NCBI GenBank assembly: GCA_040235405.1
Contig: JBECKT010000051.1
Coordinates: 6,879-70,878, forward strand
Reading direction: 5' to 3'
Source of the DNA: Alcanivoracaceae bacterium
Lineage (GTDB): Bacteria > Pseudomonadota > Gammaproteobacteria > Pseudomonadales > Alcanivoracaceae
DNA length: 64,000 nt
Both the position numbers and the translations under genes were made by a program. Below the pieces are notes generated by a model. It had not been told where the DNA came from. It searched no databases and was given only the letters and a program-made list of their open reading frames with translations. Below are positions 1 through 64,000 of the stretch, one piece after another. Within the stretch, counting starts at the first letter, position 1, and each line of letters begins with the position of its first letter.

Positions 1-398
1 ACCGCACAGGGTTATCGTTTCGCCGTCGTGGGAGGCACGCAAATCACCGCAATAATGGCTACGCATAACTTTGAATCCGCTCGTTTTTTTTCAGGATGCG
101 GCGGGCAGCCGCAAAGGCGGCGTAGTATAGCGACTCAGGACGTCGTCAGCTATGCCGGCCCCTGGTGCAACGACAAGCGGCCATGCGCTATTCCGGCTCA
201 TCAGGGAAAAAGGGCAAAAATACGGGAAAAAAGCCCTGTTCAGTGCTTGCCGGTAACGAGTCCTTGGCATATAACTAGCCCGGAATCATCGCGGGGGACG
301 GCCCCTCAGCTACCAGATCTTCGGGGTAGCATCGGGAACGGATATCCTTCGGGTGGGTCGAGACATCCAATCGGACTATAAAAGGGGTACACACCATC

Positions 399-845
399 AT
401 GGCTGCCAAGAAAAAAGCTGCTGCCGCAAAACCGAAAGCCAAAGCCAAGGCCGCACCAAAAGCCAAGGCCGCACCAAAGAAAGCCGCTGCCAAAGCCAAA
501 GCTGCTCCGGCTGCGCCGAAGAAAGCCAAACTGTACGCTGACCCGGTCAGCAAGACCCAGCTGGTGAGCACCATTGCCGAGAGCACCGAGCTTAGCCGCA
601 AGCAGGTGTCGTCGGTTCTGGAAGAGCTGAACCTGATCATCGAAGGCCACCTGAAGAAGAAAGGCGGTGCCGGCAGTTTCACCATGCCGGGTTTGTTCAA
701 AATCGTCACCAAGCACAAGCCGGCACAAAAGGCACGCAAGGGCATCCACCCGATCACCAAGGAGCCGACCACCTTCAAGGCCAAGCCAGCTTCTGTTCAG
801 GTCAAGGTTCGCCCGCTCAAGAAAATGAAAGACATGGCGCAGTAA
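399..845 (+). CDS. HU/IHF-family DNA-binding protein with an N-terminal Ala/Lys/Pro-rich histone H1-like tail
   Basis: ATG at 399. The first ~45 aa are a low-complexity AKKA/PKAK repeat (AAKKKAAAAKPKAKAKAAPKAKAAPKKAAAKAKAAPAAPKKAK). An HU-like core follows (KTQLVSTIAESTELSRKQVSSVLEELNLIIEGHLKK...GLFKIV...ARKGIHPITKEP). A strong hairpin lies downstream. Confidence 0.8.
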   Translation: MAAKKKAAAAKPKAKAKAAPKAKAAPKKAAAKAKAAPAAPKKAKLYADPVSKTQLVSTIAESTELSRKQVSSVLEELNLIIEGHLKKKGGAGSFTMPGLFKIVTKHKPAQKARKGIHPITKEPTTFKAKPASVQVKVRPLKKMKDMAQ

Positions 846-859
846 GCATTGCCGTGGCT

Positions 860-894
860 CAACAAAAAAGGCGGTTTTCCCGCCTTTTTTGTTG
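860..894. terminator. Bidirectional intrinsic terminator hairpin between convergent genes
   Basis: Perfect 15-bp stem caacaaaaaaggcgg / ccgccttttttgttg with a ~5-nt loop. A/T runs on both flanks give a U-tract on either strand. It lies between the stop at 845 (+) and the stop at 908 (-). Confidence 0.7.
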
Positions 895-907
895 CCCGCA
901 ACGGGAC

Positions 908-1948
908 CTACACTGCCATTCGCTCGGCAAACAGGCCCTGACCGGCGTCCCCTACCCAATCGCCGAGGCGCACAGTGAAGCCTTTTTTCTTCAGCTCTCC
1001 GGCCACTGCGAGCATATAGGCCATATCCGCATCCACCCGACACAGTGACAGCACTTCCCTGCCAAATCGGGTAAGCCGATACACAGGGAGACGGAAATCA
1101 TCCCTGGCACTGCCGCCCTCAACGAAGATGGCTTTGTTGGAACAGGCCAGCATGGCGCTGAAGTCATCTTCAGTGGTGGACGTCATGGTCCAGGACTCCG
1201 GGCGACCATATACACCGCGTAACAAGCCCAACTCTTCCATCTGCTCAAACATCGGCTGATGCAGTTCCGGTGAAAAATAGGTCCCCGGGTTACGGTAAAT
1301 GAATCCGTCGAAACACAGTCTTGCGCAGATATTTATCATTTCCAGATCAGCTCTGGAAATGGTCCGCAAAAATTCCATGGTCCGTACAGAATAGGTGCTG
1401 GGTTTCAGCACTTCACCCGCCAAAAGCCGCGCCCAGTAGCGCTTCAGCTGCACTGACACCGCGTCCTGGGCACCGTCGCGCCATCGCACCAGCCAGTCCG
1501 GATCCACCTGGACTCTGGATATCTTCTCAAGAGGAAGATTGCGACACTCCTCCTCGGCAAGAATGGCGATATGCCGAATGGCAAGATCACGTCGCACCGC
1601 ACGCATGGCACCGTCGCGATCGGCCTGGCGAAGCAACCGGGCGGTATCCAGAGACTCCACCGGGTCATCGAACCCGGCGGCAACAATCACAGAGTTCAAC
1701 TTGACCCCCTGCATCAACTCGTCATCCGCTGCTTCACGCAAATTGCCGTCACGGGTCATCCGCAGGCGACCTTCTACCAGCCCCTGCAGCTCGTGCTGTA
1801 CCCGGGCGATCTCCCTCAGTTCCCGGGCCCTGACGGTGCGCCGATCCAGACTGCGTCGGCGCAACTCGTCCGGAGCCGACAATCCTCTTACGCCCTTGCC
1901 GAACAGAGTCAGCCAGAGCTTGTCCAGATAGTCTTCAAAACCACTCAT
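908..1948 (-). CDS. Hypothetical protein, DUF2806-like (recollection of family, not verified)
   Basis: Long ORF. I chose the internal ATG at 1948 (MSGFEDYLDKLW...) because the 2152 start would overlap the divergent gene region. The central segment DPDWLVRWRDGAQDAVSVQLKRYWARLLAGEVLKPSTYSVRTMEFLRTISRADLEMI resembles the DUF2806 signature as I remember it. Confidence 0.5.
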   Translation of the reverse strand: MSGFEDYLDKLWLTLFGKGVRGLSAPDELRRRSLDRRTVRARELREIARVQHELQGLVEGRLRMTRDGNLREAADDELMQGVKLNSVIVAAGFDDPVESLDTARLLRQADRDGAMRAVRRDLAIRHIAILAEEECRNLPLEKISRVQVDPDWLVRWRDGAQDAVSVQLKRYWARLLAGEVLKPSTYSVRTMEFLRTISRADLEMINICARLCFDGFIYRNPGTYFSPELHQPMFEQMEELGLLRGVYGRPESWTMTSTTEDDFSAMLACSNKAIFVEGGSARDDFRLPVYRLTRFGREVLSLCRVDADMAYMLAVAGELKKKGFTVRLGDWVGDAGQGLFAERMAV

Positions 1949-2060
1949 AAACCGGTTCTCCCGCCGGATGCGTGCCTGCATTGTGCGCTGCACCAGCCAG
2001 TTTGTGCACCCGCTGGTTATCCCTATAATGGCGCCCCTCTGACCCAGCGAGAATCCACTT

Positions 2061-2354
2061 ATGGCACGCAAGGACAAAAAACAGGTGATCGGCGAGCCGA
2101 TGACCGACGAACAGGTCCAGGCCTTCCTGCACACCCTGCCGGAGAGAGGCATGAACCCGGATTATCACAGCCTGTTGCGCGCCTACCGCAGTCTGCGGGC
2201 GCAGGATTTTGGGCGTTTTCTGGGATTCTTCCTCGCCGAGGGTCGTAACCTGAATGCCGCCGGACCGGACGGCAGGACCTTGCTTGAGACCATTTCAGAC
2301 CACCAGCAAAGCGCCGAATACGCAGACATCCTGACCCAGGCAGGCGGACACTGA
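2061..2354 (+). CDS. Small conserved protein, PA4642-family-like
   Basis: 97-aa ORF (MARKDKKQVIGEPMTDEQVQAFL...LRAYRSLRAQDFGRFLGFFLAEGRNLNAAGPDGRTLLE). It resembles the small gammaproteobacterial PA4642 family from memory. Confidence 0.5.
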   Translation: MARKDKKQVIGEPMTDEQVQAFLHTLPERGMNPDYHSLLRAYRSLRAQDFGRFLGFFLAEGRNLNAAGPDGRTLLETISDHQQSAEYADILTQAGGH

Positions 2355-2505
2355 CGCCCGGGCTGCTCATGACAGGACAAAAGTTGCCACAGTAAAGGCA
2401 CCACACCCTGCCGACCCGAGAAGGTCTGGTCAAAACCCATCCCTCATGGCAAGGTATGCCCATACTTCCGCAATCGTGGGCGGACATAATCACAACAACG
2501 AGAAA

Positions 2506-3747
2506 ATGAGCGCGAAGCCGATGCGATATCAGGAAATGTCCCGCTGGCGCCTGCTGGTGCTACTGATGCTCTGTGTGTTCTCCCTCAACGGCTACGCTGC
2601 CGGTGACGACGACGAGGAGGCTGATGATGAGATGGACGAGGTCACAGCAGAGGACCTCGCCATTGAAGACATCCCGGTAGATGAGCGCATCTTTCTGGTG
2701 AAATGGGCGGAGCCGCCGTTTGAGAAGCGGGTGTTTACCTACACGGATGCCCAGATCAAGGAAAAATGGGACTACCTGATGCGCGGACTGCGCATTCCCT
2801 ACCCATCCGCCGAGTACCTCCGCAAGCAGTCGGAGAAGTATCCGTTTATTCTTGAAGGCATCAAGGATTTCGACGGCGACTTCAACAAGCTGGAAAAGCG
2901 CTATGTAGAGGTCTGGCGCAAGTTCTTTGCCGGTGATTTTCAGGCCGCTCGCAACGAAGGCATCGAGATGGGCCCGATTGGCCTGATTCCCGGCCTGTTT
3001 TCACAGTTGATGCAGGCCATCTATCTGACCGAACGTCAGAGCGACAAGTACATGCTGCTACAGGATGTCGCCAACCGGGCCAAATACTACTTCGACCAGA
3101 TTACTGAAATCGAGGAAGATCCGGAAATCAAGACGCTGGCCGCTGCCGTTCGACTTGGTTACGCCTATGCGCTTGCCCGCATTGCGGAAGAGTCACCGAT
3201 CCCGATTGTTATCGCACGTCGCTATATCGGCAAGATCAAGGGCAACTCTGATCACATCACTGCCCTGGTGCCAGACCATCCGCTTGGACACGCCTTCCGT
3301 GCCGGTGTCGACGCAGGCATTATGCGCCGGGTCGGCAAATTTACCGGCCGGATGACCTATAACGCCCGCTCGACAGTGGTTGGCGGTTCTTTCGGCATGG
3401 CCCGCAAGCTGACCCCGGATATCCCGATTGTTGCCTACGAACATGGCAATGCGCTTATCTACATGAACAAGAACCGCAACCTGAACGAGGCCATGGCATT
3501 GTTTGAAGAAGCGTCGATGATGCAGCCACAGTTCTCCATGGACGCGCTGGACACCATGTATGCCTACAAGCGACTGCAGGAAATCAAGCTGTACGCTCTG
3601 AATTACCGCAGCTTCCGCAGCTTCGAGAAAGACCGTCGCAAATTTATCCGAACGACTGACCGCAATCTGACCAATGTTCGCGCTCCAATGCTGACCATGG
3701 ATATGCTTGACAACCCCGACAAGTACAAACTGCCGGAACGTAACTGA
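2506..3747 (+). CDS. Secreted hypothetical protein with an acidic N-terminal linker
   Basis: ORF 2446..3747. The likely start is one of the ATGs at 2506, 2521 or 2536, upstream of a signal-peptide-like segment (MSRWRLLVLLMLCVFSLNGYAAG). A DDDEEADDEMDE tract follows. I recognise no family. Confidence 0.55.
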   Translation: MSAKPMRYQEMSRWRLLVLLMLCVFSLNGYAAGDDDEEADDEMDEVTAEDLAIEDIPVDERIFLVKWAEPPFEKRVFTYTDAQIKEKWDYLMRGLRIPYPSAEYLRKQSEKYPFILEGIKDFDGDFNKLEKRYVEVWRKFFAGDFQAARNEGIEMGPIGLIPGLFSQLMQAIYLTERQSDKYMLLQDVANRAKYYFDQITEIEEDPEIKTLAAAVRLGYAYALARIAEESPIPIVIARRYIGKIKGNSDHITALVPDHPLGHAFRAGVDAGIMRRVGKFTGRMTYNARSTVVGGSFGMARKLTPDIPIVAYEHGNALIYMNKNRNLNEAMALFEEASMMQPQFSMDALDTMYAYKRLQEIKLYALNYRSFRSFEKDRRKFIRTTDRNLTNVRAPMLTMDMLDNPDKYKLPERN

Positions 3748-3750
3748 TCT

Positions 3751-4371
3751 ATGTTCAGCTGGTATGAAGACAGGGTGTTCCCGAGGCTGCTCGACTGGGC
3801 AACCCGCCCTTTGGCCCCGGACCGGGCTGCCCTGGTTGGCTCTGCCAGTGGTCGCGTTCTGGAGCTCGGCGTAGGCAATGGCGCCAACTTCCCCTACTAC
3901 TCTGAACAGGCCAGCGAGATACACGGTATAGAACCGGCCAACGCCCTGCTCAATGAAGCTCGCGCCGTTGCCCTCGCTCACGCCAACCCGGAGCGATTTC
4001 ACCTGACTCAGGCCGGGGCCGAAAACCTTCCCTACCCTGACAATCACTTCGATAGCGTAATCGCCTGTCTGGTGTTCTGCACCATTCCGGATGCCGAAGC
4101 TGCCGCGCGGGAAACGCTGCGCGTGCTGAAACCAGGCGGTGTTCTGCTGGTGCTTGAACATGTTGCCCACGAGAAGCCTGTCTGGCGTCGCAGTCAAAAG
4201 CTGATAGAACCACTATGGACTCCAATGGCCTGCGGTTGCCACTTGAGCCGTGACACTCTGTCTCTTTTCAGCGAATCCGGCTTCGACACCAGCAACCTCA
4301 GCAGGTGGCAACATCCGAAGCTGCCGAAACTGGCTGGTTTTATGCTCTCCGGAACTGCCATCAAACCCTGA
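3751..4371 (+). CDS. Class I SAM-dependent methyltransferase (Methyltransf_11-like)
   Basis: SAM-binding motif I VLELGVGNGANF, plus the post-I/II motifs DSVIACLVFCTIPD and LKPGGVLLVLEH. Confidence 0.8.
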   Translation: MFSWYEDRVFPRLLDWATRPLAPDRAALVGSASGRVLELGVGNGANFPYYSEQASEIHGIEPANALLNEARAVALAHANPERFHLTQAGAENLPYPDNHFDSVIACLVFCTIPDAEAAARETLRVLKPGGVLLVLEHVAHEKPVWRRSQKLIEPLWTPMACGCHLSRDTLSLFSESGFDTSNLSRWQHPKLPKLAGFMLSGTAIKP

Positions 4372-4451
4372 TTACTGCGTCATTCCGCCGCAGGCGCCCA
4401 AGCCTGCTATCCGGTTAGAATGCTCTCCACCTGGCCACACTGCGACTTGTC

Positions 4452-5648
4452 ATGACAGCATTATCTCCCGCTTCCACTCGCGTCTGGCGGCAACGGCTGG
4501 TGATGCTGCGCGGGCTGCTGATTATGGTGTTGGCTCTGGCATTTGCCCTGGCCTGGTCCCACGCCATCACGCCACTGCCCGTAGTAACGGCCCTGTTCTG
4601 GTTGCTGCTGCTCTGGTGCCCGTCCCTGCTGTTTCTTGTCACTCGTCATGCAAAAGAGCGGCATCAGTCGCGCTGGCTGACTTTCGAACTCTGTCTGGAC
4701 GTACTGCTTTTTCTCGGGCTGCTCTACCAGATTGGCGGCACTGGCAACCCGATTATTTTCTACCTGCTGCTACCGGTGCTGATGGCCGCCCTGTCATTGC
4801 CGCCGGCCGGGAACGCTCTGCTTGCCACACTGGCAATTACCGGCTATGCCGCCGCAGGCACCTGGCGACGTCCCCCGGACAGCCATCACCTGCACGGCCT
4901 GCATGACGTCAGCCATACTCATGAAATCGGCATGTGGCTGATTTTCGCTATTCTGGTGGTGATGTTCTCGATACTGGGGCAGGCGCTGCAGCAAGCCAGT
5001 CGGCGCACTCGGCAGCAACAGGCAATGGCATTAAGCATAGGCCTGCAAAGAGAGCGCATGTACCAGATTGCCGCCGGCCTTGCTGACCGCGCCCATGAGC
5101 TGAATACCCCGCTGACAACCCTGATGCTGCTAACCGATGATCCGCCACCGGCCAACGCAGCGCAGCTGCAAAAAGACTGGCAGCAGATTCGCTCGCTGGC
5201 CGAGAGAATGGCCTCGATATTGAAGCCGCGGATTTCGCCGAGTGATGCAATAGCACAACCTCTCTCCGGCCTGGTTGCGGATCTGCAGAAAAATCTGCGC
5301 ATGCTTGCTCCGACTCTGAAAGTAACCTGGCGCGGCCCGCAAGACCCGTTACTCGGCGCGCCGGTATTGTGGCAGAGGATTCTCGCCAATATCGGCTATA
5401 ACGCCTGCGATGCCGGCGCGGCAACGCTGGATATACGCTGTGAAAAAGATGCAAATTACTGGCTTGTTCAGGCCAGCGATGATGGCCCCCGTCATCATCG
5501 CGGTGATGACGGGCACATGGGCATGGGGGTTGGTCTTGCCCTGATTGAGGCTTCCCTGGCAGCTTTGGGAGGTTCTCTCGACCTGATTTTTGAAAACCGG
5601 TGGACTGTGGCGCGAATCAGGCTGCCAATCAGCGGAGAGCCACTTTGA
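4452..5648 (+). CDS. Membrane sensor histidine kinase, RegB/PrrB/RoxS-like
   Basis: Multiple N-terminal TM helices. GGTGNPI matches the RegB-family GGxxNPF quinone-site motif with F->I. H-box AHELNTPLTTL. N/G-box region NIGYNACDAG...GMGVGLAL. The stop overlaps the start of the downstream regulator. Confidence 0.75.
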   Translation: MTALSPASTRVWRQRLVMLRGLLIMVLALAFALAWSHAITPLPVVTALFWLLLLWCPSLLFLVTRHAKERHQSRWLTFELCLDVLLFLGLLYQIGGTGNPIIFYLLLPVLMAALSLPPAGNALLATLAITGYAAAGTWRRPPDSHHLHGLHDVSHTHEIGMWLIFAILVVMFSILGQALQQASRRTRQQQAMALSIGLQRERMYQIAAGLADRAHELNTPLTTLMLLTDDPPPANAAQLQKDWQQIRSLAERMASILKPRISPSDAIAQPLSGLVADLQKNLRMLAPTLKVTWRGPQDPLLGAPVLWQRILANIGYNACDAGAATLDIRCEKDANYWLVQASDDGPRHHRGDDGHMGMGVGLALIEASLAALGGSLDLIFENRWTVARIRLPISGEPL

Positions 5649-6196
5649 ATCCCGAGTTATTGCTTGTGGAAGATGATGAATCATTACGCTTGCATCTTGG
5701 CGACAGGCTGACAAGGCATGGCTACAAGGTGCACCGTTGCGCATCCATGGCGCAGGCGGCCGAGGTGTTGACCTCTGCACGACAGCTCGATGCAGCAATT
5801 CTTGATCAGAATCTGGATCAGGATAACGGGCTGGACCTGATCGAACCTTTGCTGGCCCGGTTCCCGGCATGCAGGATTCTGGTCCTGACCGGGTATGGCA
5901 GCATTCCGGCTGCTGTTGCAGCCACTCGCCGGGGCGCCCACAACTACCTGACCAAACCCGCCTCCATGGGAGACATTCTGCAGGCCTTTCAGGAAGACAC
6001 CACCACCATGCCGGAGCTGCCCGATGCCCCGCCGTCCCTCGAACGGCTGGAGTGGGAGCACATCCAGCACGTACTCGAAGAGCATCAGGGCAATGTGTCT
6101 GCCGCAGCAAGGACACTTGGCATCCATCGCAGGACTTTGCAACGCCGGTTAAAAAAGCGGCCGTCGGCAAGCCACTATCATCGTGACCGCCCCTGA
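5600..6196 (+). CDS. Response regulator, RegA/PrrA/ActR/RoxR-like (receiver + Fis-type HTH)
   Basis: Receiver LLLVEDDESLRLHL...AAILDQNLDQDNG...TKP. C-terminal Fis-type HTH GNVSAAARTLGIHRRTLQRRLKK. The true start may be the in-frame TTG at 5645, which forms TTGA with the kinase stop. Confidence 0.8.
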   Translation: MDCGANQAANQRRATLNPELLLVEDDESLRLHLGDRLTRHGYKVHRCASMAQAAEVLTSARQLDAAILDQNLDQDNGLDLIEPLLARFPACRILVLTGYGSIPAAVAATRRGAHNYLTKPASMGDILQAFQEDTTTMPELPDAPPSLERLEWEHIQHVLEEHQGNVSAAARTLGIHRRTLQRRLKKRPSASHYHRDRP

Positions 6197-6213
6197 ACGG
6201 CTACAATGGCCCG

Positions 6214-7965
6214 ATGCTGTCAATGCGTATAGTCACTGCTATCACTGCCGCCTTCATCTTTCTTGTCAGCCTGATCGTTGCTGACCAGGCCCTCGCGGCT
6301 GACTCCCGGCCACAGCTTCAGATCAGCAGCGATCAACCGGCACTGACCCGCAATCTGGAAGTCATGCTCAGCGTCGGCAACGAGTCGTGCCATGCCAGCG
6401 ATGACAGAAAAAGACTGGTACGCCGCAATCTGCTCAAACAGGCTGAGCGCGCGGCTCGCGCCGTTGGCTATTACCGTCCCGTGATTAATCTGCGCACTGA
6501 TACAGCTGATAATTGCTGGAGCATAACCATCGATGCAGAAGCCGGCGAACCGGTTCGGCTCAACAATGTGAATATCCGTTTGCAGGGGGATGCCGAAAGT
6601 GACCCTGCATTTGCCGAACTGATCCAGCGCAGCCCGCTTAAGAAAGGGGCAATACTCAGGCATAACGAATACCAGTCGTTACGTGACGGCTTGCTGCAAC
6701 TCGCCAGCGAAAGAGGCTATTTTGACCACCAACTTCTGGAGCACCGGCTTGAGGTCGACCCGGCGATGCTGACTGCGGACATTATTCTGACAATCGACAG
6801 CGGGAGGCGTTATCGATTCGGCGAGTTCAGATTAAAACAGAATGTACTGAGCGATAGCATGGCGATGCGTTATCTGCGTTTCGAATCGGGGCAGCCATGG
6901 GACAGCGAACAACTTCTGGCCAGCCAACAGGCACTTCTCGGTAGCGGCTATTTCTCCACCGTGCGACTGGAGCGTGGCAAAACCGACACAGATACCGGCA
7001 AGGTCCCGGCAACACTATACCTTACGGAACGACCGCAGCACGCCTGGATGACGGGCGTAGGCGTTAGCACCGACACCGGCCCGAGATTGCGGCTGGGCTA
7101 TGAAAACCGCTACGTTAATCGGCATGGTCATCGCTGGCGTACTGACAGTCGAATATCCGCGCTGAACAGAGCAATCACAAGCAGTTACGAAATTCCCTTT
7201 CGCGACCCGGTCCAGGACCGGCTGATGTTTTCTTCCGGGTATCAGTATGAAAATAATGAAAGCGCGGAGAGCGAACAGTTCCGCCTTGGTGGCAGACTGA
7301 TCAGTGGCTTCCTCAACGGCTGGGTGCTGACCCGGTCACTGGATTACGAGCGCGAAAACTTTACTGTCGCCGATCAGACCGAGACATCCGAGCTGGTCAT
7401 GCCGGGCGTGCAAATACAGAAAATTCGCAGCAGCCATCCGGTTTACCCACGACGGGGATGGAAGCTTGGCGCAGGCTTCCGCGGCACCCATCCCTCCATA
7501 TCGACCACGGAAGCGTTTATCCAGTCCAGACTATGGATGAAAGGCATCACTGCCACTGGCCCGGCCCGCATTCTTGCCAGACTTGAAGCCGGGCACACCA
7601 ATGTCACGGATGTTACCTCCCTGCCCGCAACTGTTCGCTTTTTTACCGGTGGTGATAATAGTATCCGTGGCTTCGACTATCAGACTCTTGGCCCGGTCGA
7701 TACGGCTGGCGCGGTCACCGGCGGCCGAAGCCTGCTGGTCGGGTCGATCGAAGCAGATTTCGCCCTGTCAAAGCACTGGCACCCTGCTGTCTTTATCGAC
7801 GCCGGCAACGCCTTCAATGACTTTAATGCCCCCAACTTGCGTACCAGTGCCGGCATGGGCATTCGCTGGAGGTCGCCGTTGGGGCCGATTCGTATTGATC
7901 TGGCCAGACCGATAGATGCTGATCGTAACTGGAGACTTCACCTGAGTATGGGGCCAGACCTGTGA
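6214..7965 (+). CDS. tamA: Translocation and assembly module outer-membrane subunit TamA (Omp85/BamA family)
   Basis: Signal peptide, POTRA-like N-terminal region and an Omp85 barrel C-terminus (FFTGGDNSIRGFDYQ...GMGIRWRSPLGPIRIDLA). It is followed by tamB with a GTGA start/stop overlap. Confidence 0.85.
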   Translation: MLSMRIVTAITAAFIFLVSLIVADQALAADSRPQLQISSDQPALTRNLEVMLSVGNESCHASDDRKRLVRRNLLKQAERAARAVGYYRPVINLRTDTADNCWSITIDAEAGEPVRLNNVNIRLQGDAESDPAFAELIQRSPLKKGAILRHNEYQSLRDGLLQLASERGYFDHQLLEHRLEVDPAMLTADIILTIDSGRRYRFGEFRLKQNVLSDSMAMRYLRFESGQPWDSEQLLASQQALLGSGYFSTVRLERGKTDTDTGKVPATLYLTERPQHAWMTGVGVSTDTGPRLRLGYENRYVNRHGHRWRTDSRISALNRAITSSYEIPFRDPVQDRLMFSSGYQYENNESAESEQFRLGGRLISGFLNGWVLTRSLDYERENFTVADQTETSELVMPGVQIQKIRSSHPVYPRRGWKLGAGFRGTHPSISTTEAFIQSRLWMKGITATGPARILARLEAGHTNVTDVTSLPATVRFFTGGDNSIRGFDYQTLGPVDTAGAVTGGRSLLVGSIEADFALSKHWHPAVFIDAGNAFNDFNAPNLRTSAGMGIRWRSPLGPIRIDLARPIDADRNWRLHLSMGPDL

Positions 7966-10900
7966 GACGCGTGATTCTGCTACTCCTGATAGTCATGCTA
8001 CTGGTTCAAGTGATGGCTGCCATTCTGGTCAGCACTGAACGTGGCAGTCGCTGGTTGCTCGGCATAGCCTGCCAGTATGTGCCCGGTACGCTTACCACCA
8101 ATGATGTTACCGGCACCTGGCTGGCCGGAATGAATATCGGCGCGCTTCACTATCAACTGCCGGAAATCACCATTCACGGCGAAGCAATACAACTCAAACC
8201 GGATTTCGCTGCGTTATGGCGCGGCGAGATCCATGCAAACTGGCTGTACGCCAGCAATGTAAGAATAGACCAGTCACTGGCCCGGCCCGGAGCGAGCGGT
8301 CCATTTATTCTGCCCGATCAGCTCAGCCTGCCGATTTCCATAACGATTGATGATGTCCGACTACAAGGCCTGTCCCTGCATCACCCGGAGCGCACAACAC
8401 TAAAACTGGACCTTGTCACCAGTACAAATATCTCAGCAGGACAGTACCTGAGCTTTCGCACCTTTCTGATCCAGCATGACCTGGCTGAAATCAGTGCCAG
8501 TGATGGAAAGCTGAAACTGGTTCAGCCCTATCCTCTGAAAGCGGATATTCACTGGCGCAGCGCTTTCACGAAACTGTCCGAATTATTTGGCAGCGATCAG
8601 CTTGCAGGCAAAGCGGAGCTATCCGGTTCATTGAACAATCTCCACATTAATCACCAACTGCTTGACCCGGCGTCACTATCGAGCAAGATTGATGCCCAAC
8701 CATTCTCCGGGAAAATGGATTTCCGCAGCCGTCATCACTGGCAGGAAATTGCACTGCTACAAGCAACACAGCAACCCCTGACTGTGCAACGCGGCAGCCT
8801 TGAGTTGTCCTCAAACGATGGACGCCTGATCAGCAAGCTCGACACCACGCTACACGCCGCCGATTTTGGCAGTCTGGACGTCAGCATTGCTGCCGAAGGC
8901 AGCTGGACACAGGCAGACAAGCTGCAGATATCGGTCGCACAAGAGGATAGCCGGGTTCAGGCAACTGGCAGCGCCCACTGGCAGCCGGATGATGCAGGTT
9001 TCAACCTGATTATCAATGACAGTCATATTGATGCCAGCCGGATTCATCCGGAACTGACTGGCAAGATCGGACTGGCAGCCAACCTTAGTGGCTCCGTGAT
9101 CGGCAAGCGCTGGAGCGTCCTATCCGACAGCATCCGTATTGACGGACAACTGATGGGCAACCCGCTGCAAGCCTCCCTGAATGCGGCGGTCAGTCAACGC
9201 CTTGTTTCGGTAAACGGCGATGGCAGCTACGCTGGCAATCATGCAAACATCGATGTTCGCATCAATGACCGCATCAGAGGTGATGCCAGCCTCTCTCTGA
9301 AAAACTTGCAAGCCTTGCATCCGGAGCTGCACGGAGCCGCCGAGATCCAGGCGACCCTGAGCGGATACCGGAATGCCCCGGAAGTTAATATGACTGTTGC
9401 AGGCACAGGCTTGCGCATGCGCGAATACCTGCTCGCCAGTGTGTCACTAAAGGCAGACAACCTCGGCCCCGCTTCCTCGAACATGACGCTTGCCATCAAC
9501 AGCGGGGAGCTCTGGCATCGAGACAGTATGCTTCTTGAGCATGCAGCCATTGAACTGAGCGGCGCCTACAGCAACCACTCCATTGCGCTGGTGTTAAAGA
9601 AGGAAGGCATTCGTCTTGATGGCGCTCTGGCGGGCGGATTCCAGTCTGTGCAGCATTGGGCCGGCGAGATCACCGGCCTGAGTCTGGCCCTGCCGGAAAA
9701 CCCGCCCTGGCAGCTGTTGCAGCCCTCGCCGATTGAGTTATCTCCGCACAAGACAGTGCTGATGCCACTGTGCCTGTCTGATACAAACGGTGAAGCTTGT
9801 CTGGAATATTCTTTCGACAACGGTCGCATTGCCGGCTCCGCCGCTCTTGGCAAAATAGCGCTGGCGCCTTTGTCTGCCATTATTGGCCATGACATCAGTC
9901 TCTCCGGAAGCCTTGACAGCAAACTGACCGCGTCGCGCTCCGCTGCCGGAATCTGGCAAGGCCAGGCCAGCTCGTCTCTGCACAACGCGCAGCTTATATT
10001 CTCAGTAGATACTGAAGCCTACCCGCTGGATTTTGACGCAGCCTCACTTTCCGGACAGGTCACGGGCGACACGCTTACCGCCCAGGCAAGTATCAGCATC
10101 AATAATCACGGGTATGCGCGAGCCAATCTGGCAACCGGCTTGCAACCGGAAGCACCGCTATCCGGTGAACTTTCTCTGGCGCTGAGCGAGCTGCGTTGGC
10201 TGGAGATGATATTGCCGCAATTACGCCAGAGCCGGGGACATCTTGAAGGTCGTCTTGCAGTGGCAGGAACTCGCCAGTCGCCACGTTTCAGCGGCGCACT
10301 TCAGTTGCGCGATGCCGGCACCGACATTCCGGTTGCCGGGCTTTCCCTGAGCGGAATCCGCGCCGAGCTGAGCGGCAATGGACCGGAACTGAGCTTGAGC
10401 GGAGAGGCCGGGTCCGGCCCCGGGACGCTCCGGGCCAGGGGCAATATTGATCTTTCCACCGGCCTGCCGTTGCAACTCGACCTGACTGTGAGTGGCAAAA
10501 GCTTTCTCGCCATTGATCTGCCGGAAGCGCGTGTTCTGGTCGATCCGGACCTGCGCCTGCGCGGCTCCACCAGGCTGCTGATACTGCGCGGGGATATCGT
10601 CATTACCGACGCTGCACTTCGACCACAGCAACTGCCCGAGATGGCGGTACGGGTAAGTGATGATGAAATCATTATTAATGCCTCAACCGAGCAACCCGGC
10701 GTGATGGCAGTAGATACCGACATCATGTTGCGGCTGGGTAACAATGTACGGTTTAGCGGCTTTGGCCTGGAGGCAAAGCTGGGTGGCAATCTGCAGCTGT
10801 TGTCCGCGCCATCCCGGCCAGTTGCGCTAACGGGAGAACTACGCATTGATGAAGGCCGCTATCGCGCCTATGGGCAGAATCTGGAGATTGATCGCGGCCT

Positions 10901-11417
10901 GCTGATATTCCAGCAACGGATTGATAACCCCGGTCTTGATATTCGCGCGGTACGCCGCATTCCCAGCGCCCAGGTAGTTGCTGGCGTTGCCATCACCGGC
11001 ACACTGCAATCGCCGGAAGCGCGGTTGACCTCCACGCCGCCCATGGAAGAAAGCGAGATCATGGCATGGCTGCTCACCGGCCGGGGGCTGTCCGGCAATT
11101 CGGAAACCGACAATGCCATGATCGCTCAGGCATTGGCGGTATATGGCCTCGAAAAAGGCAGCGGCGTCACCGAAAAAATCGGCGAGAAAGTTGGTCTGGA
11201 TGAAATCAGTGTCGGCAGCAACTGGGAAACCACTGATGCCGCCCTGATGCTTGGCAAACAGATCAGCAATCGCCTGTACTTGCGCTACGCCATTGGTCTG
11301 TTTGATGCCCTGTCAACGGTGATGCTGCGCTATACCGTCAGCCGTCGAGTGCATCTTGAAGCACAGTCCGGCAGTGACCAGCAAAGCATTGACCTGATCT
11401 ATCAGATCGAACGCTGA
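7962..11417 (+). CDS. tamB: Translocation and assembly module subunit TamB (DUF490 C-terminus)
   Basis: 1151 aa with an N-terminal signal-anchor. The body is a long repetitive beta-rich region. The C-terminal DUF490-like region reads LTSTPPMEESEIMAWLLTGRG...LGKQISNRLYLRYAIGLF. It is coupled to tamA. Confidence 0.85.
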   Translation: MRRVILLLLIVMLLVQVMAAILVSTERGSRWLLGIACQYVPGTLTTNDVTGTWLAGMNIGALHYQLPEITIHGEAIQLKPDFAALWRGEIHANWLYASNVRIDQSLARPGASGPFILPDQLSLPISITIDDVRLQGLSLHHPERTTLKLDLVTSTNISAGQYLSFRTFLIQHDLAEISASDGKLKLVQPYPLKADIHWRSAFTKLSELFGSDQLAGKAELSGSLNNLHINHQLLDPASLSSKIDAQPFSGKMDFRSRHHWQEIALLQATQQPLTVQRGSLELSSNDGRLISKLDTTLHAADFGSLDVSIAAEGSWTQADKLQISVAQEDSRVQATGSAHWQPDDAGFNLIINDSHIDASRIHPELTGKIGLAANLSGSVIGKRWSVLSDSIRIDGQLMGNPLQASLNAAVSQRLVSVNGDGSYAGNHANIDVRINDRIRGDASLSLKNLQALHPELHGAAEIQATLSGYRNAPEVNMTVAGTGLRMREYLLASVSLKADNLGPASSNMTLAINSGELWHRDSMLLEHAAIELSGAYSNHSIALVLKKEGIRLDGALAGGFQSVQHWAGEITGLSLALPENPPWQLLQPSPIELSPHKTVLMPLCLSDTNGEACLEYSFDNGRIAGSAALGKIALAPLSAIIGHDISLSGSLDSKLTASRSAAGIWQGQASSSLHNAQLIFSVDTEAYPLDFDAASLSGQVTGDTLTAQASISINNHGYARANLATGLQPEAPLSGELSLALSELRWLEMILPQLRQSRGHLEGRLAVAGTRQSPRFSGALQLRDAGTDIPVAGLSLSGIRAELSGNGPELSLSGEAGSGPGTLRARGNIDLSTGLPLQLDLTVSGKSFLAIDLPEARVLVDPDLRLRGSTRLLILRGDIVITDAALRPQQLPEMAVRVSDDEIIINASTEQPGVMAVDTDIMLRLGNNVRFSGFGLEAKLGGNLQLLSAPSRPVALTGELRIDEGRYRAYGQNLEIDRGLLIFQQRIDNPGLDIRAVRRIPSAQVVAGVAITGTLQSPEARLTSTPPMEESEIMAWLLTGRGLSGNSETDNAMIAQALAVYGLEKGSGVTEKIGEKVGLDEISVGSNWETTDAALMLGKQISNRLYLRYAIGLFDALSTVMLRYTVSRRVHLEAQSGSDQQSIDLIYQIER

Positions 11418-11430
11418 CAGCCTCTCAAGC

Positions 11431-12198
11431 TCAGCGACTGAGAAAACGTATCAGACTGCGCGTGAACCCGGCAGGCGTCAGTTTCGCTGCCAGCATGGTG
11501 GCGCGGAACTGCAATCCGACCGGACGATGAACCGGACTGGCGGCACCGCCCTGCTGCACCGCTTCCCACACTGCCTCGGCGATATCGCTGGCATCCAGAT
11601 CAACACCGAGACGGTCCATGATAGGCGAATAGTTATCCGCCACCATCGCTGTCTTGACAAACGGCGGCATGATATCAAGCACGCGGATATCATGTTTTTG
11701 CCATTCAATATTGAGGGCCTCGGTCAAGCCGCGAACGGCAAACTTGCTGGCCGAGTAACTGGCAAAATCCGGCACACCATAAAGCGCCGAAGCCGAGCAC
11801 ATGCTGATCACCATAGCGTCAGGTGTGATCCGAAGAAAAGGAAACGCCGCATGGGTGACATTAATCAGCCCGGTGACATTGATATCGATGATGCTTTTAT
11901 GTTGATCCGGCGAAATCTTTTCAAACGCGCCAGTGCGGAGAATGCCTGCACAGTTAAACAACACCTGCAGATAGCCGTCATGGTCATGGGCAAAGGCCTC
12001 GACCGTGGCACGCACGCGGGCGCCGTCGGTGACGTCCAGGGCACGCCACCAGACCCGTCCCCCCAGCTCTCCGGCCAACTTCTCCAGCGCTGCCTCGTTG
12101 ACATCGGTGAGGCCGACTGACCATCCGGCGGCATGGAACCTGCGCGCTGTAGCCTCGCCGATGCCGGCGCCAGCACCAGTAATAAAAATTGCTTTCAT
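11431..12198 (-). CDS. SDR-family oxidoreductase
   Basis: The ATG at 12198 is preceded by AGGAG. Rossmann motif MKAIFITGAGAGIGEATA, NCAG, and catalytic S...YSASK. Confidence 0.85.
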   Translation of the reverse strand: MKAIFITGAGAGIGEATARRFHAAGWSVGLTDVNEAALEKLAGELGGRVWWRALDVTDGARVRATVEAFAHDHDGYLQVLFNCAGILRTGAFEKISPDQHKSIIDINVTGLINVTHAAFPFLRITPDAMVISMCSASALYGVPDFASYSASKFAVRGLTEALNIEWQKHDIRVLDIMPPFVKTAMVADNYSPIMDRLGVDLDASDIAEAVWEAVQQGGAASPVHRPVGLQFRATMLAAKLTPAGFTRSLIRFLSR

Positions 12199-12505
12199 AT
12201 CAGGACTCCTTGATAACCGGCAGCGCATAGATGCCTTCACTGAAAAGCCGCACTTCCATTACTGCGGAACGACAGCCGAGCTGGCAAGTATAGCGGCACA
12301 CATGGCACTGTCTGCCAGCCCCAGCATGGCCGGCCCCGCCAGAGTAGCACTCTGGGCGGACCAGGTTTTCCCGGAACGGCTGGCTTCCGGTAAAAAAACA
12401 GCGCTAATCATAGCGATAACAGCCGCACATGCCAGTGCGGCCATGGGCAGCGCGCCACGCTTGCCGTAAAATGGCCCGTTTTCACAGCCAGCCAGGAACC
12501 TGTCC

Positions 12506-14221
12506 ATGCGCGCGTCCCGCTTTCTGCTTGCCACCGTCAAGGAAACTCCGGCTGATGCCGTGGTTATCAGCCATCAGCTGATGCTGCGTGCCGGCATGAT
12601 CCGTAAACTTGCGTCCGGCCTGTATAACTGGCTGCCGGTGGGTCTGCGGGTGCTGCGCAAGGTCGAGCGCATCGTCCGCGAGGAAATGGATAAAAGCGGT
12701 GCCCAGGAAGTGCTGATGCCGGTGGTCCAGCCGATGGAGCTATGGGACGAATCCGGGCGCGCGCCTGCCTACGGCCCGGAACTGCTGCGTATTACTGACC
12801 GCCACAACAACCCGTTTTGCCTCGGCCCCACCCATGAAGAGGTGATCACCGACCTGGTCCGCAACGAAGTGCACAGCTACAAGCAGCTGCCCATGAACTT
12901 CTACCAGATCCAGACCAAATTCCGCGATGAAACCCGGCCACGCTTCGGCGTCATGCGGGCACGCGAATTCATCATGAAGGACGCCTACTCGTTCCATATC
13001 AACATGGATTCGCTGCAGCAGACCTATGACGATATGTATCGCACCTACTGCCGGATTTTCGACCGCATCGGTCTCGATTATCGTCCGGTTGCGGCCGACA
13101 CCGGCTCCATCGGCGGCTCCGGTTCACACGAATTCCATGTGCTGGCGGATTCCGGCGAGGACGCCATCGCCTTCTCTGACCAGTCTGATTACGCCGCCAA
13201 TGTCGAACTGGCCGAGGCAGTTTCCAGCGGCTCGCGCGCGGCGCCATCGGAAGCCCTGCGACTGGTCGACACGCCAAAGGCAAAAACCATTGCCGAACTG
13301 GTCGAGCAGTTCGATATCCCCGCCACCAGAACGGTAAAGACCCTGATCGTTGCGGCCAGCGAGGAATTCGGCGGTGGTTTTGTTGCCCTGCTGCTGCGCG
13401 GTGATCACGAGCTGAACGAAATCAAGGCGGAAAAACATCCGGCAATTGCCAGCCCCTTGCGCTTTGCCACAGAAGACGAGATCCGCGCTCTGATCGGTGC
13501 CGGCCCAGGCAGTCTCGGCCCCCTGAATCTGCCGATTCCGTTTATTGTTGACCGCGCCGCGGCCCTGTGCAGTGATTTCGCCAGTGGCGCCAATATCGAT
13601 GGCAAACATTACTTCGGCATGAACTGGGAGCGCGATCTCACCATTGATACCAGCGCCGATCTACGCAACGTGGTCGAGGGTGATCCGAGCCCGGACGGCA
13701 AGGGCAACCTGACTATCCGTCGCGGCATTGAAGTCGGCCACATTTTCCAACTGGGCACCAAATATTCCGCCGCGTTGGGCGCCAAGGTACTGGACGAAAA
13801 CGGTAAAAGCGTAATCATGCCGATGGGCTGCTATGGCATCGGAGTCAGCCGGGTAGTGGCGGCCGCGATCGAACAGAACTATGACGACCGCGGTATTATC
13901 TGGCCGGCATCGATTGCCCCGTTTGACGTGGCCCTGATCCCGCTCAATCTGAAAAAGAGTCCGCGCGAAGGCGAGCTGTGCGAACGGCTATACGCCGAGC
14001 TGATCGCCGCCGGCTTCGATGTACTCTACGACGACCGGGAAAAGGAACGGCTTGGCGTGAAGCTGGCCGATGCCGAGCTGATCGGCATTCCCCACCGGAT
14101 TCTGGTCACGGAGAAAGGTATCGACGCCGGCATACTGGAGTACAAGGGCCGCCGCGATAGCGAGGCCCGCGAGATCGCCATCACCGGACTGCTGAGCTTC
14201 CTGAACTCCGGCCGCAACTAG
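12506..14221 (+). CDS. proS: Proline--tRNA ligase
   Basis: Full-length bacterial-type ProRS with class II motifs ([25 protein letters not shown]; [13 protein letters not shown]) and an inserted editing domain. Confidence 0.97.
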
Positions 14222-14419
14222 ACATCCCGCCAATCGGAGGATTCGCCCGTTTTTCGTAGTCTTTTGTCTCCCGGGCATTGACGGCGCGGGTACAACCGTT
14301 AACAGTAGCTTCCCAATAACAAGAGCTTCTGTCAGTAGCCGCTTGATATCTCAGGGTTTAGGTTAATCAAAAGCTTCTGAGAGCGTGCTGACGACCCTTT
14401 TCTGACGCGGAACAGATTA

Positions 14420-15676
14420 ATGCTGCGACTCATACTGTTTCTCTGCTGTCTGGCCCTGTTGCCGTGCACAGCCCTTGCCCATGTATTCCAGATTCCTGCT
14501 TCTCAACTGCCGGGGCTGGTCAATCAGGCCCCGGAACCATTCAGCTTCTTCAGCATGCAATCCGGGCGGCTTGAACCGGTGCCACACCAGTGGCTGGAGT
14601 TTTCCACCGACGGCTTCCCCTGGTTTGCCAGGGACTCTGCCACCCGTCGTGCCGGCGAGCCCGGAATCATCAATGCCGAGCACCGGCTGTTATTACGGCG
14701 CAGCGATGGCGGCCCGCGCCTGAGTGGCAATCAGGCGGAACAGGTGGTCGGAGAGCTTGAAGTAAACCTGGCAGGCGAGACGCTTTACTATTACGTAGTC
14801 AAGAATGCCTACCGTCAGGCAACACAGCGCTATGTCCGTTTCGACCAGCAGCGCATGGCGGTCCGCAGCACCGATTACTCGTTCTCCATGAAACAGGGCA
14901 ACATGCTGATCTGGAATGATTTTTTTTATAAAAGCTTCCAGACGGAGTCGGGCCAGCCGGAAACCCTGCTGGACACCCTGAAGATTCGCATGAGCGCCGG
15001 GCTGTTCTCGGAGAACGCCCGCATTACCCTTACCAACGAGAATCTTGAACCAACCATTGAAGAAGTGGTGGAGGGACCGCTGGCATGGGTGGTATTCGCC
15101 AGGACCACCCTGCATGTAGCCCGTGTGCCGGTAATGCGGGCACGCAACTATTTCCTGCTGATGCCGCAGCAAACCGATATCCACACTCGCTTCACCCTGC
15201 CGATAGTGGCCAAGACCATTCTCACCCCGCCAACGCTATCTATCTCGCTGGATGGTAACCAGCTTTATGGCGGCAAGCTGGTCACCAGCTGGACTGGCGA
15301 CAAGGTTGGCGTCACTGATGGCAAGCTCTCGGATACCGAAAAGGCTATGGTGGAAACTCCGCTGAAGGGACAGAACTGGCTCTGGTTTGGCACCGGCCGC
15401 GGATTCGACCTGCTTGGCCAGCTTGAGTTTCTCGAAGGCTTCGAACGTCCCGTGCGCCTGCTCTATGAAGACGATGCCACGCTCAGCAATCCGCCGGAAC
15501 GCTTCCCCGGCCAGCTGCCCAACGTTGGCTTTACCATTGAGCAGCTGCCCATTGGCAAGGAATTCTATTTCCGCGCCAGCCTGTACTTCAGCGAGAACAG
15601 CCGCGGGATGGGCCCCGGGCAATATGCCGCCAGCATCACCGGCGAGCCCTCCGTGGTCTGGCGAACGCTGGATTGA
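14420..15676 (+). CDS. Secreted hypothetical protein
   Basis: ATG at 14420 with signal peptide MLRLILFLCCLALLPCTALA. It is a 418-aa ORF in no family I recognise. Its stop abuts the stop of the convergent thpR (TGATCA). Confidence 0.55.
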   Translation: MLRLILFLCCLALLPCTALAHVFQIPASQLPGLVNQAPEPFSFFSMQSGRLEPVPHQWLEFSTDGFPWFARDSATRRAGEPGIINAEHRLLLRRSDGGPRLSGNQAEQVVGELEVNLAGETLYYYVVKNAYRQATQRYVRFDQQRMAVRSTDYSFSMKQGNMLIWNDFFYKSFQTESGQPETLLDTLKIRMSAGLFSENARITLTNENLEPTIEEVVEGPLAWVVFARTTLHVARVPVMRARNYFLLMPQQTDIHTRFTLPIVAKTILTPPTLSISLDGNQLYGGKLVTSWTGDKVGVTDGKLSDTEKAMVETPLKGQNWLWFGTGRGFDLLGQLEFLEGFERPVRLLYEDDATLSNPPERFPGQLPNVGFTIEQLPIGKEFYFRASLYFSENSRGMGPGQYAASITGEPSVVWRTLD

Positions 15677-16210
15677 TCAAATGCTGCTGGCCGTCAATGG
15701 CCAGCGGCGGCGCACCCGGTAGCGCACACCCCACTGACTCTGCTCTGATTCATACAGACACAGTTCCGCTATCTCGTAACCGAGATCCAGCGGTATATCG
15801 GGAGCCGGGACAAACGCGCGCGGCAGCCGCGCCAATGTGATATGAGGGCGTAATGGTCGCCCCGCCGACTCGGCAAGAGCCTCTTGCAAAAGACGGTGAA
15901 AGCGCGACAGGCCACTGGTCAACGGAGCCTCGGCCGCAAATACCCGGCCAGCACTGTCCGGAAAGCAATGACCTCGCTGCAGGCGCAGGCGCAGGGCTGA
16001 CTGTCCGGAACAGAATTGCTCTGCAACCGTAGCGATCTGCTCCATCCTCGCTTCTGTGATTTCTCCAAAAAAAATCAACGTCATATGAAAGTTGCCCGCC
16101 ACCACCGGCAGCGGTCTGATAGCCGTCATCTGCTGCAGCGCCTGATCGCGCACGCCAATCAGTTCCAGAGACAGGGCGTCCGGCACCGGAAAGCCAAGAA
16201 AAAGCCTCAT
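15677..16210 (-). CDS. thpR: RNA 2',3'-cyclic phosphodiesterase (2H phosphoesterase, ThpR/LigT)
   Basis: Two H-x-T-x motifs (HMTLIFFG and HITLARL) at typical spacing. I chose the ATG at 16210 (MRLFLGFPVP). Confidence 0.75.
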   Translation of the reverse strand: MRLFLGFPVPDALSLELIGVRDQALQQMTAIRPLPVVAGNFHMTLIFFGEITEARMEQIATVAEQFCSGQSALRLRLQRGHCFPDSAGRVFAAEAPLTSGLSRFHRLLQEALAESAGRPLRPHITLARLPRAFVPAPDIPLDLGYEIAELCLYESEQSQWGVRYRVRRRWPLTASSI

Positions 16211-16299
16211 GGCCAGCGCCACGGCCGGGCGGTACAATCAGCGCCCCGGGATACCCCGGTGACCCCTGAACCTGCTTCTGCCAACACGGTGCCCCCGCA

Positions 16300-17643
16300 A
16301 TGTCTTCTGAAAAACTGTCCCCGACCGCAACGCCCGGCAAAGTCGGGTTTATCAGCCTTGGCTGCCCGAAGGCGCTGGTGGACTCCGAACGCATTCTGAC
16401 CCAGCTGCGCACCGAAGGCTATGAAGTGGTGCCCACTTACGAGGACGCTGACGTAGTCGTGGTCAACACCTGTGGTTTTATCGATGCAGCCAAGGCGGAA
16501 TCGCTGGAGGCGATCGGTGAGGCGATCAGTGAAAACGGCAAGGTGATCGTCACCGGGTGCATGGGTGTCGACGAAGATGCCATTCGCAAGGTCCATCCAC
16601 AGGTGTTGTCGGTGACCGGGCCACAGCAGTACGAGCAGGTCGTCAACGCGGTGCATCAGGTGGTGCCGCCGCTGGCCAACCACAATCCGTTTCTTGATCT
16701 GGTGCCTCCGCAGGGTATCAAGCTCACACCACGGCACTATGCCTACCTGAAAATTTCCGAAGGCTGCAATCACAAGTGCAGCTTCTGCATTATTCCGTCG
16801 ATGCGCGGGAAGCTGGTCAGTCGACCGATTGGCGACGTGATGGATGAAGCCGAGCGCCTGGTCAAGGCCGGCGTGCAGGAGCTGCTAGTGATTTCCCAGG
16901 ACACCAGTGCCTACGGTGTCGACCTGAAATATCAGACCGGCTTCTGGCAGGGCATGCCGGTGAAAGCCAAAATGCTGGACATGTGTCGCGCAATGGGCAG
17001 CCTCGGCGCCTGGGTCCGGTTGCACTATGTCTACCCTTACCCGCATGTCGACGACATCATTCCGCTGATGAGCGAAGGCCTGGTACTGCCCTATCTTGAT
17101 ATTCCGTTCCAGCATGCCAGTCAGCGCATTCTTGAACTGATGAAGCGCCCGGCCCACGCTGAAAACACGCTGGCGCGGATCAAACGCTGGCGGGAAATCT
17201 GTCCGGACATCACTTTGCGCTCGACTTTTATCGTCGGCTTCCCCGGTGAAACCGATGATGACTTCGAGCAACTGCTCGACTGGCTTGAAGAAGCCCGGCT
17301 TGATCGCGTCGGCTGCTTCACCTATTCGCCGGTGCAGGGCGCAGCGGCCAACGCCCTGCCCGACCATGTCGACCCGGAAGTTGCCGAGCAGCGTCTTGAG
17401 CGTTTCATGAATGTTCAAGCTCGCATCAGTGCCCGCAAACTGCAGCAGAAAATCGGCCGCGAACTGGAAGTGCTGGTGGATGAAGTCGGGGACGAAGGCG
17501 TAATCGCGCGCAGCCAGGCCGACGCTCCGGAAATTGATGGCCTGGTCTATCTGGATGATGTTGCCGATGTTCGCCCCGGACAACGGCTACGCGTGCGCGT
17601 GACCGACGCTGATGAACACGATCTCTGGGCCACCCCGCTGTAA
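16300..17643 (+). CDS. rimO: Ribosomal protein S12 methylthiotransferase RimO
   Basis: UPF0004 N-domain ([15 protein letters not shown]), radical [14 protein letters not shown] and a C-terminal TRAM domain. Confidence 0.95.
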
Positions 17644-17657
17644 GGAGCGTCATCCGT

Positions 17658-18509
17658 TTGCTGGCAAACAACCCGTCCCGCGGCGCTGTCATGCTGATCA
17701 CCGGCGAGCTGTTGCTCGCGGTGATGGCGGCAATGATCAAGCACCTCACCGATCAGGGACTGTCCAGCGAAAGCATGGTGTTTTTCCGCAACCTGTTCGG
17801 TCTTCTGTTCCTGTTTCCGATGCTTTATCGCGGCGGCCTCGGCCAGTTGAAAACACAGCGCATCGGCATTCATCTGGTACGCGCCATCACCGGCGTCGGC
17901 GCCATGTTTCTGTTCTTTTATACCATTGCCCACGCTACGCTGGCGGAAGCGGTGCTGGTGAAAATGACGGCACCGTTCTTTCTGCCGCTGATCGGCCTGG
18001 TCTGGCTCGGTGACAGGGTCCGGCCGCAAACCTGGTGGGCGATTCTGCTCGGCTTTGTCGGTGTTATCGTGATTTTACGGCCCGGCTCCGGCGCCTTTAA
18101 TCCGGTGCTACTACTGGCCCTGGCCAGCGCTGCACTGATGGGCATTGCCAAGGTCAGCATTCGGCGCATGGCGGATTCCGAACCACCGCGCCGCATCGTA
18201 TTCTGGTTCGGTTTGTTCAGCACACTGATTTCCGCAGTGCCAATGCTGTGGAATGAGCGCTGGCCGGACCAGATCCAGCTGTACTGGTTGCTCGGCATTG
18301 GCCTGATCGCCACCGCTGCGCAGATGTGCATGACCCATGCCTATCAACTGGCCAGCCCGGGGCGGATCGGTGTCTACAACTACACCTCGGTGATCTGGGC
18401 GGTGACACTGGGCTGGCTGTTCTGGGGAGAAACGCTGTATTTCAGCTTTCTGCTCGGCACCCTGCTGATTGTCGGCGCAGGCATCTGGAATCTGCGCACC
18501 CAGCGGTAG
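17658..18509 (+). CDS. DMT-superfamily (EamA-like) transporter
   Basis: About 10 predicted TM helices with duplicated EamA-like halves. The TTG at 17658 follows AAGGAG; an alternative ATG lies at 17691. Confidence 0.75.
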   Translation: MLANNPSRGAVMLITGELLLAVMAAMIKHLTDQGLSSESMVFFRNLFGLLFLFPMLYRGGLGQLKTQRIGIHLVRAITGVGAMFLFFYTIAHATLAEAVLVKMTAPFFLPLIGLVWLGDRVRPQTWWAILLGFVGVIVILRPGSGAFNPVLLLALASAALMGIAKVSIRRMADSEPPRRIVFWFGLFSTLISAVPMLWNERWPDQIQLYWLLGIGLIATAAQMCMTHAYQLASPGRIGVYNYTSVIWAVTLGWLFWGETLYFSFLLGTLLIVGAGIWNLRTQR

Positions 18510-18517
18510 CAGGCAAT

Positions 18518-19849
18518 TCAACCGGTGTTCCGGCGCTCCGGTGGCGTCCAGTCAAATGGCACGTTGTACGTCATCAGGAAGCCGCCCAGCGTAATCAGCA
18601 CCCGGGCAATGCCAATATAGGAATCCGGAATACGCACCCGGTTCTCGCGGAATTTTTCCAGCAGGTCCGACATCGCCAGACCAAATTCATTTCTTTTCAT
18701 CCTGTCGCTGAGTACGTACTGGGCCAGTTCCCGCAGCGTGTCCGGGTTGCCACCAACAAAGCCGGCATTGATAAACAACTGGCCGATATCAACGTCGCCT
18801 TCGAACCCCATCAACCCGTACAGCAAGCGGGAGTAGTTTCGCACTTCATCCGGCGTCAGGCGCCCAAGCGTGCCGAAATCAAGAATACTGATATCACCAT
18901 CATCACTGACAATGAAGTTTCCCGGATGGGGATCGGCCTGGTAAACGCCAACACGAGTGACCTGGTGCAGATAAGAGGTAAATAGCAGTGTTAGCAGGTC
19001 CGCGGCCTGATCAGGATGTTGATCAAGGTAGTCTCTCAAGCGGTGACCATGCTGCCATTCACTGACCAGCACATTCGGCCCGGACAACTCCTCCACCAGC
19101 GCGGCAACACGAATGCGTGGTGGATGCTGAATACGGCTGAAGCGCCGCATGTTTTCCGCCTCATTACGGAAATCCAGTTCAACAGAAGTCATCTCAAGCA
19201 GCTGCTCGGTAATCTGGATAAAATCCAGCTCACGAAAAAGCGGTGCCATTAATAACGCCAGCAACCGGAAGACTCTGGCGTCCTGCTCGAACAATTCAAC
19301 CACTCCGGGCAAGCGTATCTTGATCGCCACATCGCGGCCATCGCGCAGCACGGCACGATGGACCTGGGCAATTGATGCAGTTGCTGCGGGAATTTCACTG
19401 AATTCGCTGAAGCGCTCACGCCAGCGCAGCCCCCAGGCCCGCTCAAGCAGCGGCTTGATCTGGCTGAACGACACCGCCTCGGCATCGTTCTGCAAAGCCT
19501 GCAATGCAAGAATATATGCAGGTGGCAGGACATCCGGACGACAGGAAAAAAACTGGGCAGCCTTGACCCAGATAGCGCCATTACGGCGGCAAAGCTGCGC
19601 TACAGCAGCGGCCGCCTCCGAGTGCACCCGCTCCAGCTCCAGCTCCTCACCACGGGCCCGCCTGACCGCAAGGCCATGGCGGCCATACAACGCCACCACA
19701 TCCACTACAGTGCGCAATGCCCGCAGATAGCGTCGTCGCCCCGCTATCAAGCCGGAAACGGCGGCCGAGCCTGTGCGTGCTAACTGGATACCGGAAACCA
19801 AATGTGCTCCCCCCAAGAAAGTGGCATTAGTGTAACCGCATGATGACAT
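18518..19849 (-). CDS. ABC1/AarF/UbiB-family atypical kinase
   Basis: ABC1 signature AAASIAQVHRAVLRDGRDVAIKIRLPG, and HPGNFIVSDDGDISILDFG (catalytic loop plus DFG). Confidence 0.75.
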   Translation of the reverse strand: MSSCGYTNATFLGGAHLVSGIQLARTGSAAVSGLIAGRRRYLRALRTVVDVVALYGRHGLAVRRARGEELELERVHSEAAAAVAQLCRRNGAIWVKAAQFFSCRPDVLPPAYILALQALQNDAEAVSFSQIKPLLERAWGLRWRERFSEFSEIPAATASIAQVHRAVLRDGRDVAIKIRLPGVVELFEQDARVFRLLALLMAPLFRELDFIQITEQLLEMTSVELDFRNEAENMRRFSRIQHPPRIRVAALVEELSGPNVLVSEWQHGHRLRDYLDQHPDQAADLLTLLFTSYLHQVTRVGVYQADPHPGNFIVSDDGDISILDFGTLGRLTPDEVRNYSRLLYGLMGFEGDVDIGQLFINAGFVGGNPDTLRELAQYVLSDRMKRNEFGLAMSDLLEKFRENRVRIPDSYIGIARVLITLGGFLMTYNVPFDWTPPERRNTG

Positions 19850-19940
19850 CGTGTACTGTGACGTATTGCAGCGCCCTGTAACAGCAAGTAAAAGGTGCGT
19901 TGATGCTCACTGAAAGCTGTCTGAAAAGCGGAAATTTGCC

Positions 19941-20573
19941 ATGCCATCAATTCGTATTGCCCGGGATGACCCGCGTGCCATCCATAGTCGCGGCATTGTC
20001 GTCCTCAAACCCGCCCATCCCATGATCCGCAAGTTGAAACGCGACCTGCCCACGCCTTGTATCCACGGCGACAAGGTCTGGGACTCAAGCTGGCTGCTGA
20101 TGGATGAGCTCAGACGCAATCCGCCTCCGGCCGGTGCCACTCTGATGGATCTCGGTTGCGGCTGGGGGCCACTGAGCATGTTCGCGGCAAAACGATTGAA
20201 GCAACAGGTAATCGGTGTCGATGCGGACGACGGTGTGTTCCCGTATCTGCACCTCCATGCCGAGCTCAACGGCGTCAGCATCGACACCCGTCAACGCCGC
20301 TTCGAGAAGCTTCGCGGCAAGGAACTGGGCACCGTCAACACCCTTGCCGGCGCGGACATCTGCTTCTGGGACGAGTTAGCCCCCATTCTGTTCAACCTGA
20401 TCCGCCGGGCGCTGAAATCCGGCGTCAACCGTGTTCTGGTCGCAGACCCGGGCCGGGATCCGTTTTACCAGCTGGCCGAGCGCTGCGAAAAAGCCTTTAA
20501 CTCCCGGGTCGTTGAACGCACTACCTCAACACCGAAAGCGGCAGTGGCGGACCTGCTTATCGTCGAGGCCTGA
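19941..20573 (+). CDS. Class I SAM-dependent methyltransferase (Methyltransf_16-like)
   Basis: HGDKVWDSSWLLMDEL followed by LMDLGCGWGPLSMFAA (motif I) and VIGVDAD. Its stop overlaps the downstream start (TGATG). Confidence 0.65.
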   Translation: MPSIRIARDDPRAIHSRGIVVLKPAHPMIRKLKRDLPTPCIHGDKVWDSSWLLMDELRRNPPPAGATLMDLGCGWGPLSMFAAKRLKQQVIGVDADDGVFPYLHLHAELNGVSIDTRQRRFEKLRGKELGTVNTLAGADICFWDELAPILFNLIRRALKSGVNRVLVADPGRDPFYQLAERCEKAFNSRVVERTTSTPKAAVADLLIVEA

Positions 20574-21241
20574 TGGACCCGCGTCCTGTTCACCTGCCGC
20601 CACCCTGCACTGAGCCGCTGCAGATACTGCATGCGGACAAAACCCTGGTGATCGTCAACAAGCCTGCATTTCTGCTATCCGTGCCGGGCCGTGGCCCACT
20701 CAAGCAGGATTGTGTGCAGCATCGACTAGCCGGCCAGTACGATGACATCCGCCTGATTCACCGCCTTGATCTGGACACCTCCGGACTGATGGTGTTCGCC
20801 CGCGGCGCCGACGCGCAGAAATTCATCGCCCGTCATTTCCAGGAGCGCCGGGTTAAAAAGGAATATCACGCCCGCGTTGCCGGCCTGGTAAAGCAGGATG
20901 AGGGTGAGGTAGAGCTGCCCATCATTACCGACTGGGCCAATCGGCCACGACAGAAAATCAGCCAGGACGGAAAATGGGCCCTGACCCGTTACCGCGTCCT
21001 GCAGCGGGATCCGGACAGCGACAGCACGCTGGTATCGCTGGAGCCCTTCACCGGCCGCTCGCATCAGTTGCGCATCCATATGCGTGAACTGGGCCATCCC
21101 ATTCTCGGCTGTGATCTGTATGCGCCGGAGGCGATCATGGCCCGCTCTCCGCGGCTGCTGCTGCATGCCTGCAGGCTTGGCCTGACACACCCGGCTTCCG
21201 GTGAATGGCAGGTCTACCAATGCCCACCGCCATTCGCCTGA
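20573..21241 (+). CDS. RluA-family pseudouridine synthase
   Basis: Catalytic motif HRLDLDTSGLMVFAR and the conserved GRSHQLRIHM. Confidence 0.85.
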   Translation: MDPRPVHLPPPCTEPLQILHADKTLVIVNKPAFLLSVPGRGPLKQDCVQHRLAGQYDDIRLIHRLDLDTSGLMVFARGADAQKFIARHFQERRVKKEYHARVAGLVKQDEGEVELPIITDWANRPRQKISQDGKWALTRYRVLQRDPDSDSTLVSLEPFTGRSHQLRIHMRELGHPILGCDLYAPEAIMARSPRLLLHACRLGLTHPASGEWQVYQCPPPFA

Positions 21242-21290
21242 GCTCCCACTGCATGCCGAATACCGCTACCATCAGCCACTCTGACGTACG

Positions 21291-22970
21291 ATGGAACAGG
21301 TTATGAGTATTCTTGACACCGGTCGCGACCTGCGTCGCCTTAATGAACTGACTGGAATTTTGCTCAAGTACGGATTCGGCGACATGATCCGCCGGCTTGG
21401 CATGGCAGCGCCGTTCGAGCAGGCCGGCAAACTGATGCGGCAATCGGTCGACCGCGACATGCTGACCATGGAACCGGGCGAGCGGCTGCGGCGGGCGCTG
21501 GAAGAAATGGGCCCGACCTTCGTCAAACTCGGGCAGATTCTTGCCACCCGGGTCGACCTGTTCCCGATGGACTGGATCGAGCAGTTTGAAAAGCTGCAGG
21601 ATAATGCCCGCGCCCTGCCGTACGAAAAACTGTTGCCGAAAATTGAAAAAAGTCTTGGCAAACCGGTCGACAAGGTTTTCATCAGCATCGACCCGAAACC
21701 CATCGGCGTTGCGTCCATTGCCCAGGTTCACCGGGCGGTGACCCGCAATGGTGAGCAGGTAGTACTCAAGATACAGAAGCCCGGCATCCGCTCACGCATT
21801 GAATCGGACCTGCGGTTACTCGATCAGGCCGCCAAGCTGGCCGCCGACAACTCAATTGAACTGCGCCGCTACCGGCCGGTGGATCTGGTCCGTGAATTTG
21901 AACGCTCGCTGACCCGCGAGCTCGATTTCACCAGCGAATCCCGCAACGCTGACCGCATCCGCCAGAATATGAAAAGCCTTAAATGGCTGGTAGTTCCAAA
22001 AGTGTACTGGGAATACACCTCCGCCGCGCTGTCGGTACAGGAATACATCGAAGGCATTCCGGCGCGGCAGACAGACCGCATCGAGGATGCCGGACTGGAT
22101 CGCAAGCTGCTCGCCCGCCGCGGCGCCACCGTCGCCTGGAAAATGGCGCTGGAAGACGGCTTTTTCCATGCCGACCCCCATCCGGGCAATTTCCTGATCC
22201 TGCCGCGTAACCGCATTGCCATGCTTGACTACGGCATGGTTGGAAAGCTGACCCGCGCCCGCCAGGAACAGATGGTCCAGATCATGAAGTCCGTGGTCAT
22301 GCAGGAGCCCGAAGGCTGTGCCTCGGTGCTGGCATCCTGGGCCGATGGCATTCCGGTAAAGTTTGAACAGCTTACTGCGGATATCGAGGACATCGTCACC
22401 CGCTACTACGGCATCCCTCTGGCCGAGCTGGATGCCGCGGCCTTGCTGCTTGATATCACTTCGTTGCTGCGCAACCACGATCTGGTGCTGCCCAGCGACA
22501 TCGCCCTGCTGATCAAGGCAATTATCACGCTGGAAGGATTCGGTCGGGTACTTGACCCTTCTTTCGATGTCATGAGCGAAGCCGAGCCGCTGATCAAACG
22601 CATGGTGCGGATTCGCTACAGCCCCGGCCGGCTGGCCCGCAGCCTCAGCATGCGGGCGCTGGATATGGTCGACAGATTGTATGCACCGCCGCCAGTGCAG
22701 GGCAGCCAGCGCAGTGGTACCGCCGGCGGCGGCATTGATCCACGGCACCTTGAGCGCCTGGTCGGCCGGCTGGAGCGTTCACAGTACCGGCTGGTGCAAA
22801 CCTCGCTGACAGTTGCCGGCATTCTCTGTGGCAGCCTGCTACTGGCCGGCAGAGTGGCACCAACTATCTGGGATATTTCTGTTTTTGGCCTGATGATTCT
22901 GCTGTCCAGCGGTACCTGGTCAATCTGGATGATGCTGGTGGCACGTCGCCACTTGCGCGAATGGGAGTAG
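21291..22970 (+). CDS. ABC1/UbiB-family atypical kinase with two C-terminal TM helices
   Basis: GPTFVKLGQILATRVDLFP, ASIAQVHRAVTRNGEQVVLKIQKPG and HADPHPGNFLIL...MLDYG. The hydrophobic C-terminus is typical of UbiB-like proteins. I cannot tell whether it is the ubiquinone-pathway UbiB itself. Confidence 0.8.
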   Translation: MEQVMSILDTGRDLRRLNELTGILLKYGFGDMIRRLGMAAPFEQAGKLMRQSVDRDMLTMEPGERLRRALEEMGPTFVKLGQILATRVDLFPMDWIEQFEKLQDNARALPYEKLLPKIEKSLGKPVDKVFISIDPKPIGVASIAQVHRAVTRNGEQVVLKIQKPGIRSRIESDLRLLDQAAKLAADNSIELRRYRPVDLVREFERSLTRELDFTSESRNADRIRQNMKSLKWLVVPKVYWEYTSAALSVQEYIEGIPARQTDRIEDAGLDRKLLARRGATVAWKMALEDGFFHADPHPGNFLILPRNRIAMLDYGMVGKLTRARQEQMVQIMKSVVMQEPEGCASVLASWADGIPVKFEQLTADIEDIVTRYYGIPLAELDAAALLLDITSLLRNHDLVLPSDIALLIKAIITLEGFGRVLDPSFDVMSEAEPLIKRMVRIRYSPGRLARSLSMRALDMVDRLYAPPPVQGSQRSGTAGGGIDPRHLERLVGRLERSQYRLVQTSLTVAGILCGSLLLAGRVAPTIWDISVFGLMILLSSGTWSIWMMLVARRHLREWE

Positions 22971-22975
22971 TGACA

Positions 22976-23764
22976 ATGAGAGCTGTTCAATGGATTTCCG
23001 CCACTGTGGTCACAGTTGCACTGGTGGCTTGCGCGACCTCACCGATGGGCCGCCGGCAACTGTTATTGCAGCCGGCCGCGCAGATGGATCAGATGGGCCT
23101 GACTGCCTATCAGCAACTCAAGCAACAAACGCCGCTATCCACCAATCAGAAGCAGATCAGTTATGTTACCTGCATCAGCAGCGCCCTGACTGCAACGCTG
23201 GAAAAACAGCAGAACTGGGAGATCAACCTGTTTGAAGATCCCACCGCCAATGCTTTTGCCCTGCCAGGCGGCTTCATGGGGGTGCACACCGGTCTGCTCA
23301 ATGTCGCCACCAATCAGCACCAGCTCGCTGCCGTGGTCGGTCACGAGATCGGTCACGTACTGGCCCAGCACAGCAATGAACGGGTCTCCATCGAGATGGC
23401 CACCAGTACCGGCATGCAACTACTGCAGGCTTTAGCGGGAGAACAGACCGCTGAAAAGCAGTTAGTATTTGCGGCACTGGGCATTGGCACCCGGTTCGGC
23501 GTCAGCATGCCGTTCAGCCGCAAGCATGAATCCGAGGCTGACCTGATCGGTCTGGAGATGATGGCCAAAGCCGGCTTTGATCCGCGCCAGGCGGTCACCC
23601 TGTGGGAAAACATGCAGGCGGCTGGCGGCAAGGCACCGCCGGAGTTTCTCTCTACTCACCCGTCCGGCGATACCCGAATCCGTGAGCTCAACAAGCACAT
23701 GGAAACAGCCTTGCCCTACTACCAGCAGGCAGTCGCAAGTGGCCGGGTACCGAAGTGCGGTTAA
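22976..23764 (+). CDS. M48-family zinc metallopeptidase lipoprotein
   Basis: Lipobox VALVAC after MRAVQWISATVVT. HEIGHVLAQH (HExxH) plus a downstream ESEAD glutamate. Confidence 0.85.
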   Translation: MRAVQWISATVVTVALVACATSPMGRRQLLLQPAAQMDQMGLTAYQQLKQQTPLSTNQKQISYVTCISSALTATLEKQQNWEINLFEDPTANAFALPGGFMGVHTGLLNVATNQHQLAAVVGHEIGHVLAQHSNERVSIEMATSTGMQLLQALAGEQTAEKQLVFAALGIGTRFGVSMPFSRKHESEADLIGLEMMAKAGFDPRQAVTLWENMQAAGGKAPPEFLSTHPSGDTRIRELNKHMETALPYYQQAVASGRVPKCG

Positions 23765-23774
23765 ATCCAGACAG

Positions 23775-23798
23775 CGCTGACCGCCTTAGCGGTCAGCG
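23775..23798. terminator. Hairpin between convergent genes (possible bidirectional terminator)
   Basis: Perfect 10-bp stem cgctgaccgc / gcggtcagcg with loop ctta. There is no clear U-tract, and the right arm overlaps the nfuA stop codon. Confidence 0.4.
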
Positions 23799-24386
23799 GA
23801 AGTAGGCATTATCACGAACGCTGTGGTCGGTCTTGTCTCGCACCGCCGACAGCTCCGGAACGCGCTCCTTCAGGGTTTTCTCAACACCGCTCTTCAGCGT
23901 CATGTCCACCGCTGAGCAGCCCTGACAGCCACCACCGAATTCCAGAATGGCAACATTGTCTTCGGTCAGCTCCAGTAGCTGGACGTTGCCACCATGAGCA
24001 GCAAGGCTCGGATTGATCTCGGCGTAAAGGATGTGATTGATGCGCTCTTCCAGAGTCGCATCCGGGCCGATATCCGGCACCCTCGATTTCGGAGCACGAA
24101 AGGTCAACTGCCCGCCCATGCTGTCCTTCTTGAAGTCAATCGAGGCGTCTTCCAGATAGCGGACGCTTTTGCCCTCGATCCAGGCGTGAAAGCCGTCGTA
24201 GTCGTAGCGCACGTCACTTTCTTCCTGCTCGCCCGGCGGGCAGTAGGCCATGCAGCATTCCGCATGGGGCGTTCCGGGCCGCTCGACAAAAATACGCACC
24301 CCCATACCCGGCGAGCCCTGACGATCAAGCAGATCTCGCAGGTATTCACGGGCGTTTTCGGTAATGCTAATCAGCGGTTCAGTCAT
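23793..24386 (-). CDS. nfuA: Fe-S cluster biogenesis protein NfuA
   Basis: N-terminal degenerate A-type carrier domain (ITENAREYLRDLL). C-terminal Nfu domain with GGGCQGC. Confidence 0.92.
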   Translation of the reverse strand: MTEPLISITENAREYLRDLLDRQGSPGMGVRIFVERPGTPHAECCMAYCPPGEQEESDVRYDYDGFHAWIEGKSVRYLEDASIDFKKDSMGGQLTFRAPKSRVPDIGPDATLEERINHILYAEINPSLAAHGGNVQLLELTEDNVAILEFGGGCQGCSAVDMTLKSGVEKTLKERVPELSAVRDKTDHSVRDNAYFR

Positions 24387-24521
24387 GAAACAGCTCTCGA
24401 CTCGGATTCCCGACTATTTTAGTCAAGTATTCGAGCCTTGCAATGGCTTTACCCTTCCCTTTCCGGAGCTGATCGCTATCATATCGCCGTAATCCCCTGT
24501 GTATCCCGATGGAAGCATGCC

Positions 24522-24740
24522 ATGAGCGAGCAAACCCCGGACAAGAAACCCAACCTGCTGCAGGTCATAGGCAGTGTGCTGGCCAGCCTGCTTGGGGTCC
24601 AGAGCGGCAAGAACCGTGAGCGTGACTTTCTCAAGGGTGACCCGAAAGACTATATCGGCGTATATGTGGTTCTGGTGGTACTTTTCGTGATCAGCATGAT
24701 CGTCGTGGTCAATATGGTTATCTCCTCTGCCGGCAAATAA
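24522..24740 (+). CDS. Small membrane protein, DUF2970-like
   Basis: ATG at 24522. The sequence NLLQVIGSVLASLLGVQSGKNRERDF plus a C-terminal TM helix resembles DUF2970 from memory. Confidence 0.6.
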   Translation: MSEQTPDKKPNLLQVIGSVLASLLGVQSGKNRERDFLKGDPKDYIGVYVVLVVLFVISMIVVVNMVISSAGK

Positions 24741-24867
24741 GCCGGCACCCGGCATATCCATATAACCGCATCATCCTTTCGACCCCTGCCCTTATTTGCT
24801 ACAGTGCGTCCCCCGGCGCCTGTGGCGCTCTATTCCCATACAAATTAGCAGGTTACCCAGAGCCTCT

Positions 24868-26529
24868 ATGTACGTTTATCAGGATTATGACCAGCGTCTG
24901 CTTGACGAGCGCGTCGCCCAGTTCCGTGACCAGACCCGGCGTTATCTGGACGGCAAACTGCGCGAAGAAGAGTTTCGTCCGCTGCGCCTGCAGAACGGCC
25001 TCTATATCCAGCGCTACGCGCCGATGCTGCGTATCGCTGTGCCCTACGGCATGCTCGACAGCAAGCAGTTGCGCATGCTGGCGCACGTCTGCCGCACCTG
25101 GGACAAGGGCTACTGCCACGTGTCCACCCGCCAGAACATCCAGTTCAACTGGCCGGACCTGCAGGACGTGCCGGATATTCTCGCCGCGCTGGCCAGCGTC
25201 CAGATGCACGGTATCCAGACCAGCGGTAACTGCATTCGTAACACCACCACCGATGAGTTTGCCGGCGTCAATCCGAAGGAAATCGCGGACCCGCGTCCGT
25301 GGTGCGAGCTGATCCGCCAGTGGTCGACCTTCAATCCGGAATTTGCCTATCTGCCGCGCAAGTTCAAGATCGCCGTGAATGCGGTGCCGGACGAAGATCC
25401 GGCGCTGATCGGCGTACACGACATCGGCGTGCAGATCGTCAAGGCAGACAACGGCGATATCGGCTTCCAGGTCTGGGCTGGCGGCGGTCTTGGCCGCACG
25501 CCGATGACCGGCGAGATTATCGGCGAATTTGTTGCCCGCGAAGACCTGCTGTCTTATCTGGAAGCGGTGCTGCGCGTGTACAACAAGTACGGCATCCGCG
25601 ACAACAAGTACAAGGCGCGCATCAAGATCATCGTCAAGGCCATGGGCCGGGAGAAATTCCGCGAACTGACCGAGCGCGAGTTTGCTGAACTGAAAGGCGG
25701 GCCAATGACCCTCACGGAAGCGGAAATGGCACGCATGATTGCCAGCTTCCCGGCACCGGCCTATGCCGCACTGACCGACATGCCGGCTGCCCTGCAGCAG
25801 GCACTGGCCAGCGACAAGGCCTTCAACCGCTGGTACCACACCAATACCCGTGCGCATAAACAGGCCGGTTACCGCGCCGTAACCCTGTCGCTGAAGAAAA
25901 CCGGGCGTGTTCCGGGAGACATCACCGACAACGAACTGGAGGTAGTAGCTGATCTCGCCGATCACTACAGCTTCGGCGAGGTGCGTAACACCCACCAGCA
26001 GAACATGGTGCTGGCGGATGTCCGTCAGGATCAGTTGTTCGAGGTCTGGCAGGCGCTCGACAAACTGGGCCTTGCCACACCGAACCTGAAACTGTTGACC
26101 GACATCGTTGCCTGCCCCGGTGGCGACTACTGCTCGCTGGCCAATGCCAAGTCGATTCCGATTGCCGAAGCGATCCAGCGTCGCTTCGATGATCTCGATT
26201 ACCTGCATGATATCGGCGAACTGGATATCAATATTTCCGGCTGCATGAACGCCTGTGGCCATCACCATATCGGCCATATCGGCATTCTCGGTGTCGACAA
26301 GAAAGGTCGCGAGTATTACCAGATTACCCTCGGTGGCCGTGGCGACAAGATTTCCCGCATCGGCGACAAGATGGGCCCGTCGTTTGAGTCGGACGAGGTG
26401 GCAGATGTGATCGAGAAGATCGTCAACCTGTACGTGGAAAAGCGTCACGACGACGAGCTGTTTATCGACACCTATGAACGCATTGGCATTGAACCTTTCA
26501 AGGAGTCCGTCTATGGCTCAGCTGATTAA
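24868..26529 (+). CDS. Sulfite/nitrite reductase hemoprotein (sirohaem-[4Fe-4S], CysI-like)
   Basis: Duplicated NIR_SIR ferredoxin-like halves. Cluster/sirohaem Cys motifs TSGNCIRNTT and ACPGGDYC...GCMNACGHHH. Start chosen at ATG 24868 (MYVYQDYDQRLL). Confidence 0.85.
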   Translation: MYVYQDYDQRLLDERVAQFRDQTRRYLDGKLREEEFRPLRLQNGLYIQRYAPMLRIAVPYGMLDSKQLRMLAHVCRTWDKGYCHVSTRQNIQFNWPDLQDVPDILAALASVQMHGIQTSGNCIRNTTTDEFAGVNPKEIADPRPWCELIRQWSTFNPEFAYLPRKFKIAVNAVPDEDPALIGVHDIGVQIVKADNGDIGFQVWAGGGLGRTPMTGEIIGEFVAREDLLSYLEAVLRVYNKYGIRDNKYKARIKIIVKAMGREKFRELTEREFAELKGGPMTLTEAEMARMIASFPAPAYAALTDMPAALQQALASDKAFNRWYHTNTRAHKQAGYRAVTLSLKKTGRVPGDITDNELEVVADLADHYSFGEVRNTHQQNMVLADVRQDQLFEVWQALDKLGLATPNLKLLTDIVACPGGDYCSLANAKSIPIAEAIQRRFDDLDYLHDIGELDINISGCMNACGHHHIGHIGILGVDKKGREYYQITLGGRGDKISRIGDKMGPSFESDEVADVIEKIVNLYVEKRHDDELFIDTYERIGIEPFKESVYGSAD

Positions 26530-27007
26530 AGACGGCGCCCTGACCGACAACCACTGGGTGCGGGTGACGCCGGAAGACGATGGCATTCCGGCCCATGGCG
26601 ATATCATAGTTTCTCTGGCCTGCTGGCAGGAACAGAAGGAAGCGCTGAAAAATCGTGCTGGCAAGGTGGCAGTGTGCCTGGAACCGGGCCAGGAACCGGT
26701 GGAGATTGCTGCTGATCTGGCCGACCTGCCAATGGTTGCGATCAACTTCCCGGTGTTTGCCGATGGTCGCGGTTATTCCTACGCCCGTGAGCTGCGTACC
26801 CGCTACGGTTATCAGGGTGAAATTCGGGCGGTGGGTGATGTACTGCAGGATCAGCTGTTCTATATGTGGCGATGCGGTTTCAATGCGTTTGATATTCGTG
26901 CCGACCGGGATGCGACGGAAGCGCTGAAAGGCCTGAATGATTTCACCGTCACCTATCAGGGTGATGCGCGCGATCCGCGGCCGATCTATCGGCGATCGTC
27001 AGTTTGA
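26513..27007 (+). CDS. DUF934-domain protein (usual partner of this type of sulfite reductase)
   Basis: MAQLIKDGALTDNHWVRV...FPVFADGRGYSYARELR...GYQGEIRAVGDVLQDQLFYMWRCGFNAF. It overlaps the reductase stop by 17 nt. Confidence 0.75.
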   Translation: MAQLIKDGALTDNHWVRVTPEDDGIPAHGDIIVSLACWQEQKEALKNRAGKVAVCLEPGQEPVEIAADLADLPMVAINFPVFADGRGYSYARELRTRYGYQGEIRAVGDVLQDQLFYMWRCGFNAFDIRADRDATEALKGLNDFTVTYQGDARDPRPIYRRSSV

Positions 27008-27028
27008 TTTGCGCCCGGGCACTGCGAG

Positions 27029-28504
27029 TCAGGTTCCACAGAATGTCTTGCAGACTTTCTCGGATGGCTGCGGCGGCCCCATCCACCGGGCGTCTTCATC
27101 CGTGACCTGAAACGGGTTGGAGAGAATCCGGTTCAAGCGATGGAAGTCGGAAAAATCCTGTCGCTCACTGGCCGACTGAATGGCCTGTTCGATACGATGA
27201 TTACGTGGAATCACGGCAGGATTGATGTCCCGCAGAAAGGCAGCGATCTGTTCAGGCGATTGCTGCTCCGCTTGCAGCCGTTGACTCCAGCGCGATGCCC
27301 AGTTTTGCCACCCGGAAACATCCTGAAATAGCGCTCTGGTCTGCGCCGCCTGCAGCGGCGCCAGAACTGCATCCTGCAGGCTACGGAACAGCAGGGTAAA
27401 ATCCACCGCCTGCTGCGCCATCCAGCCGAGCAATTCCTCGACCAGCTGCTGATCTCCCGGTTGCGCCGTGCGCAGGCCGATTTTGGCGCGAAACTGCTGC
27501 AGCCAGGCAGTATCGTAAATACCGACAAAACCCCGAATCACTGCCGTGGCCTGCTCGACCGCCTGGTCCTGATCGTCAGCGATCAGCGGCAACAGAGCTT
27601 CGGCAAATCTGGCCATGTTCCACTGCGCTACCGCCGGCTGCATCTGGTACGCATAGCGGCCGCCGGTGTCGATGGAGCTGAATACGGTTTCAGGGTGGAA
27701 ACTGTCCATAAAAGCACAGGGGCCGTAATCAACGGTTTCGCCGCTGACCAGTACGTTATCGGTATTCATGACCCCATGAATAAAGCCGAGACTCATCCAG
27801 CGAGCGATCAGCTCGGCCTGCCTTTGTACCACCTGCTGCAACAGGGCCATATAGGGTTGGGCGCTGGTAGCCACTTCGGAAAAGTGGCGCTCGATAACGT
27901 AGTCCGCCAATATCCTCAGCGAATCAAGGTCGCGCCGGGCGGCGAAAAACTCAAAAGTACCCACACGAATATGGCTGGCCGCCACCCGGGTCAGGATTGC
28001 GCCCGGCAAGGCCGTGTCCCGGTAAACGCTTTCTCCGGTGGTTACCGCCGCCAATGCCCGCGTGGTAGGCACGCCCAAGGCATACATCGCCTCGCTGACC
28101 AGATACTCACGCAGCACCGGGCCGAGCGGCGAGCGACCATCCCCGCCTCGCGAGAACGGCGTGGGGCCCGCCCCCTTGAGCTGGATATCCCGTCGTTTCC
28201 CATCCGCCACCACTACCTCGCCCAGTAAAACAGCACGGCCATCACCCAGTCGTGGATTAAAGCCTCCGAACTGATGACCGGCGTAGGCAGTAGCAACCGG
28301 TTCTGAGCCGGCCAGCAACTGATTGCCGGAAAAAACCTGCGCCAGCTGCTCGGCATTACTGACGTCCCCCTGATACCCTAGTTCAGCAACCAACGACTGG
28401 TTAAGCTGAATCAGCACCGGAGCAGCCACTGCGGTCGGCTCACAGGCCCGGGAGAAAGTTCGGGGCAAACGTGCATAGCTATTATCAAATGCAAAACCGG
28501 GCAT
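27029..28504 (-). CDS. selO: Protein adenylyltransferase SelO (YdiU/UPF0061)
   Basis: Full-length match to SelO hallmarks: AYAGHQFGGFNPRLGDGRA, GAGPTPFSRGGDGR and GFIHGVMNTDN. Confidence 0.92.
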   Translation of the reverse strand: MPGFAFDNSYARLPRTFSRACEPTAVAAPVLIQLNQSLVAELGYQGDVSNAEQLAQVFSGNQLLAGSEPVATAYAGHQFGGFNPRLGDGRAVLLGEVVVADGKRRDIQLKGAGPTPFSRGGDGRSPLGPVLREYLVSEAMYALGVPTTRALAAVTTGESVYRDTALPGAILTRVAASHIRVGTFEFFAARRDLDSLRILADYVIERHFSEVATSAQPYMALLQQVVQRQAELIARWMSLGFIHGVMNTDNVLVSGETVDYGPCAFMDSFHPETVFSSIDTGGRYAYQMQPAVAQWNMARFAEALLPLIADDQDQAVEQATAVIRGFVGIYDTAWLQQFRAKIGLRTAQPGDQQLVEELLGWMAQQAVDFTLLFRSLQDAVLAPLQAAQTRALFQDVSGWQNWASRWSQRLQAEQQSPEQIAAFLRDINPAVIPRNHRIEQAIQSASERQDFSDFHRLNRILSNPFQVTDEDARWMGPPQPSEKVCKTFCGT

Positions 28505-28790
28505 CAGAGCCTCATATCAATCTGGCCGTTCTCAACTCACAGGAAGTCGACTGAGGGCATGATATCACCACGCGCTTGCCGACCGTTCAGAAGGTAAAAT
28601 ATTTGCATAATATGCTTGCCGAAAAACCACTCTCTGCTCATGTCAATTAGCGGCCATCGGTCAACTGCTACCACTCGTAACCGCCTGAGCCCCCAGCATT
28701 TACCATAATAAGAGCTGATAGCATATTGCCGCCTTGTAACATGATCCATGCTGGCAGAAAGTTGCCTTTTAACGAGTGCGAAGACGACTT

Positions 28791-28820
28791 TCAGGCACGA
28801 TCAGGCACGACCAGGCACGA
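28791..28820. repeat. Three tandem 10-bp direct repeats upstream of the response-regulator gene
   Basis: tcaggcacga / tcaggcacga / ccaggcacga, head to tail. They end 16 nt before the ATG at 28837 and sit immediately before the AAGGAG RBS. Confidence 0.9.
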
Positions 28821-28836
28821 CAAAGGAGCCGCAGCC

Positions 28837-29304
28837 ATGCATAAGATCATGATTGTTGACGACGAGGAAAACATCCTCAAGGCACTGAGCCGCACTCTGC
28901 GCCGTGAAGAAGGCTGGGAAACAGAGTGCTACAGCAACGCGGAGGAAGCACTTCGAAGAGCCCGCTCCTGCATCTTCGATGCTGTGATATCCGACTGCAA
29001 CATGCCGGGCTGCAACGGCATTGACTTTCTCGCTGAGCTGAGGGAAATCCAGCCCGACGCCTGCCGCATTCTGATAACCGGGATGGTCAACATCGACACC
29101 CTGATGCAGGCCATCAATCAGGCTGGCGCCTTCCGCTTTTTCGCCAAGCCATGGGATGACGAGGCTCTGATGGAGGGAATTCGTGAGGGGCTTCGCTACC
29201 GGGATGTGCTGGTGGAGAACCGCATGCTGGCCGAGAAGGTACGCGATCAACAGGTCGAGCTGGACAGCTACAGAAAGCAGCGTCAGGCATCCGTATCACA
29301 CTGA
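28837..29304 (+). CDS. Response regulator, receiver domain with a short coiled-coil tail and no recognisable output domain
   Basis: MHKIMIVDDEENILKAL...DAVISDCNMPGCNGIDF...FRFFAKPWD. AAGGAG RBS. Confidence 0.8.
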   Translation: MHKIMIVDDEENILKALSRTLRREEGWETECYSNAEEALRRARSCIFDAVISDCNMPGCNGIDFLAELREIQPDACRILITGMVNIDTLMQAINQAGAFRFFAKPWDDEALMEGIREGLRYRDVLVENRMLAEKVRDQQVELDSYRKQRQASVSH

Positions 29305-29322
29305 ATTAGCGCAGGCACAGAA

Positions 29323-30780
29323 ATGCAGTACATCAAGGATCTGATCTCACCCATCTTCAATGCTGAAGGAGCGGGGGTATACCTGTTCTTCTCAATCATC
29401 GTCATGCTGATTGTTATTTTCTTTCTCTACAAAACCTACCGGGCATCTATCAATGTTGAGGCAAGACTGGCGGAGTTCTCGTCGCTGACCAGTAGCGCCT
29501 TCGCCAGCAGACTAAACCTGATTGAAGCCAGCGCCGAGGCCTATCATCTTAATCGCCACGCACTCGGGCCACTAGCAAGAATTATTGATGAATACTGCGT
29601 CATCACGACCAATGAAGATGGCATCATCACTTACTGCAACGACCGTTTCACGGCCCTTTCCGGCACCAGCCAAAAGGCACTGGTCGGCAAGCCCGGGAGC
29701 TTCGAGCACCACGTCACAGACATACACCACTCCTGGAACGCGACACGATCATTGCTCTCTCCTGACAAGGTATGGCACGGCGAGTTGTGCCTGTCGCTGG
29801 AATCCGGACTGCGCTGGCTCGACTGCTTCGTATTTCCTCTTGGCTTCATCACCACCGGAGAAAGTGGCTACATCTATTTTGGCACTGACATTACCGTGGT
29901 AAAGAAGCAGAACCAGCAGTTGATGAATGAAGTTCGCAAGAAAGATGAAGCCATCAGCAAGATGGAGGGCATGCTACTCAATTCGGAGAAGATGGCTTCC
30001 CTTGGCGTTATCTCCGCAGGCATCGCCCATGAGATCAACAACCCTATCGCCTTTGTGCTCGCCAACATTCGGCAGATCCATAACTATGGCACCAGCATGC
30101 GGGCCGTCATTCTGGATCTGCTCCGCCGCATCCCGGATGACAAGATGGAGAAGGTTCTCAACAGCCTTGAGGACAACCCGATCACTTTCAAACACCTGAA
30201 CGAAATCATTGATGACTTCCCCTCTCTTATGGATGAAACCTTCGATGGCATTGACCGGGTCCAGAAAATCATTACGGATCTGAAGTGCTTCTCTAATGAA
30301 AGGCCGGATAATTTTACCGACGTGGATATCCGCAAATGTATCGACCTCTCTCTTAATCTTGCCCGCCATGAGACAAAGGGGAAGATTCGCGTCTCCCGCG
30401 ATCATCAGGGCAGCACCCCCTCATTACTGGGCTCCGAAACCCAGCTATCCCAGGTGTTCCTGAATCTGATCGTCAATGCCTCTCAAGCCATGCCCCAGGG
30501 AGGAGACATCCGTATCCACACGCATTGCGATCAGGACCAGTGCATTATTCAGGTTATAGACACCGGCCCCGGCATCAGCGAGGAAATACAGGAGAATATT
30601 TTCGAGCCGTTCTTTACCACCAAAGCTGCTGGCGAAGGAACCGGGCTGGGTCTGGCAATCTCGCAAGACATTATTCGCCGCCACGGTGGTGAAATTTCCG
30701 TACAAAGCCAGCCCGGCCGGGGCACAACCTTTACGATCTCGCTGCCGATTGGCAAGACCTCACGATCACATGCCGCCTGA
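29323..30780 (+). CDS. PAS-domain sensor histidine kinase
   Basis: One N-terminal TM helix. PAS-like region (NEDGIITYCNDRFTALSG). H-box AHEINNPIAF. N/G boxes LIVNASQAM, DTGPGI and GTGLGLAIS. Confidence 0.85.
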   Translation: MQYIKDLISPIFNAEGAGVYLFFSIIVMLIVIFFLYKTYRASINVEARLAEFSSLTSSAFASRLNLIEASAEAYHLNRHALGPLARIIDEYCVITTNEDGIITYCNDRFTALSGTSQKALVGKPGSFEHHVTDIHHSWNATRSLLSPDKVWHGELCLSLESGLRWLDCFVFPLGFITTGESGYIYFGTDITVVKKQNQQLMNEVRKKDEAISKMEGMLLNSEKMASLGVISAGIAHEINNPIAFVLANIRQIHNYGTSMRAVILDLLRRIPDDKMEKVLNSLEDNPITFKHLNEIIDDFPSLMDETFDGIDRVQKIITDLKCFSNERPDNFTDVDIRKCIDLSLNLARHETKGKIRVSRDHQGSTPSLLGSETQLSQVFLNLIVNASQAMPQGGDIRIHTHCDQDQCIIQVIDTGPGISEEIQENIFEPFFTTKAAGEGTGLGLAISQDIIRRHGGEISVQSQPGRGTTFTISLPIGKTSRSHAA

Positions 30781-31459
30781 CATTCTCTATTCCATGACAT
30801 TTCAGAACGGACGGCGAGAGGAAATCGCCGTGACACTGGATGCAGGAAACGGAGAGATAGTAATAGACGATGAATTCATTCCGCCCGCATGGGCCTTACT
30901 GGGCCACCATCAATGCAGCCACTGCCCGTTGCAGCCGGATGAAGAGACCTACTGTCCGATAGCCCGCAATCTGGCGTACCTGTTTTCCGGGCGCAATACC
31001 GGCACATCTCACGACAAGGTCTTTCTTCGCGTACAGGTCGAACAGCGGGGTTATGTGTTTGATGAAACTACAACACAACGGGCCCTGAGCTCTCTGTTTG
31101 GCCTCATCTGTGCGTTGAGCCCCTGTCCACATACCCTGCCCCTGCGGCCGATGGGTGTATTCCACTTGCCACTGGCAACGGATGTCGAAACGCTGGTGCG
31201 GATATCATCCTTGTTTCTGCTACGCAGCTATCTTTCCCGTCAGGAAAGACCGGCAGACCCCGTTGACCTCAGCGATATGGAGGCAACCTACGGCAATCTG
31301 GGCAAACTCAATCAGGGCATGGCGGCTCGGTTACGCAGCGCGTCTTCCTCGGATGCCGCCGTTAATGCCATTACCCTGCTCGATGTGCTGGTCAAGGACG
31401 TTCGCTTTGAGCTGGATAGCCAGCTAGCCCTGCTCAAAAAGCTGATGCAGGTTCAGTGA
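30770..31459 (+). CDS. Hypothetical Cys/His-containing protein coupled to the kinase gene
   Basis: The ATG at 30770 overlaps the kinase stop by 11 nt; an alternative ATG lies at 30794. It contains HHQCSHCPLQPDEETYCP and CALSPCPH. I recognise no family. Confidence 0.5.
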   Translation: MPPDILYSMTFQNGRREEIAVTLDAGNGEIVIDDEFIPPAWALLGHHQCSHCPLQPDEETYCPIARNLAYLFSGRNTGTSHDKVFLRVQVEQRGYVFDETTTQRALSSLFGLICALSPCPHTLPLRPMGVFHLPLATDVETLVRISSLFLLRSYLSRQERPADPVDLSDMEATYGNLGKLNQGMAARLRSASSSDAAVNAITLLDVLVKDVRFELDSQLALLKKLMQVQ

Positions 31460-31470
31460 ATCGTTGCTGA

Positions 31471-31902
31471 TCATTGGGCCAGATCCCGCAAGTAATGCAC
31501 CAGCTGCCAGATCTGCGTATCACGCAGCTGCGGATGGGCCGGCATTGCTGTATCCGGTGAGCCAAAGCGAATGATCCAGAACAGTTGCCCATCGGCAATA
31601 CCATTTATCGTTCTGGCGCAGGTAAAATTACGCGGAGGCGGATCAAAACTGTCGGCAAGGGGGCCGCGCCCGTCCCCCTTGCTACCGTGACAGATTGCAC
31701 AACCCTGCCCGTCTTGCTTGCCCAGGTACAGGCGCTTACCCTCACGCAGCACGGCCCGATTCAGCGGCACAGGGTTGTCCATCTGCAGGTACTCAGGCGG
31801 TGCACTGCCAGTAAATCGCGGCTGCGGACACTGTGGCTCTGCCAGTGCCGCCTGAACAAGCGCTATCAGGAATAACAGCGTAACGCTGCGAATAGTAACC
31901 AT
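31471..31902 (-). CDS. Periplasmic class I c-type cytochrome
   Basis: Signal peptide MVTIRSVTLLFLIALVQAALA, a single CAICH haem motif and a downstream Met (DTAMPAH). The ATG at 31902 follows GGAG. Confidence 0.75.
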   Translation of the reverse strand: MVTIRSVTLLFLIALVQAALAEPQCPQPRFTGSAPPEYLQMDNPVPLNRAVLREGKRLYLGKQDGQGCAICHGSKGDGRGPLADSFDPPPRNFTCARTINGIADGQLFWIIRFGSPDTAMPAHPQLRDTQIWQLVHYLRDLAQ

Positions 31903-32092
31903 GGCCACTCCACATCAACTGCGAGTATCTTGACAAACGGCTTTCAGGGTAACGCCGGCGTGAGTACAGGTCTTGATACGGATCAATGCCGGCGCTTTCG
32001 CACCCGCTCAACAGGCTCGGATAGCCATGGCAGGATGGAACCGAACCCTTATTGCGGGCTCCAAGAGCCGTCGACTGTTTACCGGAGTCAGC

Positions 32093-33319
32093 ATGTTTTC
32101 ACGGACATTTGGTTTTGTTGCTCTGATCTTGCCAATCCTCGTACTGGCCGCCGAAGAAGCCGGGAACCCGCCCGGGTTTGCCGAGTGCGTCGTGCGGCTT
32201 CAAGACACCGCTCTGGAACAAGGCATCAGCAGCACGGTTGTCAACAAAGATCTGGCGGATGTGAATTACGTCGTGCGGGTTATTGAGCTGGACCGCAAAC
32301 AGCCGGAGTTCAGTGAAAGCTTTGCCACCTATTTCGAGCGCCGGGTGACCCAGGACCGTATCGTCAAAGGGCGCGCCCTGCTGGCCGAGCACCGTCAGCT
32401 GCTCAACAGGATCAGCCGTGAATTTGGCGTCCCGGCGCAGTATCTGGTTTCGTTCTGGGGGCTGGAAACCAATTTCGGCAGCTACTTCGGCAAGATGCCG
32501 ATTCTTGACTCGCTCGCCACGCTGGCCTGTGACCCACGCCGCAGCGAATACTTTACCGGTGAACTGATCAATGCCCTGAAAATCATTGATGAGGGTTCAA
32601 TCACTTCGGAAAAAATGCAGGGCTCCTGGGCCGGCGCTATGGGCCATACCCAGTTCATGCCGTCGGTTTTCCTGCGTTATGCGCTGGATTATGACGCTGA
32701 CGGCAAACGCGACCTGTGGGGCAGTCTGCCCGATGCTCTGGCGTCGGCAGCCAATTTCCTCCGCGGTATCGGCTGGCAGAAAGAGCAACGCTGGGGACGC
32801 GAGGTCAGCCTGCCGAAAAACTTCCCCTACGAAAAAGCCGGGCTGGCAACCAGACTTTCCCTGCAACAATGGCAGGCGCTGGGGGTACGCCAGAGCAGCG
32901 GTGCGAACCTCCCGGATGAAGACATGCAGGCATCCCTGCTGGTGCCCACCGGACATGAAGGGCCAGCATTTCTGGTCTATGACAATTTTCACGTGATCAT
33001 GCGCTGGAACCGTGCCGAGGCTTATGCGCTGGCAGTGGGCCATCTGGCAGACCGCATCAATGGTGCTGGCACACTGAAACGCCAGCCAGTGCAGGCTCCA
33101 AGACTGAGCCGCGAGCAGATCACCACTTTGCAAACCACGCTGAATGAAACAGGCTTTGCCGCCGGCGAACCGGACGGTGTGCTTGGTCCCGGCACCCGCG
33201 CCGCCATCAGCCGTTACCAGCAGTCCCGGCAACAAATAGCAGACGGCTTTGTCAGCAAGTCACTGCTAGCCGAGCTGGGCGTTACCCGTTACCTCGGCAA
33301 GCCGTCAGAGCCGGACTAG
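32093..33319 (+). CDS. Lytic murein transglycosylase (MltB/SLT_2 family) with a C-terminal PG_binding_1 domain
   Basis: FWGLETNFG and GAMGHTQFMPSVF. C-terminal LQTTLNETGFAAGEPDGVLGPGTRAAISRYQ. Signal peptide from ATG 32093. Confidence 0.85.
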   Translation: MFSRTFGFVALILPILVLAAEEAGNPPGFAECVVRLQDTALEQGISSTVVNKDLADVNYVVRVIELDRKQPEFSESFATYFERRVTQDRIVKGRALLAEHRQLLNRISREFGVPAQYLVSFWGLETNFGSYFGKMPILDSLATLACDPRRSEYFTGELINALKIIDEGSITSEKMQGSWAGAMGHTQFMPSVFLRYALDYDADGKRDLWGSLPDALASAANFLRGIGWQKEQRWGREVSLPKNFPYEKAGLATRLSLQQWQALGVRQSSGANLPDEDMQASLLVPTGHEGPAFLVYDNFHVIMRWNRAEAYALAVGHLADRINGAGTLKRQPVQAPRLSREQITTLQTTLNETGFAAGEPDGVLGPGTRAAISRYQQSRQQIADGFVSKSLLAELGVTRYLGKPSEPD

Positions 33320-33706
33320 CCAACGCATACAGCAGGCCACACCAACCCCCCAGGCACCATTGACGATCAGCCCGCCGATAACGGTAGTGGTATTGACGTC
33401 GAGGCCCTTAACCGGAAACACCACCAGCATCGCCACGGCCGTCGGGCCAACAGCACCGGCAACCAGTGCCGCCAGCCAGTGTCTGGCGCCGCGCCAGCGA
33501 CGGATCAGCCACCATACCGGCGGCCCCCATACACCGCCCCAGAATGCCAGTGAGATAACCTTCGGCACGCCCAGCGGCGGCACCGCGCTCATATTCCAGG
33601 GAGCCGCAGGTATTGCACCGGCCAACCAGAACAGCGCGATCACACCCTGATGAAATACCAGTGTTGCCAGAAACCCGGCAACAAATGCCTTGACCCAGAC
33701 CATCAT
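33305..33706 (-). CDS. Small integral membrane protein (4 predicted TM helices)
   Basis: MMVWVKAFVAGFLATLVFHQGVIALFWLAG... is hydrophobic throughout. Its 3' end overlaps the convergent transglycosylase gene by 15 nt. Confidence 0.5.
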   Translation of the reverse strand: MMVWVKAFVAGFLATLVFHQGVIALFWLAGAIPAAPWNMSAVPPLGVPKVISLAFWGGVWGPPVWWLIRRWRGARHWLAALVAGAVGPTAVAMLVVFPVKGLDVNTTTVIGGLIVNGAWGVGVACCMRWLVRL

Positions 33707-33729
33707 GCAACTCCCTTTGGTTATCACCT

Positions 33730-35268
33730 TTAAAGCCAGCCTTCCGGTGCCATACGGGCACTGAACCAGGCCAGCAGCCGACGCCAGAACGAGCCCTTCT
33801 CGACCCGCCTGACCTGTAACCCGCGCGGCCCCAGAAACTGCCACTGGATACGTTTTTTCTCGCTCAGTTGCAGACGGTAGCTGATGTCCGGTGCCATCGC
33901 CTGCTCCGCCAGTTGATTCAGCTGGGCCGCCAGCACCGGGCTGTCCATCAGGACGCCAATCTCGGTGTTCCAGAACGCCGAGCGCGGGTCCATGTTGAAA
34001 CTGCCCACAAAGGCGCTGTCATCATCGAAGATGATGGTTTTCGAATGCAGGCTGACCTTGCCACGCCACGGCAAGCGCCAGCGCCGGAAAGCACTCGCGG
34101 TCGAACTCATTTCATGTAGCTCGACACCAGCCTCAAGCAAGGCTTGTCGATACAGCGTGTAGCCGCCGTGAACCAGTGGCAAGTCGGTCGCCGCCAGTGA
34201 GTTGGTCAGCACGCGGACGCGAACACCGCGGGCTGTCAGATCACCAAGCAGCTCCATGCCCAGCTCACCAGGAACAAAATAGGCACTGACCAGCGTCAGC
34301 TGCCTTGTTACCGCCTTGACCCGCTCGATAAGCGGGCTGAAAACCAGCTCCTCCACCGGCGGATGATCCGGCGTACCAATCTTTTCCGGCCTGTCGACCA
34401 GCAGGCTCGCCTGAACCTGCTGCATATTTTCGAGCAAACGCTGACCACAGCCATCCTTCTGCCACTGGCGCAGTGATGACACATAGTCCTCACGTTCACG
34501 CATGGCAGTTTTCAACCGGTCGCGCACCCGCAACCGCCACAATCGATGCTCTTCAATATTTGGCACAAACAGGCGGAACCGGGCAATCGGCTGGACAAAG
34601 GGACTGTTCCAGTAAAGCTCGAAGCTGGCCTGCATCTGCGCCACCAGCGGGCCACGTACCAGCAGATCCAGATCGCTGAAATTCATCTCACTGGAAGCGC
34701 CGTAGTATTCATCCCCGAGATTACGACCGCCGGTGATCGCCAGTTCACCATCGGCAACCCAGAGCTTGTTATGCATACGCCGGTGCAAACGCTGGATCCG
34801 GGCAACAAAAACAACAAACCGGGTAAACGCCAGGCGCCGGCCCGACTCAATCGGATTGAACAGACGCACTTCAATATTATCGTGGCAGGACAGCGCGGCA
34901 ATACGGGCGTCCTGTCCGTAGATGGTCATGTCGTCAAGCAGAATACGCACCTTGACGCCGCGATCGGCGGCAACCAGCAATGACTGAATCAGCATCCGGG
35001 TGGTCAGGCCGTCGTGCAGGATGTAGTACTGGATATCCAGGCTGCGGCGAGCACTCTCGGCCAGATGGGTGCGCATGCCAAGGGCATCCATACTGCCCTC
35101 CAGCAACCGCACCTCGGTGCCCACCGACTGCAATAACCCTTCCATCCACACCGCCTTGTAAAATTGGCTCAGCCACTCCTGCTGGCCGATTGTGCCGCAT
35201 GCTATGCTTCGCGGCCATTCCTGTCCTGACGCCGAGCCACCGCCGTGCCGCTGTCCAAGGCTAGTCAA
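33730..35268 (-). CDS. Phospholipase D-family protein (two HKD motifs)
   Basis: HNKLWVADGELAITGGRNLGDEY and HSKTIIFDDDSAFVGSFNMDPRS. The start is uncertain: the ATG at 35145 would avoid overlap with the divergent gene. Confidence 0.8.
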   Translation of the reverse strand: MTSLGQRHGGGSASGQEWPRSIACGTIGQQEWLSQFYKAVWMEGLLQSVGTEVRLLEGSMDALGMRTHLAESARRSLDIQYYILHDGLTTRMLIQSLLVAADRGVKVRILLDDMTIYGQDARIAALSCHDNIEVRLFNPIESGRRLAFTRFVVFVARIQRLHRRMHNKLWVADGELAITGGRNLGDEYYGASSEMNFSDLDLLVRGPLVAQMQASFELYWNSPFVQPIARFRLFVPNIEEHRLWRLRVRDRLKTAMREREDYVSSLRQWQKDGCGQRLLENMQQVQASLLVDRPEKIGTPDHPPVEELVFSPLIERVKAVTRQLTLVSAYFVPGELGMELLGDLTARGVRVRVLTNSLAATDLPLVHGGYTLYRQALLEAGVELHEMSSTASAFRRWRLPWRGKVSLHSKTIIFDDDSAFVGSFNMDPRSAFWNTEIGVLMDSPVLAAQLNQLAEQAMAPDISYRLQLSEKKRIQWQFLGPRGLQVRRVEKGSFWRRLLAWFSARMAPEGWL

Positions 35269-36183
35269 TCCGATCTGTTGCTGGTGCTGGTCACCGTGCT
35301 GTCGGCGCTGAGCTGGATTTTCTCCCGCGAAGCGGTACAGCTGATGCCGCCCCTGTTATTCATGTGCCTGCGTTTTCTGCTGGCCGGCTCATTACTGGCC
35401 TTGCTCGGCCGTCGGCAACTGCTGCAAATCAATGCCGATCAAGCGTGGCGCGCCATCCGCGTTGGCCTGGTATTCGGCTTTGCCATGTGTTTCTGGGTGC
35501 TCGGCCTGACCCATGCCAGCCATGTTGGTGAAGGTGCTTTCCTGACCATTCTCGGCGTGCTGATGGTGCCGCTAATTGGCCGGTTCCTGTTTGCGGAAAC
35601 TCCGCCGCTGAGCACCTGGATCGCGATTCCCGTTGCCCTGACGGGGCTGGCCCTGCTGGCGCTGAAGGAAGGTTTCCGACCGGAACAGGGGCAAATCTTT
35701 TTCTTCATTTCCGCGTTCGGTTTTGCTTTCTACTACGCCCTCAATACCCGCGCCGCCAACGTCAGTTCGTCACGCAGCAAGTCTGGCGAGCTGTTGCAGA
35801 AACAGGGCGTGCCACCGCTGGCCCTGACCACCCTGATGGTACTGACCGTCTCTGTGGTAACCGGGCTGGCGTCGCTGGTGATGGAGCCATGGCGCGCCAG
35901 CTTCGCTGATTTCGACCCGATGCTGGCTGTCTGGATTGGCGCCAGCGCCATTATCGGCACATCTGCCCGGTTCTTTTTCCAGACCTGGGCACAGAGCCTG
36001 TCCACCACCAGTCATGGTGTGGTGATCATGATTGTCGAGCCGGTCTGGGTGGCACTGCTGGCGGCGCTCTGGTTTGGCGAAACCATGGCGCCGATGCAGC
36101 TGGCAGGCTGCCTGCTGATTTTCACCGCATTGCTGGTCAATCGCTGGAACGCGGTAAGAAAGGTTCTGAAATCCGTGCTCTAG
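35245..36183 (+). CDS. DMT-superfamily (EamA-like) transporter
   Basis: Ten hydrophobic helices with duplicated EamA halves. The GTG start is uncertain. The TAG stop lies inside the REP-like element. Confidence 0.75.
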   Translation: MPLSKASQSDLLLVLVTVLSALSWIFSREAVQLMPPLLFMCLRFLLAGSLLALLGRRQLLQINADQAWRAIRVGLVFGFAMCFWVLGLTHASHVGEGAFLTILGVLMVPLIGRFLFAETPPLSTWIAIPVALTGLALLALKEGFRPEQGQIFFFISAFGFAFYYALNTRAANVSSSRSKSGELLQKQGVPPLALTTLMVLTVSVVTGLASLVMEPWRASFADFDPMLAVWIGASAIIGTSARFFFQTWAQSLSTTSHGVVIMIVEPVWVALLAALWFGETMAPMQLAGCLLIFTALLVNRWNAVRKVLKSVL

Positions 36184-36241
36184 GAGCGGCCGAGCGGCCG
36201 CGATTGTTTCCGGGGTATCGCCGTCGGTCGACGGTTCCTAC
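36181..36241. repeat. REP-like composite palindromic element, copy A
   Basis: TAGGAGC-GCGGCCGAGCGGCCGC-spacer-GCCGTCGGTCGACGG-TTCCTAC. It shares its architecture and most bases with the copies at 61605 and 63146. Confidence 0.8.
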
Positions 36242-37314
36242 AAGCCAGCTCTTTGTTTTCGTGCGGCAAGTACTGCGGGAGAGTTGTCCGGTTTTTGCCA
36301 ACCGGACAACTGCTGCCCGATCAGTGATTGCAACGCGCTGATATGTGACGGCAATGCATTCAACGCCGGAATGTAGTGGTACTGCTCGCCGCCCGCCGCC
36401 ATAAAGTAGCCGCGATTCTCGACCTCGATTTCCTCGATCGTTTCCAGGCAGTCCGCAGCAAAGCCCGGGCAAAGCACTTGCACATGCCTGATGCCTTGCG
36501 CCGGCATTGCCTTCAGGGTTGCATCGGTATAGGGCTTGAGCCACTGCTCCCGACCAAAACGGGACTGGAAAGTGGTGACATATTGCTCAGAATTCAGGCC
36601 AAGACGCTCGGCTAGCAAGCGCGACGTTTTGTGGCATTCGCAGTGATACGGATCGCCATTATCCAGATACCGCTGCGGTACACCGTGGTAGGACAACACC
36701 AGCTTGTCGGGGCGGCCGTGCTGCTGCCAGTGCTGCTCGACCTGCCCTGCCAGAGCCTCGATGTAATCGGGGAAGTCATGGTAGTGACTGACAAAACGCA
36801 AATCCGGCAACCAGCGACGCCGGGTAAAATCCGCCGCCAGCGCATCGAAAGTAGACGCGCTAGTGGCAGCGGAGTATTGCGGGTACAGCGGCAACACCAG
36901 CAGCTGACGCACACCCTGCTGCTGCATTGATTCCAGCGTACTGCTGATTGATGGTTGTCCGTAGCGCATCGCGCACTCGACGATCAGATCATCACCCCAC
37001 GCCGGCTTCAGCGCTGCCCGCAGGGCATCGCGTTGGGCCAGCGTGTGCAACATCAATGGTGAGCCGGCTTCGGTCCAGACGCTCTGATAGGCGTGCGCCG
37101 AACGTCGCGGCCGAATACGCAGAATGATGCCATGGAGGATCAGGAACCATAACAGCCGCGGTACCTCTACCACTCGCGGGTCGGCAAGAAACTCGGCCAG
37201 ATAGCGACGCAGTGCCGGCGTAGTCGGCGCTTCCGGTGTCCCCAGATTGGTAATCAGCACGCCGATCCGGGCCGGTTGCTCATGGCGAAAGCCGGATTGT
37301 CCCCGATACTGCAT
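36238..37314 (-). CDS. hemH: Ferrochelatase
   Basis: IGVLITNLGTPEAPT, LVLPLYPQYSAATS and VLSYHGVP. Start chosen at ATG 37314. Confidence 0.92.
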   Translation of the reverse strand: MQYRGQSGFRHEQPARIGVLITNLGTPEAPTTPALRRYLAEFLADPRVVEVPRLLWFLILHGIILRIRPRRSAHAYQSVWTEAGSPLMLHTLAQRDALRAALKPAWGDDLIVECAMRYGQPSISSTLESMQQQGVRQLLVLPLYPQYSAATSASTFDALAADFTRRRWLPDLRFVSHYHDFPDYIEALAGQVEQHWQQHGRPDKLVLSYHGVPQRYLDNGDPYHCECHKTSRLLAERLGLNSEQYVTTFQSRFGREQWLKPYTDATLKAMPAQGIRHVQVLCPGFAADCLETIEEIEVENRGYFMAAGGEQYHYIPALNALPSHISALQSLIGQQLSGWQKPDNSPAVLAARKQRAGL

Positions 37315-37392
37315 AACCTGCCTCCACGCGATCACCGCGTTTTATCTGTTGCCTGTGGCCAAGTATAGCCATGACCGGTCAAGGGCGTGTCA

Positions 37393-39216
37393 TCAGGGCG
37401 ACAGCGCCGGTATCGTGTCCGGCCGCACCGGCGAAATAAACTCGCAGCCTTCGAACTCCTCGATATCACCACCCACCACCAGACAGTTCCAGTACACCGT
37501 CTCGTCGTCATCAAACCACTGCGGATTCATTCGCACTGCCCGGTGGCGGAAATCGCCATACTCCGGCATTTCCACCAGCAGCTCACCGGAAGCCGGATCA
37601 AAACGCCACAGCACACCATCAAACAACTCGACCAGCTCAGCTTGCTGTGCGGTCGGAAAAGCCTTGTATTCGCTGTAATACTCACCGAGATAGCGGGCCG
37701 ACGAATCCACCGCCGCCACCAATGTGGCAAGGCGGTCATACTCGTTGTACCAGCCGTACCGCTCGGCCATTTCATCTGCACCGGCGGCCTGCTGCCCGTC
37801 CTGCTGCGGCCGCAGTGACAGCACCAGCATCTGCATGTCTTCCAGCGACAGCGGCCGGCCGTTGAGACTCAACTGCCCTTGCCGGGCAGAAAATGCAAGG
37901 CGCCAGCGATGATCCTCTCGACGAATCACACCGGCCTCTTCCAGCGGCAGCAATCGCGGCTGCACAGCCTCTGGCAGCAATGACGCCTGCCAGTCCAGAT
38001 TGAGGTTGATATCGTTGATCGCGAGCACCTGCTCCGGCGGCATCGCCATGAGTGCAGCACTATCAGGAATATTTTCCAGGCCACCGGCATAGGTTGCCGC
38101 AAGCGCCACAGACAATACCGGCGAGGTATCTTCAAACAATGCCTCGATGACAAGCCGACTTTTACCTTTTTGCAACAGCTTGCCTGTAACCAGCGCTACG
38201 GCTTCGGCCATAACAGCTTCCATCTTGCTGCCGGCAGCAACCAATTCGGCCGGATCAGGACTGTCGCCCTCTATCGCCATCGCCATGTTCCTTTCCATCT
38301 GCTGGTTGATCTCCTCGATCAACTCATACAGACGCAGCATCGCGGCGCTGTCCAGACCGTCCACGGTAATACCCAGATAGCCCTTGCTGGCCGGAAATCC
38401 GCTGACAGAAAGATTTTCCAGCCAGATACGCGCGTCACTGAACAGCAGGCCATTGTTATCACTGCTACGGCCCTGAATATACAGATCGGTGTTAAAGCTC
38501 AACATCGGCGAGGCCACGGCAACCCCGGTTATCGACGTCATGGTGTCGTACAACGGCATGGTTCCGGCAAGCATCCCGGAGGGAGTCAATGTCGACTCCA
38601 GCGTCGCCAGATCAAAACGGCTGCCCATCGCCTCAAGCATCAAACCACGACCACGCAGCACGCTGTGCTGCAGAACCATATCAGCACCAATATCCATATC
38701 AAGACGCAGCTCGTCCAGCCGGACATTGCCCGTCGGTGACTCCAGCTTGAACGGCGACACCGCCAGCGTGCCGAGCGTGCGGCCTTCCAGTGTCACGTAG
38801 CCATCCAGCTGCAACGGCGGTTTACCGGCAAAAAAGTCGGTAATCAGTGCAGCGAGCTCCGGCGGATACACGGAGAGATCCAGCTCGCTGTGCAGCACCG
38901 CCAGACCGGTGCGGAAGCCGCTATTGGTCAGCAACAGGGGGCCATGGCCGAGCTCGTTGCGAAAGCAGATATCCATGGGCGGGCTGGTCGGGTCATTGGC
39001 CGGCATGGCCAGACAGCTACGGTAGGACGAGCCGAGCAGACCGCGCTGGTACTCATCAATCCTCATCAGCATGCGGTAACGGGCCAGCTGGCGGTTACCT
39101 TCCTCGAGCTGTGCTCTGGTCAGGGTTTCAATATCGGCGCCTGTCTTCCACGCGGCCCCCAACCAGGCCGCCGCCATCAGGCCCAACACCAGCACTATCG
39201 CCCACAACACTCGCAT
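37393..39216 (-). CDS. YdgA/DUF945-family envelope protein with a ~120-aa C-terminal extension
   Basis: The N-terminal anchor and GAAWKTGADIETLTRAQLEEGN match the E. coli YdgA start (GGAWYTGKKIETHLEDMV). RQGQLSLNGRPLSLEDMQMLV matches the YdgA C-terminus (ANGQITLNGQKMSLEDFVGMF). About 120 extra residues follow. Confidence 0.7.
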   Translation of the reverse strand: MRVLWAIVLVLGLMAAAWLGAAWKTGADIETLTRAQLEEGNRQLARYRMLMRIDEYQRGLLGSSYRSCLAMPANDPTSPPMDICFRNELGHGPLLLTNSGFRTGLAVLHSELDLSVYPPELAALITDFFAGKPPLQLDGYVTLEGRTLGTLAVSPFKLESPTGNVRLDELRLDMDIGADMVLQHSVLRGRGLMLEAMGSRFDLATLESTLTPSGMLAGTMPLYDTMTSITGVAVASPMLSFNTDLYIQGRSSDNNGLLFSDARIWLENLSVSGFPASKGYLGITVDGLDSAAMLRLYELIEEINQQMERNMAMAIEGDSPDPAELVAAGSKMEAVMAEAVALVTGKLLQKGKSRLVIEALFEDTSPVLSVALAATYAGGLENIPDSAALMAMPPEQVLAINDINLNLDWQASLLPEAVQPRLLPLEEAGVIRREDHRWRLAFSARQGQLSLNGRPLSLEDMQMLVLSLRPQQDGQQAAGADEMAERYGWYNEYDRLATLVAAVDSSARYLGEYYSEYKAFPTAQQAELVELFDGVLWRFDPASGELLVEMPEYGDFRHRAVRMNPQWFDDDETVYWNCLVVGGDIEEFEGCEFISPVRPDTIPALSP

Positions 39217-39371
39217 GCCTGCTCCCCCCGGTCGGCAAAATCAGCGAGGAAATATAGCAGTTAAAGCGGCAAAATCCTGCCCGGAACAATATAAAAGCAG
39301 AGCGACCGGAATCCCCCTCCGGGGATAACCGCAGAACTGATAAACCGTATTTCTGATATAGCGCGGCTTTT

Positions 39372-39947
39372 TTAATAGCAGGCGCGCAGCTTTTTCTTCA
39401 TGCTGCTGCGAATGTCATTCAGTTCAAAGCGGGATTTTTCCGATATCAGTCTGGCGTCGAGCCGATGCAGATGCAGTATCGGCGCCTGCTTTTTGAAGGC
39501 ACGCAAATCCCCCTTGGTCAGGATCGGCAGAAACTCCTCGCTGCGCGCTTCAAACTCCTCGGCAACGGCTTGCAGGCCCGCTGCCAACGGCACTGCCTTG
39601 CCATTACCAGCGGCGTCTTTCATATGCAGATACAGGCCGGAACGGCCCACTACACCGCCAGGAACAATGGTGTAGCCGGTTGAAAGAATGGCTTTCTCAG
39701 GTACCTCGTACCAGGTTTCGGTAAAAGCCTCGAGATCCGGCACCACCACCAGATCCGGCAAGTCTCCGGTGGGTACAATAACGTCGTAGCAGGCGTAGAT
39801 CTGACCAACCTTGTTGGAGTAGATGCACAGAGACTCACGAAAATGGCGAACAAACTCCACCGCCCGGCGATGATCGTCGAACTCGCCAAGGCTCCAGATC
39901 AGGCTTTCGTCTGACTGCAGGTCAATGGCCGCAGCACTGATGGACAT
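39372..39947 (-). CDS. Hypothetical cytoplasmic protein
   Basis: Clean 191-aa ORF with an ATG start. I recognise no family. Confidence 0.5.
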   Translation of the reverse strand: MSISAAAIDLQSDESLIWSLGEFDDHRRAVEFVRHFRESLCIYSNKVGQIYACYDVIVPTGDLPDLVVVPDLEAFTETWYEVPEKAILSTGYTIVPGGVVGRSGLYLHMKDAAGNGKAVPLAAGLQAVAEEFEARSEEFLPILTKGDLRAFKKQAPILHLHRLDARLISEKSRFELNDIRSSMKKKLRACY

Positions 39948-40182
39948 AAGCGCATCCTCTCGCTTGATTTGGTAATGCCATCATCTTAGCTGTGATGGCA
40001 ATCACATTTCATCGCCTTAATCAGGGTGCGGCCCGGATTTTACAATTCACGCCAGCCGACTGTCTGATCGGGCCACCCGCCCGTCTGCTCTTGCTGCCGA
40101 TATTTCTCTGCAGGACCGTCCCCGGTCGCCGCCGCACTCGCCAGCAGGTACAATGCGCGCCCCCGCTGTTTCCGGATACCTG

Positions 40183-42489
40183 ATGTCTGCCCTGTCGATT
40201 CCCCGTCCCCGCACCAGCCTGTTCGGTTACCCCCGATACTGGGCGGAATGCTTTGGCACGGCGCCGTTCCTGCCGATGTCCCGGGCGGAGATGGACCAGC
40301 TTGGCTGGGATTCCTGCGACATCATCATTGTCACCGGCGATGCCTATGTCGACCATCCGTCATTCGGCATGGCAATTGTAGGCCGTTTGCTCGAAGCTCA
40401 GGGGTTCCGGGTCGGCATCATTGCCCAGCCGGACTGGACCTCGAAGGACGCCTTTATGGCGTTGGGCCGGCCGAACCTGTTCTTCGGCGTCGCTGCCGGT
40501 AACATGGATTCGATGATCAATCGCTACACCGCTGATCGCAAACCACGCTCCGACGACGCCTATACCCCGGGCGGCGAAGCCGGCAAGCGCCCGGACCGCT
40601 GCTCGCTGGTGTACTCGCAGCGCTGCAAGGAAGCCTGGTCGGATGTGCCGGTAATTCTCGGCGGCATTGAGGCGTCACTGCGCCGCATTGGCCATTACGA
40701 TTACTGGCAGGACAAGGTGCGCCGTTCCATCCTGCTCGACGCCACCGCTGATCTGTTGCTGTATGGCAATGCCGAACGCGCCGTGGTCGAAGTGGCCCAT
40801 CGTCTGGCCCGCGGCGAAACCATCGACAGCATCACCGATGTTCGCGGCACTGCCTTTATCCGTCGCGACACGCCGGAAGGCTTCTGGGAAATCGATTCCA
40901 CCCGAATCGACCGACCCGGCCGGGTTGATCGCATCATCAATCCCTACGTCAACACCCAGGAGATGGATGAATGTGAAGTGGAACGCCGTAACAACCCGAT
41001 GCTCGGCGTCAGCATCAACGACAACGGCGAACAAGTGGTGCAGTTGCTGCCGCACCCGAAACTGAAACGCGACCAGACCGTGATCCGCCTGCCATCGTTT
41101 GAAAAGGTACGCAACGATCCGGTGCTGTATGCCCACGCCAGCCGGGTACTGCATCTGGAAACCAACCCGGGCAACGCCCGCGCGCTGGTCCAGCGTCATG
41201 CTGAAATTGATGTCTGGCTGAATCCGCCGCCGATTCCGCTGACCACCGAAGAAATGGATTACGTATTTGATCTACCTTACGCCCGCTCGCCGCACCCGGC
41301 TTACGGTGATGCGAAAATTCCGGCCTGGGACATGATCCGCTTTTCCGTCAACATCATGCGCGGCTGCTTCGGTGGCTGCACCTTTTGCTCGATCACTGAG
41401 CACGAAGGTCGCATTATCCAGAACCGCTCGGAAGAATCGGTGCTGCGCGAAATCGAACAGATCCGCGACAAGGTCAAGGGCTTTACCGGCGTGATTTCCG
41501 ATCTCGGCGGGCCCACTGCAAACATGTACCGGATTGCCTGCAAAACCCCGGAAATCGAGGCAGCCTGCCGCAAGCCGAGCTGTGTTTATCCGGGCATCTG
41601 CGAAAATCTCAACACTGATCATTCGCACCTCACCCAGCTGTACCGCAAGGCGCGTAATATCAAGGGTGTGAAAAAAATCCTGATCGCTTCCGGCTTGCGT
41701 TACGATCTGGCAGTGAAAGACCCGGAGTATGTGCGCGAGCTGGTGACGCACCATGTCGGCGGTTATCTGAAGATTGCCCCGGAACATACCGAGCAGGGGC
41801 CGCTGTCGAAGATGATGAAGCCAGGTATCGGTTCCTACGATATTTTTCGCGAGATGTTTGAACGTTTTTCAAAAGAAGCCGGCAAGGAACAGTACCTGAT
41901 CCCCTACTTTATCGCTGCCCACCCGGGCACCACCGATGAAGACATGATGAATCTCGCACTATGGCTGAAGCGCTACGGTTTCCGTGCCGATCAGGTGCAG
42001 GCGTTCTATCCATCGCCGATGGCCAGCGCCACCGCCATGTATTACTCCGGCAAGAACCCGCTGCGCCGGGTGACCTATAAAAGCGATGCCATCGAGTCAC
42101 CGAAGACACCGGAGCAACGCCGCCTGCACAAGGCGTTCCTGCGTTACCACGACCCGAGAAACTGGCCGCTATTGCGCGAGGCACTCAAGCGCATGGGCCG
42201 TGCTGACCTGATCGGTGACGGCAAGCATCAACTGATTCCGAAAACCCAGCCGACCGATGCCCGCGACTATCAGGCGCCACGGCGAAAAAATTCCAGCGAT
42301 GCCCACCAGCGTCGCACCGGCCCCGGCAGCGCGCCGGCCAAAGGCAAGATCCTGACCCAGCACACTGGCCTGCCTCCGCGCGAGCAAACTGCCGACAAGG
42401 CAAGGCCTGCTGGCAGAGCAGCCAGTGGCGGGCGCAAGCCGCCGGGAAGTCCGCGCCAGCGGCCCGGTAAAAACAGAACACCCCACTAG
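40183..42489 (+). CDS. ygiQ: YgiQ-family radical SAM protein (UPF0313)
   Basis: [36 protein letters not shown], radical [12 protein letters not shown], and a basic low-complexity C-terminal tail. Start chosen at ATG 40183. Confidence 0.9.
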
Positions 42490-43736
42490 CGGGAACCATT
42501 AAACTGACGCATGGCGCGGAGAAACTCCTCGGCGCGGAAACGATGCTGATCCGACAGGCTCTGGTACAGGCCGTCCAGCGCCGCGCTATCACCCTGCAAT
42601 TGCTCGGTCAGCAATGCCATCAGCATCAGCACCTGCTCGGCGGTCATGTAGTCGTTAAAGGTTGCATCCAGAGTGTCTGCCTTCATGCGCTGGAGCAGCC
42701 GCCCGGCATCCGGGCCAGACAACTTGCCATTACGCAAGCGCACCAGAGTGTCATCAAGCTGGCGAATCAGTGCGCCACTGGCCTGCTGGATCGCCTCGCG
42801 GCCCTGCTGACTGGCGCCATGCAAACCGGCGACGCCGGTTTTCCAGCGCGCTGCGGCAGCCGGATCACTTGCCTCCAGCATCCAGCCCACCATCAGCAAA
42901 CTGCTGTCATTCAGCCGTACCGCGCCGGGCCGCAACTTGCCGGCGGCGCGTGGCCGCCATTTATCCGCATTCATCGGTGCATGGCAGGCGTGGCAGTCGA
43001 AGAATGCCAGCTCCGGCCACAGCGGCGTTGCCATAAACTGCTGGCCGCGCAAACCCTCGAGCACGTTGCGGGCGCTACGCAACTGCCCGGCCACCCATAG
43101 CTGCAGGGATTGCGGCGACTGTTTGCGGGCACGGTAAGCATCATCATCACGATGATGTGATGGCCACAGCCGGCTGTAGGTGGCCAGCTCGAACTGCAAC
43201 CGCGGGTGCCCGGCGCCCATGATGTCGTGACTGGCAAGCCGCTCACTGTCGCCGACGTGGCAAGCAACACAGACCGAGGCACGCACATCGGCATCCTGCA
43301 ACAGTGTCAGACCGCGGGCGATATTGTCCTCGTGGGTGACCCCCTTCTCCGTATGCGAGGACAGCCAGCGCCGGGAGCCACCGTGACAGGCTTCACAACC
43401 GACACCATCGGTCAGCTGGAAACGCGGGCCGCGTTGTTCCTTCGGCACATAATCACTGTGGCAAGCAAGACAGACCTTCGCTTCGTGAGCCGGACCGATA
43501 CCGAGCTTGGTAGCAATTTCCTTCGAATCACTATTGAGCAAAGTGTTGTAAGCGCCGGCATGAGGATCACGCTGCCCCCAGATCACATACTCGCTATGAA
43601 AAATATTGGCGCCACTGCGCTCGGTGCTGCTGCCATGGCAAACCGAAGAGGCACAACTGGCCACGCCCATATGTTTGTCTGCGGCCAGCACAACCCCGGT
43701 CACAACCAGCAACCCGAGCAGGATGAATCGTTTCAT
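42486..43736 (-). CDS. Periplasmic multihaem c-type cytochrome (4 CxxCH + 1 CxxxxCH) with a helical non-haem C-terminal half
   Basis: Signal peptide [18 protein letters not shown]. Motifs CASSVCH (CX4CH), CLACH, CEACH, CVACH and CHACH. The ATGA start/stop overlaps the upstream gene. Confidence 0.8.
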
Positions 43737-46700
43737 CGTTTGCCTCCGCTGCGGCTGACCTTGTCACTGACAAACCAGGGCTCACCCTTTTCATTCAGGA
43801 ACAGGCGGCGCATTTCTTCCAGTGTGAAAGGCCGCGAGCCATGCCGACCGAATACCGCCACCTGACCACCGGTCTCATCCACCGCCCGATCACGCTCAAG
43901 TCCACGTGACAACGACAACGCCGGATAGCGGGTTTTCGCCCTGGCGATCAACTGCGGCACCGGGGCCGGATTGAAGCCGTAGAAATTCGGCTGACTGGCC
44001 GGCGATGTTAACTGAAGCACTTTGAGGCCACCCTCACCATCGGCCACATAGGCAAATGCAGACGCATTGGTGCTGGCCACGATCACATCATGACTGTCCT
44101 GCAAGGCGCCCTCGGCAGTGAAGCGTTGATACAGCGACAGCTTCTCCGGATTCTCCATATCAATGATGACCAGACCATCCTTGCCGGCCGCAACATAGGC
44201 ATAAGCCCGGGCAATATGAATACCACGGGCCTGATCCAGGGCGATGGTGTTGTCCGGAATCAGGCTGGCCTGCTCCGGCAAGGTCACATCAATAGCGCTG
44301 ACACCACCGGCATGGCTGACCAGCAGATAGCGGAACTGCAAGGCACTGGCACGGACATCCTCAAGAGCAATCTGCCTCACCAGCTTCGGCGCCAATGGCT
44401 CATCCAGATTCAGTATCACCAGCGCCTTTGGTGTAGCGATATAGGCATAATGGCCACCGAGAATGACATGGCGGGCACCGTCCAGTACCCCGTTTTCATT
44501 CCAGGTAACGGCGCGCTCAAGGTGATTATTACGGAACTCGCCATCGGCAAAGGTGGTGATATCGGCAAGGATCAAACCTTCCTCGGCATCGGTAATCACC
44601 GCATAGGAATAGATCGGGTGGAACGGCTGCTCAAGGTTTTCCACTCGCATCAGGTCGCCGACGTTACGCTGTGGCGCCACCGGCTGGGTGGTCGCCAGTG
44701 CCATGCAGGTAGCGTTACGGCTTGGCACCCTGGCGTTGTGACCCAGCGGGCTGAACGGCGCGGTAATGATCCGCTGCGAGACGCCCTTGTTATCAATGCC
44801 GGCGATATCGTAAACGCGGAAGCCGTTCTTGCCTTCGGCGACATACAGATACTCACCGCGCATCTGCACACAACCGGCTCGATCACCGGCATGGCTGTAC
44901 TGCTCCGGCAAATCCAGATCACGGCGCAAGTGCTGCTGATACCAGTCCGGGTAGGCATAGCGATGCAGGTAGGAACCGTAAACGGCTTGCGGCTCGTCCC
45001 ACTCGGTCACCGCCACCGCCTGCAAACCACCCTCACCGCCCACCCAGGCAAACCGGCCGACAAAGTTGATGTAGTTGGTACCAAGCATCAACAGCTGCGC
45101 CATGATCGCATTGTTGTCATTGTCTTCGGACAGATGGCAATCGGTACAGGTCTTGGTTTCCGTACGCCGCTCGGTATGCGGATAGTGCGGATTAAATGCC
45201 TGTGAGCTGTAACCACTGGCCGATACCGGCGGCTGCTGGATATAGATGCGTTCACGGTTCGAGTTGGTAGAGCTTAATACCAATGCCGAGGTAGAACGGG
45301 TCGGCGCAATTCTGGCGTCATGCACCGGGCCACGCTTGCCGAGCATAAACATTTCGTCACGCGCCACCTGCGGATTGTAGGTGGCGTAGTTGCGGGTTTC
45401 TCCGCCTTCGTAATGATGTCGTTCGGTTTTCCAGTTCGCCTCAATCGGCAGGTGGCAGCCGCCGCAGGAGGTAGTCCAGGAGGTGTGGCAGGTATAACAC
45501 TCGAAGTCCTCGTCACGGTGGGCCCGCTGGCCGGATTTTACCGACAGCCCCCACGCCAGCGAGTTGGTATCGCGGCTCATCAGCTTGGCCCGGGCCGCCT
45601 TGGCATTGTACTGACCATGTTTCGGATTGACCGAGTCCTTGACCAGACTCATGGTCCACTCCAGCCCCGGCGTCAACAACGAACGCTGAATCAGTTTGCC
45701 GTTAACCCATTCAAAGCGCTTTTTACCATCCGGGTTGCGCAGTATCGACAGGTCCTGACCACCGGCTGGCGCGGCAGCGCCACTGGTGCGCAGGCTCGGA
45801 TAACTGTCCGCAGTGCCATGGCAGTCCTTGCAGCCAATTTCCACGGCATGACCTACCTCGCCGTACAGATGGCCATTGCCATGGCTGTCCTGACTGAAGT
45901 GGCAGTCCACACAGTGCATGCCGACATCGACATGAATCGAGGAAAGGTGCACCGCCTTCTTGAATTTTTCCGGATCCTCGGCAGAGACCTGATCGCCTTC
46001 GGCATCGAGCAGATTGCCTTCCCGGTCACGCTTGAACACCGCCCGGAAATTCCAGCCATGGCCATGGTAGTCGGCAAACTGGGTGTCTTTCAGCTTCGGG
46101 TTCATCTCCCAGACTGATGAGAGGAAATTCAGATCCCGCCATTTGCCGCGCGCCACCGCCCCTTCCGGATTGCGATCATAGACATCGCGCATTTCCTCGT
46201 CGCTCGGATAATGCTGCTTCTCCGGCCACATGAACGGCGCATCGGCTTCGTAATCCCACATGGTGTAACCGAGGTAGGTGTTCATGAACATGTTCGGCTG
46301 GTGCATGTGACAGACCATGCACTGGCTGGTGGGAATGGCGCGGGTAAACTGATGCTGGATCGGATGACCCGGCTCGTCTTTCGGAATCAGCGGGTCACGG
46401 CTGGCGCTTAATCCCCAGTGGCCATGTTTGGCATAGGGACCGCTGTGGCGCGGATCGCGATCATTGCCATACACCACATGGCAGGAGGCGCAGCCGGAGC
46501 TGCGGTAGTCGCCGGGCTGATCATTGGAGCCAAGGAACCACATCAGCGGATCATTGAGACGGGTTTTAGTGATATTGATCAGCGGCACGGCAATCCGTGC
46601 ACCAGTGCCGGCACCGCGATTCGATTGCTTCACATCCGGCCGGCCCGGTTCCTCCAAACGCTGGATCTGACCAAGTGAATTGGGAATGCCGATTTCCGGG

Positions 46701-47479
46701 AACAGGCTGTTGATATTGCGGCCACCGTCTTCGAACACCCGGAACACATCGGCGGGCTTGACGGTTTCCCAGGCCGGCAGCGGCAGCAGCGTTTTCAGTG
46801 CGCCGAAGCGATGGCTCATGTCTTCTGTCGGCACCATCAGTGGCGTGACCGCTGCCGGTTGTCCGTCGCGGCTATAGGCCTCGCCCAGGATGTAGCGCTT
46901 GTACGGCAAAATGCCGTTGTTATAGGAGGCGCCGCCCCAGAGCATGGCGCCGGTGGCCATAATTGAACGCTCGGCAGCAAGAATCTGCGGCATATGACAA
47001 CTGCCGCAGGCTTCACGAACAATGCGGTAATCGGACGGATTGACGAAGCGGATATATTCCGGCGCTTCCTTGTTCAGCAGGGTGTAACTGATCGGTGGAT
47101 TACTGCTGCGCGGCCAGCGCCATTTGTCGGCATAGTCTGGCAATACATGGGCCTGCTTCATCGCTTCCATAAAGGCCGGATCATCGCGATTGCTGTTCGC
47201 CGGCTTCTGCACACCGGCATTGCCACCATGACAATCGGTGCAGCCCAGGACCACCGCCGGGTTGGCGTGCATGGTCTTGCTATCGGAAGCGCCGTGACAG
47301 CTGCCGCAGCCACTGCTTTTGCGTACCGCTTCGGCGGGTGATTGCCAGGCCGGTGCCGATGGCGCTGCCACCCGGTTTTCCTGCTTGACCACCGGCGCCT
47401 CTACCGCCGGCAACAAAACAGGCAACAACAGCATTAGTGCCGTCATCCATGCCTGCCAGAGCTGAAGTCCGTGTCTCAT
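43733..47479 (-). CDS. Secreted decahaem c-type cytochrome fused to a C-terminal LVIVD-repeat beta-propeller
   Basis: Signal peptide. Ten CxxCH motifs: CGSCH, CTDCH, CGSCH, CASCH, CMVCH, CVDCH, CKDCH, CYTCH, CGGCH, CTDCH. In the last ~450 aa there are at least 6 LVIVD-type repeats (YLYVAEGKNGFRVYDI, EEGLILADIT, YAYIATPKALVILNLDEP, AYAYVAAGKDGLVIIDMENP, AFAYVADGEGGLKVLQL). Confidence 0.85.
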   Translation of the reverse strand: MRHGLQLWQAWMTALMLLLPVLLPAVEAPVVKQENRVAAPSAPAWQSPAEAVRKSSGCGSCHGASDSKTMHANPAVVLGCTDCHGGNAGVQKPANSNRDDPAFMEAMKQAHVLPDYADKWRWPRSSNPPISYTLLNKEAPEYIRFVNPSDYRIVREACGSCHMPQILAAERSIMATGAMLWGGASYNNGILPYKRYILGEAYSRDGQPAAVTPLMVPTEDMSHRFGALKTLLPLPAWETVKPADVFRVFEDGGRNINSLFPEIGIPNSLGQIQRLEEPGRPDVKQSNRGAGTGARIAVPLINITKTRLNDPLMWFLGSNDQPGDYRSSGCASCHVVYGNDRDPRHSGPYAKHGHWGLSASRDPLIPKDEPGHPIQHQFTRAIPTSQCMVCHMHQPNMFMNTYLGYTMWDYEADAPFMWPEKQHYPSDEEMRDVYDRNPEGAVARGKWRDLNFLSSVWEMNPKLKDTQFADYHGHGWNFRAVFKRDREGNLLDAEGDQVSAEDPEKFKKAVHLSSIHVDVGMHCVDCHFSQDSHGNGHLYGEVGHAVEIGCKDCHGTADSYPSLRTSGAAAPAGGQDLSILRNPDGKKRFEWVNGKLIQRSLLTPGLEWTMSLVKDSVNPKHGQYNAKAARAKLMSRDTNSLAWGLSVKSGQRAHRDEDFECYTCHTSWTTSCGGCHLPIEANWKTERHHYEGGETRNYATYNPQVARDEMFMLGKRGPVHDARIAPTRSTSALVLSSTNSNRERIYIQQPPVSASGYSSQAFNPHYPHTERRTETKTCTDCHLSEDNDNNAIMAQLLMLGTNYINFVGRFAWVGGEGGLQAVAVTEWDEPQAVYGSYLHRYAYPDWYQQHLRRDLDLPEQYSHAGDRAGCVQMRGEYLYVAEGKNGFRVYDIAGIDNKGVSQRIITAPFSPLGHNARVPSRNATCMALATTQPVAPQRNVGDLMRVENLEQPFHPIYSYAVITDAEEGLILADITTFADGEFRNNHLERAVTWNENGVLDGARHVILGGHYAYIATPKALVILNLDEPLAPKLVRQIALEDVRASALQFRYLLVSHAGGVSAIDVTLPEQASLIPDNTIALDQARGIHIARAYAYVAAGKDGLVIIDMENPEKLSLYQRFTAEGALQDSHDVIVASTNASAFAYVADGEGGLKVLQLTSPASQPNFYGFNPAPVPQLIARAKTRYPALSLSRGLERDRAVDETGGQVAVFGRHGSRPFTLEEMRRLFLNEKGEPWFVSDKVSRSGGKR

Positions 47480-47485
47480 AATGCC

Positions 47486-49216
47486 TCAGTACGTCAATAT
47501 CAGGTTGCCGAGAATCGAATAGCGCGAGTCCCGCTCGAACAGGTCGTCAAAACCTTCGCCGGGCAGCAACTGCGCCACCGACAAACGGCCGACAATGTTC
47601 TGGATCGCCAGCGGCCGCCAGATAATGGCAGCGGAAATATCCCAACCGATTTCCCGGTCGATATTGTCCTGCTGGCGTAACACCTCGATCACTTCGGTGC
47701 GATCAAAGGCAAGATGATTGGCGTTGAAACTGAGCCGGGCAGTCGGGGTCAGGTCCAGATCGGCACCAACACCGAGCAACCGCAGTCCCGGATTGGTGAA
47801 GTTGGACTGGCCGTGCTCTTTCGACGAACGCAGGTTCGGCAACAAACCATTACGCGTTGACAGGGTTACCCCGCCGCCGGCAATAAAGGGCACGCCCTGA
47901 CGGATCCAGAAGCTGGTGTCGGCACCGGCAATAATCGGGTTCTCGAACACCGCATCGAAGCCGGTCTCGACTTTATCAAACGGATTGCGATCACCGGAAG
48001 CATGCACACCGGTGGCGCGCAGACGAATCCAGTCAAAATCAATACCCGCTTCAAAGGCAGCAAAGCTGGCGCGCACCTCGGTGGTCTCATCGTTCATGAC
48101 CCCGGGGGCGTTGCGGCCACTGGCGGCGTACAACGACGTGGTCAGATTCAGGCGGCCAAGATGGCCATCACCGTTGTAACCCAGATAGGTGACGTCATAG
48201 CTGCGCGGCACTTCCCGGCCAAGCGAGGCGGGACGGGCAATAAAGCCGTTATCGTCATAGAAGAAACTGTCCTCCCGATTACGGTTATGCAGCAGGCTGA
48301 ACTGGCTGATAAACCCCAGCTTGAGAAAATCCTGCCAGTACAGGTTGGCAACGAAAACATCATCGTCGCGGAAACGGGCGGTAACATCGTTCAGGCCGCT
48401 GTTGGTGTCTTTTTCCAGACGCCGGAACCAGGCCAGGTTGTACTGGAAGATATTGTTGTCCCGGGTGCCGAACAGGCGCACACCGAACGGGCTGTCCTGA
48501 AACAGAAAGCCGCGAAAATCCGCATTGAACGGCTGGATGCCAACGCGAATACTGTCGAAGTCGTATCGGTCGGAGACATTACGGATGTGGTAGTCAACAA
48601 AAGCGCCCTGCACGCCGACATGGCCATCGGTACGGGTATCGCCGTCACGCGGGTCGATATACAGGGCACGGACCTCCTCCACCTCAGTGCGGTTGAAGTT
48701 AAACACCGGGATAAAGCGGAACTCCCAGTCCGGCGGTCGAAACACGGTATCGCCACGTAACCAGACCAGTTCCACCAACAGGTTCTGATTGAAAGTCACC
48801 TGCTCGCCACTGCCGAACACATCAATATCACCGCTGTCGCCGGTGGTCTGGTTGCCTACCGGGGTGGGAATATCACGCAGCTCCAGCACGGTATCGGATA
48901 CTGCGGTCAGCGAGAAGAACCATTCGCCCCGGACCGGCTTGTCACCCTTTAAGACATTACGTTGGTAGGGATTCCACAGGCTGTGGTTGTAACCCGGCAG
49001 GCTATCAACAATGCGCCAGCGATCCGGCACTGCCTGCAACGGCTGATCCTGAAACAGCGGCGCGGCGGGAATGGCATTGTCGTCGCACAGCACTTGCTGA
49101 CGCGCTTCAACCTTTTTGCCCGGCAGACGAATTTGCGGCTGCTGATCCGGCTCAGGACATTCCGCCTGTGCCAGCAGCGGCATCAGCAGCAACATGAAAA
49201 GCGGGAGGCGATGCAT
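47486..49216 (-). CDS. Probable outer-membrane beta-barrel protein
   Basis: Signal peptide MHRLPLFMLLLMPLLAQA. Alternating hydrophobic beta-strand patterning runs throughout, rich in aromatics, Gly, Asn and Asp. The C-terminus ends with an aromatic residue (...GNLILTY). I cannot assign a family with confidence. Confidence 0.6.
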   Translation of the reverse strand: MHRLPLFMLLLMPLLAQAECPEPDQQPQIRLPGKKVEARQQVLCDDNAIPAAPLFQDQPLQAVPDRWRIVDSLPGYNHSLWNPYQRNVLKGDKPVRGEWFFSLTAVSDTVLELRDIPTPVGNQTTGDSGDIDVFGSGEQVTFNQNLLVELVWLRGDTVFRPPDWEFRFIPVFNFNRTEVEEVRALYIDPRDGDTRTDGHVGVQGAFVDYHIRNVSDRYDFDSIRVGIQPFNADFRGFLFQDSPFGVRLFGTRDNNIFQYNLAWFRRLEKDTNSGLNDVTARFRDDDVFVANLYWQDFLKLGFISQFSLLHNRNREDSFFYDDNGFIARPASLGREVPRSYDVTYLGYNGDGHLGRLNLTTSLYAASGRNAPGVMNDETTEVRASFAAFEAGIDFDWIRLRATGVHASGDRNPFDKVETGFDAVFENPIIAGADTSFWIRQGVPFIAGGGVTLSTRNGLLPNLRSSKEHGQSNFTNPGLRLLGVGADLDLTPTARLSFNANHLAFDRTEVIEVLRQQDNIDREIGWDISAAIIWRPLAIQNIVGRLSVAQLLPGEGFDDLFERDSRYSILGNLILTY

Positions 49217-51147
49217 TATTTGCCTCCGCAGGGTGTCTGTTCATTGCTGTCGAGAAACGGTGCCTGCGGACACTGCACATAACGCAGCCGGGTGCCGTGC
49301 GGGGCCAGCTGGTCGGCGCGCATCATTACCGGCGCATTGTTGATGCTGCCAAGCAGCTCACCGGCCTGATGCACGGACAGAAACGAAATCATGTCATCCT
49401 GATCAATGCCGTCACCGGATACCCCAATGGCACCGACCAGTGTGCTGCCACGGTAGATCGGCACACTGCCGGGGAAAATCTGGGTGCCATTCGCCACCGG
49501 GTCGACATTGCCAGCGGATGTCACACGACTGATGGCGCTGCACCCCTCGGCGACATCAACACCACTCAGGCCGGCGGCAAAAGCAACATGACCAATAAGC
49601 TGGTTATAGACCAGATCCAGCTGCAGGCCGGTGGAGAACGGACTCCACTGCCCTTCCGGTTTCGATAAAGGTCCGGGCGGCGCACTGCGCAGACCATCCG
49701 GGAAATACGGCCGCGACAGATTACCGCCGGCGCGATCACTAAAAGCGTAGGCGCCATCGGCAAGCGCTGAAGGCAGATCCAGAAAGGTGCGTAGCGCATC
49801 AACGTAATCACCGATATCAACACTGGTTGCCACGGTCGGCGCACCAGCGACCAGTACCGGGCCAAGATAATCCGCCGTCGGCAGCGCCTGTAACTCTGCG
49901 GCCGCCTGCGTGCCTGAATAAAATGCAGCAGTACGCGCCTTCTGCAACGACACATCAGTACCGAACAGTGGCGCATCGCGGGTCCGCACCAGCCCCAGCA
50001 CCACACCATTACGATCCACCACACTGATGCTGACCCGTGCCTGACTTCCAAGTGGCCGACGAATCTGGGCCCGGGCGCGACTGGCAATCAACAGCGCCTG
50101 ATCCAGCACTGCAGTGACTTCAGTCTGGGTCAGCGCACCGGGGCCATCACTGGCGGCGACTGGCGGGAAGCGCGGCGTGTCGGTGGCATCTACCAACACG
50201 AAGGCATCGCGGCCGGGGAAAAAGTTTTCGGTATCGGCACGAATACCGGAACCGCTTTGGGTAAATGTCTGACCGGCGATAATGCCGCCACCGGCATTGA
50301 AGTAACCCGGCACACTAACCAGCGCACCGGTCAGACTGGCAAACGCCGGCACCGGCAGAGACCGGGTCTGCACCATCGCCACGCTCATATCGCTGTAACG
50401 CAGCTGCTTGCCTTCAACGGTGATGCGTTCGGCACGACGGTCCGCCGGCGCCAGCAAACCGCGACTACCAGCCAGCGCCACCACTTCATCCAGTGACTGA
50501 TCGCGATCAAACAGACTGTCATCGAAACTGTAGCGATCATCCACCACTACACCGATACCGCCGATAACGGTGCCATCGCGATACAGCGGGAAGCCGCCCG
50601 GATCAGCGGACAACCCCAGCGGAGCATGCTTGGGGCCGTGGCTGCCATCGGTCACACGCACCGTCAGATCGGAACAGGCCAGCTGGGAGAACTGCACGCC
50701 AAACAGGGGCCCGGCCGGCTGATTGCGCTCGCCCGGATTGAAATGCTCCTGCACGATCTGGCTGGCGGTGCGTGAACTGAAGGCATTGCCCTCGCTGGAC
50801 AGATAAGCGCCGGTGACCGCCTTGCTGATCGCTGCCAAGGTGGCCGGAATAAAGCTGATATTTTCCAGACCGCCGCTGACCGGATAGGGCGATGCAATAG
50901 TTACCGCATCAACTGCGCCAACCATCTGATACACGGCCAGAATATTGCCAACCCGGTCAGACACGGCAATGGTAGCCGCGACGCCACGCTGATCCGCCTC
51001 CAGTGCAGCCGCTGCAATAATGCTTTCGACATCCGCAGCGGAGAGAAAGCTGGCCGGGCTGACACAGCTGCCATCACAGCCGCCATTCGATAACGAATCG
51101 CCGCCACAACCGGCCAGCAGCAGACACAGCCCGATCAGCCGTTTCAC
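49216..51147 (-). CDS. Lipoprotein with two tandem GlcG/HbpS-like (DUF336, haem-binding/haem-degrading superfamily) domains
   Basis: Lipobox LLLAGC after a GTG start. Domain 1: ATIAVSDRVGNILAV...GGFPLYRDGTVIGGIGVVVD. Domain 2: SISVVDRNGVVLGL...LQKARTAAFYS...GSVPIYRGSTLVGAIGVSGDGIDQDD. Compare E. coli GlcG: GGVPVVVDGQIIGAVGVSG. Confidence 0.7.
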   Translation of the reverse strand: MKRLIGLCLLLAGCGGDSLSNGGCDGSCVSPASFLSAADVESIIAAAALEADQRGVAATIAVSDRVGNILAVYQMVGAVDAVTIASPYPVSGGLENISFIPATLAAISKAVTGAYLSSEGNAFSSRTASQIVQEHFNPGERNQPAGPLFGVQFSQLACSDLTVRVTDGSHGPKHAPLGLSADPGGFPLYRDGTVIGGIGVVVDDRYSFDDSLFDRDQSLDEVVALAGSRGLLAPADRRAERITVEGKQLRYSDMSVAMVQTRSLPVPAFASLTGALVSVPGYFNAGGGIIAGQTFTQSGSGIRADTENFFPGRDAFVLVDATDTPRFPPVAASDGPGALTQTEVTAVLDQALLIASRARAQIRRPLGSQARVSISVVDRNGVVLGLVRTRDAPLFGTDVSLQKARTAAFYSGTQAAAELQALPTADYLGPVLVAGAPTVATSVDIGDYVDALRTFLDLPSALADGAYAFSDRAGGNLSRPYFPDGLRSAPPGPLSKPEGQWSPFSTGLQLDLVYNQLIGHVAFAAGLSGVDVAEGCSAISRVTSAGNVDPVANGTQIFPGSVPIYRGSTLVGAIGVSGDGIDQDDMISFLSVHQAGELLGSINNAPVMMRADQLAPHGTRLRYVQCPQAPFLDSNEQTPCGGK

Positions 51148-52820
51148 GGCATCACCTCGGGCAGGTCGGCATGATCCAGTTCAAACTGGTGATAGTTGTG
51201 ACAGCTGATGCAACCGGAAAGCAGCCCCTGCTTCTGCTGCTGGCCGACATGACATTCCTGACAGACGGCAATGTCCGGCATCAACACATCTGCAGTCTCC
51301 ATGGACTCGTTGGCGGCATGGCAGTCGGCGCATTCGGTTTGGGTGTGACGAACATGGGGAAATTCGCCGGAGACAAACCAGTTTTCATTCAGCCGTACCG
51401 GTTTGACAAACCACTGGGGCGGCTGCTCGCTGACCCTGTCCACTTCATGACAGCTGACACAGGCACGGCGCTCGAACATATCCTCTGCCACCGCCTGACT
51501 CTTTTTTTCCACCCAGGCGACGCCTTCGCGCTGCAACTGGCTGAGGTTATCGCGCTGGCCCGGTCTTAATGCCCGGATATCACCGGCGTCAGCGCGGTCC
51601 TGGATAAAGCGGCTGCTGTAGTACTCACGCAGATTAGCCAGCACCTGATCCGGCTTACCATGCGGCACGACCCGATTCGGATCGACTGGATCAAACGCCA
51701 GGCCATGGCAGCGGGCACAGTGTTGCTCCATCTTCACCGGCGCCATGTTAATGCCGTCCAGTGCCATCTCATGGCAACTGTCGCAACTCAGCACTTCCCA
51801 GTCGCCGTCATTATTCTTGATGCCTTCGACATCCAGATGCCCGGCGTGATCAAATTTCAGGTTGCTGTTATCGTGCAGGGATTCATCTACCGTCAGCCGC
51901 GGGCTCTGCAACCACTCGCGACTATCGTCCTGCCACTGCAGCATGCTCAGGCGGAACGCTGGATGATCGGCATGGAAGTCCGTTGCCTTGCCGACCTGTG
52001 GCTCACTGCCCATGCGCTGGTCAAGGCTGGCATGGCAATCGGCACAGAAGCGCTGATCCTCAAACACCATGCGCTGCTCGCCGTTATGTTCATGATGACA
52101 AGAGGCACAGCGCTCGCCATCAAACAGACCGGCATCCGGATGCCCTGCCGGCACATGCAAAGCGGTTTCTTCATGACAGGCAACGCAGGTATCGTTGCTG
52201 ACTTTCTCAAACGGTTTGGTGTGACAGGCCTGACAATCCTTGCCAATGGTGCTGTGCACCGAATGCAACTCGCCACTCAACCACAGGCTGTCATCCGGCA
52301 ACGGCGTATTACGCAGCACATTCTGAAATTCCGGCTTTAGCGTCACCAGTGCCGGCAACAACAGCGCTGCAACCAGCAACACAAGGAACAGCGCCCAGGC
52401 CCAGCGACGCGGACGCCAGAGCGTCAATGCATCCAGCCGGGTAACAAACTTCGCCGGATCAATCGACGGCGCTTCCTGTTGCTCCAGCACCTCCAGACTG
52501 AGCGCCAGATCAACACCGTCCGGCGCGGCAATCACGATCAGGCGATAGTCACCGATCAGGATCTGGTCACCGGTATTCAGCACCGCCATCTTGCAGCTGC
52601 GACCATTTACCGTGATGCCGGTACTGGCCAGCGCACGAATCCGGAACTGACCGGCACTCAGGGAGATTTCCGCGTGCTGGTAGGCAACCCGGTCGCCGGG
52701 CAACAACAATTCCTGATCGGTACCACGACCTATGCTGAGCTGATCAACCGCCAGCTCTTCATCCTTGTAGCTTCGATTCTGACCGCTGCCAGCGCCGAGA
52801 CGGCGTATCAATACATACAT
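51144..52820 (-). CDS. FHA domain - single TM helix - periplasmic decahaem c-type cytochrome
   Basis: N-terminal FHA-like LSIGRGTDQELLLPGDRVAYQHAEI...ITVNGRSCKMAVLNTGDQILIGDYRLIV. TM helix RRWAWALFLVLLVAALLLPALV (positive-inside). Ten CxxCH motifs: CQACH, CVACH, CASCH, CADCH, CDSCH, CARCH, CVSCH, CADCH, CQECH, CISCH. The start is ATG 52820 or TTG 52850. Confidence 0.8.
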   Translation of the reverse strand: MYVLIRRLGAGSGQNRSYKDEELAVDQLSIGRGTDQELLLPGDRVAYQHAEISLSAGQFRIRALASTGITVNGRSCKMAVLNTGDQILIGDYRLIVIAAPDGVDLALSLEVLEQQEAPSIDPAKFVTRLDALTLWRPRRWAWALFLVLLVAALLLPALVTLKPEFQNVLRNTPLPDDSLWLSGELHSVHSTIGKDCQACHTKPFEKVSNDTCVACHEETALHVPAGHPDAGLFDGERCASCHHEHNGEQRMVFEDQRFCADCHASLDQRMGSEPQVGKATDFHADHPAFRLSMLQWQDDSREWLQSPRLTVDESLHDNSNLKFDHAGHLDVEGIKNNDGDWEVLSCDSCHEMALDGINMAPVKMEQHCARCHGLAFDPVDPNRVVPHGKPDQVLANLREYYSSRFIQDRADAGDIRALRPGQRDNLSQLQREGVAWVEKKSQAVAEDMFERRACVSCHEVDRVSEQPPQWFVKPVRLNENWFVSGEFPHVRHTQTECADCHAANESMETADVLMPDIAVCQECHVGQQQKQGLLSGCISCHNYHQFELDHADLPEVMP

Positions 52821-52824
52821 GGCA

Positions 52825-53715
52825 TCACCAGTAGAAGAACACGCTGACAATATGCGCCGTCAGCGTTGCCAGCAGTGCCAGCGTCAGCGGGATATGGCAG
52901 TACAACCAGATCTCCATCAGCCCCTGCAGACGGATATCTTTAAGTAACTGTTTCACCAGTCTGGCTTTACGCGAGACCAGATCGATCAGCTCCTGCAGCA
53001 GCGCCGCTTCCTTGGGATCCGTGCTGCGTGACAGCAACCCGGTCAACTCATCCAGTAAGCGTTGCTGGTGCGAATTACTGACCCGCTTCCAGCTCTTCTG
53101 CTTTTTCCTGACCTCGCTGATCATCATTCGCGAACGGTCACGCCCACCGAGTTGCTGCCAGACGCCACCGCCAACCTGAAACAATTGAATGGCGGAAATC
53201 ACCATCCGGTCTGCCGGTGAGCCGAGACCTTCAACAATCAGACTGGCCTTGCGATCAATATCGGCAATCTCGCGGAAGATCAGATCGCGAGTCATGCCAT
53301 CACGGTTGCGGGTAATACGATTCGGGTAACGCCAGTACACCCAGCCACCATAAAAGCCGCTGACGATAACCAGCACCATCAACAGCCAGGCCAGTGTGTG
53401 AATGTTCAAACCAAACTGAAAGCCGCTATGCAGCGTGCCCACCACCAGCAGTGAACCGCCCAGGTAAACGTGCGCAGACAACCAACCCTTGACGCTGCCG
53501 ATACGTGAGTAATAGGCGCGCTTGCGCACCCCGAACAGGGTCAGCCAGACAATCAGCAATGCGGCAATAGTGCCAAGGGTATAACCCAGCCAGGTACCGC
53601 CATTAGGCAACCCGATCGGTTCGTGCCAGACGTAGGCAACAACACTGGCCAGTACCAGCACCAGCGCAAACCAGAACCAGAAGCCGCCACGGTGAGAGAG
53701 GAAAGAGCCGTGCAT
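52825..53715 (-). CDS. Five-TM membrane protein with two H-x13-H pairs (candidate di-haem cytochrome b)
   Basis: The ATG at 53715 lies 7 nt after GGGAGGA. TM3 is AHVYLGGSLLVVGTLH (His codons at 53470-53472 and 53428-53430). TM5 is CHIPLTLALLATLTAH (His codons at 52894-52896 and 52852-52854). A ~130-aa soluble helical loop lies between TM4 and TM5. Confidence 0.6.
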   Translation of the reverse strand: MHGSFLSHRGGFWFWFALVLVLASVVAYVWHEPIGLPNGGTWLGYTLGTIAALLIVWLTLFGVRKRAYYSRIGSVKGWLSAHVYLGGSLLVVGTLHSGFQFGLNIHTLAWLLMVLVIVSGFYGGWVYWRYPNRITRNRDGMTRDLIFREIADIDRKASLIVEGLGSPADRMVISAIQLFQVGGGVWQQLGGRDRSRMMISEVRKKQKSWKRVSNSHQQRLLDELTGLLSRSTDPKEAALLQELIDLVSRKARLVKQLLKDIRLQGLMEIWLYCHIPLTLALLATLTAHIVSVFFYW

Positions 53716-53717
53716 GC

Positions 53718-56099
53718 TCAATCCTCCCTGACCAGTTCAATAAACTGCTCCGGACTGATCCGCACCGCCGCGCCGGTCGGGCAGGCGCGCACACAGGCCG
53801 GGCCACCCTTGAGGTTGGCACACATGTCACACTTCACTGCTCGCTTCGGTGCGTCCTTGGCCTTGACCTTTTTGTGCTCGGCGCCGAACAGCACCCGGCT
53901 CCACAGCCCCGGCTGGGAACCACCGATCGGCGCCATCTGGATCACACCATAGGGGCAGTTGCTTTCACAGTTACCACAGCCGATGCAGTTGTCGGCAATC
54001 ACCACCTCGCCACTGGCATTACGACTGATCGCATCCGGCGGGCAATCTTTCATGCAATGCGGATGTTCGCAGTGACGACAGGAAGTCGGCACATGGATTG
54101 AGGCATAGCTTGGCCCGGCCTCACGATTCAGCCGCGAGGTACCACCGTGGGTGGAAGCGCAGGCGGTCTCACAGTTATCGCAACGCACGCACAGGGATTC
54201 GTCGATCAGCAACACATCGGTGGCTTCGCCCAGACCCTGACGCATCAGGAACGACAGCAGCTCACCACCTTCCGAGGAAGATTCCATGCTGGCATTGGCA
54301 CGCAGCCGCGCCTGCAGCTGCGTCTGCACCTGCGCCTTCAGTTTCGGGTCTCGCTCCAGCAAGGCGAGGAACGGCTCGCTTTTCATGACCACGGTTTCGG
54401 TCGGCACCACGGCGCGTACCGAAGCGGTACGGCGGGAATTACCAAGCAACCCCATTTCACCGACATATTTGCCCGCCGGCACATAGGACAGCACCACCTC
54501 GCGGCCTTGCAGGTAACGGGAAACCGTCAGTGAACCACGCCGCACCAGATGCAGCTCGTCACCGCTCTCGCCTTCGGCGAACAGGACCTCGCCGGGAGCG
54601 TACTGACGCAGCTCTGCCGAGTTCACCAGATCGGCCAGATCCTCCAGATTGGCGTTCGGCGCAAACTGGGAATGAATCGCACGCAGGATAAACACCTGAT
54701 CAATCCGCCGCCGCACTTCATCCACCGACGACAGCAATCGCAACATGGTCCGGCGCGGGGTTTCCACCAGCACACAATAGCGACCGGCATAAACCGTGGC
54801 ATTACGACGCCGGCCGGAAATCAGGCCCATCTCGCCAAAGAACTGACCTTCGCCAATGGTAACCCGTTTGCCGGTCTGTTCATCAATCTCGACCTCCACC
54901 GAACCTTCCACGACTGAGTAGAACGAGTTGGTGTAGTCATTGCGAGAGAAGATCACCTCGCCCGCCTTCGGCATGTGCACTTCGCTTTCCAGAATCAGCT
55001 CACGGAAACGCAGGCTGTTGACGGGACCGAAACAGAGCACATTGTTTTTGATCTTCTCCAGCGTCTGCTCGACGTCCAGTCCGAATGGCAAGCCAGAGAA
55101 CTTCTTTGCCAGCAAGCCATGATCCACCGGCTTGATATCGCGACCGAGAATATGCTCGATCACTTCATAACCCTGATTCATGGCCTGCTTGATCAGCGGA
55201 TAACCAGCCAATGCGCCGATCACATACAAGCCCGGCACATTCGATTCGTACTGATGAGTCAGTTCCGGCACCGCATTGGTTGATTTATTGGGAAACTGGA
55301 TGCCACAGGATTCGACAAAATCACGCGGCGGAATAGCGCCCAACCGGGCAATGATCCGATCCACTGGCACCTGCACTTCACCTTCGCCGGTACTCAGCGA
55401 CACCTGGGCCCGATGCTCACCATTACCCTGCACTTCAATACTACGCAGACTGCTGTTGAAAAATACCCTGATACGGCCGCGCTCAATGGCATCCTCAAGC
55501 AGGCTCAGGTTTCCTTCTTTGGCACGGGCAAATTCGTCGCGGCGATTGATCAGCGACACCTTGTTCTGGCGGGCCAGTGCCAGCGCGTTTTCAATCGCCG
55601 AATCCCCGGCGCCGACCACCATGATTTCTTCGTTCTGATATTCGTCCGGATCATCCAGCTGGTATTGCACAAATGGCTGGTCTTCACCCGGCACACCGAG
55701 CTTGCGTGGATTACCCTGCAGACCAATGGCCAGCACCACATGCTTTGCTCGCACGCTTTTGCCGCTGCGTGTCTGCAGCACGAAATCACCGCGTTGGCCA
55801 CTGATGGCCGTGACATCAGCATTCCAGCCAACCTTGATGCCAAGTTTTTTGGCATTCTTCAGCCAGACGGCAAGGATGTCCTCACGACTGCCAGCATCAA
55901 ATGGCAGGCTGCTACGCAACGGCAGAAGGCCTGGCTCCGCCATGACGTGCTTGCCTTTCTGATAGCGCTGAATGGTATTGGCCAGATGGGTCGTGCTTTC
56001 CAGCAACAGGTGCGACAACCCCAGTTCAGCGGCACGGCCAGCGGCGCTGAGGCCCGCCGGGCCGGAGCCGACAATAACAACTTCAAAACGGTTTTCCAT
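53718..56099 (-). CDS. Cytoplasmic fusion protein: FAD/NAD(P)-dependent pyridine-nucleotide-disulfide-type oxidoreductase + 2 cyclic-nucleotide-binding domains + four-cluster [4Fe-4S] ferredoxin
   Basis: Dinucleotide motifs VVIVGSGPAGLSAAGRA and IMVVGAGDSAIENA. cNMP motifs FFGEMGLISGRRRNATVYA and YVGEMGLLGNSRRTASVRA. Cys motifs CVRCDNCETAC, CRHCEHPHCMKDCP, CIGCGNCESNCP and CDMCANLKGGPACVRACP. No signal or Tat motif. Confidence 0.85.
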   Translation of the reverse strand: MENRFEVVIVGSGPAGLSAAGRAAELGLSHLLLESTTHLANTIQRYQKGKHVMAEPGLLPLRSSLPFDAGSREDILAVWLKNAKKLGIKVGWNADVTAISGQRGDFVLQTRSGKSVRAKHVVLAIGLQGNPRKLGVPGEDQPFVQYQLDDPDEYQNEEIMVVGAGDSAIENALALARQNKVSLINRRDEFARAKEGNLSLLEDAIERGRIRVFFNSSLRSIEVQGNGEHRAQVSLSTGEGEVQVPVDRIIARLGAIPPRDFVESCGIQFPNKSTNAVPELTHQYESNVPGLYVIGALAGYPLIKQAMNQGYEVIEHILGRDIKPVDHGLLAKKFSGLPFGLDVEQTLEKIKNNVLCFGPVNSLRFRELILESEVHMPKAGEVIFSRNDYTNSFYSVVEGSVEVEIDEQTGKRVTIGEGQFFGEMGLISGRRRNATVYAGRYCVLVETPRRTMLRLLSSVDEVRRRIDQVFILRAIHSQFAPNANLEDLADLVNSAELRQYAPGEVLFAEGESGDELHLVRRGSLTVSRYLQGREVVLSYVPAGKYVGEMGLLGNSRRTASVRAVVPTETVVMKSEPFLALLERDPKLKAQVQTQLQARLRANASMESSSEGGELLSFLMRQGLGEATDVLLIDESLCVRCDNCETACASTHGGTSRLNREAGPSYASIHVPTSCRHCEHPHCMKDCPPDAISRNASGEVVIADNCIGCGNCESNCPYGVIQMAPIGGSQPGLWSRVLFGAEHKKVKAKDAPKRAVKCDMCANLKGGPACVRACPTGAAVRISPEQFIELVRED

Positions 56100-56382
56100 A
56101 AGTCCTTGCGGCCTTGTCCCTGATCCCCGTCACGCCGACGGCCGAGTACGAGGATGATAAGCGGTTACACCCCCTGTTCCCATGACGTTTTCCACCGAAC
56201 CGGGGTTTCTTCTCAGTTAGCCGGAAACGGAATCCATCTGGTCAGCTGAATTACCTAAACGATTCCTAGGCCGACCTCGCCAATTTACTGTCGCTGTGAT
56301 GCAAGACCCACATTTTGGGAGTAAAACGCACTACAAGGATGGGAACATAACAACCCGCACGCTTCACAGGGAGTGATTCGTC

Positions 56383-57552
56383 ATGTTTCGTCATGGTGTG
56401 TTTGGTCTGCTACTCGTCAGCGGCTGCCTGGGAGCCTTCACATGCGTGGCAGCCGAGGCTGATTGCCGCGGTTCAGCCAAAGTGCCGACCCAAGAACAAA
56501 GTCGCCAGGTGCTACTGGCGCTGAGCGAAGCAGATCAGGGCAACCGGCGTTCGCTACTGGAACAGTATCTGGCCAATCCGCCCACCAGAATCACTGCCGT
56601 GGAACAGGTAGCACTGAACCGCTCACGTCTGGCGCTGGCCGCCGACTACCTGACCGAATCCCGTTTTCCGGAAGCCCGCGAGCTGCTCAGCGCCATTGAG
56701 CTGGATAGCCCGATTGCCGTGCAGGCATCGCTGTTACTGGCCGAATCGTTCCGGCTGGAAGGGGATCATGCCCGCTCGGCGCAGTGGATGCTGCGCACCG
56801 GCCAGCGCTACGGCGCCGACCCGGATGCCCTGAAAAGTATGCTGGAGCAAGCCAATGAGCTGCGCTATCAGGGTGAACAGCAACAGGCCTTTGCCCTCTA
56901 CAATATGGTTCAGAGCCAGATTCTGAGTAATGCCGAACAGGTCGGCTCATTACGCAGCGAAGCTGACCGCCTGATTGCACAACTGCTGCGCACCCGTCTG
57001 GATGAAAGCCGCGCCGCCCAGAGCCAGATGCTCAAGCAGATGATCAATGACACCGACAGCAGCCTGCTGATGGACCTTGGCGCACTGGCACGTAGCACCG
57101 GGCTGCGCGAGTGCCTGGAAAAGCAGCAACGAAAAATCTCCGAAGCCGCGTTTGAGAATTCCGCCCAGCAGGCCCGAATCACCCCGTTCCTGACCATGCT
57201 CGACCGCGAGGAAGGCATGATGACGCGGCGGCTGGAGCAGCTTGGCGAGCCAACTCAGCCTGACCAGCAAGCCGAGCAAGAGGAAATCCGGCAGCAACTG
57301 GAAGCGCTGCGCAGTCGCCGTCAGGCCCTGCTTGATGAACAGCAACAGCTGCCCGGTGAGGCCGCCCGGGCGCACCGGGAAATTGCTGACAGGATTGCCG
57401 CACTGGATGAACAGAACGCGCAACGTCGCCAGCGGATCCGCGAGCAGCTCGACCTGGTCAGCAGCGAACTGATGACCCGCTACCGTGAGCTGGCAGCAGA
57501 AAGCCAGTACGGCCGCGCCACCCTGCTGGCCGAGCGCCACAGCGGCGGCTGA
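56383..57552 (+). CDS. Secreted hypothetical protein, helical/TPR-like N-terminal half and Gln/Arg/Glu-rich coiled-coil C-terminal half
   Basis: AGGGAG RBS and ATG at 56383. Signal peptide MFRHGVFGLLLVSGCLGAFTCVAA. I recognise no family. Confidence 0.55.
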   Translation: MFRHGVFGLLLVSGCLGAFTCVAAEADCRGSAKVPTQEQSRQVLLALSEADQGNRRSLLEQYLANPPTRITAVEQVALNRSRLALAADYLTESRFPEARELLSAIELDSPIAVQASLLLAESFRLEGDHARSAQWMLRTGQRYGADPDALKSMLEQANELRYQGEQQQAFALYNMVQSQILSNAEQVGSLRSEADRLIAQLLRTRLDESRAAQSQMLKQMINDTDSSLLMDLGALARSTGLRECLEKQQRKISEAAFENSAQQARITPFLTMLDREEGMMTRRLEQLGEPTQPDQQAEQEEIRQQLEALRSRRQALLDEQQQLPGEAARAHREIADRIAALDEQNAQRRQRIREQLDLVSSELMTRYRELAAESQYGRATLLAERHSGG

Positions 57553-57575
57553 GGTTTTTTAACGAATCACTTGCA

Positions 57576-57595
57576 TTACTGTTCATATGGACAGT
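57576..57595. promoter_or_regulatory. LexA (SOS) box upstream of imuA
   Basis: TACTGTTCATATGGACAGTA is a perfect CTGT-N8-ACAG palindrome, 38 nt upstream of the imuA ATG. Confidence 0.8.
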
Positions 57596-57632
57596 AATCT
57601 AGGCAGCACTGACCACTTGTACAGGTGCCGCC

Positions 57633-58439
57633 ATGATTCCGCTGACCTCAACCCCCGACCAGACCACCGCGCTGAATGCCGTCCTGGAACGTCCTGGCAT
57701 CTGGCGCGGCCGCCCTGCCGCCAATACCGAGCTGGCCAGCGACAGCGGCTTCCCTGCCCTGAATGACGCCCTGCACCTGCGTGGCTGGCCGGCGGCCGGG
57801 CTGGTCGAGCTGCTTTGCAGTGGCCCCTGCCCACAGGCTTTGCGGCTGATGCTGCCGGTCATGGCCAGCCGGGCCGACGGCCTGGTACTACTGGCCAACC
57901 CACCGGCCCGGCCACGCGCGGAAACCCTGCAACAGGCCGGCATCAAGAGCCAGCGCCTGCTGGTGATGCGCAGTGAACGTCAGGACACCTTGCTGCAGGC
58001 CTGTCACGAAGCGCTCGCCAGTGGCGCCGTCAGCACACTGGTGATCTGGCTACCGGAAAACATGGACGACCAGACCAGCCTGCGGCGCCTGCATCTGGCC
58101 GCCCGCGAAGGTCGCTGTCTGCTGGTGGCCATGCGCCCGGCCAGCGTTGCCGATCGTCCCTCCCCGGCCAGTTTGCGCCTGCGCCTGCGGGCGCAACCGC
58201 CGGCCCATCTGGCGGTGGATGTGATCAAGCAGCCTGGCGGCTGGGGTGGCCAGCAGATCCATCTGGCCCTGCTGCCGGAACGCCTGAGCCAGCCACTGGC
58301 GGCCAGCCGTGATATGCCGGCACCGCCGCGGCTACGGGAAAAACAGAAAGCCGCACCTGGCTACCGCGACCCGGACAGCCGTTTTGCCTGGCGCCGCCCG
58401 GCAGCGACGCTGCCCAGCCTGCAAAACCTGCCGTTCTGA
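57633..58439 (+). CDS. imuA: Translesion-synthesis-associated protein ImuA (SulA/RecA-fold-like)
   Basis: GIWRG...SGFPALNDALHLRGWPAAGLVELL is typical of ImuA. It is first in the imuA-imuB-dnaE2 arrangement. Confidence 0.75.
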   Translation: MIPLTSTPDQTTALNAVLERPGIWRGRPAANTELASDSGFPALNDALHLRGWPAAGLVELLCSGPCPQALRLMLPVMASRADGLVLLANPPARPRAETLQQAGIKSQRLLVMRSERQDTLLQACHEALASGAVSTLVIWLPENMDDQTSLRRLHLAAREGRCLLVAMRPASVADRPSPASLRLRLRAQPPAHLAVDVIKQPGGWGGQQIHLALLPERLSQPLAASRDMPAPPRLREKQKAAPGYRDPDSRFAWRRPAATLPSLQNLPF

Positions 58440-58469
58440 TTTGTTGCATGACATACCCGGCGGTGGTCC

Positions 58470-59939
58470 GTGAGCCTGTGGCTGGCACTGCGTTTCCCGC
58501 AGCTGAAAATCGACGCCCTGCCAACGGCCAGCGCTGGCGAACCGCTGGTAGTGCGCGAGCAGCATCGGCTGGCGGCAGTAAATGCTGCGGCCTTCGAACA
58601 GGGCGTACAGGCGGGCATGAAGGTCGGCACCGCCCTCGCCCTGTGCGATGCATTGCAGATTTACGCACGGCAACCGGCCGCAGAACAACACTGGCTTGAG
58701 CAGCAGGCCCGGGCACTGGGCCGGTTCACACCGATGATTACCCACGACGACAATTGTCTGCTGCTGGAAATCGGCAGCTCATTACGGCTGTTCCGCGGAC
58801 TGGATACATTGCTGTCGCGGTTGCTGCGACAATTGCCCGCTGCAACAGAGTGCCACCCCGGCCTTGGCCACACTCCGCTTGCCGCGCAGATTCTCAGCCA
58901 GCTGCCACTGGCCGACAGCCGCGCCTGTATTGTTCTGAAAGACAGCCAACCGGAAATTTCCGCCGGCCGGCAAGCACTGCTGCAATTACTGGCGCGACAA
59001 CCGCTGGATCAGTTGCCGCTACCAGCCGCATTGAAAACCTCGTTACAGGGGCCGGGGCTGCGCACTCTGGGTGATTTGCTGGCGCTGCCGGACGGCGCCC
59101 TGCAGCGTCGCTTCGGCAGGAACCTGACGGACTGGCTGGCACGACTACGCGGCGACAAAGCCGACCTGCGCCAGCCGATCATCTCGCCGCAGCGTTTTCT
59201 GGTCACGCTGGAATTTGATGAGCCGGTTTCCGGCAGCGCACGCTTGCTGCCACTGATGCAACAGTTGCTGGAGCAGATGCAGGTCTGGCTGACCCGCCAT
59301 CAGCTGCAGGTGCGCGCCATTCGCTGGATCTTTTTTCCGTTACGCGGTGAACCGGATCGACTGCTGGTACGCCGCGCCGGGGCGGATCATCGCGCCGATG
59401 CCTGGCTGGATCTGTCACGCCGCCATCTGGAGCACACCCGACTGACCGCGCCGGCACTGAGGCTGACCCTGGAAGCCGGCCGACTACTGCCCATGGCGGC
59501 GCCACCGGCACATCTGTTTGCCGCACTGGAGCGCCCGGCAGCACGCGAATTGCTGGAAAAACTCGCCAACCTGCCCGGCTTGTCGCTGTATCAGCCAACA
59601 ACAGCGGACAGCCACCTGCCGGAACAGAATGAAATGCGCAGCGATCCGCTGGCACCAAACCGAACAGAGTCCTTTTTGCCGCTCTCCAGCTTTGTCGATG
59701 CGCCACTGTGGCTGCTGGAGCAACCCCTGCCACTACGCAGCCGCCAGCAACAGATATTCTGGCGCGGTGCTGCACTGGAGTTATTGCCCGGCCTGCGACA
59801 GTTCAATGAACCCTGGTGGCAAGCGCATCAGGGCTGGCAGCGTCATTACCACATTGGCCGACATCCGCTCGGCATTCACTGCTGGTTATTCCAGCAGGGG
59901 GATGGCGAAGGAGCGTGGTTTTTACACGGTTTCTTCTGA
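58470..59939 (+). CDS. imuB: Y-family-polymerase-like protein ImuB
   Basis: GTG start. LWLALRFPQLKIDAL...PLVV... is typical of the ImuB N-terminus. It lies directly upstream of dnaE2, with a 2-nt gap. Confidence 0.8.
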   Translation: MSLWLALRFPQLKIDALPTASAGEPLVVREQHRLAAVNAAAFEQGVQAGMKVGTALALCDALQIYARQPAAEQHWLEQQARALGRFTPMITHDDNCLLLEIGSSLRLFRGLDTLLSRLLRQLPAATECHPGLGHTPLAAQILSQLPLADSRACIVLKDSQPEISAGRQALLQLLARQPLDQLPLPAALKTSLQGPGLRTLGDLLALPDGALQRRFGRNLTDWLARLRGDKADLRQPIISPQRFLVTLEFDEPVSGSARLLPLMQQLLEQMQVWLTRHQLQVRAIRWIFFPLRGEPDRLLVRRAGADHRADAWLDLSRRHLEHTRLTAPALRLTLEAGRLLPMAAPPAHLFAALERPAARELLEKLANLPGLSLYQPTTADSHLPEQNEMRSDPLAPNRTESFLPLSSFVDAPLWLLEQPLPLRSRQQQIFWRGAALELLPGLRQFNEPWWQAHQGWQRHYHIGRHPLGIHCWLFQQGDGEGAWFLHGFF

Positions 59940-59941
59940 CC

Positions 59942-62900
59942 ATGAAAAAATCCGCGCGCGGCTTTGCCGAACTACACTGCCGATCCGCCTTCAGCTTTCT
60001 GACCGGCGCCAGCCAGCCGGAGGAATTGGTGGCACGTGCTGCAGCGCTCGGTTATCAGGCCCTGGCGATCACCGATGAGTGTTCGCTGGCCGGCATAGTG
60101 CGCGCCCATCAGGCGGCACGTGAGCACAGCCTGAAACTGATTACCGGCAGTCAGTTCCGGATCGAGGATAACGAATCAGACAAGCCCCTGAACCTGATCC
60201 TGCTGGTGCCACAGCGTCAGGCCTACAGTGAACTGTGCGCCCTGATCAGCCGCGGCCGCCGGCGCGGCGAAAAAGGCCAGTACCAGTTGCACTGGAAAGA
60301 TCTGACTCGGCTGGTCCAGCGCTGCCTGTGTCTTTGGCTACCCGCTTTTGATCGGCAACAGGACCTCGATCAGGGCACCAGACTGAAAGCGCATTTCCCT
60401 GATCGACTCTGGATTGCCTGCGAGCTGTTGCAGGAAGAACACGACGGCGCCCGCTATCAGTACCTGTGGCAACTGGCCAGCGCGCTTGACCTGCCGATGC
60501 TGGCCAGCAATGACGTGCATATGCATGTTGCCGAGCGGCAACCGCTGCAGGATGTGCTAACTGCCCTGCGCTATCGTTGCACCGTACAGACCCTCGGCCG
60601 CCGCCGCTTCCTTAACGACCAGCGCCACCTGCGCCCACTGGCTGCACTCAGTGAAATTTACCCTCAGGCATTACTTGCAGAGAGCCTGCATATCGCCGGG
60701 CTATGCCAGTTCTCCCTGAGTGAACTGCGCTACCAGTATCCCCGTGAGGCGATTCCAGCCGGCATCAGTGCCGCCGACTGGCTCCGGCAGCTGGTCTATC
60801 AGGGCGCCGCACTGCGCTGGCCCAACGGTGCGCCGAATGGAGTGCACAGCCTGCTGGAAAAGGAACTGGCCCTGATCAGCGAGCTGCGTTACGAGGCCTA
60901 CTTTCTGACCGTGCATGACATCGTCATGTTTGCCCGCAACCAGCACATTCTCTGCCAGGGTCGCGGCTCAGCCGCCAACTCGGCGGTCTGTTATTGTCTG
61001 TTTATCACCGAAGTTGACCCGTCACGCAGCCAGCTGCTGTTCGAGCGTTTCATTTCCCGCGAGCGTGACGAGGCGCCGGATATCGATGTCGATTTCGAAC
61101 ATGAACGGCGCGAAGAAGTGATCCAGTACATCTACCGGAAATATGGCCGCAACCACGCCGCCCTCGCCGCCACGGTGATCCGCTACCGGATGCGCTCGGC
61201 GGTGCGCGATGTTGGCCGCGCACTGGGCATGGACATGGCCATTCTCGATCAGCTCAGCCGCAACCTGGCCTGGTGGGACAAGCGCGAAGAACTGCCACAG
61301 CGATTCCGCGAAGCCGGCCTGCACGACACCAGCCTGACCCGCCACTATCTGACACTGGTGAATCAGCTGCTCGGCTTTCCTCGCCATCTTTCCCAGCATG
61401 TCGGCGGTTTTGTTATCACCCATGAGCCGCTGCATACACTGGTGCCGGTGGAAAATGCCGCCATGATTGATCGCACCATTATCCAGTGGGACAAGGATGA
61501 TCTGGAAAGTATCGGCCTGATGAAGGTGGATGTGCTGGCACTCGGCATGCTCACCGCGATCCGCAAGATGCTGGACCTGATCAACCAGACACACACATCG
61601 GGAGCTGTAGGAGCCGTCGATCGACGGCGAGAAGATTTCGCGGCCGATCGGCCGCTCCTACAGGGAAATCAGTCATCCACACCGCCACTCACCTTGCAGA
61701 ATATTCCACCGGAAGACCCCGCCACCTATGCCATGCTGCAGAAAGGCGACAGCGTCGGCGTGTTTCAGGTGGAGTCGCGGGCACAGATGAACATGCTGCC
61801 GCGTCTTAAACCGGAAAGATTCTACGATCTGGTCATTGAAGTGGCGATTGTCCGCCCCGGCCCGATTCAGGGTGACATGGTGCATCCCTACCTGCGCCGA
61901 CGAAACAACGAGGAAGCAGTCGATTATCCGGATGCGCGCATCAAGGGCGTGCTGGAGCGAACACTGGGCATTCCGATTTTTCAGGAACAGGTGATCCAGC
62001 TGGTAATGGTAGCCGCCGGCTTCAGTGGCGGCGAGGCAGACCAGCTGCGCCGGGCCATGGCCAGCTGGGGCAAGGACGGCACCCTGTTCCGGTTTGAAGA
62101 CAAGGTGATTCAGGGCATGCTGAAAAATGGTTACAGCCTTGATTATGCCAACCGTATTTTTGAACAGATGAAGGGTTTTGGTGGTTATGGTTTTCCCGAA
62201 TCCCACGCCGCCAGTTTTGCCCTGCTGGTGTATGTGTCGGCCTGGTTCAAGCGTCATCACAGCAGCGCATTTTACTGTGGCCTGCTCAACAGTTTGCCGA
62301 TGGGATTCTATTCCCCGTCACAACTGCTGCAGGACGCCCGTCGCCATGGCATTGAAGTCCGCCCGCCGGACAGCGATCACAGCCACTGGGATTACACCCT
62401 GGAAAACAGCGAGCGGCTGGCGCTGGGCGTGCAACCGGCGATCCGCATCGGCCTGCGCCAGATCAGCGGTTTCAATATGGAGGCGGCGGATCGCATTGTT
62501 GCGGCAAGGCAGCAACAGCCGTTCAGCAATATTCAGGACCTCTGCAGCCGCGCCAACCTTAACCGGAACGAACGGGAGTGTCTGGTAGCGGCCAATGCAG
62601 TACGACGATTAAGCGGCCATCGTCATCAGGGCTACTGGGACATGCTCGGCGTCGAGGAATCGCGACCACTGTTCGGCAAGGAGCAACACGATATCCGCGA
62701 CGGCATTTTTCTTGATGCGCCTTCGGAGATGGACACCATGCTGGCCGATTATCGCGCCCTGTCACTGACCACCGGCCGTCATCCGCTCGCCCTGCTGCGA
62801 CATCAGGAACCGTTCCGCAGCGCCTGCTCTGCAGCAACCCTGAGAAAAGCGCGGCACGGTCAACTGGTGCGGGTTGCTGGCCTGATCACCAACCGGCAAC

Positions 62901-63145
62901 GACCGGGCTCAGCGTCCGGAGTGATGTTTGTCACCCTCGAAGATGAAACCGGCAACAGCAATGTGGTGGTCTGGCAGAACGTGCAGAAGCAGTATCGACG
63001 CGAACTGCTCGGCAGTTCACTGGTGCTGGTAACCGGCACGGTGGAACGCAGCCCGGAAGGCATCGTCCATCTGATGGCAGGCAGGATTGAAGATCAGCAA
63101 ACCGCATTACAGCAACTGACCGTGCAATCCCGCGATTTCCACTGA
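59942..63145 (+). CDS. dnaE2: Error-prone DNA polymerase DnaE2 (Pol III alpha paralogue)
   Basis: PHP domain start FAELHCRSAFSFLTGAS, VFQVESRAQMNMLPRLKP, IVRPGPIQGDMVHPYL and a C-terminal OB fold. It contains an in-frame REP-like element at 61605..61663. Confidence 0.93.
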   Translation: MKKSARGFAELHCRSAFSFLTGASQPEELVARAAALGYQALAITDECSLAGIVRAHQAAREHSLKLITGSQFRIEDNESDKPLNLILLVPQRQAYSELCALISRGRRRGEKGQYQLHWKDLTRLVQRCLCLWLPAFDRQQDLDQGTRLKAHFPDRLWIACELLQEEHDGARYQYLWQLASALDLPMLASNDVHMHVAERQPLQDVLTALRYRCTVQTLGRRRFLNDQRHLRPLAALSEIYPQALLAESLHIAGLCQFSLSELRYQYPREAIPAGISAADWLRQLVYQGAALRWPNGAPNGVHSLLEKELALISELRYEAYFLTVHDIVMFARNQHILCQGRGSAANSAVCYCLFITEVDPSRSQLLFERFISRERDEAPDIDVDFEHERREEVIQYIYRKYGRNHAALAATVIRYRMRSAVRDVGRALGMDMAILDQLSRNLAWWDKREELPQRFREAGLHDTSLTRHYLTLVNQLLGFPRHLSQHVGGFVITHEPLHTLVPVENAAMIDRTIIQWDKDDLESIGLMKVDVLALGMLTAIRKMLDLINQTHTSGAVGAVDRRREDFAADRPLLQGNQSSTPPLTLQNIPPEDPATYAMLQKGDSVGVFQVESRAQMNMLPRLKPERFYDLVIEVAIVRPGPIQGDMVHPYLRRRNNEEAVDYPDARIKGVLERTLGIPIFQEQVIQLVMVAAGFSGGEADQLRRAMASWGKDGTLFRFEDKVIQGMLKNGYSLDYANRIFEQMKGFGGYGFPESHAASFALLVYVSAWFKRHHSSAFYCGLLNSLPMGFYSPSQLLQDARRHGIEVRPPDSDHSHWDYTLENSERLALGVQPAIRIGLRQISGFNMEAADRIVAARQQQPFSNIQDLCSRANLNRNERECLVAANAVRRLSGHRHQGYWDMLGVEESRPLFGKEQHDIRDGIFLDAPSEMDTMLADYRALSLTTGRHPLALLRHQEPFRSACSAATLRKARHGQLVRVAGLITNRQRPGSASGVMFVTLEDETGNSNVVVWQNVQKQYRRELLGSSLVLVTGTVERSPEGIVHLMAGRIEDQQTALQQLTVQSRDFH
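61605..61663. repeat. REP-like composite palindromic element, copy B (inverted orientation, inside the dnaE2 ORF)
   Basis: CTGTAGGAGC-CGTCGATCGACGG-CGAGAAGATTTCGC-GGCCGATCGGCC-GCTCCTACAG. Its reverse complement aligns almost base for base with copy C. Confidence 0.8.
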
Positions 63146-63209
63146 CTTCGTAGGAGCGGCTGATCAGCCGCGAAATGTTTTCGCCGTCGATCGACGGCTC
63201 CTGCGAAGG
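63146..63209. repeat. REP-like composite palindromic element, copy C
   Basis: CTTCGTAGGAGC-GGCTGATCAGCC-GCGAAATGTTTTCGC-CGTCGATCGACGG-CTCCTGCGAAG. It lies between the convergent dnaE2 and helicase stops. Confidence 0.8.
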
Positions 63210-63215
63210 TATGAC

Positions 63216-64000
63216 TTAGCTGGCGGTACGGCTGCGGCGATTCTGGCTGTTGCCACCGGGGCGACGGTTGCCGCCATCAGAGGAAACCCGCACTGCCACA
63301 TCCCGGCGCTGGCCCTGTTGCTGACGCTGGCCATCACCACCCTGTCGTTGGCCGCTTGCACCCTGCCCGGAACGCTGACCACCCTGACGTTGCTGGCCAC
63401 GGCCACCGCCGCCAGGGCCATTGCGGCCATTCAGAATCGGCTCCGCCTTGATACGCGGATCCACTTCAAAGCCGGGCACAATTTCCTTAGGCAACGAACG
63501 CTTGATCAGTCGCTCGATACCGGTCAGCAGTTTCAGCTCGTCAACACAAACCAGTGACACCGCCTCGCCTTCACAGCCGGCACGACCGGTACGGCCAATA
63601 CGGTGAACATAATCTTCCGCCACATTCGGCAATTCGAAGTTGACCACATGCGGCAGTTCACTGATGTCGATACCACGGGCAGCGATATCGGTCGCCACCA
63701 GCACCTGCAACTTGCCGGATTTGAATTCGGACAACGCCTTGGTGCGGGCACCCTGGCTCTTGTTGCCATGAATCGCCATCGCCGGGATGCCCTGCTTGTC
63801 GAGCTGCTCGGCCAGACGGTTGGCGCCGTGCTTGGTGCGGGTAAATACCAGCACCTGATACCAGTTGTGATCGGTGATCAGCTTCGCCAGCAATTCACGC
63901 TTGCGCTCACGATCCACCGGATAGATTTTTTGCGCCACGGTATCGGCGGTGGCGTTGCGACGCGCCACTTCAATCAGCGCCGGCTTGTTCAGCAGACCAT
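63216..64000 (-). CDS. DEAD-box ATP-dependent RNA helicase (RhlE-like), C-terminal part; the gene continues beyond the window
   Basis: Helicase C-domain motifs [24 protein letters not shown] and [10 protein letters not shown]. The Arg/Gly/Gln-rich C-terminal tail is typical of RhlE-type proteins. The reading frame is open to position 64000 (..[15 protein letters not shown]..). Confidence 0.9.

Follow-up and report, generated by a model that had tools for sequence, protein, structure and literature searches.

A cluster of seven genes (P1 to P7) in the 64-kb window, the whole stretch of DNA that was analysed, is tentatively read here as encoding a regulated electron-export chain, predicted to be fed by cytoplasmic NAD(P)H. 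The seven open reading frames are tightly packed on the minus strand, and re-reading of their coordinates from the window sequence agrees exactly with the preliminary description, both in the arrangement and in the six junction types: P1 and P2 are joined as TGA, 2 nt and ATG (with GGGAGGA upstream), P2 and P3 are separated by a gap of 4 nt, P3 and P4 overlap in GTGA, P4 and P5 in TAATG, P5 and P6 lie 6 nt apart, and P6 and P7 overlap in ATGA. The cofactor inventory given in that description (c-haem motifs, H-x13-H pairs, Fe-S cysteines, flavin and cNMP-binding domains) was recovered in full, and the profile searches that it had suggested, run against Pfam, returned the redox, cNMP, Fer4, FHA, HbpS-like and LVIVD domains. 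Three cytochromes together carry 25 c-haem sites (ten in P3, ten in P6 and five in P7), and no other open reading frame with multiple CXXCH motifs was found in the window. The 283 nt upstream of P1 (56100..56382) are presumed from their position to be the promoter region; they are common to P1 and a divergently transcribed TPR gene, and neither a sigma-70 consensus site nor a match to any Rfam family was found in them.

Dozens of genomes spread over three classes of Proteobacteria share the gene order, which indicates that the cluster is no chance arrangement. P6 occurs in no fewer than 598 species genomes of mostly aerobic Gamma-, Beta- and Alphaproteobacteria, and the order P2-P3-P4-P5-P6 is almost invariant across the three classes among those loci of the genome scan whose contigs reach far enough. 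P1 and P7 are kept within the cluster in varying positions, and all seven genes are conserved together across genomes. Mean pairwise identity, compared over the same 33 genomes for P3 to P7, is 65% for P6, 53% for P5, 52% for P4, 39% for P7 and 32% for P3, with P6 well ahead of all other products of the cluster.

The first gene, P1 (53718..56099, minus strand), encodes a cytoplasmic flavo-Fe-S protein of 793 aa in which no hydrophobic segment was found. Residues 1-320 form a TrxR-like FAD/NAD(P)H domain lacking the redox-active CxxC, residues ~345-600 two tandem cNMP-binding domains like those of the PKA regulatory subunit, and residues 630-790 a HycB/HydN-like ferredoxin with four [4Fe-4S] motifs. 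This division is returned by Pfam (Pyr_redox_2/3, with Pyr_redox_3 at E 6.7e-36; cNMP_binding at E 6.4e-39 in two stretches; Fer4_11/Fer4_7) and by comparison with PDB sequences, where residues 4-300 match thioredoxin reductases and TrxR-type ferredoxin-NADP reductases, residues 345-581 the PKA regulatory subunit and residues 631-790 HycB3 (7qv7). All 16 cysteines of the four ferredoxin-type motifs are invariant among 50 homologues. As judged from its sequence, P1 would fit a reductase that carries a ferredoxin partner within the same polypeptide, combining a TrxR-type flavoprotein with a HycB-like tetra-cluster part.

P2 (52825..53715, minus strand, 296 aa) is a predicted inner-membrane protein with five invariant histidines among 45 homologues (H82, H96, H106, H274 and H288), four of which make up two H-x13-H pairs. 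In the AF2 model (pLDDT 83.5) five helices are seen, with H82/H96 on TM3 and H274/H288 on TM5, and the TM4-TM5 insert of ~130 residues (131-260), modelled as helical with a hairpin, is predicted to be cytoplasmic by the positive-inside rule. Foldseek gave no significant fold match for P2 in the PDB (best E 0.12; SpNOX at E 1.8), and no haem protein resembles it significantly by structure or at the Pfam threshold. With its two His pairs on two TM helices, and with weak matches to the dihaem cytochrome b family PF01292 that recur among its homologues, P2 may be a novel five-helix dihaem cytochrome b, a candidate that fits a membrane-crossing role.

P3 (51144..52820, minus strand, 558 aa) joins an FHA domain (~13-100) at a predicted cytoplasmic N-terminus, a single TM helix (~137-165) and a putatively periplasmic decahaem part (196-541), with Pfam matches to FHA (E 6.5e-10), Cytochrome_C7 and Cytochrom_c3_2. 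Its ten CXXCH motifs are invariant among 58 homologues, and its relatives comprise 706 clusters at 50% identity with E<1e-30, the best 150 of which are mostly near full-length (~540-690 aa). This topology and these cofactors would suit the periplasmic electron acceptor of the inner module, and P1, P2 and P3 together are anatomically consistent with a conduit from NAD(P)H to the periplasm. The FHA domain is GarA/OdhI-like, but in the homologue alignment no Ser is conserved at the site that canonically binds phosphothreonine, and phospho-dependent gating is therefore uncertain. Among 84 loci, 21 have a PP2C phosphatase gene 3' of the cluster, 17 a gene for a double-FHA protein and 7 a Hanks-type kinase gene; none of the three adjoins the cluster in this window.

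Of the remaining products, P4 (49216..51147, minus strand, 643 aa, GTG start) is a lipoprotein with the lipobox LLAG-C14 and Gly at +2. It carries two GlcG/HbpS-like (PF03928) domains (Pfam HbpS-like E 4.7e-22, three stretches) and shows weak GlcG-like matches in the PDB to EfgA, NahX, the PduO C-terminal domain and a haem-binding protein. Four Cys are invariant among P4 homologues; neither a c-haem motif in P4 nor an invariant His among these homologues was found. The Sphingobium orthologue bears the NCBI name 'heme-binding protein'. P5 (47486..49216, minus strand, 576 aa) was modelled by AF2 as an 18-strand barrel (pTM 0.72), in agreement with its earlier assignment as a probable outer-membrane beta-barrel, and the best Foldseek match is AlgE (3rbh, E 8.2e-17, probability 1.0), with OccK/OprD porins next in rank. 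PF13372 (Alginate_exp) is matched by 6 of 45 P5 homologues, and several homologues in UniRef are named 'Alginate export family protein'. An N-terminal extension of ~95 residues is conserved yet disordered, and the C-terminus reads ...LILTY.

P6 (43733..47479, minus strand, 1248 aa) has a hydrophobic N-terminus that we read as a probable Sec signal peptide, ten CXXCH motifs, all invariant in the homologue alignment, with the haems distributed over ~800 residues, and a C-terminal LVIVD beta-propeller at ~860-1200 (Pfam LVIVD E 3.9e-16). More than 7,960 homologues of ~1,240-1,290 aa were found, and no relative of solved structure by sequence or profile. The haem-bearing part combines low haem density with many invariant non-haem residues, and, because P6 is far more conserved than the wire-like cytochromes of the cluster, a role as terminal enzyme would fit it better than that of a wire. 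P7 (42486..43736, minus strand, 416 aa) likewise starts with a hydrophobic stretch read as a putative signal peptide. Its N-terminal part is cytochrome c554-like (Pfam Cytochrome_C554 E 2e-10; PDB 1bvb E 4e-5), and its C-terminal half is poorly conserved. Four CXXCH motifs and one CX4CH (CASSVCH) are invariant among 56 homologues, as are five further His, so that the previous count of four to five haems becomes five.

In the electron-export chain that we tentatively favour, NAD(P)H would be oxidised at the TrxR-like flavin of P1 and electrons would pass to its four [4Fe-4S] clusters, with the two cNMP-binding domains as a putative gate on NAD(P)H oxidation or the Fe-S step. Two stacked b-haems in P2, one per membrane face, would carry the electrons over the inner membrane to the periplasmic ten-haem chain of P3, held by its one-helix anchor, and the cytoplasmic FHA domain of P3, linked in many genomes to PP2C, Ser/Thr kinase and double-FHA proteins, may provide a second control point. 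Pentahaem P7 would then act as relay to a terminal complex on the periplasmic side of the outer membrane, formed by lipoprotein P4, barrel P5 and cytochrome-propeller P6. In this complex P6 would be the terminal reductase, and P5 a narrow AlgE-like channel that passes a small, probably anionic substrate in or out and does not sheathe a cytochrome. Since its electrons would set out from the negative membrane side, such a chain would dissipate rather than conserve energy, and this would account for its heavy regulation. Of the initial interpretation, the parts list, the compartments and the logic of transfer from NAD(P)H to the periplasm via a bis-haem membrane protein are thus retained, whereas the wire across the outer membrane is not.

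That wire was envisaged as spanning the envelope through a porin-cytochrome complex. MtrB, the cytochrome sheath of such a complex, has 26 strands, and the lumen of AlgE fits a single polysaccharide chain. P5, with its 18 AlgE-like strands and with MtrB absent from its 50 best structural matches, therefore lends no support to cytochromes being threaded through the outer membrane as a wire. True trans-outer-membrane transfer, with P6 at the surface and electrons crossing at P5 towards acceptors that are insoluble or outside the cell, for example Fe(III) or Mn(IV) minerals, humic substances, electrodes or O2, is accordingly doubtful, but it deserves serious consideration. LVIVD repeats are typical of surface proteins, as is the 'choice-of-anchor B' family, to which P6 has a weak, sub-threshold NCBIfam match, and both argue for an extracellular P6. 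The barrel gene adjoins the decahaem gene, as in porin-cytochrome clusters, the 25 haems could plausibly span the periplasm, and extracellular electron transfer has been proposed for the related cluster of the 'ptd' preprint. P6, however, has no lipobox, no known surface-sorting signal was seen in its sequence, and the conservation of P6 and P5 is unusually high for surface-exposed proteins; that of P6 would fit an enzyme with partners, shielded from surface diversification. Moreover, the hosts named in the searches include genera of aerobic heterotrophs, such as Haliea, Sphingobium, Limnobacter and Alcanivorax, and we know of no metal reducers among them.

We consider it unlikely that the chain is instead coupled to quinones, with P2 as quinol dehydrogenase or quinone reductase and P1 as an accessory or regulatory donor. 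PF01292 (prokaryotic cytochrome b561) is the only recurrent family signal in P2, with weak matches in 38 of 45 homologues (DUF4405 in 8 of 45). Its members, among them the cytochromes b FdnI, HyaC and CybB, are usually quinone-reactive, so that P2 may couple to the quinone pool, on which all characterised porin-cytochrome systems draw, to our knowledge. Nevertheless, every one of these matches is sub-threshold for Pfam (E 0.69 for P2 of the window), P1 is kept in the cluster over three classes, even where relocated, and a cytoplasmic-side haem beside a tetra-cluster ferredoxin would suit direct hand-over from Fe-S to haem.

Flow in the opposite direction appears improbable. P6 would here oxidise a donor in the periplasm or outside the cell, for instance Fe(II), a reduced form of sulfur or nitrogen, or a cathode, and electrons would travel via P7, P3 and P2 to P1 to yield NAD(P)H. 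TrxR-type ferredoxin-NADP reductases are reversible, and P7 is like cytochrome c554, which in Nitrosomonas is the electron acceptor of hydroxylamine oxidoreductase. Inward transfer has also been proposed for Ferrigenium, an oxidiser of Fe(II) that has related FHA-cytochrome clusters. Inward movement would nonetheless oppose the membrane potential and, for most donors, run uphill to the NAD(P)+ couple with no energy-coupling subunit. The presence of aerobic heterotrophs among the named host genera also speaks against it.

It is very unlikely that P1-P2-P3 and P4-P5-P6-P7 are merely adjacent, independent systems. In Sphingobium and Sphingoaurantiacus the two modules are encoded on different strands, and P4-P5-P6 occur without neighbouring P1-P3 in two loci (L017 and L068), which, together with the P1-P3-like genes standing alone in Ferrigenium, indicates that the modules can work apart. 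They adjoin, however, in almost every gamma-, beta- or alphaproteobacterial locus with enough flank, the GTGA overlap translationally couples them here, and P4-P7 have no other visible electron source. Equally remote is a redox-sensing or signalling device reporting the redox state of the envelope through the cNMP, FHA and HbpS-like parts: three signalling-type domains are present, HbpS of Streptomyces belongs to a system that senses redox stress, and PP2C, kinase and FHA genes adjoin the cluster in other genomes, but 25 c-haems, two b-haems, four Fe-S clusters and a flavin would be a very large outlay for a sensor, and profile searches found no output domain, such as a DNA-binding, histidine kinase or cyclase domain, in P1-P7.

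Sulfate reducers possess transmembrane complexes (Tmc, Hmc and DsrMKJOP) that link a multihaem cytochrome of the periplasm to a cytochrome b in the membrane and an Fe-S protein on the cytoplasmic side. Sequence searches matched none of P1-P7 to a characterised pathway, and NCBIfam gave sub-threshold matches only. The claim that the cluster has no known counterpart hence holds with respect to characterised export systems, but two preprints had already noted related clusters. The 'ptd' operon, whose authors proposed extracellular electron transfer and left the function unassigned, is related to the present cluster: besides a porin and a decahaem cytochrome it encodes an FAD/NAD(P) oxidoreductase, a cNMP-[4Fe-4S] protein and a membrane protein that resembles ferric reductases. 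In the Ferrigenium preprint, an FHA-nonahaem cytochrome (NHC) has a protein with 5 TM helices and a [4Fe-4S] protein as neighbours, and the authors likewise left the function unassigned; this trio resembles P1-P3 and occurs there without P4-P7. The inner module is thus not wholly unseen, its relatives having been noted in both preprints.

The seven minus-strand genes that the preliminary description had placed at 42486-56099 are borne out by their ORF coordinates. Numbered in transcription order, their products are P1 (53718-56099, 793 aa), P2 (52825-53715, 296 aa), P3 (51144-52820, 558 aa), P4 (49216-51147, 643 aa, with a GTG start), P5 (47486-49216, 576 aa), P6 (43733-47479, 1248 aa) and P7 (42486-43736, 416 aa). 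Direct reading of the junctions gave the tight packing that had been claimed, namely GGGAGGA followed by TGA-2 nt-ATG, a 4-nt gap, a GTGA overlap, a TAATG overlap, a 6-nt gap and an ATGA overlap, and in our reading of these junction sequences a Shine-Dalgarno-like purine run lies close 5' of every start. Beyond the cluster, no ORF of the 64-kb window contains more than one CXXCH, and the GC content of the cluster is close to that of the remainder of the window. A promoter scan upstream of P1 found no sigma-70 site, a terminator scan yielded weak matches within the cluster genes, chiefly short stem-loops, and a search of the whole window against Rfam produced no match. Long plus-strand ORFs run antisense within P6, P5 and P1 (44090-45205, 45320-46117, 48002-48760 and 55413-56123) and are found again in most related loci. 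They mirror the high conservation of the genes that they oppose; we regard them as shadow ORFs and have set them aside as candidate genes.

The cluster converges with a gene of the YgiQ radical SAM family (Radical_SAM_N and DUF3362; 40153-42489, plus strand), whose coding 3' end overlaps that of P7 by 4 nt, so that no intergenic terminator could fit between them; on the contig of the closest relative, a 221-aa gene sits between the two. Some 5-6 kb downstream, ferrochelatase and DUF945 genes (36238-37335 and 37393-39216, both minus strand) follow this haem-rich operon; the DUF945 gene is also found beside the cluster of the closest relative, yet no evidence ties either gene to the operon. Upstream, a divergent TPR gene (56383-57552) is not conserved together with the cluster. 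Three co-directional plus-strand genes at 57633-63145 resemble the damage-inducible imuA-imuB-dnaE2 mutagenesis cassette: the first (57633-58439) encodes a 268-aa protein without a Pfam match, the second (58470-59939) an ImuB-like protein of the IMS family, and the third (59816-63145) a DnaE2-like paralogue of the DNA polymerase III alpha subunit.

Profile searches recovered the Pyr_redox, cNMP_binding, FHA, HbpS-like and LVIVD domains proposed beforehand, and the first three products of the operon make up what we term the inner module. P1 opens with a TrxR/YpdA-like flavin domain with two dinucleotide-binding sites (Pyr_redox_3, E 6.7e-36), continues with two cNMP-binding domains (E 6.4e-39) and ends in a polyferredoxin. 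In a sequence search of the PDB, residues 4-300 resemble thioredoxin reductases as well as ferredoxin-NADP reductases of the TrxR type, residues 345-581 resemble the paired cyclic-nucleotide domains found in regulatory subunits of PKA, and residues 631-790 tetra-cluster proteins of the HycB3, HycB4 and HydN type. The four [4Fe-4S] motifs first noticed in the sequence account for 16 cluster cysteines, all of them invariant across 50 homologues, and no CxxC disulfide motif is seen in the sequence of the flavin domain. The stretch NRRDEFARA, which follows the second GxGxxA, resembles the HRRDxFRA site for the NADPH 2'-phosphate in E. coli TrxR and may be its counterpart. As P1 lacks a hydrophobic segment and its ligands are cytoplasmic, it is taken to be a cytoplasmic protein.

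P2 matches no Pfam or NCBIfam family. Its five transmembrane helices bear the two H-x13-H pairs originally read from the sequence, H82/H96 on TM3 and H274/H288 on TM5. A bis-His spacing of 12-14 residues on two helices is therefore present in P2, and an alignment of 45 homologues shows that these four histidines, together with H106, are invariant; the haems themselves are predicted. The AlphaFold model (pLDDT 83.5) places helices at 12-31, 42-63, 75-97 and 105-129, with a last long helix ending at 295, and a helical and hairpin insert at residues 131-260. By our positive-inside reading, H82 and H274 would lie near the cytoplasmic face and H96 and H288 near the periplasmic face, and this predicted placement is the geometry that two stacked b-haems require. 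Neither Foldseek (best E 0.12) nor a profile search of PDB sequences related P2 significantly to any solved structure. Among Pfam families, sub-threshold matches to the prokaryotic cytochrome b561 family (PF01292) were obtained for 38 of the 45 homologues (best E 8.6e-5; 10.1 bits for the window protein, the cut-off being 30.1), and to DUF4405 for eight of them.

P3 joins an FHA domain (E 6.5e-10), most like those of GarA/OdhI, through a single hydrophobic helix, at about 137-165, to a decahaem cytochrome c, and all ten CXXCH motifs of this anticipated architecture are invariant in 58 homologues. The FHA domain keeps its Gly-Arg, His and Asn-Gly positions across the same 58 sequences, but not the canonical phosphothreonine-binding serine, which is alanine in the window protein. 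The family is large (706 clusters at 50% identity, E<1e-30), and the 150 matches listed are mostly near full-length, at about 540-690 aa. For further metagenomic contexts of the FHA-cytochrome, an alignment of distant representatives offered no conserved stretch suited to a search, and a search with one distant protein (P0482) found nothing. Judged by these sequences, the anatomy of the inner module is coherent, with a predicted NAD(P)H-flavin-ferredoxin fusion, a membrane protein with two His pairs and an anchored periplasmic decahaem cytochrome.

In the outer module (P4 to P7), the N-terminus of P4 is a lipoprotein signal (LLLAG-C) and three stretches match HbpS-like domains (PF03928, E 4.7e-22), with GlcG-like relatives in the PDB, namely EfgA, NahX and the PduO C-terminal domain; its four invariant Cys and lack of any invariant His give no indication of haem binding. 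P5, suspected from the outset to be an outer-membrane barrel, is modelled with 18 strands (pTM 0.72). Its best structural match is AlgE (Foldseek E 8.2e-17, probability 1.0, TM-score 0.63-0.67 normalised to the target), followed by OccK/OprD porins, and MtrB is absent from the 50 best matches. The window protein has no Pfam match, PF13372 (Alginate_exp) included, but that family is matched by six of 45 homologues at E up to 1e-4, and several homologues are named 'alginate export' in UniRef. Residues 1-95 form an extension that is predicted to be disordered and is yet strongly conserved (PDRWR...G...PY..N..K.D.P), and for which the roles of a plug or of a tether to P6 or P4 are among the possibilities.

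P6 begins with a hydrophobic, Sec signal peptide-like segment in which no lipobox is seen. Its description as a decahaem protein with an LVIVD propeller holds, with ten haem motifs spread over some 800 residues and a C-terminal LVIVD match (E 3.9e-16) in which a strict pattern counts four LVIVD-like repeats. No relative of P6 was found among solved structures, either by sequence or by profile, and exact-sequence look-ups of the window P6 and of P0027 recovered no contig. P7 had been read as a cytochrome of four to five haems, and the higher figure applies, given its four CXXCH motifs and one CX4CH; its N-terminal part resembles cytochrome c554, and five additional His are invariant. P2 and P6 are the two components of the cluster without characterised relatives.

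More than 7,960 homologues of P6 were found (clusters at 90% identity), and a scan of one genome per species places the protein in at least 598 species genomes. The best 120 homologues are all of 1,231-1,325 aa, are 65-95% identical and bear generic names such as 'hypothetical protein'. Carriers in the Gammaproteobacteria include Haliea, Halioglobus, Spongiibacteraceae, Alcanivoracaceae, Steroidobacteraceae, Woeseiaceae and Lysobacterales, as well as Halieaceae, Salinisphaeraceae, Spectribacter, Fontimonas and Granulosicoccus; in the Betaproteobacteria, Limnobacter, Burkholderiales and Usitatibacteraceae; and in the Alphaproteobacteria, Rhodospirillaceae, Geminicoccaceae, Sphingoaurantiacus and Sphingobium. 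The closest named relatives of the window, at 85-89% identity, are Alcanivorax sp. 1008 and Alcanivoracaceae MAGs.

To compare gene order, each of the seven products was searched by tblastn in 83 loci. The neighbourhood is conserved, and on contigs of sufficient length the order P2-P3-P4-P5-P6 is nearly invariant. P1 lies upstream in most Gamma- and Alphaproteobacteria, whereas in the Betaproteobacteria and a few otherwise labelled loci it no longer heads the operon and instead follows P7 directly. In Sphingoaurantiacus, and on megaplasmids of Sphingobium, P1-P2-P3 and P7-P4-P5-P6 occupy opposite strands, and two loci, L017 and L068, harbour P4-P5-P6 alone, with neither a cytochrome neighbour nor an alternative cytochrome or quinol dehydrogenase beside them. 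These splits and stand-alone loci indicate that the cluster is composed of two modules that nearly always travel together, and the rival view that the modules are unrelated and merely adjacent, for which the stand-alone loci speak, is left with a small share of the probability by the near-constancy of their association.

The whole cluster also resides on Sphingobium replicons of about 0.9-1.3 Mb that are listed as plasmids, as in plasmid pMSHV of S. herbicidovorans MH (NZ_CP020539, 800239-825948). On these replicons the two modules are convergent, with a metallophosphoesterase gene and small genes in between, and one of 12 Sphingobium plasmid records was typed as conjugative. Plasmid searches with P3 and P2 returned only Sphingobium megaplasmids with this same cluster, and no locus of the ptd type, a related gene set known from a preprint.

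Mean pairwise identity over the same 33 genomes is highest for P6, at 65% (minimum 60%), followed by P5 (53%), P4 and P1 (52% each), P2 (43%), P7 (39%) and P3 (32%); within P6, the propeller is less conserved than the haem-bearing part. Of 84 loci, 21 encode a PP2C phosphatase downstream of P7, 17 a double-FHA protein with a membrane anchor and seven a Hanks-type Ser/Thr kinase. Such phospho-signalling genes lie at 15117-16941 in L001, one of the related loci, and near the cluster in ten further named loci and others, and they suggest that the P3 FHA domain has a set of phospho-signalling partners. A TPR protein encoded upstream on the opposite strand in 11 loci, chiefly betaproteobacterial ones, is read as CcmI-like and hence as involved in c-type cytochrome biogenesis. 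None of the PP2C, double-FHA, kinase or CcmI-like genes occurs within this window.

The preliminary description envisaged a trans-envelope conduit fed by NAD(P)H. Its inner part stands, in that a regulated cytochrome chain from cytoplasm to periplasm is the best anatomical reading of the cluster, but the barrel type tells against a wire across the outer membrane. In the inner module, electrons would pass from NAD(P)H to FAD, to the four [4Fe-4S] clusters, to two b-haems and on to ten c-haems, running outward from cytoplasm to periplasm. Outward flow is favoured by redox potential and by membrane potential, and a dissipative path of this kind would need tight control, which fits the two cNMP domains of P1, the FHA domain carried by P3 and the neighbouring phospho-signalling genes. 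The terminal reductase may be a complex of P6 with P4 and P5 at the outer membrane, on its periplasmic face; P7 would relay electrons to this complex, and P5 would let a small and possibly anionic molecule, substrate or product, pass. Several lines point this way: a barrel of 18 strands and AlgE type cannot enclose a decahaem cytochrome in the way that MtrB encloses MtrA, P5 and P6 are far more conserved than surface-exposed proteins usually are, and the low haem density of P6, with its many invariant non-haem residues, is enzyme-like. As a whole, this combination of regulated inner chain, terminal reductase, relay and channel is our preferred but tentative reading, held at somewhat less than even chances.

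The likeliest alternative is the version first put forward, in which P6 is extracellular and electrons are transferred across the outer membrane. The LVIVD and 'choice-of-anchor B' signatures of P6 are typical of surface proteins and speak in its favour, but the 18-strand, AlgE-like P5 argues against a cytochrome wire through the outer membrane, and we consider this version unlikely. Quinone coupling through P2 is allotted a smaller share. No CymA/NapC-NirT, ImcH or CbcL match was obtained among P1-P7 or the examined flanking genes, and a 17-bit NrfH trace inside P6 is the only one of quinol-dehydrogenase type. Inward electron uptake, a direction that has been favoured for one of the related gene sets considered below, likewise takes a smaller share, as flow to NAD(P)+ would be uphill with respect to both potentials and the cluster has no coupling subunit. 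A sensing role, too, is given a smaller share.

A bolder proposal is that the cluster constitutes a bacterial counterpart of NADPH oxidases and ferric reductases, built from unrelated parts, gated by cyclic nucleotides and phosphorylation, and reducing a substrate outside the cytoplasm through P2 and P6 at the expense of cytoplasmic NAD(P)H. We hold this to be rather improbable, but it would suggest two candidate roles in abundant aerobic marine and soil Proteobacteria: regulated production of extracellular or periplasmic superoxide, and reductive iron acquisition. To our knowledge, the enzymes for such roles in these bacteria are largely unidentified.

Should the regulated chain ending in a periplasmic-face reductase prove correct, aerobic heterotrophs would be able to send cytoplasmic reducing power past the inner membrane, bypassing the quinone pool, and P2 and P6 would represent, respectively, a new family of membrane dihaem proteins and a new multihaem enzyme of 1,250 residues without a solved relative. 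The cluster is widespread in ecologically important aerobes, and its presence in cultured hosts (Sphingobium herbicidovorans MH, Limnobacter alexandrii LZ-4, Parahaliea maris, Oceanicoccus sagamiensis, Dasania marina and Spectribacter species) makes the question directly testable. There is also a caution for annotation here, in that P5 is the wrong type of barrel for the 'porin-cytochrome' label, which is unsafe if applied to every barrel encoded next to a cytochrome.

With MtrCAB, MtoAB/PioAB and the Geobacter Pcc systems, the cluster shares multihaem cytochromes, an outer-membrane barrel and a lipoprotein, and like these porin-cytochrome systems it distributes its haems, 25 of c type, between inner and outer membranes. 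The likeness ends there. AlgE has 18 strands and MtrB 26, and the 18-strand P5 is AlgE-like and not an MtrB-type sheath; P4 has no haem c, whereas the MtrC/OmcA family consists of surface decahaem lipoproteins; and electrons would enter through P1, a flavo-Fe-S protein of the cytoplasm that would use NAD(P)H, instead of a quinol dehydrogenase of the CymA, ImcH or CbcL type. None of P1-P7 reaches the curated NCBIfam cut-offs of the Mtr, Dms, OmcA, Ext, Nrf and Tmc families. TIGR03508 (MtrA/DmsE) is matched only by P7, at 21.3 bits against a cut-off of 192.2, with no match for P3 or P6; TIGR03507 (MtrC/OmcA) again only by P7, at 15.4 bits against 209; and PF22113 (MtrC/OmcA) by P6 at 19.9 bits, the cut-off being 30. 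On these scores and the barrel type, membership of the Mtr, Pcc, DmsE and OmcA groups was rejected; for an MtrCAB-type complex, the mismatch extends to the barrel, the two cytochrome families and the quinol dehydrogenase alike.

The barrel itself is structurally nearest to AlgE, which works with the lipoprotein AlgK, and the P5 gene similarly adjoins that of the lipoprotein P4. AlgK is, however, a TPR protein while P4 is GlcG/HbpS-like, and P5 has an additional conserved N-terminal extension of about 95 residues with respect to AlgE. No polysaccharide synthesis genes lie in the cluster or in the window flanks, and none recur among the neighbours in 84 related loci.

The inner module invites comparison with NOX, FRE, SpNOX and Fre-MsrQ, in which electrons from NAD(P)H and flavin cross two stacked bis-His b-haems outward, as proposed for the putative haems of P2, whose His pairs likewise lie on two helices with a 13-residue spacing; a dissipative and tightly regulated electron flow would be a further point in common. 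On the other hand, NOX proteins have a six-helix ferric reductase domain and P2 five helices with a large cytoplasmic insert; their dehydrogenase is of FNR type, whereas P1 combines a TrxR/YpdA-like domain (Pyr_redox_2/3) with four Fe-S clusters; and they reduce O2 or Fe(III) directly, while the acceptor here would be a chain of c-type cytochromes. PF01794 is not among the 25 families most frequently matched by P2 homologues, even at E up to 1, and SpNOX (8qt6) ranks 39th among the Foldseek matches of P2 (E 1.8, 129 aligned columns). P2 was accordingly rejected as a NOX or ferric reductase on domain family and fold, the geometry of the His pairs being the sole feature in agreement.

The Tmc, Hmc and DsrMKJOP complexes of sulfate reducers unite periplasmic multihaem cytochromes c, a membrane cytochrome b and cytoplasmic Fe-S proteins in one transmembrane path, and the inner module resembles them, as it does Fre-MsrQ, by logic and not by homology. 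In sequence, the only resemblances are faint ones, of P3 to TmcA and QrcA and of P1 to DsrO. Those complexes use HdrD-like CCG-domain Fe-S proteins and NarI/HdrE-like cytochromes b, whereas the Fe-S part of P1 is a tetra-cluster ferredoxin of HycB/DmsB type; the CCG-domain family is absent from the Pfam matches listed for P1, and P2 has no NarI-type match in Pfam. They run inward, from periplasmic oxidation of H2 or formate, and lack the flavin/NAD(P)H, cNMP and FHA domains and the outer-membrane module present here.

Closer counterparts are found in two preprints. The putative ptdABCDEFG genes of Alphaproteobacteria from oxygen-deficient zones, whose function is described as 'completely unknown', encode an FAD/NAD(P) oxidoreductase along with a cNMP-[4Fe-4S] protein, a protein of the membrane labelled 'ferric reductase-like' and a porin; their multihaem cytochromes are a decahaem, a tetrahaem and an NrfA-like pentahaem with a beta-sandwich. 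These genes occur in Alpha- and Gammaproteobacteria and other phyla (bioRxiv 10.1101/2023.11.21.568154). Compared by description, the logic of NAD(P)H feeding periplasmic cytochromes is the same, and by domain content the window has each of these part types: the cNMP-binding [4Fe-4S] protein, the membrane protein likened to ferric reductases and the decahaem cytochrome, besides the FAD/NAD(P) oxidoreductase and the porin. The ptd flavoprotein, however, is separately encoded and flavohaemoprotein-like, whereas the TrxR-like domain of P1 forms a single protein with the cNMP and Fe-S parts; the pentahaem cytochrome is NrfA-like there and c554-like here; the window cluster has no tetrahaem gene; and ptd, as described, does not have the LVIVD cytochrome-propeller, HbpS-like lipoprotein, FHA domain and AlgE-like barrel that the window cluster possesses.

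In the Fe(II)-oxidising autotroph Ferrigenium straubiae, an FHA-nonahaem cytochrome (NHC) adjoins a 5-TM protein without an InterPro match and a [4Fe-4S] protein, and its authors favour inward flow to quinone (bioRxiv 10.64898/2026.01.22.701106). By description, this trio has the architecture of P1-P2-P3, in that an FHA-TM-multihaem cytochrome is accompanied by a membrane protein of five helices and by an Fe-S protein in the cytoplasm, but with nine haems where P3 has ten. The NHC locus lies beside nirK and lacks the outer module P4-P7, and no LVIVD cytochrome-propeller, HbpS-like lipoprotein or AlgE-like barrel is described in that preprint. The literature yielded nothing further on the cluster, also when searched by Sphingobium accession numbers, and for LVIVD with multihaem only an unrelated LVIVD protein of Tenderiales. 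The combination that the preliminary description did not recognise is not entirely without precedent: set side by side by their descriptions only, the inner modules of ptd, of Ferrigenium NHC and of the window cluster may be orthologous.

Follow-up and report, generated by a model that had tools for sequence, protein, structure and literature searches.

In the MtrCAB, PioAB and MtoAB systems, an outer-membrane β-barrel is encoded together with decahaem c-type cytochromes, periplasmic multihaem relays are present, and a large decahaem gene adjoins the barrel gene. The same arrangement is found in the 64,000-nucleotide stretch of Alcanivoracaceae DNA analyzed here (the window), in which the decahaem gene F lies beside the barrel gene E (Table 1). 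Propellers have also been linked to outer-membrane cytochromes. In Desulfovibrio ferrophilus IS5, in Tenderiales (UetH/UetI) and in Geobacter (Gmet_0556), NHL propellers are, like the propeller of F, genetically tied to multihaem cytochromes and a barrel, and a role in docking or stabilisation has been proposed for those near outer-membrane cytochromes (PMC5815863; 10.1101/2022.05.06.490989). The repeats of F are of the LVIVD type, originally described from cell-surface proteins (PMC2447325). A further relative by description is a novel cluster of Ferrigenium straubiae with unassigned function, which sits beside nirK and an SHP-like gene and encodes a [4Fe-4S] protein of the cytosol, a membrane protein of five helices in which no known motif was recognised, and a multihaem cytochrome with one helix and an FHA domain on the cytoplasmic side; genes resembling D, E and F are not mentioned there (preprint 10.64898/2026.01.22.701106).

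Table 1. Positions in the window of the module genes and of the features of the gene F product.
Feature	Position	Strand	Basis
Gene A, cytoplasmic, TrxR/FNR-like flavoprotein + cNMP-binding + polyferredoxin (793 aa)	53718..56099	-	Pfam and other profile matches
Gene B, membrane protein, five hydrophobic helices (approximately 298 aa; start codon uncertain)	52825..53721	-	hydropathy
Gene C, cytoplasmic FHA + one transmembrane helix + periplasmic decahaem (start codon uncertain)	51144..52850	-	motifs, Pfam, hydropathy
Gene D, lipoprotein, HbpS/GlcG-like (DUF336) domains (643 aa)	49216..51147	-	Pfam PF03928, lipobox LLAGC
Gene E, outer-membrane 18-stranded AlgE-like β-barrel (576 aa)	47486..49216	-	AF2, Foldseek, UniRef, synteny
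Gene F, decahaem cytochrome c + C-terminal LVIVD propeller (1248 aa)	43733..47479	-	ORF, motifs, Pfam, full-length homologues
F Sec signal peptide without lipobox, aa 1-27	47399..47479	-	sequence inspection, hydrophobic segment aa 5-33
F haem domain, aa 28-800	45080..47398	-	ten CxxCH conserved in both clades
F haem site 1, CxxCH aa 58	47294-47308	-	
F haem site 2, CxxCH aa 80	47228-47242	-	
F haem site 3, CxxCH aa 158	46994-47008	-	
F haem site 4, CxxCH aa 330	46478-46492	-	
F haem site 5, CxxCH aa 387	46307-46321	-	
F haem site 6, CxxCH aa 523	45899-45913	-	
F haem site 7, CxxCH aa 550	45818-45832	-	
F haem site 8, CxxCH aa 661	45485-45499	-	
F haem site 9, CxxCH aa 672	45452-45466	-	
F haem site 10, CxxCH aa 778	45134-45148	-	
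F seven-bladed LVIVD β-propeller, aa 801-1190	43910..45079	-	PF08309, AF2, Foldseek, repeat map
F LVIVD repeat 1, aa 806-835	44975-45064	-	
F LVIVD repeat 2, aa 873-900	44780-44863	-	
F LVIVD repeat 3, aa 955-985	44525-44617	-	
F LVIVD repeat 4, aa 1007-1035	44375-44461	-	
F LVIVD repeat 5, aa 1046-1075	44255-44344	-	
F LVIVD repeat 6, aa 1089-1120	44120-44215	-	
F LVIVD repeat 7, aa 1138-1168	43976-44068	-	
F C-terminal tail, aa 1191-1248, motif RDRxVDExGxQ...RxGxRP	43736..43909	-	conserved ≥95% in both clades
Gene G, secreted c554-like pentahaem (416 aa)	42486..43736	-	motifs, Pfam

Haem domain and propeller of gene F

Gene F is a single, uninterrupted reading frame with an ATG start and a GAGG ribosome-binding site approximately 5 nt upstream, immediately past the stop of the preceding gene. 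By sequence inspection, its N-terminus (MRHGLQLWQAWMTALMLLLPVLLPAVEA/P) is a Sec signal peptide, and this region contains no Cys, the lipoprotein character of the MtrC/OmcA class being thus absent. A preliminary description of this DNA had proposed a decahaem cytochrome fused to an LVIVD propeller, with ten CxxCH motifs over the first approximately 800 amino acids, and this architecture was confirmed. Exactly ten CxxCH motifs are present, all within amino acids 58-782, and they contain 20 of the 22 Cys residues of the protein. The spacing of approximately 78 amino acids per haem, which had been considered unusually wide, is not exceptional compared with MtrC, OmcA and UndA (approximately 67-77 amino acids per haem). 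An alignment of 69 sequences from both clades of relatives described below shows every one of the ten sites to be conserved, haem 3 being either CxxCH or CxxxxCH. In addition, 13 non-motif His residues, 3 above the bis-His need of ten haems, are conserved across homologues, and the protein contains long invariant non-haem motifs, such as CHMHQPN and DYHGHGW. The Pfam model Cytochrom_c3_2 matched with 28.6 bits (cut-off 25). By these motifs, F is a multihaem cytochrome c.

The large conserved non-haem inserts of the haem domain matched no Pfam family. When 5 sub-fragments of F were compared with Pfam at E values up to 10, only sub-threshold generic CxxCH matches were obtained, and the insert at amino acids 165-330 gave none. 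In sequence searches of the PDB, neither F alone nor a profile built from 74 sequences gave a match for this domain. AlphaFold2 modeled it with low confidence (pLDDT mostly 30-70), as expected without haems, and Foldseek with the full model returned generic propellers only and assigned no fold to it. The only named family that matched F significantly is Geobacter ExtM (NF040943), a cytochrome of a selenite/tellurite reduction operon. With 52.7 bits, this match is far below the equivalog cut-off of 800 bits and local, covering profile positions 258-309 of 599 and a dihaem segment around haems 6-7 (amino acids 513-564). All 10 members of the second clade matched this model as well (best E value 1e-27), through the same segment of approximately 50 amino acids where the stretch is shown. 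Thus, in the searches made, the haem domain was not covered by any paper, Pfam or NCBIfam family or experimental structure.

The C-terminal region contains seven LVIVD-type repeats, where the preliminary description had counted at least six; the two peptides it quoted were found at amino acids 1092-1111 and 1141-1160. The LVIVD family is defined by a score above the Pfam gathering threshold and tandem repeats of approximately 42 amino acids, and the suggested PF08309 search gave 58.6 bits with the whole protein (cut-off 20.2) and 66.4 bits with the C-terminal fragment, four repeats passing separately. In the AlphaFold2 model of F (pTM 0.77), the repeats form approximately seven four-stranded antiparallel blades with pLDDT mostly above 90, and all top Foldseek matches are β-propellers. 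The region is therefore predicted to fold as a β-propeller, as had been proposed. The best Foldseek match was cytochrome cd1 nitrite reductase (E value 6e-8), with 11-12% identity and a target-normalised TM-score of 0.39-0.46. The Choice-of-anchor B model TIGR04312 scored 27.8 bits on F, below its cut-off of 100. No His or Cys of the propeller is conserved across both clades in the homologue alignment, and hence it has no obvious metal or cofactor site. The expectation that the fusion would give the LVIVD repeat a functional context has become concrete as a redox context.

The phylogenetic survey proposed in the preliminary description showed that the fusion is widespread. At least 598 species genomes from the Gamma-, Beta- and Alphaproteobacteria encode full-length relatives with 62-71% identity (clade 1), and a second clade (40-53% identity) covers Acidobacteria, KSB1, Wallbacteria, Rokubacteria and others. 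One search matched at least 7,964 clusters at 90% identity. Carriers include the abundant marine Halieaceae, Alcanivoracaceae, Woeseiaceae and Spongiibacteraceae, freshwater and soil Beta- and Alphaproteobacteria, Acidobacteria and candidate phyla, with Oceanicoccus sagamiensis, Dasania marina, Parahaliea maris, Limnobacter alexandrii, Spectribacter spp. and Sphingoaurantiacus capsulatus among the cultured ones. All relatives are annotated as hypothetical, and full-text literature searches found no description of the family, their useful hits being limited to the Ferrigenium cluster and the NHL propellers mentioned above. A lipobox is absent from 113 of 120 clade-1 proteins, the other 7 having at most a loose match. 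Some clade-2 members contain a lipobox, or a C-terminal transmembrane helix with a basic, sorting-signal-like anchor, either of which would tether them to a membrane, and one distant relative carries 18 additional haems at its N-terminus. That F might be a cytochrome gene and an LVIVD gene joined by a sequencing or assembly error, a case the preliminary description had raised, or that its motifs arose by chance, is so improbable that we disregard it. F-type proteins are collinear and full-length (approximately 1230-1330 amino acids) in several phyla, and this conservation rejects the joining error. Moreover, a protein identical to F is present in a public collection, and 20,000 shuffles of F never produced more than one CxxCH.

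A seven-gene module around gene F

F belongs to a module of seven genes, missed in the preliminary description, the first of which encodes a flavoprotein of the NAD(P)H type located in the cytoplasm. The genes A to G overlap or nearly abut: A/B and C/D overlap by 4 nt, the start of G overlaps the F stop by 4 nt, and the gap from E to F is 6 nt. The module, with a total of 25 c-type haem sites, is syntenic in essentially all of the 83 proteobacterial loci with sufficient flank, and E lies directly upstream of F wherever this could be assessed (79 of 79 loci). The D-E-F trio, together with G, B, C and the cNMP/Fe-S core, is also kept in Acidobacteria, Wallbacteria and KSB1. The window neighbours encoding a TPR protein, YgiQ, DUF945, ferrochelatase and a 268-aa ORF were placed outside the module because none of them is conserved beside it elsewhere. 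Linkage to type II secretion (T2SS) genes was also rejected as a general feature of the module, these genes being adjacent in 4 of 86 loci.

Gene A combines a TrxR/FNR-like domain (amino acids 4-300), tandem cNMP-binding domains (amino acids 325-600) and a HycB-like polyferredoxin (amino acids 630-790). B matched nothing in Pfam or the PDB. His84/His98 and His276/His290, two pairs with a 14-residue spacing on two helices, and His108 are invariant in 50 homologues, and from these pairs B is probably a dihaem-b transmembrane electron carrier. Ten haems are present in 54 of 60 homologues of C. G belongs to the c554 family (PF13435), and its four CxxCH sites and one CxxxxCH site are invariant in 57 homologues. 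The lipoprotein D matched PF03928 with 78.8 bits over three stretches; its homologues share four conserved Cys and no conserved His, and for this reason a role as a His-ligated haem carrier is not supported.

The AlphaFold2 model of E has 18 long strands, and Foldseek placed AlgE first (E value 6e-18), followed by OccK/OprD porins; UniRef relatives are named 'Alginate export'. The preliminary description had considered the propeller of F as a plug in the neighbouring barrel. An 18-stranded channel of the AlgE/OprD type, as opposed to a 26-stranded MtrB-type sheath, is too narrow for a seven-bladed propeller of approximately 45-50 Å or for a multihaem domain, and this idea is not supported. Docking of F on E is possible, and E itself is predicted from its model to be a passage for a solute and not for haems.

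Possible roles of F in the envelope

Our tentative preference is to regard F as a periplasmic subunit that ends the redox chain of a self-contained seven-gene trans-envelope system close to the outer membrane and that is probably enzyme-like rather than a simple wire. A would take electrons from cytoplasmic NAD(P)H via FAD and [4Fe-4S] clusters, with its tandem cNMP domains gating their intake. B, with its two His pairs, would move them over the inner membrane, probably on two b-haems, to C, the decahaem anchored in the inner membrane, which has its regulatory FHA domain in the cytoplasm. The pentahaem G would pass them on from C to the ten haems of F. F would then reduce an acceptor arriving via the AlgE-like channel E. 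The propeller may serve as a non-haem docking or substrate-binding module and, together with the conserved C-terminal tail, may keep F attached to the side of E that faces the periplasm, or to the lipoprotein D. We infer this direction of electron flow from the domain types and from what we take to be the aerobic lifestyle of the hosts. A, B and C may constitute a portable input module, since the Ferrigenium trio is described without D-E-F-like genes (preprint 10.64898/2026.01.22.701106). Within the module, F is by a wide margin the best conserved, with 64-69% identity across proteobacterial classes and 48-53% to other phyla, whereas C reaches only 26-40% and G 29-45%. The pattern fits a catalytic or terminal part and not an interchangeable wire. 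This conservation, the 13 non-motif His residues, the missing lipobox in Proteobacteria and the missing T2SS link all lean towards an enzyme-like F, none of them decisively. Against this reading, the same 13 His could also just make all ten haems bis-His, as in a wire, the propeller shows no obvious metal or cofactor site, and 25 c-haems with an obligatory barrel partner are also what would be expected of a trans-outer-membrane conduit.

Such a conduit is what a doubtful alternative proposes: F would be exported as a surface-exposed terminal cytochrome of the MtrC/OmcA kind, its propeller binding minerals, polymers or partner cells, with E serving as the route over the outer membrane. The barrel gene invariably beside F, the long chain of c-haems in its partners (ten in C, five in G) and a haem density resembling that of MtrC, OmcA and UndA are consistent with this, and the distant relative with 18 extra haems is wire-like. 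However, E has 18 strands and no CxxCH and hence cannot house a multihaem domain, and no element with haems is apparent that might pass through it. The hosts, which we take to be mostly aerobic heterotrophs, also argue against a surface conduit. On the side of surface exposure are the clade-2 lipobox and sorting-signal-like anchors, the occurrence of LVIVD repeats in predicted surface proteins (PMC2447325) and the separate NHL propellers beside outer-membrane cytochromes of D. ferrophilus (PMC5815863) and Tenderiales (10.1101/2022.05.06.490989). Against it, proteobacterial F proteins lack both a lipobox and regular T2SS neighbours, their sequence is conserved to a degree unusual for surface proteins, and on F the MtrC/MtrF domain PF22113 scored 19.9 bits (cut-off 30) and the OmcA/MtrC model TIGR03507 gave no match.

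It is unlikely that electrons flow the other way, with F oxidising a periplasmic or extracellular donor that enters by E, such as Fe(II), Mn(II) or a reduced sulfur or nitrogen compound, and G and C carrying the electrons to the inner membrane, where A and B would provide either a sink under regulation or a route for reverse electron flow. The module encodes no link to a terminal oxidase or to quinone. In the cytoplasm, its sole partner is a flavoprotein of the NAD(P)H/ferredoxin type, and most donors would have to reduce this protein uphill from the periplasm. Very many hosts are ordinary heterotrophs, although Limnobacter and Spectribacter hydrogenoxidans, presumably capable of lithotrophy, are also among them. 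The c554 family membership of G (PF13435) recalls the relay from HAO to c554, and the nonahaem FHA cytochrome of Ferrigenium has been proposed to act as a wire that takes up electrons in Fe(II) oxidation (preprint 10.64898/2026.01.22.701106), both of which favour this inward flow.

The family of F is large, very strongly conserved and uncharacterised, and it is the anchor of a module that appears to connect NAD(P)H in the cytoplasm with the outer membrane of organisms that are not considered electroactive. The acceptor of F, once known, would give the LVIVD propeller a function and might identify an overlooked redox process in oxic environments. A new architecture of trans-envelope electron transfer would follow, in which a propeller-cytochrome fusion is combined with a channel of 18 strands and with gating by cNMP and FHA. 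A more specific and improbable extension is that the module is a bacterial, envelope-spanning counterpart of the NADPH-oxidase/ferric-reductase logic, gated by a second messenger (cNMP) and by phosphorylation (FHA/PP2C), with F reducing an oxidant at a station formed by E and F. If so, NAD(P)H electrons would be exported via a dihaem-b protein and 25 c-haems to this outer-membrane station, the candidate oxidants being O2 (yielding extracellular superoxide), Fe(III) or Mn(III/IV) complexes and oxidised organic matter. F would then be the first LVIVD-propeller protein with a defined job, and the NAD(P)H-dependent extracellular redox chemistry of common aerobic marine and soil heterotrophs would be explained.

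Comparison with known systems

In the logic of its inner part, in which a Fe-S/flavin module, a His-pair membrane protein and a periplasmic multihaem follow one another, the module resembles Hmc/Tmc and the dihaem-b exporters of the NOX/ferric-reductase type, to which Pfam, NCBIfam and PDB searches detected no sequence relationship. The Ferrigenium cluster differs in its FHA cytochrome, which has nine haems where C has ten, and ExtM differs from F in having no propeller. Cytochrome cd1 nitrite reductase, a periplasmic redox enzyme, likewise fuses a c-haem domain to a β-propeller, and hydrazine synthase and quinohaemoprotein dehydrogenases are looser parallels. However, cd1 has a single c-haem in a class-I c domain and eight blades that bind haem d1 via conserved His/Tyr, whereas F has ten c-haems and seven LVIVD blades without a cross-clade conserved His, and the features of the cd1 class were not found in it.

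Compared with MtrCAB, PioAB and MtoAB, the barrel E is AlgE-like with 18 strands in its model, whereas the MtrAB-type sheath has approximately 26. The DmsE/MtrA model TIGR03508 matched G only, with 21 bits against a cut-off of 192, and neither C nor F. F is not a lipoprotein in Proteobacteria and bears a fused propeller, and the input here is an NAD(P)H flavoprotein with a His-pair membrane protein instead of a quinol dehydrogenase such as CymA. Finally, the NHL propellers associated with outer-membrane cytochromes are separate polypeptides, whereas the LVIVD propeller of F is fused to its decahaem domain, and this fusion is conserved across phyla.

Architecture and spread of the decahaem-propeller protein

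Protein F is encoded by a single unbroken open reading frame in the window sequence, with an ATG start and a GAGG ribosome-binding site directly 3' of the stop codon of the preceding gene. As the preliminary description had stated, it contains exactly ten CxxCH motifs (amino acids 58, 80, 158, 330, 387, 523, 550, 661, 672 and 778), which hold 20 of its 22 cysteines and do not arise by chance, since none of 20,000 shuffled versions of the protein had more than one. By inspection, the N-terminus reads as a Sec-type signal peptide that lacks a lipobox cysteine. The haem spacing, previously regarded as unusually wide, is approximately 78 amino acids per haem and thus near that of MtrC, OmcA and UndA (approximately 67-77). 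On the C-terminal side, the PF08309 (LVIVD) model scored 58.6 bits on the whole protein (cut-off 20.2) and 66.4 bits on the C-terminal fragment, where four repeats pass independently; by motif we found seven repeats (amino acids 806-1168), including both peptides quoted when at least six had been proposed. An AlphaFold2 model of amino acids 49-1248 with 74 homologues as input (pTM 0.77) predicted approximately seven four-stranded blades in this region, mostly with pLDDT above 90, while the haem domain was poorly defined because the haems are absent from the model, as expected. When the PDB was searched with this model using Foldseek, only beta-propellers were returned, cytochrome cd1 nitrite reductase being the first (11-12% identity). 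The earlier observation, with its LVIVD identity and a predicted propeller fold, is thus borne out.

The haem domain was not matched in sequence searches of the PDB with either F alone or the family profile, Pfam returned only short generic CxxCH models for it, and the inserts of F had no Pfam match even at E-values up to 10. The MtrC/MtrF model remained below threshold (19.9 versus 30 bits), and F was matched by neither the OmcA/MtrC nor the DmsE/MtrA model. The one specific family signal was a dihaem segment of approximately 50 amino acids at haems 6-7 that is common to Geobacter ExtM; the ExtM model scored 52.7 bits on F, against a cut-off of 800 bits, and the segment was present in 10 of 10 members tested of the more distant clade 2 (best E-value 1e-27).

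A protein identical to F is already public and clusters with proteins from Alcanivoracaceae metagenome-assembled genomes. A homology search with F gave at least 7,964 matches, the best 120 of which are 1230-1325 amino acids long, align collinearly with 95-100% of the query and share 65-95% identity with it. The phylogenetic distribution of the fusion, which the preliminary description had proposed to determine, comprises full-length relatives in at least 598 genomes of Gamma-, Beta- and Alphaproteobacteria (clade 1; scan of one genome per species) and a second clade beyond the Proteobacteria. Cultured carriers in the scan include Parahaliea maris, Fontimonas, Spectribacter, Limnobacter alexandrii and Sphingoaurantiacus capsulatus, and the homology search added Oceanicoccus sagamiensis, Dasania marina and Haliea; Alcanivorax sp. 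1008 is a further cultured carrier. HMMER, run exhaustively against 1.84 billion representatives, produced 868 matches below 1e-30, some of them full-length at 40-50% identity. Clade 2, retrieved with a profile of distant members, includes Wallbacteria, Rokubacteria, Acidobacteria, Calditrichaeota, KSB1 and Riflebacteria, and in all its members the haem domain and the propeller occur together. The joint alignment of both clades (69 sequences) shows every one of the ten haem sites to be conserved, the third as CxxCH in one clade and as CxxxxCH in the other. The possibility that two genes had been joined by a sequencing error is excluded by the full-length collinear relatives across phyla and by the identical public protein. 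It is a real fusion, both old and widely distributed.

Several variants occur among distant homologues. One of 1648 amino acids (P0141) has 28 CxxCH motifs because approximately 18 further haems lie in an N-terminal extension ahead of the conserved core and propeller. In 5 clade-2 proteins (P0413, P0411, P0422, P0512 and P0401) a C-terminal hydrophobic helix is followed by an Arg/Lys cluster, which from its sequence could be a sorting signal or membrane anchor; one of the five is labelled LPXTG by JGI, and in approximately 10% of clade-2 members a lipobox takes the place of this C-terminal segment. Source databases name F relatives only "hypothetical protein", "LVIVD repeat-containing protein" or "multiheme c-type cytochrome", and full-text literature searches found no paper on the family. 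The LVIVD repeat itself was delineated by computation from surface proteins of archaea and bacteria and has no assigned function (PMC2447325). The earlier proposal that the fusion gives this repeat a testable functional context holds, as does the decahaem-propeller architecture.

The seven-gene module and its surroundings

F belongs to a module of seven genes, A to G, joined by 1-4-nt overlaps or a 6-nt gap.

Features of the window, with identity of homologues to the window protein
Feature	Position (strand)	Description	Within Proteobacteria	To other phyla
Module A-G	56099 to 42486 (-)	seven genes
A	53718-56099 (-)	793 aa, cytoplasmic; TrxR/FNR-like flavoprotein (aa 4-300), two PKA-R-like cNMP-binding domains (aa 325-600), HycB/HydN-like polyferredoxin (aa 630-790)	41-64%	31-36% (core)
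B	52825-53721 (-)	~298 aa; membrane protein, five hydrophobic helices	35-54%	26-30%
C	51144-52850 (-)	568 aa; cytoplasmic FHA domain, one transmembrane helix, ten CxxCH	28-44%	23-28%
D		643-aa lipoprotein; HbpS/GlcG-like domains, three matched stretches	45-61%	30-37%
E	47486-49216 (-)	576 aa; 18 long strands in AlphaFold2 model	49-66%	41%
F	43733-47479 (-)	1248 aa; decahaem cytochrome c, LVIVD propeller	62-71%	48-53%
G		416 aa, secreted; c554-family cytochrome, four CxxCH and one CxxxxCH	34-54%	29-37%
Ferrochelatase	36238-37335 (-)	~5 kb from haem-rich operon
YgiQ	40153-42489 (+)	radical-SAM gene, convergent with operon end
Polymerase row	57633-63145 (+)	268-aa ORF; Y-family polymerase-like ORF (Pfam IMS, 489 aa); DnaE-type polymerase III alpha (1109 aa)
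TamA/TamB	6214-11417 (+)	translocation and assembly module gene pair
ORFs without Pfam match	2446-3747, 4452-5648, 14420-15676	in first 30 kb

Essentially all 83 proteobacterial loci with enough flanking sequence have the order A-B-C-D-E-F-G, with A relocated to after G in Betaproteobacteria, and E adjoins F in 79 of 79 assessable loci. Acidobacteria, Wallbacteria and KSB1 retain the D-E-F trio, G, B, C and the cNMP/Fe-S core, and in Acidobacteria the TrxR-like flavoprotein is replaced by a NuoF-like one. Genes for a PP2C phosphatase and a double-FHA protein accompany the module in approximately 20 of 86 loci, and T2SS genes in only 4 of 86. Judged by identity to the window proteins, F is the most constrained component.

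Protein A is an unusual fusion of flavoprotein, tandem cNMP-binding domains and polyferredoxin; in other phyla its cNMP and Fe-S core occurs alone or beside a NuoF-like flavoprotein. B matched no family and no PDB entry, and His84, His98, His108, His276 and His290 are invariant among 50 homologues. The two His pairs (His84/His98 and His276/His290), each 14 residues apart in one helix, would fit a dihaem-b transmembrane electron carrier of undescribed type. The TTG start of B is uncertain, and its reading frame overlaps C by 26 nt. The FHA domain of C is encoded by a separate gene in some lineages. Comparison of homologues revealed no conserved His in D. E had no Pfam match; its relatives are named "alginate export" in UniRef, and Foldseek with its model returned AlgE first (E-value 6e-18), followed by OccK/OprD porins. 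Between strands 13 and 14, E has a very highly conserved segment of approximately 70 amino acids (406-478; ...SGD.NPFD...FENP..AG.D.S...RQ...LRSSKEHGQSNFTNPG) of low model confidence, which could act as a plug inside the barrel or as a constriction loop and so define what passes the channel.

No conserved association of the module with its other window neighbours was found in other genomes; the ferrochelatase and YgiQ genes are not kept beside it elsewhere. The polymerase row resembles an ImuA-ImuB-DnaE2 mutagenesis cassette; its IMS and DnaE-type calls overlap by approximately 120 nt. The first 30 kb otherwise contains housekeeping genes, including ProRS, RimO-like, UbiB/ABC1 and SelO.

Proposed electron route and the place of F

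The domain types suggest that the module is an electron-export chain. NAD(P)H would reduce the FAD of A, and electrons would pass through its [4Fe-4S] clusters, cross the inner membrane via B, be received by the decahaem of C and be relayed by G to F. The cNMP domains of A would act as an allosteric switch, and the FHA domain of C, with the PP2C/FHA genes of other loci, as a phosphorylation switch; tight control makes sense because the route drains reducing power. With 18 strands and no haem motif, E cannot enclose a cytochrome in the manner of MtrB, and it looks like a solute channel. The preliminary description had also considered the propeller as a plug inside the neighbouring barrel, which is unlikely because the lumen of an 18-stranded barrel is too narrow for a seven-bladed propeller; what stands of the preliminary interpretation as a whole is the architecture and its testable context.

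Because E appears to be a solute channel, neither a sheath nor a propeller holder, we tentatively favour F as a putative periplasmic, outer-membrane-proximal terminal oxidoreductase, and between wire and enzyme we lean towards the enzyme. E would serve as the passage for the substrate or product of F, and the propeller, together with a conserved C-terminal tail (RDRxVDExGxQ...), would dock F to E or D, or bind substrate. The oxidoreductase reading is favoured by enzyme-like conservation, by long invariant non-haem motifs (CHMHQPN, DYHGHGW and GHPxxH), by 13 conserved non-motif His for ten haems and by the absence of a lipobox from proteobacterial F. Candidate distal haem ligands are His71, 111, 372, 376, 393, 472, 474, 511, 516, 533, 654, 689 and 768 and Met521. 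Against it, the ten haems could all be bis-His, and the alignment revealed no conserved metal ligands in the propeller. That F is instead a surface-exposed, MtrC-like terminus is rather unlikely, although its barrel partner is obligatory, the module has a long haem chain, clade 2 has lipobox or C-terminal anchor variants, and NHL propellers adjoin outer-membrane cytochromes in other systems (PMC5815863; Tenderiales preprint). Still less probable is a reversed chain with F oxidising a donor, which would suit the c554-type partner G and the proposal made for Ferrigenium (preprint 10.64898/2026.01.22.701106).

Comparison with known systems

The system lies outside every described family: it is multihaem, very widespread, wholly uncharacterised and of unusual architecture, and it is no artefact. 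The module differs from the Mtr family in barrel size, in the MtrA/DmsE and MtrC/OmcA models and in the lipoprotein signal; as proposed here, it would work like porin-cytochrome or Hmc-type trans-envelope chains. Cytochrome cd1 nitrite reductase provides a functional precedent for a propeller fused to a c-haem domain, whereas the propeller of F has seven LVIVD blades and lacks conserved ligands. A Ferrigenium straubiae cluster that was recently described as new, with no function assigned (preprint 10.64898/2026.01.22.701106), is similar to the A/B/C trio. That preprint calls the combination of FHA domain and multihaem cytochrome previously unreported, and our literature searches found the combination mentioned only there. 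Because its account of the cluster includes no D-E-F-like genes, the analogy suggests that ABC may be a portable input module and DEFG a specific output.

Follow-up and report, generated by a model that had tools for sequence, protein, structure and literature searches.

An FHA domain fused to a decahaem cytochrome

The window, by which we mean the whole 64-kb stretch of Alcanivoracaceae DNA analysed here, contains a run of minus-strand genes (referred to as g1 to g7) in which neighbours either overlap or are separated by no more than 6 nt. Within this run, g3 (51144..52820, minus strand) encodes an FHA-anchored decahaem cytochrome of 558 residues, followed by a stop codon. Its ATG lies 4 nt past the stop codon of the upstream 5-TM gene, g2, and the use of the same Met in 68 of 81 homologues bears out this start; a longer version beginning at the TTG at 52850 was rejected, as it would overlap g2 and is not used by the homologues. 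When codons 1-111 are compared with those of close relatives, the nucleotide differences at the three codon positions number 3/0/18, 5/0/23 and 12/8/56; as they fall mostly at third positions, the FHA segment is translated and under purifying selection. The three-part layout claimed in the earlier note (cytoplasmic FHA domain, one TM helix, periplasmic decahaem domain) is confirmed by Pfam, hydropathy, motif counts and an AF2 model, and the architecture is far beyond chance: the gene product spans the inner membrane once, as a bitopic decahaem c-type cytochrome whose FHA domain faces the cytoplasm.

The FHA domain occupies residues 1-111 (52488..52820, minus strand) and is delineated by Pfam, PDB matches, AF2, Foldseek and conservation. 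The assignment proposed earlier stands above the curated Pfam threshold, with a match to PF00498 over residues 29-90 (E 6.5e-10; 39.7 bits against a cut-off of 20.7), and the fold agrees: the AF2 model of this segment is an 11-strand beta-sandwich (pLDDT 90-96), and the top 50 PDB matches returned by Foldseek for the g3 model are FHA domains without exception (50/50). The closest FHA domains are those of GarA and OdhI from Actinobacteria, both in sequence (phmmer against the PDB, E 2e-8) and in structure (Foldseek, E 4e-8, TM(target) 0.73-0.80). PF00498 is also matched by 44 of 49 diverse family members, and Yop-YscD_cpl (PF16697) at E<=0.01 by 44 of 49. Assignment of the g3 N-terminus to PF16697, the SctD cytoplasmic domain, was rejected at 28.5 bits, under the 33.2 cut-off.

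A poorly conserved linker of low confidence (residues 112-136; 52413..52487, minus strand; pLDDT ~50-55, low column conservation) leads to the only hydrophobic segment of the protein, at about residues 137-162, with RPRR just before it. This single, positive-inside TM helix (52335..52412, minus strand) is supported by hydropathy, by the AF2 model (helix at residues 137-161) and by conservation, R138, W142 and P156 being near-invariant. The N-in orientation follows from the absence of a signal peptide, the positive-inside charges and the attachment of haem c in the periplasm, and the topology argument made earlier on this basis is sound.

The remainder of the protein (residues 163-558 and the stop codon; 51144..52334, minus strand) is the periplasmic decahaem c domain, defined by its CxxCH motifs, Pfam matches and conservation. 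There are exactly ten CxxCH motifs, the number counted previously; they lie at residues 196-541, account for 20 of the 21 Cys of g3 and are invariant across 49 homologues with 29-74% identity. Ten further His are invariant in the same alignment (189, 222, 245, 286, 325, 328, 387, 489, 492 and 544) and are predicted to be the distal ligands of bis-His c-haems. In this haem region Pfam recognises Cytochrome_C7 (46.7 bits), Cytochrom_c3_2 (43.9 bits) and also Paired_CXXCH_1.

Conserved gene neighbourhood and distribution

The gene order around g3 is conserved. Across 80 loci from Alcanivoracaceae, Woeseiaceae, Lysobacterales, Nitrosomonas, Methylococcales and Alphaproteobacteria, g3 is accompanied by an adjacent g2 in 77, by g1 in 75, by g4 in 72, by g5 in 67 and by g6 in 59. 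Most of the partner absences appear to fall at contig ends. Usually g1 lies directly upstream of g2, and the four envelope genes (g4-g7) come after the g1-g2-g3 core, which persists without them in some cases, for example in Parvularcula.

The first gene of the core, g1 (53718..56099, minus strand), encodes a cytoplasmic flavoprotein with no signal peptide. Residues 1-320 form a TrxR-like/FNR-like flavoprotein part with two dinucleotide-binding motifs; residues 345-600 hold two cNMP-binding domains with intact phosphate-binding cassettes, which suggests control by cNMP; and residues 630-790 form a HycB/HydN-like ferredoxin domain whose 16 invariant Cys, arranged in four ferredoxin motifs, are predicted to be enough for four [4Fe-4S] clusters.

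The second, g2 (52825..53721, minus strand), encodes a 5-TM inner-membrane protein. It probably starts at the ATG at 53715, which gives 296 residues; the residue numbers used here follow the 298-residue ORF. Five His are invariant in all 77 sequences, four of them forming two H-x13-H pairs, H84/H98 on TM3 and H276/H290 on TM5 (also 40/40), and the fifth being H108. An AF2 model was obtained at pLDDT 83; the His positions fit an N-in topology with one pair per membrane face, and residues 132-265 form a cytoplasmic insert. Searches of Pfam and NCBIfam gave no family, a profile search found no sequence relative in the PDB, and Foldseek against the PDB gave nothing significant (best E 0.15; the S. 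pneumoniae NOX, 8qt6, only E 1.7). Membership of a known cytochrome b family was rejected for want of any such sequence or structural homology. Judged by the spacing of its invariant His alone, g2 is probably a di-haem b cytochrome.

The envelope genes begin with g4 (49216..51147, minus strand), a lipoprotein (lipobox LAGC) with HbpS/GlcG-like domains (Pfam HbpS-like, E 4.7e-22). Next come g5 (47486..49216, minus strand), a 576-residue secreted protein with a signal peptide, the C-terminal sequence ...LILTY and no Pfam match, which may be an outer-membrane beta-barrel, and g6 (43733..47479, minus strand), a secreted protein of 1248 residues with 10 CxxCH motifs and an LVIVD beta-propeller. No gene of the cluster is better conserved than g6 (60-67% identity across orders), whose product has no relative in the PDB. 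Finally, g7 (42486..43736, minus strand) encodes a secreted cytochrome c554-like protein of 416 residues (Pfam Cytochrome_C554, E 2e-10) with 4 CxxCH motifs and one CX4CH, and is also present in loci L082 and L083.

The g3 architecture recurs in 2008 clusters (50% identity) at E<=1e-30; almost all of the 150 best matches begin at residue 1 and extend over the full length, and ten CxxCH motifs are found in 147 of 149 family representatives. The database names are limited to 'cytochrome c3 family' or 'FHA domain-containing' protein, and g3 belongs to a widespread, uncharacterised gene cluster. We found no characterised FHA-multihaem cytochrome, which upholds the novelty remark of the earlier note in that respect; the architecture itself, however, is already on record. 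A Gallionellaceae pangenome table from 2023 lists cytochrome cluster 403, a 'Forkhead-associated protein' with 10 CXXCH (PMC10734462), and a 2026 preprint describes an FHA-multihaem cytochrome of unknown function in the same three-gene neighbourhood, within the 'NHC' cluster of Ferrigenium straubiae (10.64898/2026.01.22.701106). Going by the descriptions, both combine, as g3 does, an FHA domain in the cytoplasm with one TM helix and a multihaem part in the periplasm. The preprint also places next to this cytochrome a [4Fe-4S] protein and a 5-TM protein without InterPro match, in which no redox features were recognised; it counts nine haems, compared with the ten CxxCH of g3, and the neighbours of its cluster are nirK and SHP instead of g4-g7.

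Role of the FHA domain

The canonical phosphothreonine-binding trio consists of the Arg of GR, the Ser of SxxH and the Asn of SxNG, and g3 keeps only the Arg. While G31, R32 and H49 are retained, the Ser is replaced by Ala46, as previously noticed (VAYQHA in g3 aligned with VSRRHA in GarA), and the loop Asn of S-x-N-G is lost through a one-residue deletion relative to GarA. This degeneracy is a property of the family: the canonical Ser position is occupied by A in 70%, R in 17% and S in 2.5% of the 81 syntenic homologues, and by Ser in 6% of the 149 representatives. With the Ser thus replaced in ~94-97% of members and no loop Asn in place, we favour phospho-independent docking or assembly as the role of the domain; of the two readings offered in the earlier note, docking gains from these data and Ser/Thr-kinase control loses.

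Docking by such a domain has a parallel in SctD (YscD/PrgH/EscD) of the T3SS, in which one TM helix connects an N-terminal cytoplasmic FHA fold to a periplasmic domain, and whose FHA domain lacks the phosphothreonine-binding residues and serves as a docking platform. The same topology is seen in g3, with its orientation deduced from periplasmic haem attachment; unlike SctD, however, its periplasmic part is a decahaem cytochrome instead of ring-building domains, and there is no secretion-system context.

We consider it unlikely that the domain is a genuine phosphothreonine reader, with a kinase encoded elsewhere phosphorylating g1, g2 or another protein and the resulting binding acting as an on/off switch for the conduit. 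The domain has a true FHA fold closest to the kinase-regulated GarA and OdhI, Gly31-Arg32 and His49 are conserved at 79-100% across the family, and a family-specific Arg44 (94% of the 81 syntenic homologues, 60% of the 149 representatives) might stand in for the lost Ser contact; yet the Ser that contacts the phosphate and the Asn that contacts the peptide are precisely what the family has given up, and S85A, the equivalent change in Rad53 FHA1, abolishes binding. A drain on NAD(P)H without control would demand tight regulation, but the two cNMP sensor domains of g1 already supply a regulatory input, and no Hanks-kinase motif was detected in the 64-kb window or within 8 kb on either side of the 80 related loci, by a regular-expression search that is a weak test. 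Judging from the residues conserved, Arg32 and Arg44 could make up a working pocket for phosphate or for an acidic residue; together with the kinase regulation of GarA and OdhI, the closest relatives, their conservation speaks against docking without phosphate.

Less probable still is an allosteric effector, as opposed to a passive clamp, whose phospho-independent binding to g1 gates electron entry, possibly with cNMP, in the manner of GarA/OdhI acting on KGD/OdhA. GarA and OdhI bind their enzyme targets phospho-independently through the phosphothreonine pocket, and it is these proteins, seen in complexes with target enzymes, that are nearest to g3 in sequence and structure. They are, however, soluble single-domain proteins with the canonical R/S/N and an N-terminal phospho-switch, whereas the g3 domain has lost Ser and Asn and is tethered to a membrane cytochrome. 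Conservation of Arg32 and Arg44, and the better conservation of the FHA domain than of the haem domain within Alcanivoracaceae (81-88% against 71-75% overall), would suit an effector, but the same data fit simple docking equally. Moreover Arg32, kept in 85-99% of the family, falls to 85% in distant members, and both GR and His are lost in some, such as P0089.

Proposed electron path across the cell envelope

Taken as a whole, the cluster has the look of a system for moving electrons out of cytoplasmic NAD(P)H and through the cell envelope. We give roughly even credence to a scheme in which g1, g2 and g3 are the three subunits of a transmembrane redox module, with g3 as its periplasmic wire and the FHA domain of g3 docking phospho-independently. 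In this scheme g1 would take electrons from NAD(P)H via FAD and pass them along its four [4Fe-4S] clusters; g2, as the member of a new 5-TM family, would carry them through the membrane on two bis-His b-haems, one ligated by H84/H276 near the cytoplasmic face and the other by H98/H290 near the periplasmic face; and the ten bis-His c-haems of g3 would bring them into the periplasm. In most lineages they would presumably move onward to g7 (c554-like), g6 (decahaem beta-propeller), g5 (outer-membrane barrel) and g4 (lipoprotein). The FHA domain, at the cytoplasmic end of the g3 anchor helix, would be a phospho-independent docking or assembly module that fastens g3 to g1, to the cytoplasmic insert of g2 or to both, just as SctD uses its FHA domain to dock cytoplasmic partners. 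We infer that electrons would run outward, a direction that would be downhill both thermodynamically and electrically.

In the Hmc, Tmc and Nhc complexes of sulfate reducers, electrons cross the membrane between a cytoplasmic Fe-S protein and a periplasmic multihaem cytochrome c by way of a membrane cytochrome b, and the overall electron-transfer logic is shared by g1-g2-g3. The components differ, however: g2 has no homology to the NarI-like cytochrome b and g1 none to HdrD/CCG, the cytochrome c is itself membrane-anchored and bears an FHA domain, and its partner in the cytoplasm is an NAD(P)H flavoprotein that carries cNMP domains. In the NOX/ferric-reductase-domain systems (bacterial NOX, MsrQ with Fre), a cytoplasmic NAD(P)H-flavin donor delivers electrons to an extracytoplasmic acceptor through two stacked bis-His b-haems, which sit on two helices with His spacing of the H-x13-H type, as seen in g2. 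In contrast to these systems, g2 has 5 TM helices and not 6, does not match PF01794 and gives no significant structural match; in addition, an Fe-S wire is interposed and the acceptor is a decahaem cytochrome. Finally, g3 resembles NapC/NirT/NrfH/CymA and CbcL/ImcH, which feed periplasmic electron carriers, in being an inner-membrane-anchored multihaem c cytochrome. It differs from these proteins in its ten haems, its 136-residue N-terminal cytoplasmic domain and the lack of an evident quinone site. The quinol dehydrogenases of the NapC/NirT/NrfH type are recognised by Cytochrom_NNT and by a domain with four or five haems that directly follows the TM helix; g3 gave no Cytochrom_NNT match in Pfam at E<=0.01, its first haem motif lies ~34 residues beyond the helix, and its assignment to this group was rejected.

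These features bear on a different arrangement, which we regard as improbable, where the module made up of g2 and g3 is linked to quinone (as a quinol:cytochrome c or cytochrome c:quinone oxidoreductase, cf. CymA/NrfH, CbcL), g1 is a sensor, a regulator or the feeder of a separate reaction, and the FHA domain only tethers g1. Such a module was proposed for Fe(II) oxidation in the Ferrigenium preprint, which has Fe(II)-derived electrons passing to quinone and likens the single-TM, multihaem layout to NapC/NirT proteins (10.64898/2026.01.22.701106). Quinone-reactive complexes typically have a di-haem b membrane subunit, and the core module is indeed found in Fe(II) oxidisers and nitrifiers. Against this, besides the points just made for g3, g2 has no match among the known families of quinone-reactive cytochrome b, and the co-encoding of g1, a complete NAD(P)H-FAD-4x[4Fe-4S] wire, in 75 of 80 loci is hard to explain unless g1 exchanges electrons with the membrane subunits. 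The direction in the preprint, from Fe(II) to quinone, is opposite to the outward path and counts against it, as does the occurrence of the system mostly in aerobes, where the acceptor of exported electrons is not evident (10.64898/2026.01.22.701106 for the direction).

Extending the g1-g2-g3 module to the whole cluster, we tentatively put forward, as a possibility well short of even, that it represents a widespread and previously unrecognised trans-envelope conduit that would bypass the quinone pool. Starting at NAD(P)H, its electrons would pass FAD, four [4Fe-4S] clusters, a di-haem b membrane protein of a new family and the FHA-anchored decahaem cytochrome on their way to an outer-membrane multihaem/beta-propeller module. 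Cyclic nucleotides would gate such a conduit, and in it the degenerate FHA domain may be the assembly or gating element that couples its cytoplasmic and periplasmic halves.

FHA-cytochrome fusion in g3

The gene g3 (51144-52820, minus strand) encodes a protein of 558 aa, and its ATG lies 4 nt past the stop codon of the upstream gene, g2. A longer reading from a TTG at 52850 was rejected, as it overlaps the upstream gene and the N-termini of the homologues align at Met1. The start at Met1 was also upheld against one downstream of the FHA segment, which was ruled out by family-wide conservation and by the substitution pattern of codons 1-111; in relatives at 81-99% amino acid identity, changes fall mainly at the third codon position (e.g. 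3/0/18 and 12/8/56 by codon position), and the FHA-like segment is therefore translated.

The FHA assignment, made in the earlier note from the sequence alone, is borne out by a Pfam match at residues 29-90 (E 6.5e-10; 39.7 bits, cut-off 20.7); phmmer matches to GarA and OdhI in the PDB; a beta-sandwich at residues 1-111 (pLDDT 90-96) in an AF2 model built from 49 homologues; and a Foldseek search of the PDB, in which the top 50 matches are all FHA domains (best E 4e-8). Beyond this domain, the model has a low-confidence linker followed by a helix at 137-161. The single TM helix and ten CxxCH motifs described from the sequence were likewise recovered: there is one hydrophobic segment, preceded by RPRR, and exactly ten CxxCH, which contain 20 of the 21 Cys. 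In 49 diverse family members all ten motifs are invariant, together with ten more His (189, 222, 245, 286, 325, 328, 387, 489, 492 and 544), a pattern that fits ten bis-His haems. The protein is a true member of both the FHA-fold and multihaem c groups. A PDB sequence search with the haem domain returned nothing useful. Membership of NapC/NirT was rejected for want of a profile match, and g3 is not an SctD protein either, its score falling below the profile cut-off.

A widespread family

The database survey of this architecture that the earlier note proposed shows that it is not a one-off. The homologue search gave more than 160 full-length relatives, most of which have FHA and cytochrome domains in their precomputed annotation and go by no more specific name than 'cytochrome c3 family protein' or 'FHA domain-containing protein'. 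A profile run against 1.84 billion representatives matched 2008 clusters at E<=1e-30. Nearly all of the best 150 clusters match from profile position 1 and measure 545-620 aa; 147 of 149 of the best representatives have exactly ten CxxCH, and Pfam detects FHA in 44 of the 49 diverse members. Relatives occur in 159 of the 185,579 species genomes scanned, and the best 80 loci belong to Alcanivoracaceae, Woeseiaceae, Rudaea, Dokdonella, other Lysobacterales, Nitrosomonas, Methylococcales and Alphaproteobacteria. The window is 93% identical to a MAG of Alcanivoracaceae, and cultured strains with the cluster include Alcanivorax sp. 1008, Dokdonella immobilis, Dokdonella sp. MW10, Nitrosomonas supralitoralis and Parvularcula marina. 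Within Alcanivoracaceae the FHA domain is better conserved (81-88% identity) than g3 as a whole (71-75%). No other gene of the cluster is as weakly conserved across orders, where g3 reaches 34-41% and g1 and g6 reach 57-67% (L003, L004, L008).

Gene neighbourhood and partners

In the window, g3 is part of a compact seven-gene operon on the minus strand (g1-g7), in which neighbouring genes either overlap or are separated by no more than 6 nt. Among the best 80 loci, colinear neighbours were present for g2 in 77, g1 in 75, g4 in 72, g5 in 67 and g6 in 59, and most of the missing ones appear to reflect contig ends. More distant contexts confirm g1-g2-g3 as the invariant core. Parvularcula has this core only, with CcmF/CcmH downstream, and a Burkholderiaceae MAG has the order g2-g7 then g1, adjoining ccm genes. 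In two distant lineages (L081, 10891-13352; L082, 1-4077), the cytochrome c maturation genes ccmF, ccmH and ccmI and a thioredoxin-like gene directly adjoin the cluster, which suggests a dedicated haem-attachment system. The Nitrosomonas and Methylococcales loci L027, L037 and L063 keep g1, g2, g3, g5 and g6 and do not have the HbpS-like lipoprotein g4; the core and the outer-membrane module can therefore do without it.

Three other features lie near the operon. A ferrochelatase gene (36238-37335, minus strand) is about 5 kb from it; a YgiQ-type radical SAM gene (40153-42489, plus strand; Radical_SAM_N and DUF3362) is convergent with g7 and overlaps it by 4 nt; and what looks like an error-prone polymerase cassette (57633-63145, plus strand; imuA-like, imuB of the IMS family and dnaE2-like) adjoins the divergent TPR gene of the cluster.

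The product of g1 is a TrxR-like/FNR-like flavoprotein without signal peptide or redox CxxC, with FAD and NAD(P)H motifs, two cNMP-binding domains whose phosphate-binding cassettes are intact, and a HycB/HydN-like domain with 16 invariant Cys (four [4Fe-4S]). In Parvularcula marina (L081, 2275-5550), a CHASE2 adenylate/guanylate cyclase gene and a metallophosphoesterase gene lie directly upstream of the g1 homologue; together with the intact cassettes, they hint at cyclic-nucleotide control of the conduit. Of the remaining products, g4 is a lipoprotein with HbpS/GlcG-like domains, g5 a secreted protein of 576 aa with an OMP-like C-terminus, and g7 a c554-like cytochrome. The g6 product (43733-47479, minus strand) is a secreted protein of 1248 aa that combines 10 CxxCH with an LVIVD beta-propeller. 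No other gene of the cluster is as well conserved (60-67% amino acid identity across orders). The protein, a candidate for a terminal or catalytic subunit, had no relative in a PDB sequence search and shows a weak local match to ExtM, which belongs to the Geobacter selenite/tellurite operon.

The membrane partner g2 (52825-53721, minus strand) is a 5-TM protein. Its homologues number in the thousands, and every one of them is labelled 'hypothetical' and lacks a Pfam domain. In 77 sequences from syntenic loci five His are invariant (H84 and H98, both in TM3; H108; H276 and H290, both in TM5), so that both TM3 and TM5 have an H-x13-H pair on one helical face. Di-haem transmembrane cytochromes b (bc1 cytochrome b, NOX/FRD) have their haem ligands arranged in this way. 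By the positive-inside rule, the invariant R66-K67-R68 after TM2, together with the AF2 secondary structure, would put H84/H276 towards the cytoplasmic side of the membrane and H98/H290 towards the periplasmic side. A profile search against the PDB gave noise only, and a fold search of the PDB with the model nothing significant, including SpNOX at rank 49. Since g2 has no sequence or fold relative in Pfam, NCBIfam or the PDB, it would represent a new family, likely of di-haem b cytochromes, with thousands of members. Its Ferrigenium counterpart is stated to have no redox motif (bioRxiv 10.64898/2026.01.22.701106).

Role of the FHA domain

Alignment with GarA reveals a degenerate phosphothreonine pocket. 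The GarA motif VSRRHAE reads VAYQHAE in g3, in agreement with the earlier observation that the contacting Ser is Ala, and the S-L-N-G-T loop is reduced to S-T-G-I-T, with loss of the Asn. Among 81 syntenic homologues, G31 (100%), R32 (99%) and H49 (98%) are retained, and the canonical Ser position is Ala in 70%, Arg in 17% and Ser in 2.5%; in 149 more distant representatives R32 falls to 85% and H49 to 79%, and Ser is found in only 6%. Across the family, therefore, two of the three contacts that a canonical FHA domain makes with its phosphopeptide are missing.

Because the pocket is degenerate, we favour a phospho-independent docking or assembly module, a reading to which we give an even chance. 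The domain would sit where the anchor helix of g3 enters the cytoplasm, adjoining the 130-residue cytoplasmic insert of g2 and the docking place of g1. An allosteric role like that of GarA, or true phosphothreonine control, are the rival readings. Arg44, a family-specific residue five positions ahead of His49 (94% of the 81 syntenic homologues, 60% of the 149 representatives), may form part of a basic pocket, which makes an acidic or phosphorylated ligand conceivable. For phosphothreonine control, the missing contacts weigh against it; a regex scan of the window and the g3 loci found no Hanks-kinase motif, a weak test that says nothing on kinases elsewhere in the genomes. The earlier note had left docking and Ser/Thr-kinase control side by side; these sequence comparisons support it in part, in favour of docking.

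A putative route across the inner membrane

The anatomy of the cluster proteins suggests an electron path from NAD(P)H through FAD and four [4Fe-4S] in g1 to two haem b in g2 and ten haem c in g3, from which electrons would pass to g7, g6 and outer-membrane components. Such outward flow would run downhill in redox potential, helped by the membrane potential, and would conserve no energy. The high cost of such a drain, if left unregulated, would account for the regulatory domains: the cNMP sensors of g1 and possibly the FHA domain. A quinone-linked function, as proposed in a 2026 preprint (bioRxiv 10.64898/2026.01.22.701106), is possible; it leaves the obligate partner g1 unexplained.

We classify the g1-g7 module as a variant of known transmembrane redox complexes. 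It would work like Hmc/Tmc-type transmembrane complexes and NOX/MsrQ-Fre electron export, although it has no homologous membrane subunit in common with either; the Tenderiales uet cluster is unrelated. The earlier note knew of no characterised FHA-multihaem cytochrome, and our literature search indeed found no characterisation, but the fusion itself had already been noticed, in a table entry (PMC10734462) and in one section of the same preprint (10.64898/2026.01.22.701106). Literature on LVIVD, HbpS or cNMP domains with multihaem cytochromes, and on the annotation names, yielded nothing on the cluster. What is new here is how large the family is, that its seven-gene context is conserved, that g2 is putatively a di-haem b protein, that g1 unites four clusters with NAD(P)H and cNMP elements, and that the phosphothreonine-contacting Ser and Asn are lost family-wide in g3.

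FHA domains are familiar from kinase signalling, secretion systems and transporters, and are not known from the electron wires of respiration. A multihaem cytochrome anchored by an FHA domain, and conserved in about 2000 sequence clusters, would add a new cytoplasm-to-periplasm coupling element to electron-transfer complexes. Together with its obligate cNMP-sensing NAD(P)H/Fe-S partner g1 and the cytochrome-b-like His pairs of g2, g3 suggests a regulated, quinone-free route across the inner membrane. Groups of environmental importance carry the cluster (Alcanivorax relatives, Woeseiaceae, Nitrosomonas, methanotrophs, Lysobacterales and iron oxidisers), and its presence in cultured strains makes it testable in culture.
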